A stretch of 43,955 bases of DNA from Pseudomonadota bacterium. Its GTDB lineage: Bacteria > Desulfobacterota > Anaeroferrophillalia > Anaeroferrophillales > Tharpellaceae. Below, one piece after another: positions 1 through 43,955 of this stretch. The translations under genes were made by a program, and so were the position numbers. The stretch is taken from the NCBI GenBank assembly GCA_015486505.1, contig WFRP01000313.1:1-43955 (forward strand), given 5' to 3'. The notes beneath the pieces were generated by a model. It made no database searches and was not told the origin of the DNA. It saw only the letters and a list, made by a program, of their open reading frames with translations. Within the stretch, counting starts at the first letter, position 1. The number at the start of each line of letters is the position of its first letter.

Positions 1-337
1 CAGTTGAAAAAAGCTGTCGAAAAAAAACAAGAAAATAACCTGTAAGGTACTAATGCGGGAACAGATCCCGCAACCCAAACGGAGCCTTGCGGCCCGCACC
101 CAAGGGCACTTCCGATGGTCGCAAATAAGTGCTCTTATCAGAACATTTTCTTGTTTTAAAACAAGAAAATAACCTGTAAGGTACTAATGCGGGAACAGAT
201 CCCGCAACCCAAACAGGGCTTTTTCGGCCCGCACCCAGGGGCACTTCCGATGGTCGCAAATAAGTACTCTTATCAGAACATTTTCTGATTATTAAATCTT
301 GTTTTTTGGTGCAGAAAATAACCTGTAAGGTACTAAT
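1..337 (-). repeat. H-M modular repeat array A, truncated by the window edge. Read on +: partial H (loop L3), M(long), H(L2), M(long), H(L1). Two full units.
   Basis: Direct reading. GAAAATAACCTGTAAGGTAC-TAAT-GCGGGAACAGATCCCGC-AACCCAAAC...CGCAAATAA-GTRCTCTTATCAGAACATTTTC occurs twice (54-150 and 189-285). The array ends with an H arm plus TAAT at 314-337. Strand given is that of the better-folding (F) orientation. Confidence 0.9.
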
Positions 338-495
338 GGTGCTCTGGTTTCTGGTGGTTGCCGGTCTGGGCTTGGTGATCTCGTTCAAAAATGGTATATT
401 TTTCTAGTCGTATTTTTTGACTATTCAGCCGTATTGTTATTCCTGGTCCAAACAGTTTCGAACAGTTTCGGGGTCAGGTCAGGATTCGGGGTTTC

Positions 496-523
496 GGGGT
501 TAGGCTTGACTTATGGGTATTTG
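496..523 (+). repeat. S motif copy 1 (GGGGTTAGGCTTGACTTATGGGTATTTG)
   Basis: Near-identical to 3052-3079 (+) and to the reverse complement of 38807-38834. Confidence 0.7.
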
Positions 524-545
524 AAAAGGGTTAGCGATTAGCGTT

Positions 546-1292
546 CTAGATATGGCGATGGGGTTGTTTGCCGGAGCGGTGGGCGTGTTCGTGGTGGTGG
601 ATGTATAACTCTTCATCAACCAGAATCTTGCCGTTTTCCATAGTGTAGATATGCGCGGTGGTTTCGGTTAAAAAGTCAAATTCGTGGGAAACCACCAGGT
701 ATGAAAGCTCGGTGAAATTATTGAGCATCTCGACAAGTTTATGTTTGGTTTTATGGTCAAGCCCGGCCGTCGGTTCATCAAGGAGCAGGACTTTGGGCTC
801 CATAGCCAGGACCGTAGCCAGGGCGACCAGGCGTTTTTCGCCGCCGGAGAGCTTGAATGTTATCCGCTTAGCAAAATCGCTGAGGTTTAAGCGTTCCAAT
901 ACCTGATATGATATTTCCAGAGCTTCGCTTTTGTTTTTACCGAGATTCAGCGGCCCGAAAGCGACATCTTCAATTACCGTGGGGAAGAAAAGCTGGTCGT
1001 CGGCATTTTGAAAAAGGAGACCGACCTGTCGGCGTAAGATCTTGAAATCAGCTTCTTCAGTAACGGTTTTGCCGTTAAAAACGATCCGCCCGGCGGTTGG
1101 CCGCAAAAGGCCGACAATCAGGTGAAACATAGTGCTTTTGCCGCTGCCGTTCGGGGCGGCAATGCCGATGTGATCCCTTTCCCGGAGACTGAAATTAAGT
1201 TCATCAAGGATTGGCGGCCCCTCAGGATAATGAAATGAGAGATCTTCCAGTGACAGAATGGTGGATGGATGCTGACGGCAGTCGGAGGGCAT
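546..1292 (-). CDS. cbiO: ECF-type Ni/Co transporter ATPase component (CbiO/NikO)
   Basis: Walker A GIAAPNGSGKST, ABC signature LSGGEKRL and Walker B LLLDEPTAGLD. ATG start with AGGAA upstream. Last gene of the K-M-L-Q-O cluster. Confidence 0.92.
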   Translation of the reverse strand: MPSDCRQHPSTILSLEDLSFHYPEGPPILDELNFSLRERDHIGIAAPNGSGKSTMFHLIVGLLRPTAGRIVFNGKTVTEEADFKILRRQVGLLFQNADDQLFFPTVIEDVAFGPLNLGKNKSEALEISYQVLERLNLSDFAKRITFKLSGGEKRLVALATVLAMEPKVLLLDEPTAGLDHKTKHKLVEMLNNFTELSYLVVSHEFDFLTETTAHIYTMENGKILVDEELYIHHHEHAHRSGKQPHRHI

Positions 1293-1313
1293 ATTTTTAT
1301 AATTCCTGAAAAA

Positions 1314-2087
1314 TCAGAGGATTGCCGGAAAAACGACAATTCGCAACTCGCTGAGCGCGAGAATGGTTGAGAAAATCAAGATAAAGCTCAGGAAAAAGTA
1401 GTCCTGAGCGCGGTCGTGATACTCGGTCAAACTGTGAAAACGGCCGTCAAAGCCGCGGCAGAGCATAGCTTTATGGACGCGCTGGGCGCGCTCGGCCGAA
1501 CGGACAAAGAGCATTCCCAGCAGATTGGCATAAGTCTTATAGCAATGGAGCGAAGTATTCGGCTGAAAATTGCGGATTTTGGCCGCTCTTAACATAGTCT
1601 GGAGTTCATCTTCAATCAGAAAAATATAGCGGTAGGTAATCAGCAGCAGTAAAACCAGTTTGGCCGGCAGTTTCAAACTGTGCAGAGCGTGGGCGAGATC
1701 GGCGGTGCTCATAGTCGAGATCAGGGCAAGAAAGATCAGCAGCATAGCCGAGGTTTTCAGCGTCAGCAGCAGGGCCAGGGTAATGCCGGTCCGGCCGATT
1801 TCAAGAAAAGAGTTCTGCCAGATGACCGGCCCGCCGCAGGTAAGCGGCAGCACCAGCCAGATAAGCAGGAGAAACCCGGCGATGACCAGAAGCCGGCGGC
1901 CGGCTTTGAAAAGATTGATCCGGGCCGCGATAATCAGGATGAATGACAGCGCCAGCGCCAGGAGCAGGGGCGGGATCGTCTGACACAATGCTACGACAAA
2001 GGCCAGAAAAATAGCCGCCAGAGTCCTGGTTCTGGGCGACAGTTTATGAATCGGGGATTCCCCGCGGCAGAAATTTTCCTGAAGCAT
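1314..2087 (-). CDS. cbiQ: ECF transporter transmembrane (T) component, CbiQ/NikQ
   Basis: Polytopic hydrophobic protein with the C-terminal Arg-rich CbiQ-like segment (RSAERAQRVHKAMLCRGF). It sits between the M-type and O-type components. ATG at 2087. Confidence 0.88.
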   Translation of the reverse strand: MLQENFCRGESPIHKLSPRTRTLAAIFLAFVVALCQTIPPLLLALALSFILIIAARINLFKAGRRLLVIAGFLLLIWLVLPLTCGGPVIWQNSFLEIGRTGITLALLLTLKTSAMLLIFLALISTMSTADLAHALHSLKLPAKLVLLLLITYRYIFLIEDELQTMLRAAKIRNFQPNTSLHCYKTYANLLGMLFVRSAERAQRVHKAMLCRGFDGRFHSLTEYHDRAQDYFFLSFILIFSTILALSELRIVVFPAIL

Positions 2088-2092
2088 ATTTC

Positions 2093-2352
2093 TAATGCGG
2101 GAACTAACTCCCGCAACCCAAACAGGGCTTTGTGCCCCGCAAATAAGTACTCTTATCAGAACATTTTCTTGTTTTTACAGTTGAAAAAAGCTGTCGAAAA
2201 AAACAAGAAAATAACCTGTAAGGTACTAATGCGGGAACTATCCCGCAACCCAAAAGAAAGTTTTCGGCCCGCAAATAAGTACTCTTATCAGAACATTTTC
2301 TGGATATTAAATCTTGTTTTTTGGTACAGAAAATAACCTGTAAGGTACTAAA
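2093..2352 (-). repeat. H-M repeat array B. Two full units with short M modules and loops L3 and L1. It fills the whole spacer between the nikL-like gene and cbiQ.
   Basis: Read on +: TAAT-GCGGGAACTAACTCCCGC...CGCAAATAA-H(L3)-TAAT-GCGGGAACTATCCCGC...CGCAAATAA-H(L1)-TAAA. The stop codon of the upstream gene (2348-2350) lies inside the terminal H arm junction. Confidence 0.9.
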
Positions 2353-3025
2353 GGTTCTGCTTGCTGACTGAAGGTTGTTTACGGCTCCTGATGTAAGCGA
2401 TAATTCCGACCAGTCCGAGAATATAACCCAGGCCCCCTAACACATCTTTTAAGCCGGGGTCGGGGTTGCGGATTTCCGCCAGCATCTGCAGCAGCGGGTG
2501 CAATTTTTCAGTCAGGGATTTATTTACCACTTTCCGGACAATTCTTTCGAGCTCTTCCGGGCTGATATTGAGATTGGCCGTGGCCTTGCCGGCAGTCCCC
2601 GGTGTTACGGTGGGAGCGGATCGTGCCGCCGGGGTCGCTGCGGCTTTTGGTTTGGCGGTGGAGGCGGCCGTCGCTGAGTCAACCGGTTTGCCGATTGCGG
2701 TTAATTCACTTTTTTTAACCTCCCATTTACCGAGGTGGCCGGTTCCGGCATAGACAACAATCTTCAAATCGTCAATCTTCGGCACCGGAAAAGAAAAATT
2801 CCCCTGAGCGTCGGTTTTACCTTTAAGCAGCAGTTGTTTTTGACTGTCAAAAACTTCAACCCGGCTCGCCCTGGCAACCTTGCCGCCGCTGAATTTAGCG
2901 GAAGTATAAATGGTATTGCCTTCGACCCAGGCAAAAACATTTACCCGGTGGGCCCAGGCCGGGGCCGCCGAGAACCCCCCCCCGCCTATGAAGAAAACTA
3001 CAAATATAATAAAGTGTTTACGCAT
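2348..3025 (-). CDS. Secreted, membrane-anchored accessory component of the Ni/Co ECF transporter (NikL-like)
   Basis: Signal peptide MRKHFIIFVVFFIGGGGFSAAPAWA, then a beta-rich domain, an Ala/Pro/Thr linker and a C-terminal TM helix. The ATG at 3025 has GGAG 7 nt upstream, so the TTG at 3037 used by the ORF track is probably an over-extension. Position between cbiM and cbiQ. Confidence 0.7.
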   Translation of the reverse strand: MRKHFIIFVVFFIGGGGFSAAPAWAHRVNVFAWVEGNTIYTSAKFSGGKVARASRVEVFDSQKQLLLKGKTDAQGNFSFPVPKIDDLKIVVYAGTGHLGKWEVKKSELTAIGKPVDSATAASTAKPKAAATPAARSAPTVTPGTAGKATANLNISPEELERIVRKVVNKSLTEKLHPLLQMLAEIRNPDPGLKDVLGGLGYILGLVGIIAYIRSRKQPSVSKQNL

Positions 3026-3051
3026 AATAATCTCCAAAATGAAATGAAAAT

Positions 3052-3079
3052 GGGGTCAGGCTTGACTTATGGGTATTTG
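3052..3079 (+). repeat. S motif copy 2 (GGGGTCAGGCTTGACTTATGGGTATTTG)
   Basis: Same 27-28 nt as 496-523 and the reverse complement of 38807-38834. Lies in the spacer between cbiM and the nikL-like gene. Confidence 0.7.
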
Positions 3080-3109
3080 CCGGAAGCCTGCCGCCCGGAA
3101 AAATCCAAA

Positions 3110-3703
3110 TCAGGGCAGCATCTCCGGCCTTACCTTTTTCAGAAAACCGATGCAAAAGAGAGTGATAAGGCCCTCAATAATCATAATCGGAATATGGGTT
3201 GAGATCGCGATGGTGGCGACCTCAAGAAAATTCTCATCGCTGAAATAGAGGGCGCCGCCGAGCAGGAGTGCGCTTAAGAATACGGCCGTAAAGCCGCAGG
3301 CGAAAGCGGCGGCGGCCGCGGTTTTGCCGGTTTTTTTCAGAAATGGTGCGAACATATAAAAACATAAAACCGCGGGCAGGGCCATGACCGTAGTATTGAC
3401 GCCTAAGGTTGTGAAGCCGCCGAATTGAAAAAAAACGGCTTGCAGGAGCAGGGCGACCGCAATGGCCGGGAAAGCCGCCCAGCCCAGCAGCAGCCCGATT
3501 ATCCCGTTTAGGATAAGGTGGGCGCTGCTGGGGCCCACCGGCACATGGACGAGGGAGGCGACAAAAAAGGTCGCCGAAAGAATGCCGGTTTCGGCAATAT
3601 GTTCAAAATCAAGTTTTTTTAAACCGATTCCCGTCCCGACGGCGGCGACCGCGAAACCTGCCGCTATGACCGGGCCGGATAATACTCCTTCAGCAATATG
3701 CAT
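3110..3703 (-). CDS. cbiM: ECF transporter substrate-capture component CbiM/NikM
   Basis: N-terminus MHIAEGVLSGP is typical of CbiM/NikM (metal-binding Met-His). Six to seven TM segments. Operon context. Confidence 0.9.
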   Translation of the reverse strand: MHIAEGVLSGPVIAAGFAVAAVGTGIGLKKLDFEHIAETGILSATFFVASLVHVPVGPSSAHLILNGIIGLLLGWAAFPAIAVALLLQAVFFQFGGFTTLGVNTTVMALPAVLCFYMFAPFLKKTGKTAAAAAFACGFTAVFLSALLLGGALYFSDENFLEVATIAISTHIPIMIIEGLITLFCIGFLKKVRPEMLP

Positions 3704-3720
3704 TATTTTTTATCTCTTTA

Positions 3721-3819
3721 GGGTACCTCGAAAAATTGTCTTTTTGTCCAATTACTGCGCTGGTTAAAAATTTTAACCGCCTTGTACTTAAACAGAAATC
3801 CTGATTTTTCAAGACACCC
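3721..3819. mobile_element. U-family MITE-like element, short variant (U3), flanked by a perfect TTTA/TTTA duplication
   Basis: Termini are GGGTACCTCGAAAAAT...GATTTTTCAAGACACCC (imperfect TIR). The 5' half aligns with U1/U2 (…AAAAATTGYCTTTTTGYCCAATWACTGCG…). TTTA at 3717-3720 and 3820-3823. Confidence 0.7.
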
Positions 3820-3858
3820 TTTAAACAAAGGTTATATGATGTTGAGATTTCCTGAGAA

Positions 3859-4647
3859 TTATTTCCGGCCGGGCCAGGTTTCAAAATGAACCCAGATGAC
3901 AGCGCCCAGTTCAACATCTTTTTCAACGCCGTTCAGCGGCAGTTTGTAGTCGGCGGTATTGAGCGCGGCAAAGCCCCACCAGCCCGCGGCCGGAACACTG
4001 AAACTGAAAAGGCCGTTGCGGTCGGCCTTGATTGTCTGGGTAATCATATAGTCGGTCGGGGCTTTAATTTTATTATCTTTATTGTAAAATTCGACCTCAA
4101 CCCTGGCAAACGGTACAACCTTGCCGTTCATCTTGACAATGCCCTGAAAAAGATTGCCGCAGTAGAGCGCGAAAGGTTTGCTCAAAGGGACGATTTCGGT
4201 TTTCAGGCCGACTTCCTGATCCCAGCCGTCGTCATCGCCGAAAGCGGTAACTACTGTTTTCGTGTAATGAATAATGAAACAGTCTTCCGCGGGCTCCCAG
4301 TAAGGCACCGGCTCCATGACAAACTGATAGATGCCGGGCCGTTTAATTGTGTAATTACAATCGAAGGCCGGTTTTCCCATGATCGTTTTCGGCTGCAGAG
4401 AGCTTTTAAGGTCGTGCTTTTTGCCGGCGTTTTCAACGAAAAATTTCGCCGGGGTTTTAAGCTCCATACCCGCCTGTTCGAAAGGGTGAGAGAAGCTTAA
4501 GTCGAGAGTGATGGTGCGCGGGTCGTCGGCCATTACCATATTGTCGGATGGGATGAGCATGCCGAAATGGGCCGCGGCCGGGCTTGAGATCAAGACTAAA
4601 AAAAGTAGAGCTATGCTGCAGGTTTTACTGATGGTTCTGATCGTCAT
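3859..4647 (-). CDS. Periplasmic DUF4198-type component of the Ni/Co uptake system (NikK-like)
   Basis: Signal peptide followed by AHFGMLIPS, and a beta-sandwich-like sequence typical of DUF4198. GGAGG lies 5 nt upstream of the ATG at 4647. First gene of the cluster. Confidence 0.8.
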
Positions 4648-4703
4648 TTTGGTCCTCCGGAACTTTGGTTAAGTTGATTGTCTGATTCTCAATCGTTGAG
4701 GCC

Positions 4704-4756
4704 AAAAAAAGCCACGACGACGGAGATCGCTAAAGCCGATTTCCCACCTTCGTGGC
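4704..4756 (-). terminator. Intrinsic-terminator-like hairpin plus U7 inside the 5' leader of the Ni/Co operon (candidate attenuator)
   Basis: Minus strand reads GCCACGAAGGTGG-(20 nt loop)-CCGTCGTCGTGGC-TTTTTTT. The 13-bp stem has one mismatch and two wobbles. It lies 57 nt upstream of the nikK-like ATG and there is no upstream gene on this strand. Confidence 0.6.
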
Positions 4757-4811
4757 GTAATTGCCGGACCTGCAGGGCCGGAGTAATATGAAAAAATATG
4801 GTATTGCTCAA

Positions 4812-4952
4812 GGGAACCTCTAAAAATTGCTCTTTTGCCCAATAACTGCGTTAGTCTCAAATTTTAATCCTCAAAATACTCAATGTATTCATCCGGTTAA
4901 AATCTTCGACTGCCTTGTTCTTGAACAAAATTTCTAATTTTTAGAGGAACCC
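4812..4952. mobile_element. U-family MITE-like element (U1), 141 bp, flanked by a TCAA/TCAA duplication. Inserted in the Ni/Co operon leader.
   Basis: About 93% identical by eye to the reverse complement of 13740-13879. TIR is GGGAACCTCTAAAAATT / AATTTTTAGAGGAACCC. TCAA at 4808-4811 and 4953-4956. Confidence 0.8.
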
Positions 4953-5020
4953 TCAAACGTTGATCGGTGCAAGTAGAATTGTTACTTGCCGGAACACACT
5001 TCTTGCGTGTCGGTGGGTTG

Positions 5021-5049
5021 CTTATAGTTGATGTTTTAAATAAAGTCAA
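5021..5049 (-). promoter_or_regulatory. Candidate sigma70 promoter of the Ni/Co operon
   Basis: Minus strand reads TTGACT-17 nt-TATAAG (-35 at 5049-5044, -10 at 5026-5021). This predicts a leader of about 365 nt, or about 220 nt without U1. Confidence 0.55.
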
Positions 5050-5277
5050 TAATTAGTCCGTCGGTGATTATTTTACTTGTAAATTAATTCTGAAAATATA
5101 ATGGCGGATTTTCTCGCGATACCCATTAAGCTTTTCATTTTTTGTCCCCGGACAATTGGCGAAAATTTGAACTTGCAAAAGTTTGGGTGAATCGAGTAAA
5201 TACATATGTTCAAGACGCGGCGTTTCCGGGTAAACTGAAAATGTTGAAGAGTCAATGCTGCACTGATCGGGGCGTAT

Positions 5278-8085
5278 ATGAAGAAAATCAGTATAATAAA
5301 ACACATTAAATTGTGGGTGATTGTTTTTTTATTGGTGGTTGGTGCGAGTATGATTGCCCTGGATCTGACGATAACCCATAACGGTTTTCAGAGTCAGGTT
5401 GAACAATATCGCAAGCAGTATATTGATCAGCAGAAGCAGATGATTAAACAGGAGGTTGATCAGGTCGTCGCAATGATCAGGTGGAAAAAAGACCGGGCTG
5501 AGGCACTGGTCAAAGCTGAAATTAAATCCCGGGTTGAAGAAGCCTGCGCGGTGTGCAGCCATATCTACCAGCTGAACAAAAACCGAAAAAGCCCGGCTGA
5601 GATCCGGGAGATGATCATCGAGGCCTTGCGGCCGATCCGTTTTGCACAGGGCCGCGGCTACTATTTTATTACTCGTTTGGATGGCATTGAGATGCTTTTT
5701 GCCGATAAACCGGAATTTGAAGGGCGGAATTTGCTGAATATGCAGGATACGCAAGGTAAGTATGTAATTAAAGATATGATTAAATTAGTGCGGCAGTCCG
5801 GTGCGGGTTTTTATGAATATCACTGGACCAAACCCCGGGCGGCCGGCAAAGATTATAAAAAAATAGCTTTTGTTAAACGTTTTGCCCCCTTGAACTGGTT
5901 TATTGGAACCGGCTTGTATGTTGATGATGTTGAGAGGCAAATTAAAAACGATTTACTCACAGATATAAGCCGGATTCGTTTTGGCCGGGAAGGCTATGTT
6001 TTTGTTGACCGGTTAAATGGTGATGTTCTGGTAGCAAACGGCAGGCGTTTTGACGGAACCCGGAAACTGTGGCAGGTTTTCAAGGGAAAACCGGTAAAAA
6101 TCAAAGCGGTTTTTGCGAAAGAGCGCCGGGCGGCCTTGAAAGACGGTGGTGATTACATCTATTATACCTGGGGCAAATTGAGTGATCCTGATCGGGAAGC
6201 AGCCAAAGCCTCTTTCGTTTACGGCATTCCTGAACTGCAATGGCTGGTCGGGGCCGGGGTCTATCTTGATGATGTGGAGATGGCGATTGCACAGATGCAT
6301 TTCCGATTACAAAATCAGCTTAAAATAAAAATACTCATTTTTATTCTCTGTCTGTTGGCAATGATAGCTCTTTTCCTTCTCCTTTTCAACCATTTGCACC
6401 GGCAGTTGAAAAACGATTTCCGGCTCTTTAACCTGTTTTTTGATCGGGCGGCGCACTCCGATGAACCGATTAATCAGGACTTGATCCGATTTAGTGAATT
6501 CGACCGGCTGGCGGAACACGCAAATAAAATGCTCTTCGATAAAACGCTTGCCCGGCAGAAGCTTTTTGCCGAGCAACAGGCGTTGCGCGAAAGCGAACAA
6601 AAATTCCGGGAGATGGCAAATTTGCTGCCCCAGGTGGTTTATGAGGCGGATGCCCGGGGGAACATTAGTTTTATTAACCGTCAGTCCCTGGAAATGTTTG
6701 GCTATTCTGAAGCTGATGCCGATGAAAGGCTTAGTTTTTTCACTATGCTTGTACCGGAAGACCGCAGTCGGGCAGAAGAAAATATCGAAGCGGTTTTGGC
6801 CGGTAAGACCCCAGGGAACAACGAATATACCGCGTTAAGAAAAGATGGCTCCGTATTCCCGGTAATGGCTTACTCGACTCCGGTTTATCATGATGGTAAA
6901 CTTGATGGTTTTAGAGGTATCATTGTCGATATTTCCGAGCGCAAACGAATGGAAGAGGAGTTACTTAAGGTTCGCAAGCTTGAATCAGTCGGGGTTCTGG
7001 CCGGCGGCATAGCCCATGATTTCAACAATATATTGACGGCAATTTTAGGAAATATTTCTCTCGCCCTGATAAATACCGATCCTGAAAATGAAAATCATGC
7101 TTTGCTATTGGAATCGGAAAAAGCCTCCTTGCGGGCTCAGGAACTGACTCAGCAACTGTTAACCTTCGCCAAGGGCGGGGAACCGGTCAAGAAAATTGCG
7201 GCAATTGACGAGGTTATCAAAGATTCCGCCGGCTTTGTTCTCCGGGGGAGCAATGTCAGATGTGATTTTCAGTTTAGTGAAGATCTCTGGCCGGTCGTCC
7301 TTGATGCGGGGCAGATTAGTCAGGTCATTCAAAATATTATTATCAATGCGGCTCAGGCCATGCCGGGCGGCGGTCGGATTGTGATATTCTGCACGAACTG
7401 TAATCTGAATTTGAATTCCGTCGTTCCCGTAAGCCCGGGCAATTATATAAAAATTATCATCAAAGATCAGGGGATCGGTATTCCTGCAGATATGCTTGAT
7501 AAAATATTTGATCCTTATTTTACAACCAAACAACAAGGCAGCGGTTTAGGCCTGGCGATAACCCATTCCATCATCAAAAAACATAAGGGCTACCTTGCGG
7601 TGGATTCCCGTCTGGGGCAAGGCACGACTTTTACAATCTATCTTCCCGCAGCCCAAAACAAAACCGGGTCTGAAACCCGGGATGTTATTGCGGCACCGCT
7701 GCCCTGTTCGGGCCGGATAATGATTATGGATGATGAAGAGACGATCCGGGCTCTGCTTAGCAGGACCCTCTCACGGGCTGGTTATGAAGTGGTGGCGGTT
7801 AATGATGGAGAACAAGCCGTTTTACTCTATAAAAAAGCGTTGGCGGCAGAGCAGTCAATTGATCTTGTCATTATGGATCTGACGATTCCGGGTGGTATGG
7901 GCGGTAAAGATGCTGTCCGAGAGATCCTTAAAATTAATCCGGAGGCCAAAGTTGCGGTTTCCAGCGGTTATTCCAATGATCCGGTAATAGCCAATTTCAG
8001 TGAATACGGTTTTTGTGGTGCGCTGGGAAAACCATTTAAGGTTTCAAGGGTGCTGGAATTTGTGGCCCAAGTTCTTAACGGCTGA
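5278..8085 (+). CDS. Hybrid sensor histidine kinase (TM, double Cache-like periplasmic region, PAS, HisKA, HATPase, REC)
   Basis: H-box AHDFNNILTAILG and a G-box region (GSGLGLAITHSII). C-terminal receiver IMIMDDEE...MDLTIPGGMGG. Two Cache-like repeats (YYFITRLDG…, GYVFVDRLNG…). Confidence 0.92.
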   Translation: MKKISIIKHIKLWVIVFLLVVGASMIALDLTITHNGFQSQVEQYRKQYIDQQKQMIKQEVDQVVAMIRWKKDRAEALVKAEIKSRVEEACAVCSHIYQLNKNRKSPAEIREMIIEALRPIRFAQGRGYYFITRLDGIEMLFADKPEFEGRNLLNMQDTQGKYVIKDMIKLVRQSGAGFYEYHWTKPRAAGKDYKKIAFVKRFAPLNWFIGTGLYVDDVERQIKNDLLTDISRIRFGREGYVFVDRLNGDVLVANGRRFDGTRKLWQVFKGKPVKIKAVFAKERRAALKDGGDYIYYTWGKLSDPDREAAKASFVYGIPELQWLVGAGVYLDDVEMAIAQMHFRLQNQLKIKILIFILCLLAMIALFLLLFNHLHRQLKNDFRLFNLFFDRAAHSDEPINQDLIRFSEFDRLAEHANKMLFDKTLARQKLFAEQQALRESEQKFREMANLLPQVVYEADARGNISFINRQSLEMFGYSEADADERLSFFTMLVPEDRSRAEENIEAVLAGKTPGNNEYTALRKDGSVFPVMAYSTPVYHDGKLDGFRGIIVDISERKRMEEELLKVRKLESVGVLAGGIAHDFNNILTAILGNISLALINTDPENENHALLLESEKASLRAQELTQQLLTFAKGGEPVKKIAAIDEVIKDSAGFVLRGSNVRCDFQFSEDLWPVVLDAGQISQVIQNIIINAAQAMPGGGRIVIFCTNCNLNLNSVVPVSPGNYIKIIIKDQGIGIPADMLDKIFDPYFTTKQQGSGLGLAITHSIIKKHKGYLAVDSRLGQGTTFTIYLPAAQNKTGSETRDVIAAPLPCSGRIMIMDDEETIRALLSRTLSRAGYEVVAVNDGEQAVLLYKKALAAEQSIDLVIMDLTIPGGMGGKDAVREILKINPEAKVAVSSGYSNDPVIANFSEYGFCGALGKPFKVSRVLEFVAQVLNG

Positions 8086-8153
8086 GCACCGCATTCATAC
8101 CGTACATTATTCAGTTAAATAGCAGTATTTTCAGGTAAAAGGGGACGTGAATT

Positions 8154-10205
8154 ATGAAAATACAAAGAATCAGCTTTCGAATTTTACTTCCGGCATTTAT
8201 AATAACTATAGTATTTTCCATCGTTCTCTATTATGTCGCGAGCTCTAAACTCACCGGCATTATCGAGCAAAATCTCAGCCAAAACACCAATGACAAAATT
8301 GCGGATATTGCCGTCAGCGAAAAACGTATCGCCAACGCCATGCTGGCTCAGGCCGCGCTCTTCAGTCAGGCTCAAGCAATTCAAAATGCGTATCTTACAG
8401 CCTACAAAGGGGATATCCACAACGAAAAAGACCCCGAGATGGAGAAAGCCCGTAAACAGCTTAGAGACTACTTTGATTCGATTGAAAAAGGTTACATGAA
8501 GACCAGTCAGGGGAAGCATTTTCGCATACATTTCCACCTGCCCCCGGCCCGCAGTCTTTTGCGCTTATGGAAAACCAAACAACATAAAAGTGATGATTTA
8601 AGCTCTTTCCGTAATACCGTTAAAACTATCAGCCAGGGTGAGCACACACCGCTGGCCGGGATTGAAATCGGCCGGGGCGGTTTTGCCATTCGCGGGCTGG
8701 CCCCGGTAATCACCGATTCCGGCCGTTATCTGGGTTCGGTCGAGGTGCTTTCCTCGTATGATCCCCTGGTTAAATACGGCATCTCCAATAAACATGAATA
8801 TATAGCCGTGTATATGAAAAAAGAGTTTCTGCCGATTGCAACCCGGCTGCATGATCGCAGCAAACATCCGTTGGTTGGTGAAAATTTCGTCTATGTTTCC
8901 TCAACCGATAAGGTTGTCACCGATAAACTTATAAGTCCGCAAATCCTTGCTTCCGGCAGCCAGAATATCAATATGCGGCGCATCGGTGATTTTTTTACCG
9001 CGGTTTTCCCGGTCAAAGATTTCAGCGGCAAAGTGATCGGGGTCATGGCTTATGGCTACGATGCGGCTAATGTCTACTCAACTATCACCAAAGCTAAAAT
9101 CAGCATCCTGATGATATGCTTAGCCCTTATTTTATGTATTTTAATCCCGCTGTTACTGACCGTACGTTCAGTCACTAAACCCATCAACCTGACCACCGAG
9201 ATGGTTAAAGATATTGCCGAAGGCAATGGCGATCTGACCAAGCGACTGACCATCTTCAAACAGGATGAAATCGGTGAAATGTCCGGTTATTTCAATCTCT
9301 TTCTTGATAAACTTCAGTCCTTGATCCGCCAGATTAAAGATAATTCCAATGGCATCAATTCGGCATCGAACGAATTTCAGGAGGTTGCGGACCGGATGTT
9401 CAAAAGTGCTCAAGAGAGCTCGGAACGCGCGCATACGGTCGCGACCGCGGCCCAGGAGATGAGCAGCAATCTGCATGGTGTTGCCGCCGCGATGGAAGAG
9501 TCAAGTACGAATACAAATCTGGTGGCAGCCGCAACCGCAGAGATGTCTTCAACTATAAATAATTTATCCGACAATGCCCAAAAAACTCAGACTATATCCA
9601 ACTCCGCGGTTGAAAAAGCCCAAGCCGTATCCCGCCAGATGGCCGGGCTGGGTGAAGCTGCGGTCGGTATTGGTGAAGTCCTGGCAACGATTACCAAAAT
9701 TTCCGGACAGGTAAACCTGCTCGCCCTGAACGCAACCATTGAAGCCGCCCGCGCCGGGGAGGCCGGTAAAGGTTTCGCGGTGGTCGCCGGTGAAATTAAA
9801 ACTTTGGCGAATCAGACCGCTGAAGCCGCTTCCGAGATTCGGACTAAAGTTGAAGCGATTCAGAAAAGTTCCAGCGAAAACATTGCCGGCATCGAGGATA
9901 TCTCAAATATTATTGCCGAGATTAATGAGTTGATCGATTTGGTTACGGACGCCGCCGGAGAACAATCCCAGGCCACCGCGGAGATCACCGGCAGTATTAC
10001 TCAGGTTTCCCGGGGTATTCTGGAAGTTAATGAAAATGTTAATCAAAGTTCTTCAGTCGCGGAAGGGATTACTCGTGACATCGCCGGCGTGGACAACTCG
10101 GCACAAAGCGTGAGAAATAACAGTGATCAACTGAAAATTAACGCTGAGAACTTAAGCAGAACGGCGGCTCGGCTTGGCGCTGTAGTCGGCGAATTCAAAA
10201 TATAA
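8154..10205 (+). CDS. Methyl-accepting chemotaxis protein with a Cache-type sensor and HAMP
   Basis: Conserved MCP signalling hairpin [32 protein letters not shown]-terminal TM, a Cache-like region and a second TM. Confidence 0.93.
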
Positions 10206-10207
10206 GT

Positions 10208-10718
10208 GTAACTATTCAGCCAAATTTTACCCCCCCCCACCTTCTGGAGGGGGCGGGGGTGGTTTTTCGTAAGTGGTTGCGGAAACGATTTCGTTGTTTT
10301 TCGGAAGCGAGCGGGAGCCCATTAGTACCTTACAGGTTATTTTCTGCACCAAAAAACAAGATTTAATAATCAGAAAATGTTCTGATAAGAGTACTTATTT
10401 GCGGGTCGCAAGGCCCCGTTTGGGTTGCGGGATCTGTTCCCGCATTAGTGCCTTACAGGTTATTTTCTGTACCAAAAAACAAGATTTAACAGTCAGAAAA
10501 TGTTCTGATAAGAGTACTTATTTGCGACCATCGGATTGCCCCTGGGTGCGGGCTGAAAAGCCCTGTTTGGGTTGCGGGAGCTGTTCCCGCATCGGCATTG
10601 CAACTGTTTGAGCGTAGCGAGTTTTGCAAGGCGGGCGCAGCGAGCGTAAGGAAAAACAGAAATCTTAACGCCTGGCGGAGAAAAACCGCGCCCGACCCCG
10701 GATTCGGCTGAATAGTTA
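10208..10718 (+). mobile_element. T-family TIR element, long composite form (T1), carrying H-M array C internally
   Basis: Perfect 14-bp termini GTAACTATTCAGCC (10208-10221) and GGCTGAATAGTTAC (10705-10718). Left and right parts are collinear with the short copy at 16190-16367. The extra 325 bp (10314-10638) is bracketed by AGCGAGCG at 10306-10313 and 10639-10646. No clear TSD. Confidence 0.75.
10321..10594 (+). repeat. H-M repeat array C. Unit 1 is 10321-10443 (short M) and unit 2 is 10444-10590 (long M). Both have loop L1.
   Basis: ATTAGTACCTTACAGGTTATTTTC...GAAAATGTTCTGATAAGAGTACTTATTTGCG...GGGTTGCGGGAKCTGTTCCCGC occurs twice. The array ends in ATCG. Confidence 0.9.
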
Positions 10719-10807
10719 CTAAATAATTTTCAAAAAAAATCATTAAAGACATAAAAACAACCACTTATAACAATTCAGAAAAACTTTCTCACCCGGGAAC
10801 ACAAGCT

Positions 10808-11785
10808 ATGACCAATGAGTTTGCTGCTTTTGAACAGTGTCAAAACCCGGCGGTCCGTCTCGACCGGCGCCGACAGGATCTGCACAAGGTTGTCAATCAA
10901 CTGACCAAAACCTGCCTCAGCGGGGAGTGCTTTGAGCATCTTGCCCCGCAGCCGATCCCGTTGCGGGACAATACGATTGCCATTGTCAAACAGGCGCGCA
11001 AGCTGCTTTTCCCCGGTTATTTCACCCAGACGCGGATAGACCCGGTCAATCTCAAATACTATCTCGGCCAGGAGCTTTCCGAACTCCATGAGATGCTCGG
11101 CAATCAGATTATTCTGGCGATCCGCCATGACTGTCTGCGCTACAATGACAGCTGTGTCAACTGCGAAGAGCGCGGCCTCGACGCGGCCTCGGATTTTGTC
11201 AAAAGACTCCCGGAACTCCGGCGGATTCTGGCAACCGATGTCAATGCCGCGATGGAAGGCGACCCGGCCGCGAAAAGTGTTGATCAGGTAATTTTCAGCT
11301 ACCCCGGCCTTTTTGCCATCTCGATCTATCGCATGGCTCACGTTTTACATCATTTGCAAGTTCCCCTGCTGCCGCGGATGATGACTGAATACGCCCATAA
11401 CCTGACCGGAATCGACATCAATCCCGGCGCTCATATCTCTGAAAGTTTTTTCATTGACCACGGTACCGGCATCGTCATCGGCGAAACCACAAAAATCGGC
11501 AAAGGGGCGCGCATCTATCAGGGAGTTACTCTAGGCGCGCTGTCACTGCCGCGGGATGCCGGCGAGAGCCTGCGCCACACCAAACGCCATCCGACAATTG
11601 AGGATGACGTTATTATCTATGCCGGAGCTACGATTCTCGGCGGTAAAACCACAATCGGCGCCCGTTCGGTTATCGGCGGCAATGTCTGGCTTACCGCCTC
11701 GGTGCCGCCCGACACCAGGGTTCTGCAGAAAAGCCAACCGCCGCTTTATTGTGAAGACGGCGTCTGTGTCCCCCAAAACCAATAG
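10808..11785 (+). CDS. cysE: Serine O-acetyltransferase (long-N-terminus form)
   Basis: GDPAAKS, YPGLFAISIYRMAH, hexapeptide region IDINPGAHI...IDHGTGIVIGETTKIG, and KRHPTIEDDVIIYAGATILGG. Confidence 0.9.
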   Translation: MTNEFAAFEQCQNPAVRLDRRRQDLHKVVNQLTKTCLSGECFEHLAPQPIPLRDNTIAIVKQARKLLFPGYFTQTRIDPVNLKYYLGQELSELHEMLGNQIILAIRHDCLRYNDSCVNCEERGLDAASDFVKRLPELRRILATDVNAAMEGDPAAKSVDQVIFSYPGLFAISIYRMAHVLHHLQVPLLPRMMTEYAHNLTGIDINPGAHISESFFIDHGTGIVIGETTKIGKGARIYQGVTLGALSLPRDAGESLRHTKRHPTIEDDVIIYAGATILGGKTTIGARSVIGGNVWLTASVPPDTRVLQKSQPPLYCEDGVCVPQNQ

Positions 11786-11787
11786 TC

Positions 11788-12049
11788 TGATGCGGGAACA
11801 AGCCCCGCAACCCAATCGGGCATTTTCGGCCCGTACCCAGGGGCACTTCCTCTGATCGCAAATAAGTACTCTTATCAGAACATTTTCTGATTATTAAATC
11901 TTGTTTTTTGGTGCAGAAAATAACCTGTAAGGTACTGATGCGGGAATAATCCCCGCAACCCAATCGGGCCTTTTCGGCCCGCAAATAAGTGCTCTTATCA
12001 GAACATTTTCTTGTTTTTTCAAACCGAAAATAACCTGTAAGGTACTAAT
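11788..12049 (-). repeat. H-M repeat array D. Two units. Read on +: M(long)-H(L1)-M(short)-H(L4).
   Basis: It begins 2 nt after the cysE stop codon. Both unit junctions carry TGAT instead of TAAT, and both M modules carry the AACCCAATCGGG variant. Confidence 0.9.
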
Positions 12050-12098
12050 TAGCTACAAATTTCAGCCTGGAAATTTATCTGTCATGGAGAGGTAATCA

Positions 12099-13385
12099 AT
12101 GAAGAGCATGTTAGAACCGGATCATACCATCTTAAAGAAAATACTTCTGGTCGAAGATGATCATTTCTTTGGCACTATGCTGCAGCGTAATTTTGCCCAG
12201 GAAAGTGATCTTGAAACAGTCTGGGCCCAGAGCCTGGCCGAAGGCCGCGAGCTTATGGCTTCCGGCGAACACGATTTTTTTGCGGCCGTCCTCGACTTCA
12301 ACCTTCCCGATGCCCCCCAGGGTGAAATCATTCCCATTGTTCTGGAACGTCATATCCCGGTTATTGTTTTTACGGCCAGCAGTGATATCGAAATTCGCGA
12401 GAAGGTCTGGTCTTACAACGTAGTTGACTATATTTTCAAGGATGACACCAACAGTGTTGAATATCTTATCTCAATGATTCGGCGTCTGGAAATCAATCCC
12501 CGGAGCCGGGTATTGGTGGTTGATGATTCATCTTTTTTTCGCAAGGTGCTGGTTGATCTTTTAAAAACCCATCTTTTTCAGGTATCCTCCGCGGCCAACG
12601 GCAAAGAAGCTCTGGCTTTAATTGATAAGTCTCCGGACTTCAAACTGGTTTTAACCGATTTTGATATGCCGGAAATGGATGGGCTCAAACTGACGCAAAA
12701 ACTGCGTCAACGCTTCCGGCGCGACGAATTGGCAATCATCGGCATCTCTGCCGCCGGGGACAAACTGGCGGCGGCCAACTTTATCAAAAGCGGCGCCAAT
12801 GATTTCATTATCAAGCAGGACTTTATGACCGAAGAGTTCTACAGCCGAGTGCTCCAGAACATTGAAAATATAGAGCGTTCGCAAATGATTTTCGAAATGT
12901 CGATTAAAGATCATTTGACCGGGCTCTATAACCGGCGTTATCTTTTTGATTCCGGAACCAAATTTCTGGCCCGGTCCCGGCGCCAGGAAACAACCATGGT
13001 TTGCGCCATGCTGGACATCGATTTTTTCAAGAAAGTTAATGACAACTATGGCCACGATGTCGGGGATCTGGTTCTGCGCAGCCTCGGGAAAATCCTGTCG
13101 GCAAGTTTCAGAGACACCGATATTGTCGCCCGTTTCGGGGGTGAGGAGTTCTGCGTCCTCGCCGTCGATCTAGACGCAAACAGCGCCTTGAAATTATTCG
13201 AAAAACTCCGCGAGAAAGTTGCCGCCGCCACGATTACCTCAAGCAAAGGGGAGACCTTATCGGTAACTGTCAGTATCGGCGTCTGCGTTCAGCTTGCGGA
13301 AAGTCTGGAAGAAATGATAAAAACGGCCGACGAACGACTCTATAAGGCAAAAGATAACGGCCGCAACCAGGTTATAATTGATTGA
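12099..13385 (+). CDS. Response regulator diguanylate cyclase (REC-REC-GGDEF, PleD-like)
   Basis: Two receiver-like domains (LLVEDDHFF…, VLVVDDSSFF…DFDMPEMDG). GGDEF domain with active site RFGGEEFCVL. Confidence 0.92.
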   Translation: MKSMLEPDHTILKKILLVEDDHFFGTMLQRNFAQESDLETVWAQSLAEGRELMASGEHDFFAAVLDFNLPDAPQGEIIPIVLERHIPVIVFTASSDIEIREKVWSYNVVDYIFKDDTNSVEYLISMIRRLEINPRSRVLVVDDSSFFRKVLVDLLKTHLFQVSSAANGKEALALIDKSPDFKLVLTDFDMPEMDGLKLTQKLRQRFRRDELAIIGISAAGDKLAAANFIKSGANDFIIKQDFMTEEFYSRVLQNIENIERSQMIFEMSIKDHLTGLYNRRYLFDSGTKFLARSRRQETTMVCAMLDIDFFKKVNDNYGHDVGDLVLRSLGKILSASFRDTDIVARFGGEEFCVLAVDLDANSALKLFEKLREKVAAATITSSKGETLSVTVSIGVCVQLAESLEEMIKTADERLYKAKDNGRNQVIID

Positions 13386-13425
13386 ATTTCCCTCAACCCG
13401 AAAAGCACACCTGCGGCCTCTTTAA

Positions 13426-13740
13426 ATGCCGACAAAAAATTTACCTGAAGATATCGAGCGCGATTTTACCGCGGCGGCGGCCCTGCACCAGCGCGCCGTA
13501 GCGGATTACACAAAATGCCTGGAATTTAACAAAACCCTGGCCCGGCTCCTGGATAAACTGGAAGATTGCGATCAGCTTAAACTGGCGAACAAGGTAATGG
13601 GCATCCTGATTGACTGCAGTCCCAAAGAAGGCGGTCACTGCGATCAAGCCACGCAGATCGACAATAAAATCAATTCCTTGACAAAAACCTGGAGGAAAGA
13701 AAAAAATAAAGAGACCGGATCAATAATCCGGCCTCTTTAG
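13426..13740 (+). CDS. Hypothetical small protein (104 aa)
   Basis: Open frame with an ATG but no convincing SD and no recognised motifs. Its 3' end runs into the U2 flank. Confidence 0.35.
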   Translation: MPTKNLPEDIERDFTAAAALHQRAVADYTKCLEFNKTLARLLDKLEDCDQLKLANKVMGILIDCSPKEGGHCDQATQIDNKINSLTKTWRKEKNKETGSIIRPL

Positions 13741-13879
13741 GGTTCCTTTAAAAATAGAAATTTTGTTCAAGAACAAGGTTGTCGAGGATTTTAACCGGAG
13801 GAATACATTGAGTATTTTGAGGATTAAAATTTGAGACTAACGCAGTTATTGGGCAAGAGAGCAATTTTTCGAGGTTCCC
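13740..13879. mobile_element. U-family MITE-like element (U2), 140 bp
   Basis: Reverse-complement copy of U1 (4812-4952). Flanks are TTTA (13736-13739) and TTAA (13880-13883), a 3/4 match. Confidence 0.8.
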
Positions 13880-13908
13880 TTAAGATTTTGAATTGCCGAC
13901 AGACCCTG

Positions 13909-14337
13909 TCAGCGCAGCAGGAATACCGGCAGGTGGCATTCCTGAATGACTTTGTTGGCGACCGAGCCGAACATCACGTTCGACAATTTACCGGAACCAT
14001 TCGGCGAAATAATAACGAAATCCACCCCTTCCCGGGCCGCCGCCCGACAGATCATCTCCGCCGGATTACCGCGTTCAAGAATGCTGTCGGCGAGCACGCC
14101 GGCATTCTCCAACTCCTGCCGGTGTTTCTCGAGAACCTTCTCACAATGAGCGATTGACTGCGCCGTAATCAGCTCCACCTGACTTTGCTGAAAACCGTGA
14201 TATTCAAGCTGTGAGACCGAAACCACAATCATCAGAGTCACCGACATCGGCATCCGCTCTTTCATTTTGATAATATATTGCAGCACCCGATGTGCTGCCA
14301 GCGAATCATCAACCGGAACTAAAACCCGTACAGACAT
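13909..14337 (-). CDS. Universal stress protein family (UspA)
   Basis: MSVRVLVPVDDS… and the C-terminal ATP-binding-like segment GSGKLSNVMFGSVANKVIQECHLPVFLL. GGAGG upstream of the ATG. Confidence 0.88.
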   Translation of the reverse strand: MSVRVLVPVDDSLAAHRVLQYIIKMKERMPMSVTLMIVVSVSQLEYHGFQQSQVELITAQSIAHCEKVLEKHRQELENAGVLADSILERGNPAEMICRAAAREGVDFVIISPNGSGKLSNVMFGSVANKVIQECHLPVFLLR

Positions 14338-14365
14338 AAATACCTCCAGTAACTACTCGGTTCTC

Positions 14366-15658
14366 TTAATTAATGCCGTAAAAAAAACGCGGCAGGCAGA
14401 GGACCAGGTCGGGCCAGTAGGTCAAAATCATCAATATCGCAATCTGAATTACCAGAAAGGGCAGCACCGCCTTGGCGACATATATCAGGCCGCGATTAAC
14501 CAGGGCTCCGGTAATATAAAGACTGACCCCCAGCGGCGGCGTACAATAACCGATCCCCAAATTAACCGTCATCAACAAACCGAAATGAAGTGAACTGATG
14601 CCGTATTCGGGCAGCATCGGCAACAGGATCGGGGCTAAAATCAGGGTTGCGGAAATGATATCCATAAACATGCCGACAATCAGCAGCATAATGTTGACGA
14701 TCAGCAGAAACGCCCAGGCGGTATGCACCTGGCTGACCACCGCATCGGCAATCTGGGCCGGGATCTGTTCCAGGGTAAGATAACGGCCGAAAGCCGTGGC
14801 CCCGGCAACAATTATCAGAAGCGTCGCTGAAGTCACCGCCGATGAAACCACCACCGACTTGACCTTGTTAAACTTCATATCCTTGTGGATAAAAATTTCG
14901 ACGATAAAAGCGTAGACACAGGCAATAACGGCGGCTTCGTTAGCCGTAAAAACCCCCGAAAAGATACCGCCGAAGATGATAACCGGCAGCATCAAAGCCC
15001 AGAACCCCTCCTTTAAAACTGCTTTTAACTCTTTCCAGGTCGGCGGCGGCGACCGTTTGAAACTACGATTGCGGCAATAGAAATAAGAATAAAGCGACAT
15101 CGCCACAATGATCAGAAAACCGGGGACAAAACCGGTCATAAACAGAGCCGCCAGAGAGTCATTACTGACCATCGAATAGAGAATCATCGAGATACTCGGC
15201 GGAATAATAACCCCTAGAATCGGGGCCGTGGTCATAATCCCGACGCTGAATTTCTCATCATATTGATTATCCATTAAAGCCGGAATCATAAAGCCGCCGA
15301 TGGCCACCACTGTCGCCACGGTCGAGCCTGAAATCGCACCGAACATCCCGCAGGCGAGAACCCCGGCCATAGCCAGCCCGCCCGGGAAAAAACCAACCAC
15401 GGCATTGGCCACTTTAATGAGTTTATCAACGATTGAGCCCGCGGTCATTATATTACCGCAGAGGATAAAAAAGAGTACGACGACCAGGGCAAAGTTATCC
15501 ATACTCCGGAACAGAGTCTGGGCCAGCATAAGAACCGGCATATCGGTAAAATAGACAAAACCGACAATACTGGTAAAAAAGAGCGACATAAAAACCGGAA
15601 CCGTAGCTCCGAGACAACCCAGCAGGCATAAGGCGATCACAACGTAAGTAGTATTCAT
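14366..15658 (-). CDS. dctM: TRAP transporter large permease (DctM family)
   Basis: 430-aa polytopic protein. The start is taken at the ATG at 15658, which overlaps the dctQ stop (TAATG). The track's 12-codon extension is unlikely. Confidence 0.9.
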   Translation of the reverse strand: MNTTYVVIALCLLGCLGATVPVFMSLFFTSIVGFVYFTDMPVLMLAQTLFRSMDNFALVVVLFFILCGNIMTAGSIVDKLIKVANAVVGFFPGGLAMAGVLACGMFGAISGSTVATVVAIGGFMIPALMDNQYDEKFSVGIMTTAPILGVIIPPSISMILYSMVSNDSLAALFMTGFVPGFLIIVAMSLYSYFYCRNRSFKRSPPPTWKELKAVLKEGFWALMLPVIIFGGIFSGVFTANEAAVIACVYAFIVEIFIHKDMKFNKVKSVVVSSAVTSATLLIIVAGATAFGRYLTLEQIPAQIADAVVSQVHTAWAFLLIVNIMLLIVGMFMDIISATLILAPILLPMLPEYGISSLHFGLLMTVNLGIGYCTPPLGVSLYITGALVNRGLIYVAKAVLPFLVIQIAILMILTYWPDLVLCLPRFFYGIN

Positions 15659-16152
15659 TATTGATCCACCTGCCGCCCGGTAAAATCCTCCCACATCGCA
15701 ATTATGGTCCGGATAAACATCATCGCGCCCATCAACGGCAGAATCGCGTAAAGGATTACCAGGGGAATCCCCAAAATAATCGTACTTTGATGGGTCTCAA
15801 CCTGCAGGGCCGCCATTTCCCAGCCCAGCACACACATAAGCGCGCTGTAGCCGAGCGTGCAGAGATGGCTGAAATAATCGAGGGGTTTCTTCAGAGCCGG
15901 AACGATCTGGGGCAAGGCATCGATCCGGATCATTGAGCGGTTCTTGATTGCCGCCGAACAACCTATAAAGGTAGTATAAATTATAATTTCCCGAATCAAT
16001 TCTTCAGACCAGGCCAGGGAATAATGAATGGTATAACGCAACACCACATTGATAAACAGAGAAACCAGGCCCACCATCACGGCAATAAAGATAGTCCACT
16101 CTTCAAAAAATGAGAAGATCCGGTCTATAATCCTGAAACATTTAACGATCAT
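15658..16152 (-). CDS. dctQ: TRAP transporter small permease (DctQ family)
   Basis: Four-TM, about 164-aa protein immediately upstream of and overlapping dctM. The ATG at 16152 is preferred over the TTG at 16179. Confidence 0.85.
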   Translation of the reverse strand: MIVKCFRIIDRIFSFFEEWTIFIAVMVGLVSLFINVVLRYTIHYSLAWSEELIREIIIYTTFIGCSAAIKNRSMIRIDALPQIVPALKKPLDYFSHLCTLGYSALMCVLGWEMAALQVETHQSTIILGIPLVILYAILPLMGAMMFIRTIIAMWEDFTGRQVDQ

Positions 16153-16189
16153 AAAAAAACCCTGGCAACGTAATTTCAATAAAAAATGG

Positions 16190-16367
16190 GTAACTATTCA
16201 GCCGAATCCGGGGTCGGGCGCGGTTCTTCTCCGCCAGGCGTTAAGATTTCTGTTTTTCCTTACGCTCGCTGGGAAAAACAACGAAATCGTTTCCGCAACC
16301 GCTTACGAAAAAACCACCCCCGCCCCCTCCAGAAGGTGGGGGGGGTAAAATTTGGCTGAATAGTTAC
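16190..16367 (-). mobile_element. T-family MITE (T2), 178 bp, with perfect 14-bp TIRs and a perfect 8-bp target-site duplication. Inserted between dctP and dctQ.
   Basis: GTAACTATTCAGCC (16190-16203) and GGCTGAATAGTTAC (16354-16367). AAAAATGG occurs at 16182-16189 and 16368-16375. Collinear with the two ends of T1, in inverse orientation. Confidence 0.88.
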
Positions 16368-16380
16368 AAAAATGGTTTTA

Positions 16381-16411
16381 AAGAAAAAGCCGGAGGCTCA
16401 AGCCTCCGGCT
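16381..16411 (-). terminator. Intrinsic terminator just downstream of dctP, inside the dctPQM operon
   Basis: Minus strand reads AGCCGGAGGC-TTGA-GCCTCCGGCT (perfect 10-bp stem) followed by TTTTCTT. It begins 20 nt after the dctP stop. Confidence 0.8.
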
Positions 16412-16430
16412 CCTGCCGAAAGATTACAGT

Positions 16431-17492
16431 TTAGTAGTCGAGTACACGTTTATAGCCCAAAAGATCCTGAACTTTTTTCAGGTAGTCAGGACCGATTTTT
16501 TTCGCCCATTCTTTGTGCACCGCATCGCCTTCCGTCCGCAAAGTTTCCATATCTTTCGCCGGTAACTGGTAAAATTTTATACCATTGGCTTTCGCCTTGG
16601 CAATCTGGTCAGATTCCTGTTTGCGGGTCAGAACCCGGGTTTTGGCGCATTCTTCGTGGATTACGTCGATAAGAATTTTCTGCAGGTCACTCGGCAGAGA
16701 ATTATAGAACTTCTCATTGACGAGGAAAATAAACAGGCCCTGAGCGTAATTAACCTGAGTGAAATTTTTACATACTTCAAATTTCTTGGTGATATTACAA
16801 ACCATCGGCGTATGATCGAGGCCGGTGATAACGCCCTGTTTCAGAGAAATGGAAACATCAGGCCACGGCATAACGACTGCAGTCAAACCCCAGGCTTTGT
16901 AAAGCGACTGCTGTACGGCCGCCTCGGCAATCCGGAATTTAACATCCTTGGCGTCGGCCAGAGTTTTAACCGGTTTAACCGTCGCCCAGCCATAATTACC
17001 ATAACCAGTGATATCAACGCCCATAATGCCCTGATGTTTCATACCATCAAGAAAATGCTGCCAGAGCGGGCTGGCAATATATTTATCAAGTTTGTCAAAA
17101 GAATCAACCAGGAAAGGCAGGTTGATAATGCCCATGCGCGGGGCCAGGTTGGTAACCGCAACCGAAGAGCAAAGCATACCCTGAACCGTGTTGGTTTTCA
17201 GCATATTCAGAACTTCCACTTCGCCACCCAACTGATGCAGAGGATAGTATTTAAGCGCAATCTGTCCGTTACTTTTTTTCCAGAGACTGTCACGCACCCG
17301 GTAACCGGCGGCGACCCCCTCAATTACAGGATGAGAGATATTGGAAACCTTCATCACATATTTGGCGCCCGACATATCAACCGTCGATTTCCACTTCGCT
17401 AAAGGATTCTTTTTCTTGGCCATTACGGCTGATGAACAAACCATAATCGCAACCAACGCCAGTACCAGAACCCGCAAACACCTTCTCTTCAT
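16431..17492 (-). CDS. dctP: TRAP transporter periplasmic solute-binding protein (DctP family)
   Basis: The start is taken at the ATG at 17492 (MKRRCLRVLVLALV… signal peptide), with AGGGAGGG 6 nt upstream. Gene order is P-Q-M. The track's start at 17540 would overlap the predicted promoter. Confidence 0.85.
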   Translation of the reverse strand: MKRRCLRVLVLALVAIMVCSSAVMAKKKNPLAKWKSTVDMSGAKYVMKVSNISHPVIEGVAAGYRVRDSLWKKSNGQIALKYYPLHQLGGEVEVLNMLKTNTVQGMLCSSVAVTNLAPRMGIINLPFLVDSFDKLDKYIASPLWQHFLDGMKHQGIMGVDITGYGNYGWATVKPVKTLADAKDVKFRIAEAAVQQSLYKAWGLTAVVMPWPDVSISLKQGVITGLDHTPMVCNITKKFEVCKNFTQVNYAQGLFIFLVNEKFYNSLPSDLQKILIDVIHEECAKTRVLTRKQESDQIAKAKANGIKFYQLPAKDMETLRTEGDAVHKEWAKKIGPDYLKKVQDLLGYKRVLDY

Positions 17493-17535
17493 TGTCGATC
17501 CCTCCCTAAAAAATGATAAGTTAATTGGCTGACAC

Positions 17536-17551
17536 GGCAAACAGTTTGCCC
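17536..17551 (-). promoter_or_regulatory. Candidate sigma54 (-24/-12) promoter for dctPQM
   Basis: Minus strand reads GGGCAAACTGTTTGCC, that is GGCA-N8-TTGC with the canonical GG-to-GC spacing. It lies about 45 nt upstream of the dctP ATG. The sequence is palindromic, and a 7-1-7 palindrome CGTCAAAATTTGACG lies just upstream (17553-17567). Confidence 0.6.
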
Positions 17552-17962
17552 TGCGTCAAAATTTGACGGCTCCGCAAAAAAAACTACACGCCGGCAATAC
17601 CCCGTTCCAATTTCTGCGACCGCCTTAAAAATTAACAATCCATTTTCAAAACGAGATTTTATATTCCGGCAGATGTTCTACTGTAAAGCAAAAAACCAGG
17701 GGCTGTCAAGGTATAAAGTAAGGTTTTTCAACTCTCCGGAAAGCCTTAACAGTTAAAAAACCAATTTCCAGCCCCGGAAAAACCGACCGCTGCGCCTAGC
17801 CGCAAACCGCAAAAAAACTCCACCGGGAAGCAACTATTTCACTTGCTTTTCACAGCCCCGGCAAGTATTATAATGCCCAGTCACAACTTCTGAGCAAACG
17901 CTCCCGGCAGCCTGGAAACAGCTACTCTTTGTCGAAATAAATCGAGCGGGAAAAGCATACGT

Positions 17963-18652
17963 ATGGATGAGAGTCAAAAAAAATCCTCGGCTTCATTAAA
18001 AGGAGTTTTCCGGAAACGGGTCCTTTTCTGTTTTGTCATTCTGAGTTTCTCGGTACCCGCACTGCTTTGCAGTCACAGCAACTTATATGCCGGAAGTAAA
18101 AAACAAATAGAGTTTGCGGCCGACCATCCCCCTTACCTTGAGGATTTCATAATCAGCGCGGAAGATGACAGTGTCTACCTTTCGTTAAATGTCGCCAACC
18201 CTTTCAACCACAAGATAAGGTCCTTACTCATAAACGGTGTCTCACAAAAGATTTCTTTAACTGTGAAGGTCAGCGTGAACAGATTTAACCTCTATCTGGT
18301 CAAATTCAACCGGACGCTGAGCAACAACACCTATACCCACAATATCGATTATGACAACCTGAAAAAAATATTCACGATCAGGATGTCCGCCGACAGCAAA
18401 CCCATTGAAACTTCTTCATATAAAAAAGCCGTAGAGCTCGCCTCAAGCTTCAAAGACATCGTCCTGCTTAAACGTAACCAGATTGAAGCCGACCATCAGT
18501 ATCAGGTCGACACCCAAACTGAAATCAGGGAAGTCAGCCTGCCTTTCCATCTCGAATATCTCTTCTTCTTTCTCTCCGCCTGGGACCGCAAGAGCAACAA
18601 CTATACTATAGATATCCCCAAACAGCTGTTAATTGAAAACGTCAAGAGATAA
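17963..18652 (+). CDS. Secreted hypothetical protein, DUF4390-like (conserved partner upstream of ntrY)
   Basis: N-terminal hydrophobic signal or anchor. The family call rests mainly on position directly upstream of ntrY-ntrX, as in other proteobacteria. Confidence 0.6.
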   Translation: MDESQKKSSASLKGVFRKRVLFCFVILSFSVPALLCSHSNLYAGSKKQIEFAADHPPYLEDFIISAEDDSVYLSLNVANPFNHKIRSLLINGVSQKISLTVKVSVNRFNLYLVKFNRTLSNNTYTHNIDYDNLKKIFTIRMSADSKPIETSSYKKAVELASSFKDIVLLKRNQIEADHQYQVDTQTEIREVSLPFHLEYLFFFLSAWDRKSNNYTIDIPKQLLIENVKR

Positions 18653-18654
18653 CC

Positions 18655-20907
18655 TTGCCTGACTCCGCCTTCGATACCGAACAAAACCTTAAAGATCACG
18701 CCCGCAAAGATCGCAAAAAACGCCGTCGGGAAATAATTATCATTTCCATTCTGATAATTGTTATCAGCGGCCTTTTCTATATCGAGATAAATCTGCCCCA
18801 CCTGCCGACCGATATGCCGATTATGGGCAATGTCATCGTTTTCGCCCTGATCAACATAAATATCATCCTGCTGCTGCTGCTGATTTTTCTGATCCTGCGC
18901 AACCTGATAAAACTTCTCCTCGAAAGAAAACGCAGGATCGTCGGTTTTCGCCTGCGCACCAAACTGGTAGTCGCCTTCATTTCGCTCTCACTTTTCCCGA
19001 CAATTCTGCTTTTTGTGGCAGCTACCGGCTTTATCCGTTTCAGTCTTGACAACTGGTTTTCAACCAACTTTGAAGCTTCACTCGACGCCTCGATGACGGT
19101 GGCCCAGGAATACTACGACACCTTCCGGCAACAGAACCAGACCCTTGCTGAAGCACTCGCCAAAGAAATAACCCGGAAAGGATTGATGATCAGCACGCAG
19201 AAAGAGCTTCTGCAGAAACTTACCGAAACTAAACGGGCCGAATACTCTCTCGACGCAATCGCCGTCTTCCCGCGCCCCGGCCCGCCTCTGGCCTGCGCCT
19301 TAAGTTTAAGCCCGAACCTGAGTAAGGAAAATTTCCAGGCCGGCATCAACCAGGATGAGCACCTGGAAAAACTGTCGAAAATCGTCCCGCTGCCGGACGG
19401 CGCTACCATGATTCAGGGCTGGGCCCCGATCCTCTCGACCTGGCAGGAAAATAAAACCGTTGCCCTGGTCCTGGCCAGCAAACAGATTCCCGCAGGCCTG
19501 GCGCAGAAGATGCGGGACATCTCGGAGAAATATACGGCCTACAAAAAAGCCAAAAGCATGGAGCTCTACATCAAAAGTAACTATATCCTGACTTTTGTTC
19601 TGATTACGGCCCTGATTACTTTTATCTCGATCTGGTTCGGTTTCTTTCTGGCCAAGGATATCACGGCCCCGGTCCACGAACTTGCGCTGGCGACCCGGCA
19701 GATTGCCGACGGCAACCTTGATTTCACCATCGATATGGTCGCCAGCGACGAACTCGGCATTCTGGTCGACTCCTTCAACAGTATGACCGAAAACCTGCTT
19801 GAAAGCCGCCGGGAACGGGAACTCGCCCATCTCGAAATGAGCCGCATCAGCTCCGAGCATGAAAAGCGCCGGCATTACATCGAAACCATCCTGAAAAACA
19901 TTACGACCGGGGTTATCGCCCTGGACCGCACCGGCTGCATTACGACCATCAACCAGGCCGCTGAAAATATTTTTTCCTTCGCCGCCAACACGATTCAAGG
20001 GAAAAATTACCGGGAAGTTTTTCACCAGGAACTGATCCAGAAAATCCGCCAATACTTTAAGGAAAGCCAGAACGAGCCTGACAAGAAAAGAAATCTTGAG
20101 CTGACCCTGCCTGACCGCAACCGTTACGTTTCCATAAGTTTCAGCCCCTTTATCGACGAAACGGAAGCCTACATCGGCATGCTCATAATTATCAACGATA
20201 TGACCGAGCTCGTCAAAGCCCAGAAAACCGTAGCCTGGCGCGAAGTCGCCCGCAGGATTGCCCACGAAATCAAAAACCCGCTTACCCCGATCGCCCTGTC
20301 GGCGCAGCGCATCCAGCGCAAATACAGCGATTTGACCGAAGAAGGCGACCATGTTTTAAAGAATTGCACCACCACAATCGTCCGTCAGGTTAACGATCTG
20401 AAATCTCTGGTTAACGAATTTTCCAGTTTTGCCCGGATGCCCCAGGCCAAACCGACCCTGCAGGATCTAAACCTGCTCATCGACGAATCTCTGGTTCTCT
20501 ACCGCCAGGGACACCCCCGGGTTGAATTCACATTTGCACCCGACACCCGGATACCCAGATTTTACCTGGATCAGGAACAGATCAAACGGGTTATGACCAA
20601 TCTGGTTGACAACGCCCTGGCCGCATTGAAAAACGTGGATTCCGCCAAAGTCTGGATTGCCACCAGACTTGACAAAAGTCTGGAAATGGTTATTATCGAG
20701 CTCAACGACAACGGCCCGGGCATGGATGAAAGGACTCAGGCCCGCCTGTTCGAGCCTTACTTCTCCACCAAAAAAAGAGGTACCGGCTTAGGCCTGACCA
20801 TTGTTAAAACGATTATCAACGACCATCGCGGCTTTATCCGGGTCCGTGAAAATCACCTGAAAGGCACCTGCTTTGTTATTGAGCTGCCGATCATTGTCAG
20901 CATTTAG
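18655..20907 (+). CDS. ntrY: Sensor histidine kinase NtrY-like (4 TM, HAMP, PAS, HisKA, HATPase)
   Basis: H-box AHEIKNPLTPIALSAQRI, and ATP-lid motifs DNGPGM and GTGLGLTIVK. TTG start 3 nt after the upstream stop. The stop codon TAG (20905-20907) lies in the TTTAG start of repeat array E. Confidence 0.85.
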   Translation: MPDSAFDTEQNLKDHARKDRKKRRREIIIISILIIVISGLFYIEINLPHLPTDMPIMGNVIVFALININIILLLLLIFLILRNLIKLLLERKRRIVGFRLRTKLVVAFISLSLFPTILLFVAATGFIRFSLDNWFSTNFEASLDASMTVAQEYYDTFRQQNQTLAEALAKEITRKGLMISTQKELLQKLTETKRAEYSLDAIAVFPRPGPPLACALSLSPNLSKENFQAGINQDEHLEKLSKIVPLPDGATMIQGWAPILSTWQENKTVALVLASKQIPAGLAQKMRDISEKYTAYKKAKSMELYIKSNYILTFVLITALITFISIWFGFFLAKDITAPVHELALATRQIADGNLDFTIDMVASDELGILVDSFNSMTENLLESRRERELAHLEMSRISSEHEKRRHYIETILKNITTGVIALDRTGCITTINQAAENIFSFAANTIQGKNYREVFHQELIQKIRQYFKESQNEPDKKRNLELTLPDRNRYVSISFSPFIDETEAYIGMLIIINDMTELVKAQKTVAWREVARRIAHEIKNPLTPIALSAQRIQRKYSDLTEEGDHVLKNCTTTIVRQVNDLKSLVNEFSSFARMPQAKPTLQDLNLLIDESLVLYRQGHPRVEFTFAPDTRIPRFYLDQEQIKRVMTNLVDNALAALKNVDSAKVWIATRLDKSLEMVIIELNDNGPGMDERTQARLFEPYFSTKKRGTGLGLTIVKTIINDHRGFIRVRENHLKGTCFVIELPIIVSI

Positions 20908-21381
20908 TTCTGCACAAAAAAACAAGATTTAATAATCAGAAAATGTTCTGACAAGAGTACTTAGTCAACTTTATGACTTGATGTAAGTGGTAGTTTTTAC
21001 AGGTTTTGTTGTGTTTTTTTGCAAATGATTTCATCTTGTTACTCTTTGCGCCTTTGCGTCTTTGCGGGATAACTTCTTTTTGTCTCCCGCCAAGACGCAA
21101 AGACGCAAAGAAAAACCGCGGGCAAATGATTTTATCAATAAATATCAGTTGTTTAACCTAACTCAGAAAGTTGAGGTACTTATTTGCGACCATCGGAAGT
21201 ACCCTTGGGTGCGGGCCGAAAAGGCGCGATCGGGTTACGCAATTTGTTCCCGCATTAGTACCTTACAGGTTATTTTCTGCACAAAAAAACAAGATTTAAT
21301 ATCCAGAAAATGTTCTGATAAGAGTACTTATTTGCGGGCCGCAAGGCTTCGTTTGGGTTGCGGGATTTGTTCCCGCATTAG
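20905..21381 (+). repeat. H-M repeat array E. Two units; the first is decayed (5' H arm deleted, 3' hairpin degenerate) and interrupted by MITE-V. It fills the ntrY-ntrX spacer.
   Basis: TTTAG-TTCTGCAC… lacks 16 nt of the canonical ATTAGTACCTTACAGGTTATTTTCTGCAC. The unit resumes at 21176 (GTACTTATTTGCGACCATCGG…). A second, intact unit spans 21244-21376. The array ends in ATTAG, 10 nt before the ntrX ATG. Confidence 0.88.
20965..21174. mobile_element. MITE-V, a 210-bp TIR element nested inside an H-M unit
   Basis: Termini are TCAACTTTATGACTT… and …AACTCAGAAAGTTGA (8 nt perfect, about 13/15 overall). GTACTTA is duplicated at 20957-20963 and 21176-21182. It carries the REP-V palindrome at 21045-21110. 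Confidence 0.75.
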
Positions 21382-21391
21382 GTAAAAAATT

Positions 21392-24723
<3,332 letters not shown>

Positions 24724-24753
24724 AAAATATGAACTCAAAACACCAGGAATAAT

Positions 24754-27042
24754 ATGGAACAGGATAATCAAACCATAACTCCGGATGCCGCTGAAAAGCA
24801 GTTTCTCGGCCAGTTTACGGAAAAAGCCTATCTCGAATACGCGATGTACGTTATTCTTGACCGGGCGCTCCCCTATATCGGGGACGGCCTTAAACCGGTG
24901 CAGCGCCGCATTATTTACGCGATGTCGGAATTAGGGCTTAAAGCCGGAGCCAAATATAAAAAATCAGCCCGGACCGTCGGGGATGTCTTAGGTAAATTCC
25001 ACCCGCACGGCGATACCGCCTGCTACGAGGCCATGGTGGTTATGGCCCAGCCTTTCACCTACCGTTATCCTTTGATTGACGGCCAGGGCAACTGGGGCGC
25101 GCCCGATGATCCGAAATCATTTGCCGCCATGCGTTACACCGAATCCCGGCTTTCCGCCTATGCCGAACTTCTTTTAAGTGAATTAGGCAGCGGTACGGTT
25201 GACTGGGATGACAATTTCGACGGTACCTTGAAGGAGCCGAAACTGCTGCCGGCGCGGCTGCCGAATATCCTGTTGAACGGCAGCACCGGCATTGCCGTCG
25301 GCATGGCCACCGACATTCCACCGCATAACCTGAAAGAGGTTGCGGCCGCCTGTATTCACCTGCTGGACCACCCCAACGCGACGACAAAGGATCTCTGCCG
25401 CTTCATCAAGGGGCCCGATTTCCCGACCCGCACCGAAATCATCACCCCGAATGAAGAAATTGTCAAAATTTACGAAAAAGGCAACGGTTCAATCAAGATG
25501 CGGGCGGTTTACCATAAGGAAGATAACGACATTGTTATCACCGCGCTGCCGCATCAGGCTTCCGGAGCCCGGATAATGGAGCAGATCGCCGCCCAGATGC
25601 AGGCGAAGAAACTGCCCCTGGTCGCTGATTTACGGGACGAATCCGACAATGAAGAGCCGGTGCGGCTGGTCATAATTCCGCGCTCAAACCGGATCGACTG
25701 CGAGCAGTTGATGGCCCATCTTTTTGCGACCACCGATCTTGAAAAAAATTATCGGATAAACCTTAACCTGATTGCCCTTGACGGCCGGCCCCGGGTGATG
25801 AATCTTGCGGAAATGATCGGCGAATGGCTGACGTTCCGCACCGGGGTTGTCCGCCGCCGCTTAAACTTCCGTCTCGACAAGGTCAAAGCCCGTCTCCACA
25901 TCTTAAGCGGCCTTTTAACCGCTTTTTTGAACCTTGATGAAGTCATTGAAATTATCCGCAACCACGACCGCCCCAAACCGATCCTGATTAAACGTTTCGC
26001 TTTGAGTGATATGCAGGCGGAAGCCATTCTTGAGCTTAAACTGCGCCACCTGGCCAAACTCGAAGAAATGAAAATCCGCGGCGAAGAAGATGAACTCGAA
26101 CAGGAACGCCGCGGCCTCGAAGAGATTTTAGCTTCGCCGGCAAAGCTCAAAAGCCTGATCCGGAAAGAAATCAAAGCCTGTGCCAAAAAGTATGGCGATG
26201 AACGGCGCTCCCCGACCGTAGTTCGCAGTGAAGCCCAGGCCTTGACCACGACCGACCTTCTGCCCACCGAGGCAATTACGGTGATTCTTTCCAATAAAGG
26301 CTGGATCCGGGCCGCCAAAGGCCACGATATCAACCCGGAAAAGATTAATTACCGGGCCGGTGACGGTTTTAAGCAGGCGGTTCCCGGGCGCAGCAACCAG
26401 CCGGTAATTTTTCTCTCCACCAGCGGCCGCTGCTACACTCTGCCCTCGCACAACCTGCCTTCGGCCCGCAGCCACGGCGAGCCTTTAAGCGGACGCCTGC
26501 AACTTGAAAACGACGCCCACATAGAACATCTGCTGATGGGCGCCGAAAACGACCTCTTTCTTATCGCCGCAGATTCGGGCTACGGCTTTATCGCCAAACT
26601 TGCGGATTTAACCAGCAAGAACAAAAGCGGCAAAGCGGTGCTCACACTGCCGCCCGGCAGTTTACCCCTGCCGCCGCTGGCCGTCAAAAATATTGAAGAA
26701 GAAAATCTGGTGGCTTTGAGCAGCAGCGGGCGCATGCTGATTTTCCCCCTGGCGCAGCTGCCGCTGCTGCCGCGCGGCAAAGGTAATAAGATTATCCATT
26801 TCGCTCCGAATCGAGCTGAACACGAAAAGGAAATCTTGAAATCGATCGTTATTCTGCCGGCCGGAGCGACCCTGAAGGTCTACGCCGGCCGCCGCCATTT
26901 AACCTTGAAAAAAGAGAGTCTTGAACGCTATTTCGGCAATCGCGGCCGCCGTGGCCAGATGCTGCCGCACGGCCTGCAGCGCGCGGAACGGATTGAGGTG
27001 ATTACGACAACCGCTGAAAAGGAGAAAAAAGATGACAATTGA
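24754..27042 (+). CDS. parC: DNA topoisomerase IV subunit A
   Basis: Active-site Tyr context [10 protein letters not shown]. The C-terminal region is closely ParC-like ([24 protein letters not shown]…, [13 protein letters not shown]) and has no GyrA-box. Confidence 0.88.
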
Positions 27043-27367
27043 TTGGGCCTATATGCGCAAAGGTTGAAGCTCCTGCAAAAAAGCCCAGGAGTTTCTGGAC
27101 AACCGGGAAGTTACAATCAGAGAAACCACTGATGCCCGCAAGGAACGTATCGACCACGATCAGGCCTGGGAAATTTTATCCCCGGCCAATGAAATCACCA
27201 TCGCCAAAGGTAAAAAACAGCTCAAATTCACGCCCGAACCGGCGCGGCGGGAGGAAATTCTCAAAGCCGCCATCGGCCCCAGCGGCAACCTGCGGGCCCC
27301 AACCTTAAAGATCGGTCCCCAAATCCTCATCGGCTTCAATCCGGATCTTTATCAAGCCGTATTCTAG
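27032..27367 (+). CDS. ArsC/Spx/YffB-family thioredoxin-fold protein with in-frame TGA (predicted selenocysteine, UxxC redox motif), 111 aa
   Basis: The ATG at 27032 (AAGGAG 8 nt upstream) overlaps the parC end. The frame reads [11 protein letters not shown]-[TGA 27065-27067][15 protein letters not shown]…[27 protein letters not shown] and stays open to the TAG at 27365. The TGA sits where the family has its N-terminal catalytic Cys (compare E. coli YffB …NCDTCKKARRWLE). A hairpin lies directly downstream. The ORF track misses it because there is no Met after the TGA. Confidence 0.75.
27068..27100 (+). promoter_or_regulatory. Candidate bacterial SECIS-like stem-loop downstream of the in-frame UGA
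   Basis: AGCUCCUG-(10 nt)-CAGGAGUU forms an 8-bp stem including one G.U (27068-27093). An alternative is CCAG-GAGUUU-CUGG (27085-27098), whose loop begins 21 nt after the UGA. Confidence 0.5.
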
Positions 27368-27369
27368 GG

Positions 27370-28914
27370 ATGGACGAGGCAAGTTTAGAGATTATGGTTG
27401 CCGCGTTGGCCGGGCCGCTGCCGGGAACCTTTATCACCAAAATCCACCAGATGACGCCGTATCATCTGCTGTTGCGCCTGCGCGGCGGCGGCCGGAGCGG
27501 GCAGTTGCGCCTGCTGATTGCCATTGCCCCGCGGGAGCCCGGCCTGCATCTGACTTCCCGGCGTTATCTTAACCCGCCGCGGCCGTTACGCTTCTGCGCC
27601 TATCTTCGGCACCATCTGCAGGGCGCAAGGATCAGCGCGATTGAGAAAATCACCGGCGACCGCATTGTCATAATCCGGGCCGCCCGCCGCCACGAGGAAG
27701 AACAGCAACTGGTAATCGAGTTGCTCGGCAAACGCGGCAACGCCCTTTTGTGCCAGGGCGCGGAAATGCGGATCGGGGCTCTGATGCATGATAAAAATCA
27801 GGCTGAACGGCTTAAACCGGGGACAATCTATCAACCGCCACCGGCCCGGCCTGCGGAACCCGGCGCCCCGGTTTCCGCGAAAATTTTATTGGAAACTATC
27901 GGCATCAATGATTGTCACACTGTTTCCGCACAAGATTTGCAAACCGCTTACGATGACTGGTTTTTCCCTCTTTATCAGGCGCATTACGGTAATATTGAAA
28001 CCCGGCACGCGATTAAATCTCTGCAGCAGTATCAGCGCCGTCTGCGAAAAAGGGTAAAGAAACTGCGTCAGGAACAGAGCGAAAAACTTAAGCATCTTGA
28101 TGACAACCGGATCGGCGATCTCTTGAAAGGCGAAATCCACAAAATCAAGCGCGGCGCCGCGAAGGCCACGGTTATCGATTACTATTCCCCCAATCTCGAT
28201 AAAATTGAAATAAGCTTGAATCCGGCTTTAAGCCCCGTGAAAAATCTGGAAAAATTTTACAAAAACGCCAAAAAAGCCAAACGCGGCCTCAAACTTATTG
28301 AAGAGCGCCTTCAAGCCACGGAAGCTGAGGCAGATTACGCGGCGGAGCTTATTTTTCAACTTGAGCAATTAAGTAATGATCCGAGCCGGGCAATCTCCGA
28401 CGAGGAGCAGGAACTGCTGGAACTGACCGCCGAGTTGAGCGGGAAAAAACACCGGGTAACCCCGGCCGGCCCCCAGCGCGGCGGCAGCGGAAAAACCGGG
28501 GAAAAAGCCAAAACCCGAGCCACACCGGGAAAAGAAAAAATCTTAGCGCGCAAACAGCGCGGCGTTGAAAAAATTTCCGGAGTCAGCGGCGGCATTATTT
28601 ATCTCGGCAAAAATGTTATCGGCAATGAAAATATCTACCGCCATCTGGGCGCGCCCGACGATCTCTGGTTCCACGCCCATGAATGCCCCGGCGCCCATGT
28701 TCTCTTAAAAACCGCGCCCGGCGCGAAAGAGTACGAAAAAGAGCAGCTGCAGGCGGCGGCTCTGGCGGCGAAAAATTCAAAATTGCAAAGCGAAAAAGCG
28801 ATCGCGGTCACTATGACCCGGGTAAAATATCTGCATAAACCCAAGGGCGGCCGCCTGGGACAACTTTTATTAAGCGGCCCGACCCGGACAATCATGGTAA
28901 ATAATTATGACTGA
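27370..28914 (+). CDS. NFACT-family protein (RqcH/FbpA-like, N-terminal NFACT plus C-terminal DUF814)
   Basis: Coiled-coil middle region and the C-terminal DUF814-type motif DDLWFHAHECPGAHVLLK. The end overlaps the next gene's start (ATGACTGA). Confidence 0.8.
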   Translation: MDEASLEIMVAALAGPLPGTFITKIHQMTPYHLLLRLRGGGRSGQLRLLIAIAPREPGLHLTSRRYLNPPRPLRFCAYLRHHLQGARISAIEKITGDRIVIIRAARRHEEEQQLVIELLGKRGNALLCQGAEMRIGALMHDKNQAERLKPGTIYQPPPARPAEPGAPVSAKILLETIGINDCHTVSAQDLQTAYDDWFFPLYQAHYGNIETRHAIKSLQQYQRRLRKRVKKLRQEQSEKLKHLDDNRIGDLLKGEIHKIKRGAAKATVIDYYSPNLDKIEISLNPALSPVKNLEKFYKNAKKAKRGLKLIEERLQATEAEADYAAELIFQLEQLSNDPSRAISDEEQELLELTAELSGKKHRVTPAGPQRGGSGKTGEKAKTRATPGKEKILARKQRGVEKISGVSGGIIYLGKNVIGNENIYRHLGAPDDLWFHAHECPGAHVLLKTAPGAKEYEKEQLQAAALAAKNSKLQSEKAIAVTMTRVKYLHKPKGGRLGQLLLSGPTRTIMVNNYD

Positions 28915-30307
28915 GCTGAGCAGCATACTGCGCCGGGAGATGGCGTTAAAACTCTTGAAATCAGGATTTATTCCGGAACAGGTGGTCGCCACTGAGGCGG
29001 CTCTCTCCTGCTACGGTTATGACGCCACCCGGCAGCAGACCGAGCCCCTGCTGGCGCTGCTGCCCGACAATGAAAAACAACTCAAAACCATCCTGAAAAT
29101 TGCCGGGGAGAAAAGTTTAAAGATTTTTCCGCGCGGGGCCGGGAGCGGTATGTCCGGCGGCTCGATCCCGGCGGAGGACGGCATAATCGTCTCCCTGACG
29201 CGGATGAAGCAAATCCTTGAAATCGATGAAGATAATATGATTGCCACGGTTGAGCCCGGGGTTATCACCGGTGAACTGCAGGAGGCGGTCAGCCGCCGCG
29301 GTCTGTTTTACCCGCCCGACCCGGCAAGCCTTGCTTTTTCAACCATCGGCGGTAATGTCACGGAAAATGCCGGCGGACCGCGCGCGGTTAAATACGGAGT
29401 TACCGGTAATTTTGTGATGGGCCTTGAAGCCTATCTCGTCAACGGGGAAAAGATTAAATGCGGCAATAAATGTATCAAATCGGTCTCAGGCTACGATTTG
29501 ACCTCACTTTTAGTCGGCTCCGAAGGCACGCTGGCAATTATCAGCAAAATTCTTTTGAAACTGCTGCCGGCCCCGGAAACGGTTAAAACCTCGCTGCTGG
29601 CTTTCAGCTCAATGACCGCGGCGGCCCAGGCCGTCAACGCGATGTTCAAACAGCAGATTAACCCCTCAACCATTGAGTTTCTCGATCAGCACTCAATTAA
29701 CGCGGTCCGCCCGGCCCTGCCGTTTACATTGCCCAAGGCCGCCGACACCGTCCTTTTGGTTGAAATCGACGGTCCCGAAGCCACTGTCAAAACCCAGGCG
29801 GAAAAATTAAACCGGCTTTTTCAGGATGAAGCCCTGCTTATAATCGATGCTGAAAATGAGACCGAAAGAGAAAAGCTCTGGCAGGCGCGCCGCAAACTCT
29901 CACCGGCAATCGCCAATATCGCGCCGCATAAAATAAATGAGGATATTGCGGTGCCTTTAGCCGCGATTCCGGAAATAATTTCCCGTCTGGAAAGTCTCTC
30001 AAAGGAAATTGATCTGCCGATTGTCTGCTTCGGCCATGCCGGTGACGGCAATATTCATGTCAATGTCATGCTCGACAAAAACGATCCGTCCCAGGCGATT
30101 CGCGGCCATAAAGCGATCGATAGAATCTTTACCTTGACCCTGGAGTTGGGCGGCACCCTCTCCGGTGAACATGGCATCGGCAACACCAAATCAGCCTATT
30201 TCAATAAAGAGTGGACCCCGGCAACCATTGCCACCATGCAGGCCCTGAAAAAGGCTTTCGACCCCGGTAATCGTTTAAATCCCGGGAAAATTTTTCCACT
30301 AAAATAA
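28907..30307 (+). CDS. glcD: FAD-linked oxidase, GlcD / D-lactate dehydrogenase family
   Basis: FAD-binding PCMH motif PRGAGSGMSGGS and the C-terminal GTLSGEHGIG. It is followed by an Fe-S (GlcF-type) subunit. Confidence 0.85.
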   Translation: MTELSSILRREMALKLLKSGFIPEQVVATEAALSCYGYDATRQQTEPLLALLPDNEKQLKTILKIAGEKSLKIFPRGAGSGMSGGSIPAEDGIIVSLTRMKQILEIDEDNMIATVEPGVITGELQEAVSRRGLFYPPDPASLAFSTIGGNVTENAGGPRAVKYGVTGNFVMGLEAYLVNGEKIKCGNKCIKSVSGYDLTSLLVGSEGTLAIISKILLKLLPAPETVKTSLLAFSSMTAAAQAVNAMFKQQINPSTIEFLDQHSINAVRPALPFTLPKAADTVLLVEIDGPEATVKTQAEKLNRLFQDEALLIIDAENETEREKLWQARRKLSPAIANIAPHKINEDIAVPLAAIPEIISRLESLSKEIDLPIVCFGHAGDGNIHVNVMLDKNDPSQAIRGHKAIDRIFTLTLELGGTLSGEHGIGNTKSAYFNKEWTPATIATMQALKKAFDPGNRLNPGKIFPLK

Positions 30308-30433
30308 AATATTTTGCCTTAAGCTCAACTTCATAACTTAAGATAACACGTTGATTTACAAGCTAATTTTCATTTGATAGCAATAGCATTTTCATAATGC
30401 CTCCATAACTCGGCGAATATATTTCAAAATATC

Positions 30434-30572
30434 TAATGCGGGAACAATCCCCGCAACCTAATCGGGCCTTTTCGGCCCGCACCCAAGGGCACTTCCGTTG
30501 GGCGCAAATAAGTACTCTTATCAGAACATTTTCTTGTTTTTTCAAACCGAAAATAACCTGTAAGGTACTAAC
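30434..30572 (-). repeat. H-M repeat locus F, a single unit (long M, loop L4) between glcD and glcF
   Basis: TAAT-GCGGGAACAATCCCCGC-AACCTAATCGGGCCTTTTCGGCC-CGCACCCAAGGGCACTTCCGTTGGG-CGCAAATAA-H(L4)-TAAC. It ends 16 nt before the glcF ATG. Confidence 0.9.
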
Positions 30573-30588
30573 TCATAAAATTGACATA

Positions 30589-31824
30589 ATGACTCAATCA
30601 GAGCTCGCTCAAGAACTGAAAAAGTGTGTTAAATGCGGCGCCTGCATGGCGGTCTGCCCGATCTACCGCCAGACCGGGCGGGAGGAGATGGTCGCCCGGG
30701 GCAAACTTAATCTGATTGAAATAATCAGCCGCAATCAGGAACTGCCGGACGCCTGGATTGAAGCGGTGGATAACTGTCTGCTCTGCTGTTCCTGTGAAGA
30801 AAACTGCTCCAAAGGGGTTAAGATTACCGAAATTATCGCGGCGGCCCGCATCCGGCAGACGGCCGCCCAGGGCTTGAATCCCCTTAAAAAAGGAGCTTTC
30901 GCCCTGCTTAAAAACCGGATTTTATCAATCGCAAGATTTATCAAATTAGGCTCTCTGCTGCAGTGGCTTCTGTGGCGACGCCTGCCCCGGCACAGCGGCC
31001 TGATACGCCGTCTGCCCTTACCCGGAACCGATGAAAAAACGGTGATCCCGATTCTCCCCCGCCGCAACCTCGATGATATTTTAAAAAAACGCAAGCCTGA
31101 CCCCGATTTACCGCCGGTGCTTTTCTTTCCCGGCTGCGCCACCCGCTATCTCCAGCCGCAGATGGGCCTGGATCTTATCTATGTTCTTGAAAAACTCGGC
31201 TTTAACGCTGTCGTCCCAGCCGAATTTAAGTGCTGCGGTATGGTTACCTGGGGAGCTGGTGATGCGGTCAGTAATCTTAAACTTAAAGCATCAAATCTCA
31301 AGGTATTTGCCGCTAACGCCGCCATCAAAACCGTCGTCACCGGCTGCGCTTCCTGCGGCCACGCCCTGAAAGAGTATGATAACCTCCCGCCGGAATCTGA
31401 AATCCTTGATATCAGCGAATTTCTTTTCCGCCACCGGGAAAAACTTGAAAAGCTGCTTAAGGGCCGGCAAAGCCGAAAAAAAATCACCTATCACGACCCC
31501 TGCCACCTGCGTAAAGGCCAGGGCATCACTAAAGAACCGCGCTGGCTGCTTAAATTAATTGCCGGGGAAAACTTTGTCGAAATGAGTCATCCTGAACGCT
31601 GCTGCGGCGCCGGCGGGACTTTCGGCTTGACTCATAAAGAACTCTCCCGTAAAATTCTTAAGGAAAAAACCGACGCCGCCGATGCCACCGGGGCCGAGAT
31701 TGTTACAAGCGGCTGCCCGGGCTGTATTTTACAACTGACTGAAGGCGCCGTCGTCGCCGACAGTAAATGGCTAACTAAACATCCGCTCTCACTGCTTGCC
31801 GGACTCTTACGAAGCCGAAACTGA
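30589..31824 (+). CDS. glcF: (Fe-S)-binding oxidoreductase subunit, GlcF-like (two 4Fe-4S motifs plus two CCG domains)
   Basis: [12 protein letters not shown] and [11 protein letters not shown], with CCG motifs FKCCGM and ERCCGAGG. The start is moved to the ATG at 30589 because the track start at 30436 lies inside the repeat. Confidence 0.85.
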
Positions 31825-31855
31825 ATTTAATCAAAGCCGAAAAGGTTATTTCACC

Positions 31856-34800
31856 ATGGAAGATAAACAAAAATCAGCTCAGATTGCCGAGATTGAGGCT
31901 CAGATCAAAGATTTGCAGCAGCAGTTGTTCAGGGCTCAACATGGCGGCAGTACCGGCGGCTATCCTGAATTTTTACGGATCGAAAAAGAAAAAGACCGCC
32001 TGATTGAGATCCATGAGATCTCCCCCAACCCGGTCCTTATGTTCGCGGAAAACGGCCGGATCTATTACAGCAATCCCGCCGGACGTCGCTTTCTCGGGAT
32101 TGATGAGAATGAGCCTCTGGCAAAATTATCTTTCTTTCAGCTTTTTCCGCAAGAGGAAAGGGGAAATTTTGTCACTGAAATGATGCCGACGGCAGTTAAA
32201 AGCGGCCAATGGCAGGGGGAAATCAAGGTCCTGACTCCGTTTGCCGAACTTACCTGCCATTTGATTCTGATCGCCCATGCCAAAGACGATAAAGAGGATC
32301 AAGAGGATCAATTTTTTTCCGCGACCCTGCATGACCGCACCGCGATCCGTCGGGCCAACCATGCCATCAAAACTATCGTCGGCAATACTTTTACAGCTTC
32401 CGGCCAGGATTTTTTCGACAAACTCGTAAAGAATCTGCACTCCTGGCTTGATTGCGACACAGTCTGGGTCGGCAAAATCGAGAATCAACAACTTGAGATA
32501 CTCGCCCTGGAAAGCCGCCGGCAGCAGCAATCAAAAACCTTCAGTTACGATTTCGAGCACTGTCCCTTAAGCAAAAGCGACCGGAAAGATCTCTATTACT
32601 GCCCGGAAAACATTCAGAGCCACTTTCCGGGCAATCGGCTTTTTCGGGAACTAAACGGCTCCGGCTATGTCGGCATCGCCATCTACAACTCCGACCGGGA
32701 TTTAATCGGCAATATCTGCGCCCTGAAAACCGACCGCCTGACTCTGCCGACAAAAACCGAAGAGCTGCTGATTATCATGGCCGCCCAGGCTTCGGCGGAA
32801 ATCCGCCATCAGCAAAGTGAAAGCGCGCTGCGCCGGGCCTCGCAGGAAGCCGATGAAATCAACGAACAACTTGAGCTCGCAATTCAGCGAGCCAACAAGA
32901 TGACGCTTGACGCCGAACTGGCGGCGGCGGCAAAAAGTGAATTCCTGGCCAATATGAGCCATGAAATCCGCACCCCGATGAATGCCATTATCGGTTTTTC
33001 TTCGCTGCTGCTTGACAGTAAACTCGACCATGAACAACGGGATTATCTTGATATTATTATTAAAAACGGTGAAGGGCTGCTCCATATCATCAATGATATT
33101 CTCGACTATTCAAAGATTGAAGCCAATAAACTTGAACTCGAAGAGATCCCGTTCCAGGTTCGGGAAACAACCGATGACATCCTCGGCCTCCTGACCTTGA
33201 AAACCGCTGAAAAAGACCTTTTCTTTCACTGTATTGTCGATCACAGAATCCCGCAGTCCCTTCAGGGTGATCCGGTGCGTCTGCGCCAGATTCTCATCAA
33301 CCTTGCCAATAACGCGATTAAATTCACCAAACAAGGCGGCATAATTATCCGGGTCACTGTCGCCGAGGCGGAAAGCGAATATGTAAAACTCCTTTTTCGG
33401 GTTACCGATACCGGCATCGGGATTCCCGAAGATCGCATCAACTGTCTTTTTCAGTCTTTCTCCCAGGTTGATTCCTCAACCACCCGGGAATTCGGCGGCA
33501 CCGGCCTGGGGCTGGCGATCTCAAAACAGCTGGCGGAATTGATGGGGGGTGAAATCGGTATTGAGAGTCAACTGGGTAAAGGTTCAACCTTCTGGTTTAC
33601 GGTGCGGCTGCGCCGGGACCCGGCCGACAGTAACCCCCCGCAGGCGGAAATCTTTAAAAACTACCGTTTTCTCATTTTCACGCCACCGGAAAGAGAAAAC
33701 CCCGAGCCTAAATTGCAGCCCATCGGTGAGGTTGTCAAGGAACATCTGCTGTCGCTTGATTGCCGGCTTGATCAGGCCGACTCCTATCCTGAGCTCAATG
33801 AGCTTTTACTGGCGGCGCATCGGGAAAAGCAGCCTTATACAACCCTGCTCGCCGATCTCTCGGAACTTGCCAAACCCTGCGCCCTGCACAGCAATCTGCC
33901 GGACTTTCTCAAACCCGAATATTTGATTGCCCTGGCCCCGGCCCCGAAATTCGAAACTCCGGACAACTATAACGCCATCATCCCGGCCCCGATTAAAAGA
34001 GCCCTGTTTTACGAGCAAATGGGACGCTGTATGGGGCTGAAACTTGATGACGAACTGAGTGAAAAAGATGTGCAGCCGGGGCAGAAATTTCATGAAAAGC
34101 GGCAGCAGCTTAAAATTCTGCTGGTCGATGATAATCAGGTCAACATTAAAGTCGGCTCAAAAATGCTTGCCAAACTGGGCTTTACCTGTACTACGGCCGG
34201 CAACGGCATTGAAGCGTTGGCGGCCCTCGGCAGCAGTCATTACGATGTGGTTTTTATGGATATTCAGATGCCGGAGATGGACGGTTATGAAACCACCCGG
34301 CAGATTCGCAGCCAGTCCACCACCACAATCAACCCCAAAGTCATTATTATCGCAATGACGGCCCATGCCCTGAAAAGTGACCGTGACCGCTGCATCAATA
34401 TCGGTATGAACGATTTTCTCACCAAACCGGTACGTCTGGAAGAACTTAACGAAGTTTTAAGCCGGGCGATGAATCAGCTGGAAGACCGACTGTCACATAA
34501 TAATTCAAGCGTCCCTGAACTATTTGACGACGATGACAACGCTGATGAAAGCCTGGAGATGGACGATTTCTCAGGCGCTGAGGACGGCAGCGCCGAACAG
34601 GACACCGAACTTTTTAATAAAAAGTCCTTCCTGAGAAAACTCGATGACGATCTGGAACTCTACCGGGAACTGCTGGACGACTTTATTCAGGGCACTGATG
34701 ACTACCTGAAAGATATTGAAGACGGCGTAAAAGCAAACGATTTCGAAAAAATCAGAATTGCCGCCCATTCCATCAAAGGCTCGGCCGGCAGTATCGAAGC

Positions 34801-34957
34801 CGCGCAGATGCAGGCCGCCGCCTACGCCCTGGAAAAAGCCGCCAGGGAACAGGATAAAGCCCTGATCAAGCAAACCCGGGAAGATATGGAAATGGAATTT
34901 GCGATTTTAAGTGAAATCCTCAAAGACGAAATCGCCGATGCCGACAGTGACTTCTGA
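31856..34957 (+). CDS. Hybrid sensor kinase (coiled coil, PAS, GAF, HisKA, HATPase, degenerate receiver-like spacer, REC, Hpt)
   Basis: H-box [29 protein letters not shown] ([10 protein letters not shown]…[10 protein letters not shown]), an acidic linker, and Hpt HSIKGSAGS. The start is uncertain (ATG at 31856 or TTG at 31796). Confidence 0.88.
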
Positions 34958-34967
34958 AGCAGCGGCG

Positions 34968-35337
34968 ATTAGTACCTTACAGGTTATTTTCTGCACAAAA
35001 AAACAAGATTTAATATCCAGAAAATGTTCTGATAAGAGTACTTATTTGCGGGCCGCAAGGCTTCGTTTGGGTTGCGGGACTTGTTCCCGCATTAGTACCT
35101 TACAGGTTATTTCTTGTTCAAAAAAACAAGAAATGTTCTGATAAGAGTACTTATTTGCGGGCCGAAAAGGCTCGATTGGGTTGCGGGGATTGTTCCCGCA
35201 TTAGTACCTTACAGGTTATTTTCTTGTTTTTTTCGACAGCTTTTTTCAACTGTAAAAACAAGAAAATGTTCTGATAAGAGTACTTATTTGCGGGCCGCAA
35301 GGCCCTGTTTGGGTTGCGGGATCCGTTTCCGCATTAG
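34968..35337 (+). repeat. H-M repeat array G. Three complete units (34968-35090, 35091-35199, 35200-35332) plus a terminal ATTAG. Loops are L1, L5 and L3.
   Basis: Cleanest array in the window. It lies between convergent genes, starting 10 nt after the kinase stop and ending 3 nt before the waaA stop. Confidence 0.93.
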
Positions 35338-35340
35338 ATT

Positions 35341-36750
35341 CTAACGAAAAATCCCTTTTTCAATCAAAGCCTGCAGAGTGCGCTGAACCGCGCCCCGGTT
35401 GCGCTCAACCGTGGCCTGAGCTTTAAGGCCGGCACTTTGGATAAACTCCCGATCATTAAGACAACGACCCAGCAGAAGCGCAAGTTCTCGCCCATCGGCA
35501 ACCGGCAGACCGCCGCCCGCTTCATCAAGAAGTTCGAAACCGTCTTTAAAATTGGCCACATACGGACCATGAATTACGGCTTTGGCAAAGAGAGCCGCTT
35601 CCAGGGGGTTATGGCCGCCGATGCCGGGAACCAGAGTTCCGCCGATAATCGTAAAACCCGCTCGGCGATAAAAATGAATCAGATCGCCTAAGGTATCGAG
35701 CAGTAAAACGGCCGGAACTTTAACCGGCCCTGAAACCAAACTATCTTTAATTTCTGAAAAACGCAGATAATCAATTCCCCGGTCATCCAGCAGTTTCGCG
35801 ACCGCGGCAAAACGCTGCGGATGCCGCGGCGCCAGCACCAGAGACAGCGGTTTATTATTGTTATTATTACTGCCGTTATCAGCAATATTTTCATTCCAGG
35901 CGGAAAGTATCAGCTCTTCTTCACCAGGATGGGTCGACCCGGCGACCACTAATTGAATTTCCGGTCCCAATAATGTCCGAGGGCCGATTTTTAATTTCCG
36001 CTCCGGCGGCGGCAGCAGATCAAATTTAAGATTACCGCTGAAAATAATTTTCTCCACCGGGGTTCCGAGCCCGGCAAACCGGGCCGCCGAAACCCGGTCC
36101 TGCACCACCACAACATCCGGTACCCCGAACATCTTTTTAGTAAAGAAATTAAAAATCTGGTAGTTGACAAAACTTTTCCGCGAGAGCCGGGCGTTGACCA
36201 GGGCCAGCGGCAGCCGCCGGCGCCGGACACAATCAAACAGATTCGGCCAAAGCTCGGTTTCGGCAATAATCAGGGCGGCCGGCTGAAAATAACGAAAGAA
36301 AAGCGCCCAGCAACAGGGCAGATCCAGCGGCATCAGCACCACTTTTGCTTCCGGGAAAGCCTGCCGCGCCGTCTGCCGCCCGGTCAGAGTCATGGTAGTA
36401 AGCAAAAGGGCGGTTTCGGGATACTCCGCCTGCCGGGCCCGCAGCAGCGGGACCAGCATCCGCACTTCCCCCACGGAAGCCCCGTGAAACCAGAGCGAAG
36501 GACAAACTTCAGCCCCCCGCTCGGAATGTGGCACCGCCGGCCGCCGGAAAAACAGCCCCCGGAAACCGAAAAACCAGCCGTAAGTAACCAGCCGTTCACC
36601 CAGCCCTTCGAGATTTCCCTGCCGCCGATACAAATACCATAACAGCAGCGGCCAGAATAAAAAGAGTAGAATACTTAGAATAATATTGTAAACAATAAAC
36701 AAAACAGTTACCAATTTCCTGATATTTAACCGGTAAAACCGAGACGACAA
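35341..36750 (-). CDS. waaA: 3-deoxy-D-manno-octulosonic acid (Kdo) transferase
   Basis: N-terminal TM anchor and the WFHGASVGEV motif characteristic of KdtA/WaaA, with a GT-B fold C-terminus. The only in-frame start upstream of the TM is the TTG at 36750, so the start is uncertain. Confidence 0.85.
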   Translation of the reverse strand: MSSRFYRLNIRKLVTVLFIVYNIILSILLFLFWPLLLWYLYRRQGNLEGLGERLVTYGWFFGFRGLFFRRPAVPHSERGAEVCPSLWFHGASVGEVRMLVPLLRARQAEYPETALLLTTMTLTGRQTARQAFPEAKVVLMPLDLPCCWALFFRYFQPAALIIAETELWPNLFDCVRRRRLPLALVNARLSRKSFVNYQIFNFFTKKMFGVPDVVVVQDRVSAARFAGLGTPVEKIIFSGNLKFDLLPPPERKLKIGPRTLLGPEIQLVVAGSTHPGEEELILSAWNENIADNGSNNNNNKPLSLVLAPRHPQRFAAVAKLLDDRGIDYLRFSEIKDSLVSGPVKVPAVLLLDTLGDLIHFYRRAGFTIIGGTLVPGIGGHNPLEAALFAKAVIHGPYVANFKDGFELLDEAGGGLPVADGRELALLLGRCLNDREFIQSAGLKAQATVERNRGAVQRTLQALIEKGIFR

Positions 36751-37505
36751 GCCAAAGTTTTATCCCGCTTAAGATCATCGGCAATCGCGGTCAAATCTTC
36801 GTGCGAGCCGAGATCACGCCAGTAAAACCGGTTTTCAGTATCTACGATATGCGCTTTAAGATCGCGCCGCCCGGCGACGAGCAGACGTTTATAAAAGCTA
36901 ATCAGAGGAAAAGCCGCGCGCTTCTCCCGGGCCATCAGTTTAAGCAGCAGCGGCGAACAGATCTGAATGCCGGTGTAAGCCAGCAACTGATTGGCGGAAT
37001 CTTTAAGTTCACCGCCAAACCCCCGGATACAACCCTGATGATCAACTTCAACCTGACTGTAACGCGGCTTTTTATGGAGCAGCATAGTCACCAGAGACCG
37101 ACGGCGCAAATGTTGAGAGACGGCCCGAACCAGAGAGATATCGCTGACAATATCCGCATTTACGGTAACAAAGAAAGGACCGTTCAGAAAGCGGGCGGCA
37201 TTACGGATACCGCCCCCGGTATCAAGAATATCAGGCTCGAAAATATATTCAAGCCGCCGGAAACCTGAATTATTTTCCCGCAGAAAATTTTTGATTTGTG
37301 GAGAAAGATGATGGCCGTTAACAACCAAAGTTCCGGGTTTAAGTTTACGCAGACGGTTAAGCGCCAACTTGAGCATCGCTACCCCGTCCACCTCAATCAG
37401 AGGTTTGGGGGTAAATTCAGTCAGCGGCTTTAAGCGTGTCCCAAAACCGGCGGCAAGAATCATCACCCGCCATTCAGGATAAAAGAGCGGCCTTTTTTCA
37501 GACAT
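36726..37505 (-). CDS. Sugar-phosphate nucleotidyltransferase (NTP_transferase family, MurU/GlmU-N-like)
   Basis: MILAAGFGTRLKPLTEFTPKPL signature. The ATG at 37505 has AGGGA upstream. Alternative starts are the GTG at 37529 and the ATG at 37463. Confidence 0.8.
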   Translation of the reverse strand: MSEKRPLFYPEWRVMILAAGFGTRLKPLTEFTPKPLIEVDGVAMLKLALNRLRKLKPGTLVVNGHHLSPQIKNFLRENNSGFRRLEYIFEPDILDTGGGIRNAARFLNGPFFVTVNADIVSDISLVRAVSQHLRRRSLVTMLLHKKPRYSQVEVDHQGCIRGFGGELKDSANQLLAYTGIQICSPLLLKLMAREKRAAFPLISFYKRLLVAGRRDLKAHIVDTENRFYWRDLGSHEDLTAIADDLKRDKTLACRLGFTG

Positions 37506-37665
37506 ATTTCCCTTGCCAAACACTGACACTATACACTATATTCCAACCTGCTTTTATCTGCTTAAGTATTGTATGGCGAATGACAATAATGGAAACCCTT
37601 TTTCGTGTCAACCGGACAACTGCCGGCAACTGCCATAAACGTTTAATTTGAAAGGTAAAAATATA

Positions 37666-38778
37666 ATGCATCCGACAAACAAGAAAATGAGCGCCCAGAA
37701 CGGCGCCGGCCAGAGCGCCCCGGAATTGAGAATGATCGCCTGGGAAACTACCCGCAGCTGCAATCTCTCCTGCGTTCACTGCCGGGCGGCCGCCGAAAAA
37801 GGGCCCTACCCGGGCGAACTCGACACCGAAAAAGCCTTCGCATTTATGGATACTGTCGCATCTTTCAGTAAACCGGTAATCATTCTGACCGGCGGAGAAC
37901 CGATGCTCAGAGATGATATCTATGATCTTGCCGCCTACGGCACCAGACTCGGCCTGCGTATGGTTATGGCCACCAACGGGACCCTGGTTAATGAAGAGAG
38001 CATCAAACGTATGCTCGATTGCGGCATCCAGAGAATCAGCGTCAGCCTGGATGGCGCCAACGCCAAAACGCATGATAATTTCCGCAAAGTCGACGGCTCT
38101 TTTGCCAATTCCTTAAAAGCTCTGGATTTTGCCCGGGACAGCGGCCTTGAGTTCCAGATCAATACCACGATCACCAAAATCAACCTTGGCGAGATCCCGG
38201 CGATTCTTGACCTTGCAGTTGAACTCGGCGCCGTCGCCCACCACATCTTCCTGCTGGTACCCACCGGCCGCGGCAAGGAACTTGAAGAACAGGAAATCCC
38301 GGCGACCGAATATGAACGCACCTTGAACTGGTTTTACGACCAGCGTGATAAAGTCCCGCTGCAGCTCAAAGCCACCTGCGCGCCGCACTACTTAAGAATT
38401 CTGCGCCAACGCAGTAAAGCCGAGGGGAAATCGGTAACGTTCAAAACCCACGGCCTTGATGCCGTCACCCGCGGCTGTCTCGGCGGCATCGGTTTCTGTT
38501 TTGTCTCCCATACCGGCGATGTCCAGCCCTGCGGCTATCTTGAAGCTAAAGCCGGCAACATTCTCGAAACCAACTTTCAAAAAATCTGGGAAGAATCTCA
38601 GGTTTTCACCAGATTGCGTGATTACGACTCGCTTGAAGGCAAATGCGGCATCTGCGGCTATAAACGGGTCTGTGGCGGCTGCCGGGCCCGGGCTTATGAA
38701 GCGACCGGCAATTTTATGGCGGAAGAGCCCTACTGCGTCTATGAACCCAAAGCCAAATCCGCCGCTGAGAAATTATAA
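37666..38778 (+). CDS. Radical SAM/SPASM protein of the NirJ/AhbC/AhbD (alternative haem / haem d1 biosynthesis) type
   Basis: CNLSCVHC (CxxxCxxC) cluster motif and INTTITKINLGEIPAILDLAVELGAVAHHIFLLVPTGRG. The C-terminal Cys-rich SPASM region is CGICGYKRVCGGCRARAY. Confidence 0.8.
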   Translation: MHPTNKKMSAQNGAGQSAPELRMIAWETTRSCNLSCVHCRAAAEKGPYPGELDTEKAFAFMDTVASFSKPVIILTGGEPMLRDDIYDLAAYGTRLGLRMVMATNGTLVNEESIKRMLDCGIQRISVSLDGANAKTHDNFRKVDGSFANSLKALDFARDSGLEFQINTTITKINLGEIPAILDLAVELGAVAHHIFLLVPTGRGKELEEQEIPATEYERTLNWFYDQRDKVPLQLKATCAPHYLRILRQRSKAEGKSVTFKTHGLDAVTRGCLGGIGFCFVSHTGDVQPCGYLEAKAGNILETNFQKIWEESQVFTRLRDYDSLEGKCGICGYKRVCGGCRARAYEATGNFMAEEPYCVYEPKAKSAAEKL

Positions 38779-38806
38779 GCCGCAATCAAAAGTTTCAACC
38801 AATCAG

Positions 38807-38834
38807 CATATCCCCATAAGTCAAGCCTGACCCC
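38807..38834 (-). repeat. S motif copy 3
   Basis: The reverse complement reads GGGGTCAGGCTTGACTTATGGGGATATG. It lies 28 nt upstream of the DUF456 gene. Confidence 0.7.
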
Positions 38835-38861
38835 GTTTGGTTCATTGGTCATTGGTGGTGA

Positions 38862-39368
38862 ATGGAAATTGCAATTTTGACAACTCTCTGTCTGTTCGGC
38901 ATAATCGGCACGCTGGTGCCGGTTATGCCGGGTTGCGGCCTGATTTTTATCGGGGCTTTCGCTTACGCCCTGCTGACAAATTTTCAGATTATTTCCGGCC
39001 CGGAAGTCCTGGTCCTGCTCGGTTTGATGCTGGCCGGCTCAATCGGCCAGTTTTTCATCACCAGCCTCGGGGCCCGGGTTATGGGGGCGGGGAAATATGG
39101 GGTTGTCGGGGCTTTCTGCGGATTTTTTTTCGGCCTGATCTTTATTCCGGCTCCGGGCGGCTCTCTGATCGGTGCCTTTGCCGGGGCCTTCATCTGTGAG
39201 CTGACCTTTGCCGTTAAAAGTCAGCGGGAAAGCGTCAAGGCCGGAATCGGCGCGGTTATCGGCGCAATCTTCAGCCTCTTTTTTGAGTTTTTCATCGGCA
39301 TAATTATGATCGCCTACACCCTGTCAATCATCTGGCACAACCCAATCCCGCCGACTATCATTCTCTAA
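38862..39368 (+). CDS. Small integral membrane protein (DUF456-like)
   Basis: 168 aa with four Gly/Ala-rich TM segments. GGTGGTG lies upstream of the ATG. The stop codon TAA (39366-39368) is the TAAT junction of repeat locus H. Confidence 0.75.
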   Translation: MEIAILTTLCLFGIIGTLVPVMPGCGLIFIGAFAYALLTNFQIISGPEVLVLLGLMLAGSIGQFFITSLGARVMGAGKYGVVGAFCGFFFGLIFIPAPGGSLIGAFAGAFICELTFAVKSQRESVKAGIGAVIGAIFSLFFEFFIGIIMIAYTLSIIWHNPIPPTIIL

Positions 39369-39504
39369 TGCGGGAACAGCTCCCGCAACCCAAAAGAAAG
39401 TTTTCGGCCCGCACCCAAGGGCACTTCCGATGGTCGCAAATAAGTACTCTTATCAGAACATTTTCTTGTTTTTTCAAACCGAAAATAACCTGTAAGGTAC
39501 TAAT
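39366..39504 (-). repeat. H-M repeat locus H, a single unit (long M, loop L4)
   Basis: TAAT-GCGGGAACAGCTCCCGC-AACCCAAAAGAAAGTTTTCGGCC-CGCACCCAAGGGCACTTCCGATGGT-CGCAAATAA-H(L4)-TAAT. It shares the AAAAGAAAGTTTTC variant with unit 2 of array B. Confidence 0.9.
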
Positions 39505-39534
39505 AGCAAACAATCGAATGCAAGCAGTTATAAC

Positions 39535-39620
39535 CTCCCGCAAAGACGCAAAGGCGCCAAGAAAACCGAAAACGATCAACGTTACCTGAAACCCTTTGCG
39601 TCTTTGCGTCTTTGCGGGAG
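39535..39620. repeat. REP-V palindrome (arms TCCCGCAAAGACGCAAAG… / …CTTTGCGTCTTTGCGGGAG, about 40-nt loop)
   Basis: The same approximately 26-nt arm occurs as an inverted pair in the opposite arrangement at 21045-21110, inside MITE-V. Confidence 0.75.
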
Positions 39621-39659
39621 ACATTAAGATGAATAGTTAGAAATCTTACAACTTAAGGC

Positions 39660-42600
39660 TTATAGCTTATAACCACACTCTTTACTTAACCGGTCGCCGA
39701 GAACCGCGACCAGAGAGTCAACTTTATAGGGTTTGGAAACCATAGCGTTAAAACCATAGGCCTCAAAATTAGCCATTACCGGGTCTTGCGAGTAGCCGCT
39801 GGAAACAATCGCGAAGACTTCGGCATCGAGGTTGCGTAAATGTTTGATCGCCTCGCGACCGCCCATCCCCCCCGGAATCGAGATATCCATTAAAACGGCA
39901 TGAAATTTCTGGCCCGCCTGCTGGGCCGCCTTATAGGCTTCAAGCATTGCCACGCCGTCCTCAACGGCGACAACTTCATATCCCAACATCTCCAGCATTT
40001 CACTGACCACATCGCGAATCACCTCTTCATCATCCATCAGCAGGATACGACTGGATTCGGATTGAACAGCATTCTCCAAGCTTTTCCGGGGCATTTCAAG
40101 ATTGTGGACGGGCTCTTTTTCGCATTTGCCGGTTGCCGGCAGGAAGAAGCTGAATGTCGCCCCGATTCCAGGCTGGCTGTCAACCTCGATGCGCCCTTCA
40201 TGATTTGCGATAATCGAATAACTGGTCGCCAGCCCGAGGCCGCTGCCGGTCTCTTTACTGGTAAAATAGGGTTCAAAAATTCGCGGCAGGATTGCCGGGT
40301 CAATGCCGCCGCCATCATCCTGAACCGAAACTTTAACATAATAGCCGGGTTTAAGATTCGGATACTCATCGACGGCCGCCAGAATATTTTTGATCGTCAC
40401 CCGAATAATTCCGGCATCCAGCATTGCCTGCCGGGCATTGGTAATCAGATTATTTACCACCTGGCTAATCTGGCCGGAATCGATCTCAACCCCCCAGATA
40501 TCCTCTTCAATTTCGTATTCAACTTTAATCTGCGAACCGTGCAGAACAAATTCGGCCGACTCTTTAACCAGAGCCGGAAGTTTAGCCCGATCCTTAATCG
40601 GCGCCCCGCCTTTGGCAAAGGTTAAAAGCTGCTGTGCCAAAGCCACGGCCCGCTCAATCGCCCGATCGGCCCGGGCCAGATATGCCTCGGTTTTTTCCCG
40701 GTTTTCACCGCAGGAAATCTTAATCAGATCCAGGCTTCCCTGCATCCCCATCAGAAGATTATTAAAGTCATGCGCGATCCCTCCGGCGAGAAGTCCGACC
40801 GCCGTCAGTTTTTCGCTCCGGATACGTTCCTGCTGCATTTTTCTCTCAGTGCGCACATCCCGAAAAACCAGCACTACCCCCAGACATTGCCCCGCCTGCG
40901 TCAGAATCGGCGCGGCCGAATCGGCGATGATAATTTCCTCTCCGCTATGTGAAATCAGCAAGACATGGCTCATCAATTCAATAATCCGGTTTTCCTGTAA
41001 AGCCTGAGCCACCGGACAACGCATCGTTTTCCGGCTGTTCTCATTGATAATCCGGAAAACGTCACTGATGTTCTTGCCTAAAGCATCAGCGCTCTTCCAG
41101 CCGGTCAGGTTCTCGGCGACCGGATTAATCAGGGTTATCAAACCGTCGGTATCGGTAGTGATGACGCCGTCACCGATACTGCGCAAGGTTACCGCCAGAC
41201 GCTCCTGCTCCATCTGCAGAAACTCTTCCGCCAGTTTACGCGCCGTAATATCCCGGTTACTGCCGCGCGCGCCCATAGCTTCCCCGTCGGGACCGGTTAC
41301 CGGACGGCAGATGTGGTTTAACCAGCGAATGGAACCATCCTTGTGGTGAATCCGAAACTCAATCGGCCGAAATGTGCCGTCCTGCTCAACTTCATGCCGG
41401 TGATCGACAAATATTTCACGATCCTCCGCGACCACGATATCATTCATCAGAAGATAATTATCGTAAAAATCCTGCTGCGAATAGCCGGTAACCTTTTCGC
41501 AGGACGGGGAGAGGTAGATAAATTCCCCTTTTTCATTACGCCAGCACTCCATATCATAAGCATAGTCCGCCACCATACGATAGCGCTGTTCGCTCTCGCG
41601 CAATCTTTCCTCGGCCGCTTCGCGCAACTTTCGATCTTCTCTCAACGATGCCACCATCAGGTCAAAACAGTGGGCAAAGGCCCCGATTTCATCATCGGGG
41701 AAATCTCCGGTAACCGGCTCCAGAGAGCCCTGCCGAATTCGTTCACTCGCCTGAAAAAGACTGGCAATCGGCCGCGTCATGGAGCGGGAAAGATACCAGC
41801 TGCCGAGCAGAATCAACCCCAGAGACAGGCTAAAGACATAGATGAAAGTTTTACGCAAGGTATGGGCGAGGACGTAGGCTTTGGCAATCGGCATCTCACT
41901 TATTACCAGCAGCGGCAGGCCCTTGACCTTGACCGCAACCCCCAGCACTGCCTGCTGGGCTACATTCCGGTACTCGGCATAAGCCGATTCCGCCCCCTTG
42001 AGAACTTTGGCTACCGGCACATAATGGTCGACCCTGACCCCCTGCAGAACATATTCAATCTCGTTATGGGCAACAATTTCCCCCTGCATATTTATCAAAG
42101 AAAGCTGATGGGCACCGGTGGCTCGGCGGGGGAAATTATTAAACAAGGTCTTTAGGTTAATTTCGGCATAAAGATAGCCCTGCTGCTTACCGGTCTTAAG
42201 GGAAAAAATCGGATAGACCAGAACCAGTTGCGGCTCCAGCCGCCACTGACTGAAAAAAACCATCTCTTTGCGGGGAAATTCAGTGGTATAGGCGGAGAGG
42301 GGCGAGAGACTGCCGGGACTCAGATAACCATAACGGGCCACTGATTCAACCACCCGGTTCTTAGTATTGACAACGACGATTTTACAGATTTCATGGTGCT
42401 GGCGATAGACCCAGGACAAAAGCCTGCCATTCTTGCGCGTAAACAGATATTGACTTGCCGTAAATTTGACGGCATCGCGAACCTCGCCGATATGCCAGGC
42501 CACCTGTCTACCGGCAACCCGGGCTTCCGCCATGCTGGAACGAGCGACATCACGATAAAGGTAACTCTGCAGCACCCCGTAAAAATAGAGCGAACTGCCC

Positions 42601-42671
42601 AGCAGAGGCAGAGCCGCAATCAGAATGAAACCCGCCAGAAATTTCCGGTAGAGAGAGCTTTTAAAACTCAC
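39660..42671 (-). CDS. Hybrid sensor histidine kinase (TM, Cache-like, HAMP, 2x PAS, HisKA, HATPase, REC)
   Basis: H-box AHDFNNLLMGMQG, GSGLGLATSYSII, and receiver ILLMDDEEVIR…MDISIPGGMGG. The GTG start overlaps the upstream stop (GTGA). Confidence 0.9.
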   Translation of the reverse strand: MSFKSSLYRKFLAGFILIAALPLLGSSLYFYGVLQSYLYRDVARSSMAEARVAGRQVAWHIGEVRDAVKFTASQYLFTRKNGRLLSWVYRQHHEICKIVVVNTKNRVVESVARYGYLSPGSLSPLSAYTTEFPRKEMVFFSQWRLEPQLVLVYPIFSLKTGKQQGYLYAEINLKTLFNNFPRRATGAHQLSLINMQGEIVAHNEIEYVLQGVRVDHYVPVAKVLKGAESAYAEYRNVAQQAVLGVAVKVKGLPLLVISEMPIAKAYVLAHTLRKTFIYVFSLSLGLILLGSWYLSRSMTRPIASLFQASERIRQGSLEPVTGDFPDDEIGAFAHCFDLMVASLREDRKLREAAEERLRESEQRYRMVADYAYDMECWRNEKGEFIYLSPSCEKVTGYSQQDFYDNYLLMNDIVVAEDREIFVDHRHEVEQDGTFRPIEFRIHHKDGSIRWLNHICRPVTGPDGEAMGARGSNRDITARKLAEEFLQMEQERLAVTLRSIGDGVITTDTDGLITLINPVAENLTGWKSADALGKNISDVFRIINENSRKTMRCPVAQALQENRIIELMSHVLLISHSGEEIIIADSAAPILTQAGQCLGVVLVFRDVRTERKMQQERIRSEKLTAVGLLAGGIAHDFNNLLMGMQGSLDLIKISCGENREKTEAYLARADRAIERAVALAQQLLTFAKGGAPIKDRAKLPALVKESAEFVLHGSQIKVEYEIEEDIWGVEIDSGQISQVVNNLITNARQAMLDAGIIRVTIKNILAAVDEYPNLKPGYYVKVSVQDDGGGIDPAILPRIFEPYFTSKETGSGLGLATSYSIIANHEGRIEVDSQPGIGATFSFFLPATGKCEKEPVHNLEMPRKSLENAVQSESSRILLMDDEEVIRDVVSEMLEMLGYEVVAVEDGVAMLEAYKAAQQAGQKFHAVLMDISIPGGMGGREAIKHLRNLDAEVFAIVSSGYSQDPVMANFEAYGFNAMVSKPYKVDSLVAVLGDRLSKECGYKL

Positions 42672-43693
42672 CGTAAAACCTCATCCGCCTGCAGCAGAAT
42701 ATCTTCACTGACCTCAAGATCAAGTTTCCGGGCCTCTTTTAATGAAACTGTCAATTTGACCTTTTCCGGATTCTGCACCGCGATATCACCCGGAGAAACT
42801 CCTTTTAAAATCTGCTCAACCTCCCGCGCCGCCTGCACCCCGACCGCGAAAAAATCGGGACTGTAGCCCATTACCCCGCCCCGCTGCAGCAGGACATTGT
42901 CTATCACCATAAACGGGATTCGCAAACGATGGGATAATTGCAGAAAGTCTTTGAATGAAGCCACTGAAAGGGCATCCGGCAGCATAAAAACCGAATCTAT
43001 CTCCTTAATCGTCAACCCCTGACAGACTTTCCGCAATTCCGGCAGACTATGCACGCGATTAACCACCAGAGTCACCCCGATATCTTCAGCCACCTGATGA
43101 ATATGATGCTGTTCAAATGAACTTTTTGAAATTTCTTCATCAGGGTTGTAAAATACCGCTATCCGTTTAATTTCGGGAAAGGCTTTTTTTAACAAGAGCA
43201 GACGCTGCGGCAGAAGCTCTTTTGAAACATGGCTGATCCCGGTAATATTCGCACCGGGATGACGCAGGTCGGCAACCACATGAGAGCCGACCGGATCGGC
43301 AACCACAGTAAAAACGACGGGGATATCAATATGCTCTCCGGCGACCCCGGCTTTGACGGCCTGAGTTACGGGAGTGGTTACGGTATAGATAAGATCATAT
43401 TTGTCCGCGGCAAATTTTCTGACTAACGGCGCCACCCTGCCGACATCACCGGCAACCGAGTGAACGTCAAAAACAATCTCTTTATCAAGCTTCCAGTCTG
43501 CGTTCTGCAGACCGGACCGCAGCCCTTCGTAAGATTCAAGAAACGGTTCGGCATAAGCAATAACGCCGATATGCCTGACTCGTATATCCTGGTCGGCAAC
43601 GGCGCAAGCCAGTCCCGGCGCCAACAGGAATAAATAAATCAGCCCTGACAATCCCGGCCAGAATCCATAACGGAGAAATGAACTCATCAGCAT
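42668..43693 (-). CDS. Periplasmic substrate-binding protein (ABC-type, PF04392/BMP-like), translationally coupled to the kinase
   Basis: Signal peptide …LLAPGLACA and an alternating alpha/beta periplasmic-binding fold pattern. AGGAG lies 4 nt upstream of the ATG. There are no permease or ATPase genes adjacent. Confidence 0.7.
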   Translation of the reverse strand: MLMSSFLRYGFWPGLSGLIYLFLLAPGLACAVADQDIRVRHIGVIAYAEPFLESYEGLRSGLQNADWKLDKEIVFDVHSVAGDVGRVAPLVRKFAADKYDLIYTVTTPVTQAVKAGVAGEHIDIPVVFTVVADPVGSHVVADLRHPGANITGISHVSKELLPQRLLLLKKAFPEIKRIAVFYNPDEEISKSSFEQHHIHQVAEDIGVTLVVNRVHSLPELRKVCQGLTIKEIDSVFMLPDALSVASFKDFLQLSHRLRIPFMVIDNVLLQRGGVMGYSPDFFAVGVQAAREVEQILKGVSPGDIAVQNPEKVKLTVSLKEARKLDLEVSEDILLQADEVLR

Positions 43694-43782
43694 AATCTCC
43701 TGTGCCCACCTTTACTCCTTGTAAAAACTCACCCGGCATTCTTAGCAGTCATCCCCTGATTTTGCAAGCATGAAAAAAATCG

Positions 43783-43894
43783 GTAACTATTCAGCCAAAA
43801 TTTCCCCCCCCCACCTTCTGGAGGGGGCGGGGGTGGTTTTTCGTAAGCGGTTGCGGAAACGATTTCGTTGTTTTTCGGAAGCGAGCGGGAGCCC
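43783..43894 (+). mobile_element. T-family element, left part (T3), continuing into an H-M array and the window end
   Basis: GTAACTATTCAGCCAAAATTTCCCCCCCCCACCTTCTGGAGGGGGCGGGGGTGG…GAAGCGAGCGGGAGCCC is nearly identical to 10208-10320. Confidence 0.8.
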
Positions 43895-43955
43895 ATTAGT
43901 ACCTTACAGGTTATTTTCGGTTTGAAAAAACAAGAAAATGTTCTGATAAGAGTAC
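43895..43955 (+). repeat. H-M repeat locus I (an H hairpin with loop L4, truncated by the window end)
   Basis: ATTAGTACCTTACAGGTTATTTTC-GGTTTGAAAAAACAA-GAAAATGTTCTGATAAGAGTAC. Confidence 0.9.

Follow-up and report, generated by a model that had tools for sequence, protein, structure and literature searches.

The H-M repeats of an uncultured sediment bacterium are a genuine family of 105–145-base hairpin-forming units, apparently previously undescribed. Each unit is asymmetric: an AT-rich hairpin of 57–80 nt (H) comes first, and between one and three small GC hairpins (M) come after it. The repeat is better seen as a single entity with GTRCCTTAC... at the left, GGGTTGCGGGA-N5-TCCCGCA at the right and TTA on both sides. 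Our best reading is that the family constitutes a variation on the MITE/REP/BIME type of bacterial repeat and no novel system type. With moderate confidence, we interpret the H-M unit as a miniature, non-autonomous mobile element moved by a transposase or recombinase whose gene lies elsewhere in the genome.

Copy number and coverage of the H-M family

The window, i.e., the whole 43,955-nt stretch of DNA analyzed here, is one entire metagenomic contig, and both of its ends stop within H. The 20-nt left arm of the unit, GTACCTTACAGGTTATTTTC, occurs 16 times in the window when up to two mismatches are allowed (7 on the plus and 9 on the minus strand), against an expectation of 0 from 100 dinucleotide-preserving shuffles of the same sequence. 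In addition, a covariance model trained on 15 copies (13 from other organisms and 2 from the window) and run with filters off returned 15 matches with E ≤ 4e-7, none of them outside the nine loci listed in the original prediction and all in the orientations given there. Our census comprises 14 complete H-M units, one complete H truncated at the window end (43899-43955) and three partial copies: a start-truncated unit, an H remnant and an M module preceded only by GTAC (Table 1). These figures agree with the roughly 15 units and 17 H hairpins first reported, and the nine loci and their consensus are present in the sequence as described, with four loci on the plus and five on the minus strand.

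The family occupies 2,075 nt, or 4.7% of the window, which matches the earlier estimate of about 2.1 kb and 5%. The accompanying statement that the repeats fill most spacers and make up most of the non-coding DNA was overstated, since they lie in 9 of the 24 intergenic spacers and account for 36% of the 5,719 non-coding nucleotides. Within the locus 20905-21381, ~210 nt consist of sequence other than the H-M family.

Table 1. Complete and partial copies of the H-M repeat in the window (L1 to L4, apical loop types of H; long M, with the 25-nt insert; short M, without it).
Position	Strand	Copy	Score or detection
1-50	-	Start-truncated unit: H 5' arm (31-50) and part of a 38-nt (L3-type) loop	
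55-184	-	Complete H-M; 14-nt palindromic loop (L2), long M	87.9 bits
189-333	-	Complete H-M; 28-nt loop (L1), long M; outer left flank CCATTA at 334-339	Covariance model
2097-2226	-	Complete H-M; 38-nt loop (L3), short M; right flank ATTAG	77.4 bits
2231-2348	-	Complete H-M; L1, short M	107.2 bits
10325-10443	+	Complete H-M; L1, short M; inside second repeat E2 copy (10208-10719)	116.5 bits
10448-10590	+	Complete H-M; L1, long M; 5' arm GTGCC; right flank TCG, not TTA	Covariance model
11792-11935	-	Complete H-M; L1, long M; TCA on both flanks	Covariance model
11940-12045	-	Complete H-M; 15-nt loop (L4), short M	128.4 bits
20908-20960	+	H remnant: L1 loop and 3' arm, 16 nt of the 5' arm gone; then TTAG	
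21176-21253	+	Long M, with only the last GTAC of H before it	
21258-21376	+	Complete H-M; L1, short M; ATTAG end 11 nt upstream of NtrX-like start codon	115.2 bits
30438-30568	-	Solitary complete H-M; L4, long M; antisense to both neighboring genes	Covariance model
34972-35090	+	Complete H-M; L1, short M; first of three in array	Covariance model
35095-35199	+	Complete H-M; L2, short M	122.9 bits
35204-35332	+	Complete H-M; L3, short M; 97% identity to 2097-2226	Covariance model
39370-39500	-	Solitary complete H-M; L4, long M	Covariance model
43899-43955	+	Complete H (L4), last base cut at contig end; third E2 copy (from 43783) precedes	57.1 bits

Architecture of the unit

The bounds of the unit can be written as W-TTA/GTRCC...CCCGCA/TTA-R, where slashes mark the junctions. 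A long imperfect hairpin has its base in the left end, which starts with GTRCCTTACAGG; the right end is itself a small GC hairpin. Between these ends, the interior is variable and modular, with four loop types—28 (L1), 14 (L2, palindromic), 38 (L3) or 15 nt (L4) in the window—and an optional 25-nt insert that is present in seven M modules, in line with the 14–38-nt loops and the optional insert originally noted. Two related loci (L045 and L049) keep both ends around unrelated interiors. Minimal versions consist of H plus one hairpin of different sequence, followed by ATTA (L038), or of H plus just one GC hairpin (L019). Across genomes whose ordinary intergenic DNA is not alignable, the arms hardly vary. 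In an alignment of the H stem, 97.7% of the cells are paired and four pairs have changed on both sides; pair 3-44, for instance, is AU in 10 copies and GC in another 10, and a second analysis was concordant.

In arrays, units stand head-to-tail and in the same direction throughout, with only ATTA between them. The compositions by loop type are L1-L2-L3, L1-L3 and L4-L1, such that neighbors belong to different subtypes—a pattern that argues against local tandem duplication.

Occurrence in related genomes

The family is not confined to the window: we found it in at least eight species-level GTDB MAGs of a deep-branching Desulfobacterota/Tharpellota-like clade, as well as in 38 JGI metagenome contigs from ~11 JGI data sets. 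The locus of the closest relative (L020) has the same gene order, with ~80% DNA identity and a GlcD protein that is 89% identical. Its NtrY-NtrX spacer measures 24 nt, compared with 484 nt in the window, and its GlcD-CCG spacer 15 nt, compared with 284 nt, which indicates that both arrays are lineage-specific gains. Two further relatives (L022 and L024) likewise have short, repeat-free spacers at every comparable gene junction. At least two more miniature elements with TIRs are nested with H-M units in this lineage, which is thus permissive for elements of this kind.

Flanking sequences and stop codons

The flanks display a strong and asymmetric preference, common to the window, 13 GTDB MAG loci and the 38 JGI contigs. 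TTA precedes the left end at 50 of 51 outer junctions, with W at position -4; at the right end, A is found in 60 of 62 cases, then TTA in 47 and then G in 43. In a sample unbiased by the search pattern, the right-hand TTA was present in 13 of 16 cases, as against 50 of 51 on the left, a weaker conservation that speaks against the mobile-element reading. The unit at 10448-10590, flanked on its right by TCG, has TTA on its left, and the TCA on both sides of 11792-11935 is as expected from duplication of a variant target. The orthologous spacers of relatives cannot be aligned, and TTA may be a target duplication or, being almost invariant, may simply belong to the element.

Stop codons of long ORFs coincide with 15 of 52 left and 7 of 55 right junctions, so that about one-fifth of the outer junctions fall exactly on the stop codon of a flanking gene, which the element rebuilds. 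For example, the TAG stop of the ORF at 2348-3037 (minus strand) is formed by the TTA/G junction of the unit at 2231-2348, and the TAA stop of a DUF456 gene (38862-39368) reads, on the opposite strand, as the right-flank TTA of the unit at 39370-39500. The H remnant at 20908-20960 directly follows the TAG stop (20905-20907) of the NtrY-like gene, and the array at 34972 begins 15 nt past the stop of a histidine kinase gene.

Mobility genes and a putative mechanism of spread

As first stated, the window lacks mobility genes: no transposase, integrase, reverse transcriptase or Cas domain was detected in any of its sizeable ORFs. Transposases were also absent among the ORFs recurring over 58 related loci and beside the atypical H-M copies, and no RAYT (Y1 transposase) gene occurs in the window or the inspected loci. 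Across the ~400 kb of fetched loci, we found neither a left and a right end with gene-sized DNA between them nor an autonomous IS with matching ends. These negative results count against the mobile-element reading. The whole window yielded 0 Rfam matches at the gathering score; under permissive settings, one array matched nothing but miRNA-type hairpins (≤22 bits, against thresholds of 55–245). Searches of plasmid and phage sequences and of the literature returned no match to the H-M family and no curated family, consistent with the original remark that the unit was not recognized as a known Rfam or IS family.

We propose that an enzyme supplied in trans would recognize both ends of the H-M unit and insert it in one orientation at (W)TTA/R, either with duplication of TTA or just 3' of it. 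Each insertion would place a new TTA at the right end, where later insertions could build up heterogeneous arrays. The stops T+TAA and T+TAG would fit this target, and the first base of the element, G, would restore TAG; with the stop codon rebuilt, insertions at such sites would be harmless and hence retained. Effects on mRNA, e.g., stable 3' hairpins, would then be a by-product. Within the miniature-element explanation, a strand-specific enzyme is somewhat more likely than a classical DDE transposase acting on symmetric TIRs, given the asymmetric ends, the asymmetric flanks and the hairpins; candidates are a site-specific recombinase and HUH/Y1 enzymes such as those of IS200/IS605 elements or RAYTs. 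A bolder version, which we put forward as doubtful, is that H-M is the miniature form of an undescribed type of transposon whose two hairpin ends differ and whose strand-specific enzyme, HUH-like or not, homes to T/TAR. This target would take in TAA and TAG stop codons with a T in front; the first base of the element would rebuild the stop, and the TTA at its right end would be re-targeted. If this were true, the element could saturate the very short intergenic spacers found in a compact genome and assemble arrays of unlike units, head-to-tail.

Alternative explanations

An alternative, unlikely though not negligible, treats H alone as a classical MITE with imperfect TIRs of ~20 nt and a 3-bp TTA duplication made by a DDE transposase, and M as a separate REP-like hairpin family; H would home to TTA beside M, and the composite would then spread. 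The bracketing of H fits this account, being TTA/GTAC...GTAC/TTA in every copy, with a stem that extends one A-T pair into the flanks, and so does the way in which the arms covary, as TIRs bound by one protein would. An M-less H remnant followed by TTAG (20908-20963) and right-end hairpins lacking H (L026 and L036) also favor it. Against it, the ~50 complete H copies in the window and in the GTDB and JGI loci are essentially always followed by at least one GC hairpin, and the TTATTTGCG junction is never seen in these loci without at least the tail of H. Solitary insertions into unique DNA, moreover, are always whole H-M units. The asymmetric flank preferences also differ from the symmetric target of a TIR/DDE system, and the fetched loci contained no IS with these TIRs.

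It is rather improbable that the host selects the units for a structural or regulatory function, either as RNA hairpins that, once transcribed, would serve in mRNA 3'-end protection, termination or attenuation, or cistron insulation, or as arrays of nucleoid-protein sites, with spread by recombination or gene conversion. The consensus strand does fold strongly (z = -3.5 to -6.6), but its complement folds nearly equally well: minimum free energies were -39.2 versus -39.0, -46.4 versus -36.9 and -50.2 versus -47.3 kcal/mol, so the strand initially called better-folding has the lower value in all three comparisons, with a small difference. G.U is the most frequent state at two H positions, which always stay paired on the consensus strand, yet this signal is weak because a transition at a G.U pair always yields a Watson–Crick pair. 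In the first small M hairpin, the loops are GNRA-like, GTTTGGGTT comes next and the score is weakly terminator-like; many copies adjoin gene ends, and REPs are thought to have roles of this sort (PMC3733652). Against an obligatory RNA role stands the near-random orientation of the units, with the upstream gene co-oriented 28 times and on the opposite strand 25 times. A mild sense bias between co-directional genes (19 versus 9), together with the terminator-like hairpin and the frequent G.U pairs, leaves room for a role at the RNA level. Nevertheless, the orthologous operon junctions of the nearest relatives work with repeat-free spacers of 15–24 nt, the added function of two to three differing units per array is not obvious, and recombination alone cannot explain invariant TTA bounds in unique DNA.

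An assembly artefact, in which a single metagenome assembly would have collapsed repeats, joined them into chimeras or duplicated them falsely, might be suspected of a metagenomic contig with both ends inside H, particularly as several related contigs likewise end within the repeat. Two short-read contigs from the same organism start at 12044, within H of the unit at 11940-12045, and one contig of another assembly terminates at 30536, within the unit at 30438-30568. This reading is effectively refuted by two outside assemblies (ENA ERZ23495071 scaffold_1464 and NCBI GCA_027006645.1 JALTFU010000587.1), which match the window at 99.97–99.99% identity and run through the arrays 20905-21381 and 30434-30572, and by the wide occurrence of the family in other MAGs and contigs; the exact number of units per array could still be affected by mis-assembly. 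Integron attC sites, a CRISPR array or a replication-slippage satellite share imperfect hairpins with bulged bases and a tandem layout with H-M, but are extremely improbable given that only ATTA, and no cassettes or unique spacers, lies between units, that four loop types recur, that integrase and cas genes are absent from the window, as is any Rfam match, CRISPR or other, and that adjacent units of different subtypes would not be produced by slippage.

Comparison with known repeat systems

The miniature mobile element that we favor shares features with several established classes of bacterial repeats. Like REPs and BIMEs, H-M units are intergenic, abundant and often downstream of genes, and they form gene-free mosaic arrays of GC-rich hairpins (here GCGGGA-N5-TCCCGC) and alternative linkers. 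The right-end GGGTTGCGGGA-N5-TCCCGCATTA would pass for a REP as a GC-rich imperfect palindrome of 20–40 nt in high copy. However, BIMEs are described as regularly spaced REPs of alternating orientation with conserved linkers (PMC2817692), whereas all units and GC hairpins of an H-M array are direct. REPs measure 20–40 nt and fall into two super-families tagged GTAG or CGTC (PMC3733652); H-M units, in contrast, are 105–145 nt long, tagless, joined by ATTA and dominated by the AT-rich hairpin. H starts with GTAC or GTGC, and the right-end hairpin is flanked by GGGTT and ATTAG (CTAAT and AACCC on the other strand) in place of an unpaired tag.

REPINs, mobilized by RAYT transposases and known from Pseudomonas fluorescens SBW25 and others, are non-autonomous long imperfect hairpins with two inverted arms and maintained pairing that also form higher-order tandem clusters (PMC3116915); H is likewise an inverted doublet with maintained pairing. 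Yet REPIN arms are REP palindromes and their ordered clusters hold near-identical tandem copies, whereas the arms of H are AT-rich and non-palindromic apart from a 4-bp motif (ACCT..AGGT), neighboring units differ in subtype, and separate GC hairpins always come after H. The original likening to BIME/REPIN logic with larger units survives in the broad sense of a modular, hairpin-rich intergenic repeat of the BIME/REPIN/MITE kind, but without alternating REPs, GTAG/CGTC tags or arms that are REP palindromes.

Chunjie of Geobacter uraniireducens (PMC10969869) and the Correia elements of Neisseria are MITEs that share features with H-M, namely a size of 100–235 nt, hairpin-forming inverted arms, a short specific flank, size variants, truncated copies and insertion within operons or at gene ends that leaves genes intact. 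The classical MITE definition does not hold for H-M: its ends, GTRCCTTACAGG... and ...GCGGGA-N5-TCCCGCA, are unrelated, with inversion confined to the H sub-module. Its flank preference is asymmetric, and heterogeneous head-to-tail arrays are the rule.

Finally, miniatures of the IS200/IS605 group, moved as single strands by HUH/Y1 enzymes, have unlike, hairpin-bearing ends without TIRs and insert in one orientation by means of a short AT-rich left target. Their left and right subterminal hairpins are alike and lie some bases in from the tips. This pattern is not that of H-M, where the left hairpin (H or the small ACCT-TAC-AGGT) is unrelated to the right-end GCGGGA..TCCCGC, H begins at the very first base and a Y1 gene was not seen in the window or inspected loci. 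The two systems nonetheless have in common two unlike hairpin ends and the lack of TIRs. H-M may likewise insert in one orientation beside an AT-rich target on the left, since W-TTA abuts its left end in 50 of 51 copies in an asymmetric flank logo, but TTA also follows the right end. This likeness of the right end to the target, found in both systems, would account for the head-to-tail arrays.

Copies and anatomy of the H-M repeat

The H-M repeat, an AT-rich hairpin (H) followed by a module (M) of one to three small GC hairpins, is real and abundant. A repeat finder recovered the family at all nine loci for which it had been predicted, and parsing of all copies yielded 14 complete units of 105-145 nt each (see table for loci and incomplete copies). 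With at most two mismatches allowed, the window contains 16 occurrences of the 20-nt left arm, GTACCTTACAGGTTATTTTC (7 on the + strand and 9 on the - strand), and likewise 16 of the 22-nt right arm; 100 dinucleotide-preserving shuffles contain no left arm at all. A covariance model based on 15 copies, of which 13 belong to other organisms, was searched against the window with filters off. It returned 15 matches of 42-128 bits, all within the nine loci and in the predicted orientations, with no match elsewhere in the window and at most 27 bits on the opposite strand.

The original prediction was too generous in assigning the family most spacers and most non-coding DNA: the 2,075 nt that the family covers (4.7% of the window) lie in 9 of the 24 spacers and account for 36% of non-coding DNA, which totals 5,719 nt. 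Its designation of one strand as better-folding also needs tempering—the folding-energy gap between strands is modest, and both fold well. About 210 nt of locus 20905-21381 are unrelated sequence, including a separate, near-perfect 67-nt palindrome between the H remnant and the M module, with CTTTGCG heptads around a GCGGGA...TCCCGC apex and an MFE of -39.4 kcal/mol. This apex resembles the right-end hairpin of the family, but its loop is 15 nt. Five ORFs of 96-112 aa across arrays are almost certainly not real genes: the units differ in length, and their lengths are not divisible by three. When translated, repeat copies from different loci also group together in an all-vs-all comparison.

The layout of the unit, with slashes marking its boundaries, is W-TTA/GTRCC...(H)...GTRC TTATTTGCG...(M)...TCCCGC-A/TTA-R; with flanks, its ends read TTA-GTRCCTTACAGG on the left and GGGTTGCGGGA-N5-TCCCGCA-TTA on the right. 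The 19-bp stem of H is imperfect: two A residues are bulged, there is one T.T mismatch, and two pairs are G.T. The H apex takes four recurrent forms: a 28-nt loop (L1), a 14-nt palindromic extension (L2), a 38-nt loop with an inner hairpin (L3) and a 15-nt loop (L4). In M, TT(G)GGT(T)GCGGG precedes each of the one to three small GC hairpins. The first of these has 5-6 bp and a GCAA, GAAA(A), GTGA or GTAA loop, while an optional 25-nt segment forms an imperfect hairpin whose stem sequence varies among copies (e.g., AAAGG/CCTTT in L032; three-digit handles denote related loci or contigs from other MAGs and JGI metagenomes). The right hairpin, GCGGGA-N5-TCCCGC, is nearly invariant—partly because the search pattern fixed it. 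Within arrays, ATTA is the sole joint between neighbouring units.

Atypical copies keep parts of this plan. In L045 and L049, the left end and right hairpin enclose unrelated interiors; L038 combines H with one hairpin of other sequence followed by ATTA, L019 has H and a single GC hairpin, and the right hairpin stands without the rest of the unit in L026 and L036. Other small elements are nested within H in L041, L027, L032 and L052. The ends of the unit are thus conserved, and its interior is free. One nested element of ~65 nt (AAGTGYTTCAC...hairpin...GATGAAGAAACTTAT...) lies in the H 3' arm, directly after GAAAATGTT.

Coordinates of H-M copies and other features (window positions unless a contig is named)
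Feature	Position	Remarks
H-M loci	1-337; 2093-2352; 10321-10594; 11788-12049; 20905-21381; 30434-30572; 34968-35337; 39366-39504; 43895-end	
Unit truncated by window start	1-50	
H remnant	20908-20960	
M with GTAC alone before it	21176-21253	
Complete H truncated by window end	43899-43955	
Stop-codon junctions	2348-2350; 20905-20907; 39366-39368	window examples
ORFs across arrays	50-388(-); 2046-2336(+); 10273-10611(+); 11691-11984(-); 21062-21385(+)	
67-nt palindrome	21044-21110	
E2 copies	16190-16367; 10208-10719; 43783-43898	also L004, L042, L022/L023, L052
Third miniature element	4812-4952; 13740-13879	inverted, 94% identical; partial copy 3721-3751
28-nt motif	~488-520; 3047-3075; 38810-38840 (-)	intergenic
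~65-nt nested element	L041 3015-3085; L027 4780-4960 (-); L032 14490-14560	three unrelated contigs
Contig termini within the repeat	1; 43955	L001/L002 starts; L066, L003, L018, L030, L036, L043, L056 ends; L020 end (...ATTAG)

Occurrence beyond the window

The window is a whole metagenomic contig of 43,955 nt, both termini of which fall inside H. The arrays are not an assembly artefact: two other assemblies of the same organism (ENA ERZ23495071, scaffold_1464, and NCBI GCA_027006645.1, JALTFU010000587.1) match the window at 99.97-99.99% through arrays 20905-21381 and 30434-30572. Several contigs of these two assemblies start or stop inside H, and so many short-read contigs of the clade terminate in the repeat that the family emerges as a major cause of MAG fragmentation. 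A family model could guide scaffolding and MAG quality control in this Tharpellota-like Desulfobacterota lineage, and masking the family would improve annotation.

Nor is the family confined to the window. Among GTDB species representatives, an 18-mer of the family has exact matches at 17 loci at least. Of the matches listed, 13 carry the family by profile search, in at least 8 MAGs labelled Thermodesulfobacteriota, "Deltaproteobacteria", "bacterium" or Pseudomonadota; two others, in Bacteroidales and Methylococcaceae MAGs, consist of the bare 18-mer with unrelated flanks and look like chance. The last two (L004 and L016) hold left-arm remnants preceded by TTA. A right-end pattern search identified a further 38 contigs, drawn from about 11 JGI metagenome data sets. 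A phage or plasmid origin was rejected, as IMG/VR contained no exact match to either unit end and blastn found no match to the family among plasmids and phages.

The GlcD protein of the window organism is 76% identical to one named Candidatus Tharpella sp., a deeply branching lineage of Desulfobacterota from vent sediments at Auka and Guaymas. The paper that describes it mentions no repeats (PMC9213671), and our literature search found no paper with these repeat sequences and none on repeats in this clade.

Junctions and target

Outer left junctions carry a TTA flank in 50 of 51 cases, the preceding base being T (30) or A (18). At the outer right junctions (n=62), CCCGC is followed by A in 60, then by TTA in 47 and then by G in 43—figures inflated by the search pattern that shaped the sample; in an unbiased subset, 13 of 16 right flanks are TTA. 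The flank logo is asymmetric. In one window unit both flanks are TCA, as expected from duplication of a variant target; a second unit combines a left TTA with a right TCG.

These junctions often coincide with stop codons. The TAG of TTA/G ends a long upstream ORF at 15 of 52 left junctions, and an opposite-strand ORF stops at TAA, the reverse complement of the right TTA, at 7 of 55 right junctions. A target of the form T/TAR includes stop codons, and the first G of the element would restore the stop codon after insertion there. With spacers of 15-40 nt in the lineage, stop codons are probably where insertions are tolerated, whether by mechanism or by selection.

Evidence for mobility

Several comparisons provide evidence that the family is mobile now or was so recently. 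The nearest relative recovered, contig L020, has a GlcD 89% identical to that of the window, is ~80% identical to the window in DNA and keeps its gene order across 16 kb; its NtrY-NtrX spacer measures 24 nt vs 484 nt in the window, and its GlcD-CCG spacer 15 nt vs 284 nt. Spacers in L022 and L024 are short and repeat-free wherever gene junctions can be compared with the window. The L020 contig stops at ...ATTAG immediately past the histidine kinase gene, the position at which the window carries array 34968-35337, so this site may be occupied in both. Identity between window copies reaches 100% over 85 nt, whereas ordinary spacers between these relatives cannot be aligned; arms are identical or 1 nt apart even in MAGs with a GlcD only 74% identical. 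Array neighbours belong to different subtypes (L1-L2-L3 at 34968-35337 and 1-337, L1-L3 at 2093-2352, L4-L1 at 11788-12049), which argues against local tandem duplication; repeated insertion at one place is the better fit. The conserved ends around a free interior, noted above for the atypical copies, count in the same direction.

Orthologous sites in relatives are empty, with spacers unalignable at the base level, and the other assemblies of the window organism are identical at the arrays compared; no polymorphic filled/empty pair was present among the fetched loci. E2, a second miniature element, is bounded by inverted repeats of 14 nt (GTAACTATTCAGCC and GGCTGAATAGTTAC). Its compact copy lies between dctQ and dctP, and the copy at 10208-10719 holds array 10321-10594 plus extra sequence; as these two differ by more than the array, they do not provide a clean empty site. 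A third E2 copy continues into H at the contig end, and in L052 an E2 end lies within an H-M unit.

A third miniature element in the window, ~140 nt long and bounded by inverted repeats of 17 nt (GGGAACCTCTAAAAATT and AATTTTTAGAGGAACCC), looks like a classical MITE; a 28-nt motif, GGGGTCAGGCTTGACTTATGGGTATTTG, is present there in three copies. Cumulative GC skew peaks near 8 kb (window ~6000-10000) and then falls steadily; the peak could mark a change of replication strand, although 44 kb is too short to judge, and repeat orientation in the window shows no matching switch.

Folding and mechanism

Across 23 distinct arm pairs, 97.7% of cells in the 19-pair H stem are paired, falling to 36-57% in slid controls. 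Both-sided changes occur at four pairs: pair 3-44 is AU ten times and GC ten times, with G.U intermediates, and arms CAGGTTAT/ATGTTCTG differ on both sides from CAGGACAT/ATGTCCTG and from CAAATTAT/ATAATTTG. Arm complementarity is therefore maintained, as would be expected equally if the arms paired in RNA or in single-stranded DNA, or if one protein bound them as two TIRs. The first small hairpin of M shows one-sided changes only.

One main rival to mobilisation holds that the units are RNA or DNA structural elements used by the host. Two common G.U pairs of H become A.C on the opposite strand; this strand signal rests on two ancestral positions or events, and G.U transitions always restore a pair. 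By rough ORF calls, unit orientation relative to the upstream gene is nearly balanced (28 same strand, 25 opposite), and units between co-directional genes comprise 19 sense and 9 antisense; no obligatory transcript orientation is evident from these counts. The complement of the H 3' arm, e.g., at window 264-285 (TATCAGAACATTT), resembles, except for the last base, the IHF consensus, WATCAR-N4-TTR.

Of the readings considered, the best supported is that the element is non-autonomous and is moved in trans, with one-way insertion at TTA. Such an element would enter TTA in a single orientation, and the TTA at its own right end would be re-targeted by later insertions, which would account for both the ATTA joints and the mixed-subtype arrays. 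Pfam scans found no transposase among the window ORFs or the ORFs adjoining atypical copies, and when the 980 ORFs of 58 loci were clustered all against all, no recurrent neighbour emerged as a possible partner gene. Where left and right ends lie more than 200 nt apart, they enclose nested small inserts only, with no gene-sized DNA. For these reasons the mechanism is an inference. The unlike ends, asymmetric flanks and hairpins make an enzyme that acts on one strand, whether HUH/Y1-like or a recombinase, somewhat more likely than a symmetric-TIR DDE transposase. In the other main rival, H alone would be a classical MITE that duplicates TTA, and M a REP-like partner with which it associates. 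The identity of the mobilising enzyme would separate another DDE-driven MITE from a strand-specific system.

Comparison with known repeat families

Neisseria-type repeats (Correia, dRS3/NIME) were rejected, since DNA uptake sequences are absent in every dialect and both the gene content and the relatives resemble Desulfobacterota. Rfam yielded no family at the gathering score, a permissive scan giving noise only; the hammerhead-like CUGAUAAG in the 3' arm, which is without the essential G, gave no match either.

The likeness to BIMEs and REPINs proposed in the original prediction survives as a general logic common to REP/BIME, REPIN and MITE, but the family departs from each specific definition tested. 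MITEs have terminal inverted repeats, absent from the ends of the H-M unit, whose end hairpins are unlike each other. REPs bear a GTAG or CGTC tag (PMC3733652), and the unit has neither. BIMEs alternate in orientation (PMC2817692), whereas H-M units do not; REPIN arms are REP palindromes, and H arms are not. Tandem REPIN clusters, some formed by insertion beside existing REPINs, are known (PMC3116915), so arrays as such are not new.

The family stands out for its dense miniature-element load (within 44 kb, 4.7% of all DNA and ~36% of the non-coding part) and its unusual anatomy, combining unlike ends, TTA joints, stop-codon-preserving insertions and mixed-subtype arrays. It is apparently undescribed and does not fit cleanly into the textbook definitions of MITE, REP, BIME or REPIN. 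On present evidence, it falls within the known miniature intergenic mobile repeats rather than representing a new kind of biological system.

Follow-up and report, generated by a model that had tools for sequence, protein, structure and literature searches.

A gene-less hairpin repeat in mosaic head-to-tail arrays: a probable mobile DNA family that inserts at TT^AG

Repeats that lie between genes in tight head-to-tail arrays raise the question of how the copies arrived and how they came to adjoin. We address this question in a window of 44 kb (the whole stretch of DNA analysed), for which a first-pass annotation had described strictly head-to-tail arrays, each unit ending in the same ATTA that precedes the first unit, and had proposed either a 3-bp TTA duplication or insertion of IS200/IS605 or RAYT type 3' of a fixed (A)TTA. 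With an nhmmer profile of the composite unit we located 17 copies in nine arrays, on the minus strand at 1-336, 2092-2351, 11787-12048, 30433-30571 and 39365-39503, and on the plus strand at 10322-10595, 20904-21381, 34969-35337 and from 43896 to the end. All copies inside each array have a single orientation, so that the arrays are head-to-tail as first described. The motif GCGGGA-N2-8-TCCCGC occurs nine times in the window, against 0.03 matches expected by chance, and a 21-mer from an arm of the hairpin H 16 times, against none expected. About 5% of the 44-kb window is this one gene-less element.

The composite unit (108-150 nt) begins with H, a long imperfect hairpin with a variable tip, and continues with a non-palindromic module, G (51-78 nt), that ends in a GC hairpin and ATT. 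Its layout is 5'-AGTACCTTACAGGTTATTTTC-(variable tip)-GAAAATGTTCTGATAAGAGTACT-TATTTGCG-(optional 25 nt)-small hairpin-TTTGGGTT-GCGGGA-N5-TCCCGC-ATT-3'. H is flush with the 5' end of the unit and the GC hairpin stands 3 nt from the 3' end, both on one strand. The unit contains no gene and has no terminal inverted repeats, its ends AGTACCTTAC… and …TCCCGCATT not being inverted copies of each other. We considered H and G as separate mobile modules and rejected this, as neither H-only nor G-only copies occur in about 1.2 Mb of sequence. The units are arranged as follows, with v1 to v4 denoting the type of H tip:

Array A, 1..334, minus strand: A1 334 to 186 (v1, long G); A2 185 to 52 (v2, long G); A3 51 to 1 (v3, cut by the window edge).
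Array B, 2094..2349, minus strand: B1 2349 to 2228 (v1, short G); B2 2227 to 2094 (v3, short G); target halves TT at 2350-2351 and AG at 2092-2093.
Array C, 10324..10593, plus strand: C1 10324-10446; C2 10447-10593 (3' end ATC, then GG).
Array D, 11789..12046, minus strand: D1 12046 to 11937 (v4, short G); D2 11936 to 11789 (v1, long G); both 3' ends ATC.
Array E, 20906..21379, plus strand: first unit incomplete and split by a MITE; second unit, 21257-21379, intact.
Unit F, 30435..30569, minus strand: single unit (v4, long G) between glcD-like and glcF-like genes, antisense to both.
Array G, 34971..35335, plus strand: G1 34971-35093 (v1); G2 35094-35202 (v2); G3 35203-35335 (v3); all short G; flanks GATT on the left and AG on the right (35336-35337).
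Unit J, 39367..39501, minus strand: single unit (v4, long G).
Unit K, 43898..43955, plus strand: v4, cut by the window edge.

Read on its own strand, the stretch at 2092-2351 thus consists of TT, AG-H (70 nt)-G (51 nt, 3' ATT), AG-H (80 nt)-G (53 nt, 3' ATT) and a final AG. In array E the first unit retains AG but not the following 16 nt or so of H, and a 212-bp classical MITE (20964-21175) interrupts it at GTACTTA; the second unit is 99% identical to G1, 13.7 kb away. A 117-nt 'P' repeat, ending …GAGCCCATT, directly precedes array C, and a second copy of it precedes unit K; given this common upstream repeat, the window holds seven independent flanks. The left flank of array A, CCATT, overlaps the ATG of a small ORF. 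Outside the window, the contigs of three related loci (L001, L004 and L007) terminate within units.

All ten internal junctions (eight in the window and two in L004) are exact and spacerless, reading CCCGCAT(T/C)A-GT(A/G)CC, and the examples quoted earlier, ATTA at 34968-34971 before GTACC and CCGC-ATTA-G at 35333-35337, are correct. The first unit of each array is preceded by NTTA (in the window ATTA six times, TTTA once and GTTA once), and among the matches listed, 13 copies in other metagenome-assembled genomes have TTTA or ATTA before the unit 12 times and ATCA once. The described pattern of unit followed by ATTA therefore needs amendment in two places: array C ends in ATCGG, and array D, said to have ATCA throughout, shows ATTA in front of its first unit, ATCA being confined to the internal and terminal junctions. 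At 21 independent loci, comprising the window and the matches listed, ATT is followed by AG in 17 and has G at the second position after it in 19, so that the common motif is really TTAG. Polarity relative to TT^AG is identical at every scorable locus.

Comparison with related loci shows the units to be inserted DNA rather than conserved local sequence, since sites filled in the window are empty in relatives and one relative is filled where the window is empty. Array B lies between the TAG stop of an HI_1622_C-like gene (2348-2350) and the ATG of cbiQ (2085-2087), ending 5 nt before the latter. These two genes overlap by ATGA in L016 and L019 (cbiQ 83% and 71% identical) and are 8 nt apart in L017 (74% identical), where the window has the 256-nt array. 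Similarly, in L101-L104 the gap between kinase and regulator genes is 28-31 nt and that between glcD and glcF 9-10 nt; in the window these gaps hold arrays E and F. The reverse is seen between the regulator gene and parE, where L102-L106 have a single unit and the window, L101, L107 and L112 have none.

One of these comparisons is exact to the base. The empty site in L101 reads CATATT-CGTTGAG and the filled site in L102 CATATT-AGTACC…CCCGCATT-CGTTGAG; that is, …CTCAACGAAT runs directly into ATGAATCAG in L101, and in L102 the two are separated by an element that begins GCGGGAAC and ends AAGGTACTAAT, with ATT as the sole redundancy. This single base-exact pair shows the unit boundary to be ATT^AG, in agreement with the H stem, whose pairing starts with the initial A of the element (AGTAC with GTACT, 26 of 26 copies). 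The AG on the right flank belongs to the target and not to the element, which makes the target the two-sided TT^AG. The 3-nt ATT redundancy in this pair fits an element that carries its own ATT, a situation that sequence alone cannot separate from a 3-bp duplication. At the other empty sites divergence is too great for base-level boundaries, and a search for a second exact one (L003 against L113 and L114) met with flanks that had diverged too far or with a contig beginning just past the site. The empty sites that the first-pass annotation had expected in relatives are thus there, but the exact one has ATT and not (A)TTA, which shows the proposed TTA duplication to be incorrect. Its idea of a self-regenerating flank survives in altered form: the target is re-created by the 3' and 5' ends of the unit together, at a boundary one base to the left of ATTA^G.

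These data also bear on whether the unit could be an ordinary MITE that a DDE transposase moves, duplicating a short target (TTA, TTAG or ATT). A direct repeat of 3-5 nt does flank every unit or array, and H alone resembles an inverted-repeat pair between TTA…TTA. However, H and G were never found apart, the whole unit lacks inverted ends, and the exact empty site lacks TTA; the left copy of the supposed duplication can begin with A, T or G, whereas the right copy is always ATT. Under random orientation, the one polarity found at all scorable loci would have a chance of about 2^-20. Together, fixed polarity and the lack of terminal inverted repeats argue against an ordinary cut-and-paste (DDE) transposon. 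The MITE in array E, with its 15-nt inverted terminal arms and 7-bp duplication, provides an example of DDE-type insertion from this very DNA, and we regard a MITE origin of the units as very unlikely.

The family has expanded recently and strongly, given that the window has 17 copies in 44 kb and the closest sequenced relative, GCA_054019515.1 (L016 and L101), lacks any in 43 kb. Several other metagenome-assembled genomes among the matches listed also contain the unit with the same flank pattern, and the family occurs in a group of uncultured Thermodesulfobacteriota ('Deltaproteobacteria'). A variant with a 62-nt rearrangement in H is present at two loci (L011 and L019) of one genome, indicating that whole units are copied. 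No further filled sites were found in the ParC-linked loci L107-L112 and L115-L118, the parE-parC spacer of L107-L111 giving a very weak remnant-like match (E = 0.007), and a viral-contig scan and a plasmid BLAST with the unit gave no match. As a negative control only, 80 unrelated metagenome loci (about 0.9 Mb), found through the protein encoded between arrays C and D and syntenic at that gene alone, contain no copies.

How, then, do units come to stand in rows? Slippage or unequal crossing-over of one ancestral insertion per site would account for tandem, seamless units, and in Pseudomonas fluorescens SBW25 most REPIN clusters are tandem repeats whose near-identical copies take in flanking sequence (PMC3116915). 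Here, however, the nearest relative of each of the 14 complete units lies in another array. Within-array identity averages 0.775 and reaches at most 0.83, against 0.91-0.99 for the best between-array match of each unit, and array neighbours differ in H tip type and in long or short G. These comparisons show the arrays to be mosaics of different subfamilies. Since neighbours are least alike and the closest matches lie elsewhere, slippage does not explain the arrays; as their origin it is contradicted in the window and extremely unlikely, although it could occasionally add or remove units. This removes the alternative that the first-pass annotation had itself named as fatal to its proposal. A CRISPR-like reading was also considered and rejected, as there are no unique spacers.

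On balance, we think that the repeat is probably, though far from certainly, a non-autonomous family of mobile DNA that inserts at TT^AG with fixed polarity through a strand-specific enzyme acting in trans. Each insertion would take place in one polarity between the TT and the AG of an (A/T)TT^AG-like site. As the element starts with one target half, AG, and ends with the other, ATT, both new junctions would again read (N)TT^AG, and each resident copy would present two perfect new targets adjoining a hairpin. Later copies, often of another subfamily, could then land exactly beside earlier ones, so that the regenerated targets would yield seamless head-to-tail mosaics without slippage. The earlier suggestion that an element whose 3' end re-creates its target would form tandem arrays is borne out to the extent that the junctions do regenerate the target and the arrays are mosaic. 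Insertion into a T^AG stop codon (T^AA on the other strand) would be silent, and copies could therefore sit in tight operon junctions without protein change. In array E the target half TT (20904-20905) and the element's AG form the TAG stop of an NtrY-like kinase gene, and the TAA stop of the DUF456 gene (39366-39368) is supplied by the reverse complement of the 3' ATT of unit J together with a target half.

As the annotation had noted for the window, no mobilising enzyme is encoded there; neither the window nor the annotated related loci contain a transposase, recombinase or HUH gene, and no gene-carrying version of the element was seen in the window or related loci. Our best guess is an HUH-type enzyme (a Y1 transposase, RAYT or Rep/relaxase-like protein) or a recombinase acting on a folded hairpin. 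Several features suggest a strand-specific nick-and-join enzyme: polarity is fixed, the hairpin ends are asymmetric, 3 nt are redundant and one strand folds better than the other. We infer the enzyme class, a single-stranded intermediate and the movement of whole arrays as blocks.

The folding of the unit could instead point to RNA, with the unit being primarily a multicopy small RNA or a transcript-processing or transcript-stabilising element whose spread is secondary. With RNA energy parameters the structured strand is the more stable in 25 of 26 units (mean -44.9 versus -40.0 kcal/mol), and one unit folds as RNA with z = -4.05. Two conserved G·T wobble positions in H, G·U-type in RNA, become Watson-Crick pairs in variants. 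The small hairpin of G often has GNRA-like loops (GCAA, GAAA, GTAA, GTGA) on stems that vary yet still pair, and the sequence is strongly conserved across different genomes. However, with DNA energy parameters the strands of one unit fold about equally (-20.7 versus -22.4 kcal/mol). Covariation is nearly nil (3 of 30 pairs, covariation term -0.75 kcal/mol), the family being so conserved that covariation cannot distinguish pairing in RNA from pairing in single-stranded DNA. Among diverged copies CCCGCATT is invariant, but the 5' side of the 3' hairpin has decayed, a pattern that suggests recognition of sequence rather than of pairing. Both orientations of the unit relative to neighbouring genes occur (D, F and the L102 copy run antisense to the genes flanking them, and J to DUF456), and unit positions are not conserved between close relatives. 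A search of the whole window against Rfam gave no match at the gathering score and, at E<=10, only chance-level (microRNA) matches; two scanned arrays showed no promoter-like site inside units and no terminator-like hairpin at unit ends. A primary RNA role is therefore unlikely in our view. The 3' hairpin was also considered as a terminator, a reading rejected for lack of a following T-run on either strand. A full-text literature search with 11-12-mers of the unit returned only unrelated primer matches.

RNA could also serve as the intermediate, with target-primed reverse transcription spreading a bacterial SINE-like element. The RNA-like fold features of one strand would fit, as would two independent copies that lack the 5' part of H while the upstream TTTAG is intact (window 20904-20908; L008 5010-5016). 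Only these two copies are of this kind, however, and both keep the first two bases of the element, which fits internal deletion better. There is no variable-length duplication and no A-rich or primer-like tail, the loci examined contain no reverse transcriptase, and the two arrays scanned contain no internal promoter-like site. We therefore consider retrocopying highly improbable. The preferred explanation of DNA insertion at TT^AG does not account for these two copies, in which TT+AG is retained and the adjacent part of H is gone.

Among known systems, the unit most resembles REPINs and PATEs, of which it is apparently an undescribed variant. A REP is described as an imperfect palindrome of 20-40 nt with a GTAG (or CGTC) tag, and a REPIN as an inverted REP pair (PMC3733652, PMC3116915). 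Like REPINs, the units are high-copy, gene-less, intergenic elements with a long imperfect hairpin and a variable loop, apparently have no target duplication and are presumably mobilised in trans by a single-copy enzyme (TnpA-REP, HUH Y1). REPIN clusters likewise form by insertion into or beside existing copies, some of them tandem (PMC3116915). In contrast, the unit lacks the GTAG/CGTC tag and is, at 108-150 nt, about half non-palindromic (H + G), and its arrays are strictly head-to-tail mosaics rather than near-identical duplications; no RAYT gene was found in the window or annotated related loci. BIMEs contain regularly spaced REPs in alternating orientation (PMC2817692), whereas the unit arrays keep one orientation and never alternate.

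With IS200/IS605-derived PATEs the unit shares asymmetric ends, subterminal hairpins on the same strand, the lack of inverted terminal repeats and, judging from the one exact pair, insertion 3' of a short motif, probably without true duplication. In IS200/IS605 elements, guides located 5' of the hairpin foot read the flank and element-end motifs, and the cut and the hairpin are some distance apart; in ISGst2 the two motifs (TAM and TEM) are not the same, and excision is lost when TAM is changed to TEM (PMC10055086). In the unit, by contrast, the flank motif equals its own 3' motif (ATT), and the cleavage positions abut the hairpin feet (0 nt on the left, 3 nt on the right), leaving no room for guides of the IS200/IS605 style; no guide tetranucleotides are evident, and neither hairpin has a guide-like complement of ATT on its 5' side. 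The unit has no linked tnpA or tnpB gene, and its target is read on both sides of the cut. IS608-type targets are not read two-sidedly, and we know of no strong AG preference 3' of the cut in IS200/IS605 targeting. IS608 and ISDra2 target the lagging-strand template, whereas the arrays here show no strand bias (four plus and five minus; four versus three within the negative-GC-skew stretch at 8-44 kb, a small sample). Of the earlier proposal of IS200/IS605- or RAYT-type insertion 3' of a fixed (A)TTA, the asymmetric ends, the fixed polarity and the short asymmetric target hold up; the two-sided TT^AG, the cuts at the hairpin feet and the lack of strand bias do not fit it.

Integrons and Xer-dif systems offer a different likeness, in that insertion regenerates the recombination site and thus leads to head-to-tail stacking, and the site is an imperfect hairpin with a variable centre. 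A tyrosine or serine recombinase could act here on a folded or duplex site, with H as an attC- or CTX-phage-like folded single-strand site, or with the circle-joined ends …CCCGCATT-AGTACC… as an attP-like core. Such a core would recombine with an ATT(AG)-like target and be regenerated each time, as in integron arrays or tandem Xer-dependent integrations. On either side of the crossover the target is similar to the joined ends, (A/T)TT^AG versus ATT^AG; H is attC-like in its fixed bulges and wobble positions; and polarity, seamless junctions and head-to-tail order would follow. Yet the common core is only 3-5 nt, the remainder of each target being unrelated, and instead of a single platform there are dozens of scattered targets. 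Neither an integrase nor an attI-like site is found nearby, the integron core GTTRRRY is missing, the would-be cassettes are gene-less, and the arrays have H first and G last, the reverse of cassette content followed by attC on this strand. We regard a recombinase as a possible but rather unlikely agent.

Nick sites of HUH Rep proteins and relaxases consist of a hairpin followed by the nick a few bases later. The unit has a similar arrangement, a GC hairpin and, 3 nt later, the junction ATT^AG, with the site specified on both sides of the nick, and initiation at one such site with termination at the next would release exactly one unit. Units differ from these systems in being chromosomal and dispersed, and no Rep or relaxase gene is linked to them. 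We tentatively raise the idea, at present a fairly doubtful one, that units are bounded by nick sites of an undescribed nick-and-join enzyme and are released as single-stranded circles of one or several units that are pasted into any TT^AG. The RNA-copied, SINE-like version is a variant of this nick-site reading.

For the host group, the unit repeats are a source of fragmentation in metagenome assemblies. With its hairpin oligonucleotides and cut site defined, the family offers a clean substrate for an enzyme search, and the system would help to test whether HUH-type enzymes can use identical flank and element-end motifs. If the nick-site reading is true, the family would represent a minimal transposon whose two ends together equal its target, one that is silent when it lands in a stop codon and that builds its own mosaic head-to-tail arrays.

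We show here that 2092-2351 (array B) carries, on the minus strand, a composite repeat unit made up of an H and a G module, present as two copies in head-to-tail order. Read on the structured strand, on which H precedes G, H is an imperfect hairpin of 56-80 nt, AGTACCTTACAGGTTATTTTC…GAAAATGTTCTGATAAGAGTACT, whose variable tip comes in four types in the window (v1-v4), and G (51-78 nt) comprises TATTTGCG, an optional 25 nt, a small hairpin, TTTGGGTT, GCGGGA-N5-TCCCGC and ATT. TGCG direct repeats lie on both sides of the 25 nt by which long and short G differ, so recurrent deletion could convert the long form to the short. A profile made from the window copies gave 17 unit matches in 43,955 bases, in nine arrays (A-G, J and K), which have between one and at least three units each and lie on the minus strand in five cases and on the plus strand in four; the unit motifs occur far above chance. 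Every array begins with H and ends with G in uniform orientation, and all ten internal junctions (eight in the window, two in the related locus L004) run from CCCGCAT(T/C)A directly into GT(A/G)CC with no spacer, bearing out the head-to-tail arrangement given in the first-pass annotation; the examples quoted there at 34968 and 35333-35337 are correct. The first H of an array has NTTA directly upstream. Array D, previously said to carry ATCA throughout, starts after ATTA and has ATCA at the junctions within it and at its end. Among 3' ends, the variant ATC is found only in units C2, D1 and D2, of neighbouring arrays, and the 3' end of array C is ATCGG. Two incomplete copies (window 20906 onward; related locus L008, 5015 onward) retain the flanking TT and the element's AG but miss the 16-45 nt of H that should come directly after these.

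Comparison with related metagenome-assembled loci shows that the unit is inserted DNA, its positions not being conserved between relatives. The closest sequenced relative, GCA_054019515.1 (loci L016 and L101), has no unit in 43 kb, versus 17 in 44 kb of the window. Where the window has array B, L016 and L019 show an ATGA overlap of the HI_1622_C-like gene with cbiQ, and in L017 a spacer of 8 nt separates the two. Relatives L101-L104, syntenic around ParC, have 28-31 nt between the kinase and regulator genes, where the window has array E (about 480 nt), and 9-10 nt between glcD and glcF, where it has array F. The spacer between the regulator gene and parE contains one unit in L102-L106 and none in the window, L101, L107 or L112. 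The parE-parC spacer of L107 (7925-7975; also L108-L111) contains a very weak match to the middle of the unit (E = 0.007) with ATTAG upstream, which could be what is left of a decayed unit or could be due to chance. Units with the matching flank pattern, single or in short arrays, also occur in several other Thermodesulfobacteriota/'Deltaproteobacteria' metagenome-assembled genomes; no copy was found in viral contigs and plasmids. A rearranged H subfamily with a 62-nt, H-like internal insert has spread: a single genome carries it at two loci (L011 4453-4628 and L019 2631-2805), so whole units are copied.

L101 and L102 provide the single base-exact pair of empty and filled sites, the other empty sites being too diverged for base-level reading. 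The empty site reads …CGGATATTTCAACGAAT^ATGAATCAGG (^, insertion boundary) and the filled one …CGGATATCTCAACGAAT, the element (GCGGGAAC…CTGTAAGGTACTAAT) and ATGAATCAGG; on the structured strand this is CATATT^CGTTGAG versus CATATT^AGTACC…CCCGCATT^CGTTGAG. From this alignment it follows that the redundancy is ATT only, that the AG after the left ATT is part of the element, and that the AG usually found after the right ATT is target. The pair thus puts the boundary at ATT^AG, one base left of the ATTA^G proposed earlier, and the consensus fold bears this out, with the A of AG as the first base of the H stem and AGTAC paired to GTACT in all 26 copies. A 3-bp TTA duplication, one of the earlier proposals, is excluded by this single exact pair, since the empty site carries ATT and no TTA; nor is it the single (A)TTA that had been expected. 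Of the other proposal, insertion 3' of a fixed (A)TTA tetranucleotide, a short asymmetric target is supported and the position of the cut, on the same single pair, is not.

The last two bases of the left flanks are TT, after A or T (G in one case), and the two bases after the last ATT are AG in 17 of 21 independent loci, versus about 1 in 16 by chance, the second being G in 19. These counts point to a preferred target (A/T)TT^AG that is recognised on either side of the cut. At the array A site, a relative has CCATCAG versus CCATTAG-TACC in the window. This array also adjoins a tiny ORF (338-409, 23 aa, versus 36 aa at L016 18405-18515), whose first 13 codons are lost at the insertion point and whose current ATG overlaps the target half of the element (TAATG). 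TTAG is non-palindromic, and unit polarity relative to it is identical in every scorable locus (~2^-20 under free orientation), which, together with the lack of terminal inverted repeats, argues against a DDE-type MITE. By contrast, array E contains a MITE of that type, with inverted arms; GTACTTA is duplicated on its two sides (7 bp; 20957-63 and 21176-82), and in its core three tandem 8-mers CTTTGCGY face three copies of RCGCAAAG. This and other features noted are as follows.

Window 20964-21175: classical MITE inside the first H-G unit of array E, 15-nt inverted terminal arms TCAACTTTATGACTT/AACTCAGAAAGTTGA.
Window 39505-39660 (palindrome 39539-39616), fragment 30318-30345, and L101 about 12600-12900: other copies of this MITE family.
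Window 10208-10324 and 43783-43898: repeat 'P', 117 nt, GTAACTATTCAGCC…C9ACCTTCTGGAGGGGGCGGGGGTGG…GAGCCCATT.
Window 27031-27366: small conserved ORF with an in-frame TGA, overlapping the parC stop.

The two 'P' copies are 97% identical, end 3' in a CCATT^AG motif as at units, and are each followed directly by an H-G unit; CTGAATAGTTAC is also present in L115 and L117. The first 14 nt of 'P' recur inverted ~500 nt downstream (10707-10720), so array C may lie within a larger inverted-repeat-bounded element. The ORF at 27031-27366, missing from the ORF list as one ORF because of its internal TGA, is a candidate selenoprotein gene: the TGA and downstream coding are conserved in L101, L107 and L112, and a hairpin CTCCTG…CAGGAG follows the TGA. 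Its product, with U replaced by C, had no Pfam match. Other short repeats, of families unrelated to these (GGGGTCATTGC…GACCCC hairpins), occupy intergenic spacers at L102 9472-9782 and L115 1376-1596, and in L102 repeats of this type stand in place of the small TGA-containing ORF.

Given the element's 5' AG and 3' ATT, insertion at T^AG restores a TAG stop and, on the other strand, one at T^AA recreates TAA. The starts of arrays B and E fall within the TAG stops of genes ending at 2348 and 20907, and the end of unit J within the TAA stop (39366-39368) of a DUF456 gene. In silico removal of array B with one site copy leaves CCTTTAGAAATATG, a normal tight operon junction.

Under RNA parameters the structured strand has the greater stability in 25 of 26 units, and two H positions are G·T wobbles in 22-23 of 26 copies and Watson-Crick in variants. 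Under DNA parameters both strands of one unit fold about equally, and covariation is too sparse to tell RNA from single-stranded DNA pairing. A primarily RNA role is argued against by units that run either with or against the neighbouring genes, the lack of promoter-like sites inside units of the two arrays scanned, a 3' hairpin without a terminator tail, and positions that vary between relatives. Rfam held no family matching the unit at gathering or permissive thresholds, and a full-text literature search with unit 11-12-mers returned nothing relevant.

The arrays might have arisen by local duplication or, as the first-pass annotation allowed, by slippage of one ancestral insertion. Both are contradicted by the identities: the nearest relative lies in another array for 14 of 14 complete units, with a best between-array match of 0.91-0.99 per unit (E2 and G1 have one difference in 122 bases), versus a within-array mean of 0.775 and maximum of 0.83; neighbours, moreover, are unlike in the type of H tip and in the form of G, long or short. 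Repeated insertion at TT^AG sites, which each resident copy remakes at both of its ends, is the simplest account. TTAG is common in the sequence, yet 9 of 17 units adjoin another unit, so the element-adjacent, hairpin-side site must be strongly preferred. Tip order is v1-v2-v3 in arrays A and G, whose G modules differ, and v1-v3 in array B, hinting that several units may be moved or lost as one block.

Insertion of this hairpin-ended, gene-less element is oriented, seamless and site-regenerating, and a trans-acting, strand-specific nick-and-join enzyme would presumably move it. As stated before, the window encodes no mobilising enzyme: its genes are housekeeping and sensory (a cbiMQO-type cobalt transporter operon, chemoreceptor, kinases, regulators, TRAP transporter, ParE/ParC, NFACT, GlcD/GlcF-like proteins, KdtA and radical SAM), with no transposase, recombinase or HUH protein among them, and a search of the window and related loci tied no enzyme to the unit. 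A recombinase acting on the folded hairpin, by analogy with integron or Xer systems, would be a less probable source of such insertions. The IS200/IS605- or RAYT-type (HUH Y1) system suggested earlier fits the absence of inverted repeats and the one-strand hairpins, and also the 3-nt ATT redundancy if this is the element's own ATT, although sequence alone would look alike for a 3-bp duplication. However, the unit's cuts abut the hairpins, leaving no room for the guide sequences of IS200/IS605. Its flank and element-end motifs are identical, whereas the two motifs of ISGst2 are unlike and excision is blocked once they are made the same (PMC10055086). In further contrast to IS200/IS605, bases on either side of the cut specify the target, and the arrays lack strand bias. 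Rep or relaxase nick sites are a closer likeness, with a hairpin and, a few bases on, a two-sided nick site.

Among known kinds, REPINs/REPs with RAYTs and gene-less IS200/IS605 derivatives (PATEs) come closest; both share their general logic with the unit, which the membership tests place in neither. REPIN clusters are known, tandem ones included, and are mostly near-identical duplications (PMC3116915). BIMEs alternate in orientation (PMC2817692), whereas the unit arrays are uniform. The distinct rule added by this family is that the two ends of the element together are the target.

Follow-up and report, generated by a model that had tools for sequence, protein, structure and literature searches.

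The defining feature of REP elements is a conserved tetranucleotide, 5' GT[AG]G, located at a hairpin foot (PMC6006769). GTAG REP termini often give the TAG stop codon to flanking ORFs, and REPs between convergent genes are located <20 bp from both ORF ends (PMC3733652). PATEs, which are derived from IS200/IS605, are defined by the absence of ITRs, the presence of near-terminal palindromes, and the lack of a target duplication (PMC3119063). The window analyzed here, i.e., the whole stretch of 43,955 nt, contained 16 units of a repeat in 44 kb that combines features of these systems. Similar to the GTAG REP/REPIN/BIME elements (RAYT, i.e., TnpA-REP), the repeats are small, structured, intergenic, and present in high copy number. 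They also carry a conserved TAG-containing tetranucleotide at the hairpin foot, lie mainly between same-direction or convergent genes at ~20 bp or less from ORF 3' ends, contain the TAG stop of flanking ORFs, and form mosaic clusters. On the other hand, the tag is TTAG (CTAA-T-hairpin on the opposite strand) and never GTAG or GTGG, in contrast to the GT[AG]G of REPs. Each unit invariably combines two unrelated hairpin modules (113-153 nt in all), whereas a REP is a palindrome of 20-40 nt, and the units are stacked directly head to tail, whereas REPINs and BIMEs are inverted pairs. Furthermore, no RAYT gene was linked to the TTAG repeats; a tblastn search of the window and related loci (~1 Mb) for a Y1 or RAYT gene, using the TnpA of IS200 and the RAYT of E. 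coli as queries, gave no match.

With PATEs, the repeats share the absence of terminal inverted repeats, palindromes near both ends, and a length too short to encode a protein. As in PATEs and IS608, the left flank has an oriented target of 4 nt, and the element ends in a related 4-mer. The junctions would fit insertion without target duplication, while a 4-bp TTAG duplication gives the same junctions. The repeats differ in that the search of the window and related loci revealed neither an autonomous parent element nor a parent IS encoding TnpA or TnpB, in that there was no orientation bias in the window, and in that the left hairpin begins at the boundary instead of ~20 nt inside, as in IS608-type elements. 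TIR-MITEs (Correia/ERIC-type with TA; Tourist/PIF and IS5-group with TTA/TAA or YTAR) are likewise small, abundant, and AT-targeting, and they often occur in operon spacers and can be co-transcribed. However, these have terminal inverted repeats and symmetric target duplications, whereas the TTAG repeat has no terminal inverted repeats. No Rfam family was matched in the whole window at gathering thresholds. The TTAG repeats are a new family with a behavior that is already known from bacterial REP elements.

Structure and distribution of the repeat unit

The repeat unit is bipartite, with a length of 113-153 nt (family ~115 nt), and consists of an AT-rich hairpin (TACCTTACAGGTTATTTTC...GAAAATGTTCTGATAAGAGTAC), GC-rich hairpins (TTATTTGCGGGCC...GGGTTGCGGGAnnnnnTCCCGCA), and TTAG, so that its 3' end reads ..CCCGCATTAG. 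Its limits were set from single-copy insertions at 16 loci in other MAGs, which were among the matches listed in a scan of the genome collection with the repeat, and are TTAG|TACCTTACAGG... on the 5' side and ...TCCCGCATTAG on the 3' side. Among the matches listed, the left flank was (A/T)TTAG in 21/23, the right end was CATTAG in 17/23 with one-base variants in the remainder (TTAA, TCAG, TTAC, and TCGG), and the left and right 4-mers differed in five single copies. The orientation of TTAG relative to the asymmetric unit was constant. Terminal inverted repeats were not detected, as the best match between the unit termini (8/20) was equal to that of shuffled sequence (P=0.36-0.98). Both modules were predicted to fold as single-stranded DNA (z = -3.6 to -8.0), with similar energies for the top and bottom strands and hence no asymmetry to argue from. 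A terminal hairpin (GCGGGA-N5-TCCCGC) and an outer stem (TGCGGG/CCCGCA) were present in all copies, and one stem pair of the AT-rich hairpin was changed from A:T to G:C in 7/21 copies, which is a compensatory pair in the consensus structure.

The repeat was found in MAGs labelled Candidatus Tharpella aukensis, Deltaproteobacteria, Thermodesulfobacteriota, or Pseudomonadota, and no copies were found in viral contigs and PLSDB plasmids. Contigs of the repeat-bearing MAGs tend to break at the repeats. Two copies in the window differed at only 1/127 nt, which indicates recent activity of the repeat.

Repeat arrays in the window

The arrays and the elements associated with them were located as follows:

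1..336, minus strand: repeat array of ~2.4 units, running off the window start, 209 nt downstream of the cbiO stop
50-187 and 184-336, minus strand: complete units of this first array, with the left-flank TTAG at 333-336 (reverse complement)
2092..2351, minus strand: array of two units of different subfamilies in the nikL/cbiQ spacer
10322..10595, plus strand: array of two units in the spacer between the MCP gene and cysE, after CCCATTAG, within a TIR-MITE (roughly 10207-10728)
11787..12048, minus strand: array of two units between cysE and the GGDEF response-regulator gene
20904..20963, plus strand: TTAG with the ntrY stop (20905-20907), followed by the AT-rich module minus its first 16 nt
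20964..21175, no strand assigned: 212-nt insert of another family, nested at the junction of the AT-rich and GC-rich modules
21176..21381, plus strand: rest of unit 1 and unit 2 in the ntrY-ntrX spacer
30433..30571, minus strand: single unit (variant with a long GC-rich module) in the glcD-glcF spacer, with the left-flank CTAA at 30568-30571
34969..35337, plus strand: array of three units of three different subfamilies
39365..39503, minus strand: single unit at the DUF456 end, with the DUF456 TAA (39366-39368) within the unit-end CTAA
43893..43955, plus strand: start of a unit after CCCATTAG of the second TIR-MITE copy, running off the window end

All arrays were head-to-tail with a single orientation within each, and neighboring units belonged to different subfamilies; tandem duplication or slippage as the origin of the arrays was therefore rejected. 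Five arrays were on the minus strand and four on the plus strand, and between 10 and 44 kb, where the GC skew does not change sign, four were plus and three minus (a small sample); such a mixture is at odds with IS608/ISDra2, which strongly favor the lagging strand. The true TIR-MITEs of the window, with the TIR GTAACTATTCAGCC and an 8-bp duplication, were unlike the repeat units.

A preliminary description of the sequence had reported that the arrays abut or overlap gene ends, which was largely real. The gene identities were confirmed by NCBIfam/Pfam, and the protein ends match those of orthologues. The nikL TAG (2350-2348, minus strand) is indeed the TAG of the left flank cTTTAG|TACC, and the cbiQ ATG (2087) lies 4 nt after the last TTAG of this array, i.e., 5 nt after TTA, as described. 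The DUF456 TAA lies within CTAATGCGGG, the reverse complement of the unit end. The array at 11787..12048 has the variant TCAG at its right end, 1 nt past the cysE TAG (11783-11785), so that the distance is 1-2 nt (2 nt in the description). The array at 34969..35337 lies between the convergent hybrid kinase gene (stop 34955-34957) and waaA (stop 35341-35343); its distance from the waaA stop is 3 nt as described, and the nearness to the kinase stop holds at 11 nt to TTAG instead of 10 nt. Likewise, the glcF ATG (30589) is close to the unit, at 17 nt after CTAA instead of 16 nt. At ntrY, the position of the TAG (20905-20907, plus strand) was correct, but the junction is not TTAG|TACC as had been described; it reads TAG|TTCTGCAC. 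The latter sequence is an internal part of the AT-rich module, which lacks its first 16 nt (TACCTTACAGGTTATT), and this junction of a 5'-truncated unit is atypical.

Unit 1 of the ntrY-ntrX array has a long GC-rich module with its TTAG end at 21255-21258, and unit 2 is complete (21255-21381). The 212-nt insert is characterized by imperfect terminal inverted repeats (G/C)TCAACTTTnTGA, a central hairpin with CTTTGCG x3, and a 7-bp duplication, GTACTTA (20957-20963 and 21176-21182). A 10-nt spacer, GTAAAAAATT, separates the array from the ntrX ATG (21392), in agreement with the distance described, and the ntrX N-terminus is conserved. The ribosome-binding sites of cbiQ and ntrX had been regarded as partly repeat sequence. 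The two strings had been exchanged (cbiQ has ATTAGAAATATG and ntrX has ATTAGGTAAAAAATTATG), and the repeat contributes no more than the 4 nt that adjoin the original flank; these 4 nt copy the target. The former upstream sequence of cbiQ, the nikL 3' end, is now 258 nt off.

Empty sites and gene ends in relatives

Exact empty sites were identified in related MAGs for four insertions, namely nikL-cbiQ (L112, ..cctTTAG|AAAC|atg), DUF456/HK (L114, L115, and L116), HK/waaA (L114, GGCAATTAAATC|cta), and the site upstream of glcF (L114, ..CATCTAA|CTCATAAAATTGACATA|atg). All four filled sites differ from their empty counterparts solely by the addition of [core+TTAG]n directly after a TTAG or CTAA that was already there. 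At DUF456, the second CTAA (39500-39503) is followed by TAGCAAACA, which is the sequence directly after the DUF456 stop in relatives. As read from these junctions, the unit appears to integrate directly 3' of a TTAG that is already present, always in one orientation to the motif, and to bring its own TTAG at the 3' end. The empty sites fit both insertion 3' of TTAG without duplication and a 4-bp TTAG target-site duplication.

The gene ends were also present before insertion. NtrY has the same last residue in four relatives without the repeat, where the stop codon is TAA or TGA and not TAG, and a TTAG presumably pre-existed at the ntrY stop of the window. The NikL protein end is unchanged in repeat-free relatives, relatives terminate DUF456 at an identical codon position (TGA or TAA), with 168 aa in nearly all close homologues, and HisD in L020 covers its Pfam profile to position 411/411. 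The claim that the repeat supplies stop codons as new gene ends was therefore not borne out for nikL, DUF456, and NtrY, and the identical protein ends in repeat-free relatives indicate that the stop codons are the target. The stop would thus be the landing site, and the terminal TTAG of the unit itself would restore the junction.

In relatives without the repeat, the housekeeping genes that flank the insertions are syntenic. This synteny and the absence of R''/R' core sites (RYYYAAC...GTTRRRY) led to the rejection of an integron attC/VCR reading. In relatives, nikL and cbiQ are 4-6 nt apart or overlapping (4 nt in the empty site), ntrY and ntrX range from a 4-nt overlap to 37 nt apart, glcD and glcF are 15-34 nt apart, and the convergent pairs have spacers of 17-23 nt. 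Much of the closeness of the arrays to gene boundaries is thus due to the tiny ancestral spacers. The nikL-cbiQ spacer grew from 4 to 262 nt, and the ntrY-ntrX spacer from an overlap to 37 nt up to 484 nt. A metagenome scan with NtrX returned only relatives of <=60% identity, none with the repeat, which were informative for the ntrY-ntrX spacing. The view that arrays split operons holds for the ancestral junctions nikL-cbiQ, ntrY-ntrX, and glcD-glcF, which are close or overlapping in relatives; the fourth pair named, dctP-dctQ, is also split, but by a different element, a classical TIR-MITE.

Target motif and occupancy of stop codons

A TTA/TAA target had been proposed as the reason for the attraction to stop codons. 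A target-site cause was retained, but the motif is an oriented TTAG (CTAA), and the original interpretation was partly supported overall. TTA/TAA (3 nt) or TA as the target was rejected because TTAG is preceded by A or T and its G is conserved at either end of the unit. In a TTAG/CTAA census of the window, 9/29 permissible sites were occupied, compared with 0/71 coding sites (p=5e-6). Three of the six sites that overlap a stop were occupied vs. 6/23 purely intergenic sites (Fisher p=0.34). When the window was pooled with the single-copy insertions from other MAGs, a stop codon lay inside the terminal TTAG/CTAA in 8/22 arrays, while the motif alone predicts 14-21% of arrays on stops (binomial p=0.008-0.07). 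The enrichment of stops beyond the expectation from the motif is marginal.

Proposed mode of insertion and alternative explanations

These results suggest that the repeat is, with good probability, a non-autonomous mobile element that is inserted after TTAG, lands on stop codons, and stacks into arrays. Since TAG is part of TTAG, and TAA is part of the complementary CTAA, some of the targets would be stop codons preceded by T (TAG) or C (TAA), and insertion there would leave the protein unaltered in either orientation. Selection would remove insertions within genes, and the copies that persist would be those on stop codons and those in short spacers, either 3' or intra-operon. Every insertion would regenerate TTAG at its 3' end, beside a hairpin, and later copies, often of other subfamilies, could therefore insert there and give rise to head-to-tail arrays with one shared TTAG per junction. 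A single-strand HUH/Y1-type enzyme acting in trans (IS200/IS605 TnpA or RAYT-like) is tentatively suggested by three features, namely a hairpin at either end, an oriented target of 4 nt, and the missing terminal inverted repeats, although this assignment may well be wrong. An excised circle, if formed, would have the junction ..CGCATTAG|TACC... As a likely consequence, cbiQ and ntrX would have lost their translational coupling and their former upstream context, and stop codons would now be followed immediately by structured RNA, as is the case for REPs.

A classical MITE mobilized by a DDE transposase (e.g., IS5-like, with the target YTAR) and a 4-bp TTAG target-site duplication would also leave TTAG on both sides of the unit and one TTAG copy in the empty sites, and mixed orientation is normal for DDE elements. 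Within the array at 11787-12048, the unit at 11787-11938 has an identical TCAG variant on either side, which needs one mutation under duplication and two otherwise. However, DDE transposases need the terminal inverted repeats that are absent here; a palindromic-class YTAR target would occur in either orientation and would include CTAG and TTAA, whereas the orientation of TTAG is constant; the 4-mers are unmatched in the five single copies; and the true TIR-MITEs of the window are quite different, which makes this origin improbable. Very improbable is the earlier proposal that the repeat supplies new stops and ribosome-binding sites and thereby reshapes coding boundaries. DUF456, L004, L012, and L018 (reverse orientation) use the TAA or TGA of the unit's terminal CTAA or CTGA, if insertion is 3' of TTAG, and an AGG formed by the unit-end AG and the flanking G is situated 10-13 nt before the ntrX ATG. 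Nevertheless, repeat-free relatives stop at the same codon, the identical cctTTAG is already present at nikL in L112, and protein lengths are unaltered, which contradicts the proposal for nikL, DUF456, and the end position of NtrY. The probability that repeats and gene ends are juxtaposed by chance is close to negligible: the very short ancestral spacers force array ends near genes, and the Fisher test within the window agrees with it, but the TTAG left flank, the four exact empty sites, and the occupancy of permissible compared with coding sites speak against it, and as an account of the target motif chance was rejected on these grounds.

Selection for an RNA-level function, either as a REP-like 3' stabilizer or through ribosome stalling, may instead keep the repeats on stop codons. 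Stops within ~15 nt of a hairpin would then result in differential expression in operons, target choice would be insufficient alone, and this account is compatible with insertion 3' of TTAG. Liang and Deutscher reportedly described effects on translation of REPs within 15 nt of stop codons, which was counted in its support. The pooled excess of arrays on stops, the retention of one orthologous insertion in two MAG species (L004 and L011), and the conserved structure with a compensatory pair argue in the same direction, as does the reported location of REPs mostly between same-direction and convergent ORFs near 3' ends (PMC3733652). In contrast, the repeats occur in both orientations to transcription, with antisense units at cysE-GGDEF and glcD-glcF, the enrichment test in the window alone was not significant, Rfam gave no match, and close relatives do without the arrays. 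The ntrY-ntrX spacer also lacked a terminator or promoter signal above background, as a scan of 20700-21600 revealed nothing above shuffles. Such a function is unlikely to explain the position on stop codons, and insertion directly 3' of TTAG is preferred.

Implications

It is rather doubtful that the family represents an undescribed HUH-type (or mechanistically new) replicator whose TTAG/CTAA target coincides with a stop on either strand, which would permit scarless gene-end insertions and self-extending arrays that fill about a third of the tolerated target sites in this genome, and which may have been co-opted to uncouple the translation of operons. Insertion 3' of TTAG would explain the occurrence of small repeats on stop codons at the sequence level, with exact empty sites, because the target is a stop on both strands and the motif is restored, and it would account for the growth of arrays inside tightly coupled operons without damage to proteins. 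For annotation, ORFs called within the arrays are spurious. The observation made for GTAG REPs is extended to a bipartite family with direct arrays, from an uncultured lineage about which little is known, and nikL-cbiQ and ntrY-ntrX constitute natural before/after pairs for the effect of arrays on operon expression.

Structure and Distribution of the Repeat Family

One repeat family formed nine arrays in the window (50% GC over 43,955 nt), which summed to 2,288 nt or 5.2% of the window, and Rfam gave no match to the window. Reading of the array copies revealed two modules in alternation, namely an AT-rich hairpin (A module; TACCTTACAGGTTATTTTC, a variable loop, and GAAAATGTTCTGATAAGAGTAC) and a GC-rich module (G module; TTATTTGCGGGCC..GGGTTGCGGGAnnnnnTCCCGCATTAG), the long variant of which contained an additional segment of ~26 nt. 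Other MAGs were scanned with exact patterns, using one genome per species; two of the 25 matches listed were chance hits within genes, and the repeat-bearing MAGs among these matches were labelled Deltaproteobacteria, Thermodesulfobacteriota, Pseudomonadota, or Candidatus Tharpella aukensis (Ca. Tharpella is placed in the candidate phylum Tharpellota in the NCBI taxonomy). The element was almost always a single copy in these MAGs, which defined the unit as an A module plus a G module (113-153 nt), with (A/T)TTAG as its left flank and CATTAG at its end. Within arrays, adjacent units had one TTAG in common. The unit contained no terminal inverted repeats (best 8/20 matches, equal to shuffles), single-stranded folding was good for both modules (z -3.6 to -8.0), and in 7 of 21 copies the A hairpin had G:C instead of A:T at one stem pair.

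Neighbours within arrays belonged to different subfamilies, indicating repeated independent insertions and ruling out duplication as the origin of the arrays. Two copies differed by 1/127 nt, which points to recent activity. At least some copies are old and vertically inherited, because two MAG species, including Candidatus Tharpella aukensis, shared one insertion down to its flanks (loci L004, 1252-1376, and L011, 7540-7664). Approximately 31% of the tolerated sites in the window were filled, and relatives carried 0-2 units per 18-22 kb. Copies of the repeat in other MAGs were often located at contig ends, suggesting that it breaks short-read assemblies. Five ORFs of 88-112 codons lying wholly or mostly inside arrays, at 50-388(-), 2046-2336(+), 10273-10611(+), 21062-21385(+), and 39358-39624(-), are almost certainly spurious.

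Array Ends and Empty Sites

The gene identities given in the preliminary description (cbiO/Q, nikL, cbiM, cysE, ntrY-like HK, ntrX, glcD, glcF-like, hybrid HK, waaA, and DUF456) were confirmed here. The nikL TAG was indeed the TAG within TTAG/TACC, the DUF456 TAA lay within CTAATGCGGG, and the remaining array-to-gene distances agreed to within 1-2 nt. Its coordinates held apart from one error and one swap: the ntrY TAG was at 20905-20907 as described, but was followed by TTCTGCAC, an A module without its first 16 nt, and not by TACC, and the ribosome-binding sequences of cbiQ and ntrX had been interchanged. The array between ntrY and ntrX was as follows:

20964-21175: nested 212-nt insert of another family, inside the first unit, with a flanking GTACTTA duplication
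from 21176: continuation of the first unit
end at 21381: second unit, complete, 10 nt before the ntrX ATG

The proposed comparison with repeat-free relatives was carried out on orthologue contigs (NtrY 71-87% identical, NikL 77-80%, DUF456 85-92%). NtrY ended at the same last residue in four relatives' loci (L108-L111), NikL at the same last residue as in its nearest relatives, and DUF456 had 168 aa almost everywhere. Junction comparison yielded four exact empty sites.

Empty and filled junctions (L112, L114, L115, and L116, loci of relatives; slashes mark boundaries)
nikL-cbiQ: empty, L112 ..gggaccTTTAG/AAAC/atg; window, ..gaaccTTTAG[258 nt]AAAT/atg
DUF456/HK: empty, L114 and L115 ..tcTGA/TAGCAAACA.., L116 ..ctCTAA/..; window, ..tct[CTAATGCGGG...GGTA]CTAATAGCAAACA
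HK/waaA: empty, L114 GGCAATTAAATC/cta; window, GGCGATTAG[3 units]ATT/cta
upstream of glcF: empty, L114 CATCTAA/CTCATAAAATTGACATA/atg; window, ATAT[CTAATGCGGG...GGTA]CTAACTCATAAAATTGACATA/atg

At all four, the filled site equalled the empty site plus [core+TTAG]n, the core being the unit without TTAG, placed directly behind a TTAG (its complement being CTAA). Stop codons were thus in place before insertion. The view that the repeat supplies the stop was not borne out, since stops were already present at empty sites and protein ends were conserved. Sequence comparison instead identifies stop codons as the landing site of the repeat, and the suggestion that a TTA/TAA target explains the attraction to stops is right once the target is refined to TTAG. 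The ntrY stop in relatives was TAA or TGA, and the window's lineage presumably had ATT-TAG there before insertion.

Spacers in relatives were short for ntrY-ntrX (24 nt, 37 nt, or a 4-nt ATGA overlap), glcD-glcF (15 and 34 nt), and nikL-cbiQ (4 nt, 6 nt, or overlap), confirming that the arrays split tight operon junctions. The glcD stop and the repeat unit were separated by 125 nt of AT-rich sequence (30308-30432), for which L108 (15-nt spacer) had no counterpart; the equivalent space in L114 was taken up by a TIR-MITE.

Association with Stop Codons

Because ancestral spacers measured 4-37 nt, array ends necessarily lie near genes, and this closeness is the trivial part of the observation. In the window census, 3/6 stop-overlapping TTAG/CTAA sites were occupied vs. 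6/23 purely intergenic ones (Fisher p=0.34), and none of the 71 coding sites was occupied (p=5e-6). The terminal TTAG/CTAA formed the end of a long, real ORF in 8 of 22 independent arrays, vs. a motif-census expectation of 14-21% (p=0.008-0.07).

ORFs ending in the terminal TTAG/CTAA (L numbers, loci in other MAGs)
left side: L020 hisD, L023, nikL, ntrY
right side: L004 (same insertion as L011), L012, L018, DUF456

Most of the pattern is explained by the motif together with purifying selection, and any additional pull toward stops is weak on present data.

Other Repeats

A classical TIR-MITE family (TIR GTAACTATTCAGCC(R)AAT, internal C-run/G-run hairpin) was present at:

16189-16368, window
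about 10207-10728, window
43782-43955, window
about 1920-2160, L114

The copy between dctP and dctQ had an 8-bp duplication (AAAAATGG). Two further window copies, 95% identical across the junction, were each interrupted by an element of the A/G family after internal CCCATTAG, and an uninterrupted copy filled the L114 glcD-glcF spacer. The 212-nt insert in the first unit after ntrY was flanked by a 7-bp duplication, GTACTTA, and its inverted ends, (G/C)TCAACTTTnTGA, were imperfect; its central hairpin, with three CTTTGCG repeats, recurred beside the DUF456 array (39535-39619). A third small family (GGGTACCTCGAAAAATTG...) occurred at 3714-3751, 4805-4941, and 13733-13884, including one inverted pair (135 nt, 94% complementary). 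A 28-nt direct repeat, GGGGT(T/C)AGGCTTGACTTATGGGTATTTG (96% identical), was located just downstream of cbiO and between cbiM and nikL (496-523 and 3052-3079). At a distant ntrY-ntrX locus (L028, Ga0209164_1000064; NtrX 55% identical), G-module-like CTAATGCGGGACATGCCGGCAACCCAATGAG at 9816-9850, 12 nt past the kinase stop, hints at related hairpin modules well beyond the lineage.

Mechanism and Relation to Known Elements

The repeat targets TTAG in fixed orientation and regenerates it, leaving flanking proteins intact and scarless whichever way round it lies relative to the gene. PATEs have no ITRs, carry near-terminal palindromes, and are not long enough to code for a protein (PMC3119063); the unit fits these three traits. 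It also follows the IS200/IS605 rule of insertion 3' of a short oligonucleotide, and resembles REPs in the TAG-containing tetranucleotide at the hairpin foot (PMC6006769). From these three likenesses we infer that the unit would be mobilised in trans by a single-strand HUH/Y1 enzyme. Against this stand the failure to find an HUH/Y1 gene in the searched DNA (the window and the repeat-bearing and relatives' loci) and the mixed unit orientation across a region in which the GC skew does not change sign. A further point against it is that the TTAG on both sides may represent a 4-bp target duplication, mildly favoured by a unit that carries TCAG at both of its ends. The lack of inverted termini makes a DDE-type MITE unlikely; by contrast, genuine TIR-MITEs with 7-8 bp duplications are present in the same window.

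The preliminary observation was largely correct, and the repeat is a variant within the REP/PATE type. The phenomenon itself was already known, as Di Nocera et al. reported REPs near ORF 3' ends and, between convergent genes, <20 bp from both ORFs, with GTAG-tagged REPs often contributing the TAG stop of a flanking ORF (PMC3733652). New are the family, which combines a TTAG tag with a bipartite unit and stacks head-to-tail in direct arrays, and its presence in an uncultured lineage. Also new are the direct demonstration by empty sites that stop codons are what the repeat targets, with CTAA/TAA stops hit through the motif on the opposite strand, and the high site occupancy, at ~31% of tolerated sites in the window.

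Follow-up and report, generated by a model that had tools for sequence, protein, structure and literature searches.

The window, as we call the whole 43,955-nt stretch of DNA analyzed here, contains an array of repeats between the stop codons of a hybrid histidine kinase gene (31796-34957, + strand) and waaA (35341-36750, − strand). The waaA stop codon (CTA, 35341-35343) lies 3 nt past the array end. The three repeat units in this array (Table 1) belong to a dispersed family, 110-150 nt in unit length and without coding capacity. In order, a unit consists of (A)TTA, the 5′ arm of a long helix denoted H (GTACCTTACAGGTTATTTTC), a variable apex, the 3′ arm of H (GAAAATGTTCTG[A]TAAG[A]GTAC), a linker (TTATTTGC), an optional 25-nt hairpin block (GACCATCGGAAGTGCCCTTGGGTGC), a hairpin denoted P3 (GGGCC-GNRA or GAAAA-GGCCC), G(T/A)TTGGGTT, a second hairpin denoted P4 (GCGGGA-loop-TCCCGC), and ATTAG. 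The apex takes four discrete forms in the window units (14, 15, 28 and 38 nt). The genes of the window are ordinary chromosomal ones, including two-component systems, ABC and TRAP transporters, a glcD-like gene and waaA.

Table 1. Positions of repeat arrays, units and associated repeats (window coordinates unless a comparison locus is named).
Feature	Position	Strand	Description
Array between kinase gene and waaA	34968-35337		Three head-to-tail units, 123 + 109 + 133 nt; intergenic
Unit 1	34968-35090	+	123 nt
Unit 1, duplicated core	34968-34971	+	ATTA
Unit 1, H 5′ arm	34972-34991
Unit 1, apex	34992-35019		Type A, 28 nt
Unit 1, H 3′ arm	35020-35041
Unit 1, linker	35042-35049		TTATTTGC
Unit 1, P3	35050-35063		GGGCC-GCAA-GGCTT, two G.T pairs
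Unit 1, linker	35064-35073
Unit 1, P4	35074-35090
Unit 2	35091-35199	+	109 nt
Unit 2, P3	35159-35173		GGGCC-GAAAA-GGCTC
Unit 2, P4	35183-35199		GCGGGG...TCCCGC, G.T closing pair
Unit 3	35200-35337	+	133 nt plus terminal core ATTAG at 35333-35337
Unit 3, H 5′ arm	35204-35223
Unit 3, apex	35224-35261		Type D, 38 nt
Unit 3, H 3′ arm	35262-35283
Unit 3, P3	35292-35305
Unit 3, P4	35316-35332		One G.T pair
Array	1-337	−	Two full units (55-188, 189-337); a third runs off the window start
Array	2097-2352	−	Two units; TAG stop of upstream gene inside left TTAG junction
Array	10321-10595	+	Two units, inside a copy of a different repeat with terminal inverted repeat GTAACTATTCAGCC
Array	11787-12049	−	Two units, antisense between serine acetyltransferase and GGDEF genes (both +)
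Array 20908-21381, first unit	20908-20963, resuming 21176-21253	+	5′-truncated unit
Array 20908-21381, second unit	21254-21376	+	One full unit
Array	30433-30572	−	Single unit, antisense between FAD-oxidase and CCG/Fer4 genes; empty site in relative
Array	39365-39504	−	Single unit at DUF456 stop codon; empty site in relative is TGAT
Array	43895-43955	+	Unit runs off the window end, inside second host-repeat copy
Second repeat family	10206-10720
Second repeat family	16190-16372	−
Second repeat family	43786-43955
Second repeat family	L012, 15742-16011

The original prediction described this region as built of hairpin-bearing units, and the hairpins themselves were found as described. H pairs GTACCTTACAGGTTATTTTC with GAAAATGTTCTG[A]TAAG[A]GTAC over 20 base pairs, with two single-A bulges and a central G.T/T.T/T.G; of 30 distinct units, representing at least 8 organisms, 29 carry it. 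P3 was found at the two positions predicted in units 1 and 3, as were P4 with its variable loop, the 25-nt insert folding as GUGCC-CUUG-GGUGC (variants at 21198-21211 and about 11833-11846) and the GTGC at the base of H in two copies (129-184 and 11989-12045). Three variant hairpins are real but lie 3-9 nt from where they had been placed (10403-10416 for 10406-10419, 21336-21349 for 21329-21342 and 35183-35199 for 35174-35190). The C-G to G-C flip predicted at 2124-2138 did not hold, as GGGGC-ACAA-AGCCC pairs only with a register shift or a bulge. Wobble-to-Watson-Crick changes in the 25-nt insert are present but uninformative, because any transition at a G.U leaves a standard pair.

The units fold far better than shuffled sequence (z of −3.4 to −6.7 as DNA, similar as RNA). 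As single-stranded DNA the two strands of the three units fold equally well (−19.5 vs −21.3, −22.6 vs −20.5 and −28.7 vs −28.0 kcal/mol). Folded as RNA and summed over 14 units, the top strand reaches −623 vs −585 kcal/mol for the bottom strand, a gain of 2-3 (about 2.7) kcal per unit that comes from G.U pairs.

Approximately 17 units are located at 10 intergenic sites of the window, on both strands (array orientations along the 44 kb: − − + − + + − + − +). Units within any one array are all co-oriented. Their orientation relative to flanking transcription is mixed: antisense, sense, or between convergent genes. In three arrays a stop codon is part of the core (2348-2350, 20905-20907 and 39366-39368), with TAG or TAA lying inside TTAG/CTAA. 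The order of apex types repeats between arrays (1-337, 2097-2352, 34968-35332), being A, B, D in two of them and A, D in another; blocks of several units may occasionally move as one, or newer copies may insert between older ones. The sign of the GC skew follows gene orientation in the window (positive with − strand genes at 1-8 kb, negative with + strand genes), and it is unusable here for assigning replication direction.

The closest syntenic relative that we found (L012, GCA_054005715.1; WaaA 83% identical, same gene order) is without units at three array positions of the window, a comparison with one relative species, and no unit was found at an orthologous position in it. In the spacer between the kinase gene and waaA, 18 nt long in L012, the empty sequence GGCA ATTA AATCC corresponds to GGCG ATTA[three units]ATTA GATTC in the window. 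At the DUF456 stop codon, the empty ATC TGAT AGCAAACA corresponds to the filled CTC TAAT[unit]TAAT AGCAAACA, so that the TGA of the relative is replaced by a TAA lying in a copy of the core. At the third site, the empty CATC TAAC TCATAAAATTGAC corresponds to TATC TAAT[unit]TAAC TCATAAAATTGAC.

Flanking sequences were compared for 20 arrays, drawn from 11 sources. Immediately left of GTACC stands TTA, its three letters found in 20, 17 and 18 of these arrays, respectively, and the next base out varies (T 10, A 8, G 2). Right of CCCGC, the bases A, T, T, A and G are each found in 17-19 of 20. A copy of TTA or TTAG stands on either side in 17-20 of 20 arrays and a single one in empty sites, as in a short target-site duplication. 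Based on these flanks, the shared core is TTA or TTAG and the element spans (G)TACC... to ...CCCGCA. The core is non-palindromic and its reverse complement was used as target in none of the 20 arrays, indicating that insertion is orientation-specific. The boundaries set by the empty sites (GTACCTTACAGG... and ...TTCCCGCA) share no terminal inverted repeat. In two copies of an unrelated host repeat, one internal site (GAGCCC ATTA/GTACC, the slash marking the junction) is occupied by units that differ in apex type, which argues for a strong site preference; the host-repeat copy in the relative is empty at that site. The units thus probably represent a mobile element that inserts at a TTA(G) core. 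The original prediction lacked what we regard as the main fact about them, that they arose by recent insertion of a mobile repeat.

The host repeat is itself a second repeat family with terminal inverted repeats (GTAACTATTCAGCC...GGCTGAATAGTTAC), about 180-260 bp long without inserts. It contains a C9/G-rich terminator-like hairpin followed by TTTTT, and the copy at 16190-16372 is without the central ~75 nt.

An ordinary miniature inverted-repeat element, moved as double-stranded DNA by a DDE transposase, would explain TTA as the target duplication, the arms of H as 20-22 bp imperfect terminal inverted repeats and the bulges as indels. TTA indeed stands on both sides of H in almost every unit (TTA/GTAC...GTAC/TTA), the inner apex is variable and the arms are conserved as in inverted-repeat elements, and both DNA strands fold equally well. 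However, truncated copies aside, H and the 55-80 nt 3′ part of the unit were always found together, and the empty sites are without the whole H-plus-3′ unit. The true unit ends (GTACC... and ...CCCGCA) have no inverted repeat in common, and insertion is orientation-specific at a non-palindromic target. We consider such an element unlikely.

How the arrays grew can be read from the similarity among units. Every window unit has its nearest relative at another locus (89-99% identity), whereas neighbors in an array are 66-83% identical. Unit 1 matches the unit at 21254-21376 at 99% identity and its own array neighbors at 71-81%, the closest relative of unit 2 is at 11940-12049 (92%), and that of unit 3 is at 2097-2230 (95%). 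Local tandem duplication or slippage is ruled out by these identities, as neighbors are the least similar. The arrays were instead built by successive insertion into the TTAG flanking a resident copy. An extragenic mosaic repeat of REP/BIME type, maintained by the host, would grow by slippage or unequal crossing-over and have a role at the DNA level, such as protein binding or supercoiling. The units do resemble such repeats: they are numerous, lie outside genes and form mosaics in which inverted motifs alternate, separated by alternative linkers, formally like BIME-2 Y-s-Z-l arrays. But with array neighbors the least similar (66-83%), local duplication is excluded, the insertion junctions are clean and matched by empty sites, a single arm of H is not palindromic, and there is no GTAG-hairpin REP unit. 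A host-maintained repeat of this kind is very improbable.

The prediction that the helices are kept by compensatory changes was weakly borne out: genuine compensation occurs in a few places, and covariation overall barely exceeds that of shuffled alignments. We counted pairs at 31 paired positions in a covariance-model alignment of 23 non-overlapping units and compared these with 500 shuffles. Standard pairs fill 92.1% of cells vs 91.6% in shuffles (19/500 shuffles reach the observed value), 4 of 31 pairs are changed on both sides vs 2.1 expected (38/500), and the covariation score is 0.092 vs 0.084 (22/500). By the covariation tool's own calibration, comparable values arise in 5-25% of unstructured related sequences, so the support from covariation is weak. 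About 35 copies were available in all, with 23-30 related ones for the covariation test, and in 10 loci the 3′ arm of H is fixed by the search pattern. The covariance-model search lost neighboring units because they share the 5-nt ATTAG, and the modules were therefore parsed by anchors. In H, 11 of 20 pairs never vary. The changes that do occur include pair 3:20 of H (A-T in 22 units, G-C in 2, G.T in 3, A.C in 3) and one A-T to G-C change at pair 6 of P4.

Two further changes, like A-T to G-C at pair 3:20, maintain the palindrome of H. Unit 2 has a matched 1-nt deletion in each arm (ATTTCTTGTT / AACAAGAAAT), and at comparison locus L019 the inner 3′ arm has become an exact complement of the 5′ arm. 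Quasi-palindromes are subject to template-switch mutagenesis, and on that account we infer that both changes may reflect palindrome correction at the DNA level.

Pairing mostly on one strand, as originally predicted, was not borne out at variable positions. We counted wobble-type cells at these positions, with a choice of register that treats G.T and A.C alike; G.T cells are canonical on the top strand and A.C cells on the bottom strand. The result was 35 G.T vs 30 A.C cells. Canonical cells are similarly balanced between top and bottom strands in P3 (128 vs 131) and P4 (152 vs 148). The top strand scores higher only via the invariant G.T and T.G at the center of H. With variable sites balanced and the H triplet invariant, the one-strand claim rests on fixed features of the family and not on substitutions.

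If the units served as a functional structured RNA, whether as a multi-copy small RNA or in cis at the ends of mRNAs, the top-strand fold would be under selection. Consistent with this, the top strand is better by 2-3 kcal per unit as RNA, the G.T/T.T/T.G triplet and two wobbles in the insert pair on the top strand only, the peripheral hairpins vary in length as in many structured RNAs, and P3 followed by UGUUUGGGUU is weakly terminator-like. The evidence against it is broader. Covariation barely exceeds shuffles, and at variable sites G.T cells are about as frequent as A.C cells (35 vs 30). Orientation relative to flanking transcription is mixed, with the units at 11787-12049 and 30433-30572 lying antisense between co-directional genes. 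There are no orthologous copies between relatives, the top strand of the array is without a promoter-like site, and no Rfam family matches: the whole window gave 0 matches at gathering score, and the array at E ≤ 5 gave only noise of the microRNA-precursor hairpin type (14-22 bits vs cut-offs of 39-245). The hairpins are real, and nothing shows a dedicated structured RNA; we regard one as quite unlikely. The units are surely transcribed within neighboring mRNAs, and any effect of their hairpins on RNA ends may be a side effect common to such repeats. The broader proposal of a folded RNA or single-stranded DNA thus stands in its hairpin-built units and in its likeness to substrates of single-stranded DNA recombinases, and is not supported as to significant covariation or strand-specific pairing at variable sites. 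The recombinase likeness is still live; the insertions are site- and orientation-specific without terminal inverted repeats.

On balance we favor reading the array as independently inserted, non-coding mobile units that are probably integrated at a TTAG core by a hairpin-recognizing enzyme encoded in trans. The particular route, hairpin-directed integration by core exchange, is more tentative. An enzyme encoded in trans would recognize the conserved asymmetric hairpin or hairpins, and an excised or circular copy, possibly single-stranded, would integrate by exchange at the TTAG core. Every insertion would leave a regenerated TTAG on either side, which is proposed to make the termini of resident copies preferred targets and to yield head-to-tail arrays of mixed units. 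Enzymes of the HUH (IS200/IS605 or RAYT), IS110 or tyrosine-recombinase type are candidates. Core exchange by an enzyme of these types is favored over double-strand cut-and-paste by the asymmetry of H, whose two A bulges and 3x3 mismatch are invariant across species, together with the free apex, the lack of terminal inverted repeats and the orientation-specific 3-4 nt core. A role at the RNA level (weak terminator, mRNA-end hairpin) would be a secondary one. Neither the window nor the called genes of L012-L029 yielded a transposase or recombinase gene, so we purely infer both the enzyme and the intermediate. Among about 0.3 Mb of loci, no autonomous copy was found in which an open reading frame parts H from the 3′ part. 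A staggered cut with ordinary target duplication would account for the TTA(G) repeat equally well. It is improbable, though worth stating, that the units represent an undescribed integration system, in which a trans-acting recombinase would recognize a long hairpin with two bulges at the 5′ edge, possibly with a unit-derived RNA, and carry out strand exchange at a self-regenerated TTAG core, with self-targeting mixed head-to-tail arrays and with stop codons at gene ends as natural landing sites.

The family has its closest likeness in palindrome-associated IS200/IS605 derivatives and RAYT-mobilized REP/REPIN elements. Like these, the units have no coding capacity and no terminal inverted repeats, carry conserved imperfect bulged hairpins at or near both ends, and are extragenic, with high copy number and expansion in one lineage. 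They also insert beside a fixed 3-4 nt sequence in fixed orientation, with TTA/GTACC at the left end and CCCGCA TTAG at the right end across the 20 arrays. Several features differ. In IS200/IS605 the left and right sub-terminal hairpins are similar and are bound by the same transposase dimer; the H of the unit (AT-rich, 20 bp, bulged) and its P4 (GCGGGA/TCCCGC, 6 bp) are unrelated in sequence. IS200/IS605 and RAYT hairpins are about 10 bp long and lie some nucleotides from the cleavage site, whereas the stem of H is 20 bp long, bears a 14-38 nt apex and begins at the boundary itself. The units form heterogeneous head-to-tail arrays, and no Y1 transposase was found in the loci. Single-stranded DNA transposons typically show a strong lagging-strand bias, and the units have no obvious replication-strand bias within 44 kb; the presence of both orientations argues against a strict one. 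Together, the unlike end hairpins, the position of H at the boundary and the two orientations within 44 kb argue against a classical IS200/IS605 relationship.

The units also resemble the BIME of E. coli, pneumococcal BOX, enterobacterial ERIC and Correia elements of Neisseria in being short, intergenic, self-complementary mosaics of alternative modules, often co-transcribed with neighboring genes and sometimes tandem. They have no sequence similarity to any of these. Unlike Correia and ERIC, their boundaries are without inverted repeats, and unlike BIME-type arrays, theirs consist of dissimilar units inserted serially and not of identical modules repeated. REP/BIME sequences have a palindromic unit of 20-40 nt with a conserved 5′ tetranucleotide (GTAG type) in arrays of alternating orientation; the present unit is 110-150 nt long, its arrays are co-oriented and its H arm is not self-complementary. 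As in integron attC sites, the palindrome is imperfect, one of its arms has conserved extrahelical bases, and its terminal loop varies. We rejected attC, as inspection found no RYYYAAC / GTTRRRY core sites in H on either strand and there is no cassette context: the units are dispersed over many intergenic sites and not gathered in one cassette array, with a spacing of 55-80 nt and no cassettes or ORFs between sites, and there is no integrase in the window. The formal likeness to single-stranded DNA recombination substrates that was originally proposed therefore remains live in general but not for attC, which lacks both its core sites and its cassettes here. In its workings the family resembles REP/REPIN, palindrome-associated IS200/IS605 derivatives, BIME or BOX, but it departs from each of these in one or more defining features.

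An exact search for the 3′ arm of H, using one genome per species, returned at least 10 loci in at least 7 metagenome-assembled genomes, from genomes labelled Deltaproteobacteria or Thermodesulfobacteriota. The junction pattern was found in 4 metagenome contigs. Including loci fetched via protein homologues, the number of distinct full units is 30. Across at least 8 metagenome-assembled genomes, H hardly changes, bulges and mismatch triplet included, while the apex ranges from 14 to 38 nt. Density differs between relatives: the 44-kb window has at least 16 units, 21 kb of L012 has 2 (at other places than those of the window), 21 kb of a 69% relative (L015) has none, and ten relative loci covering about 90 kb (L020-L029) have only one unit fragment, at the L021 contig end. 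The family is thus widespread but sparse, and expanded in the genome of the window, that of an uncultured bacterium of sulfate-reducer type. Full-text literature searches with core 12-13-mers returned unrelated primers only, no match was found in viral contigs or plasmid records, and a metagenome scan with the WaaA protein returned nothing. With no sequence match in Rfam, viral contigs, plasmid records or the literature searched, the best reading of the sequence is that of a new non-autonomous mobile repeat family. H-like 20-mers in L017/L018 and inside a histidine kinase gene (20848-20867) were judged to be chance or unrelated.

Other assemblies of the same organism (L013, L014) are 100% identical to the window, and L011 differs only in the last ~50 nt, where its contig ends in repeats, probably owing to repeat collapse in assembly. 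No usable strain polymorphism was obtained from these three. The contigs of L011, L013 and L014 all end in units, indicating that the repeat fragments short-read assemblies of the lineage. By estimate (17 units x about 125 nt in 44 kb), the family makes up ~5% of the window. As the units lie at gene ends, and three times at or in a stop codon, the repeat shapes operon spacing.

The points of note are the growth of arrays by self-targeting and the unusual 5′ hairpin, not a new class of structured RNA; for annotation, conserved hairpins alone are insufficient to call such repeats structured RNAs. The arrays provide a clean natural case in which unlike copies without terminal inverted repeats are stacked head to tail, in one orientation, at a 4-nt core. 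The enzyme, if found, could add a hairpin-recognizing recombinase with a short, simple target.

A foreign insertion of ~212 nt (20964-21175) splits the truncated unit after GAGTACTTA, with a direct repeat of GTACTTA on both sides, ends GTCAACTTT... and ...AAAGTTGAG, and GCAAAGACGCAAAG-type repeats around a GCGGGA/TCCCGC hairpin. A similar block lies at about 39540-39640. From its sequence, the insertion looks like a third small mobile element. A sub-family of units carries an extra hairpin module of ~66-85 nt (AAGTGYTTCAC...GATGAARAAACTTAT...) at L016 3670-3776, L018 7176-7403 and L021 1-75 (− strand). This module interrupts the 3′ arm of H where the mismatch triplet borders on the stem, with GAAAATGTT on one side and CTGATAAG on the other, and its presence in three different metagenomes indicates that it propagates as part of the unit.
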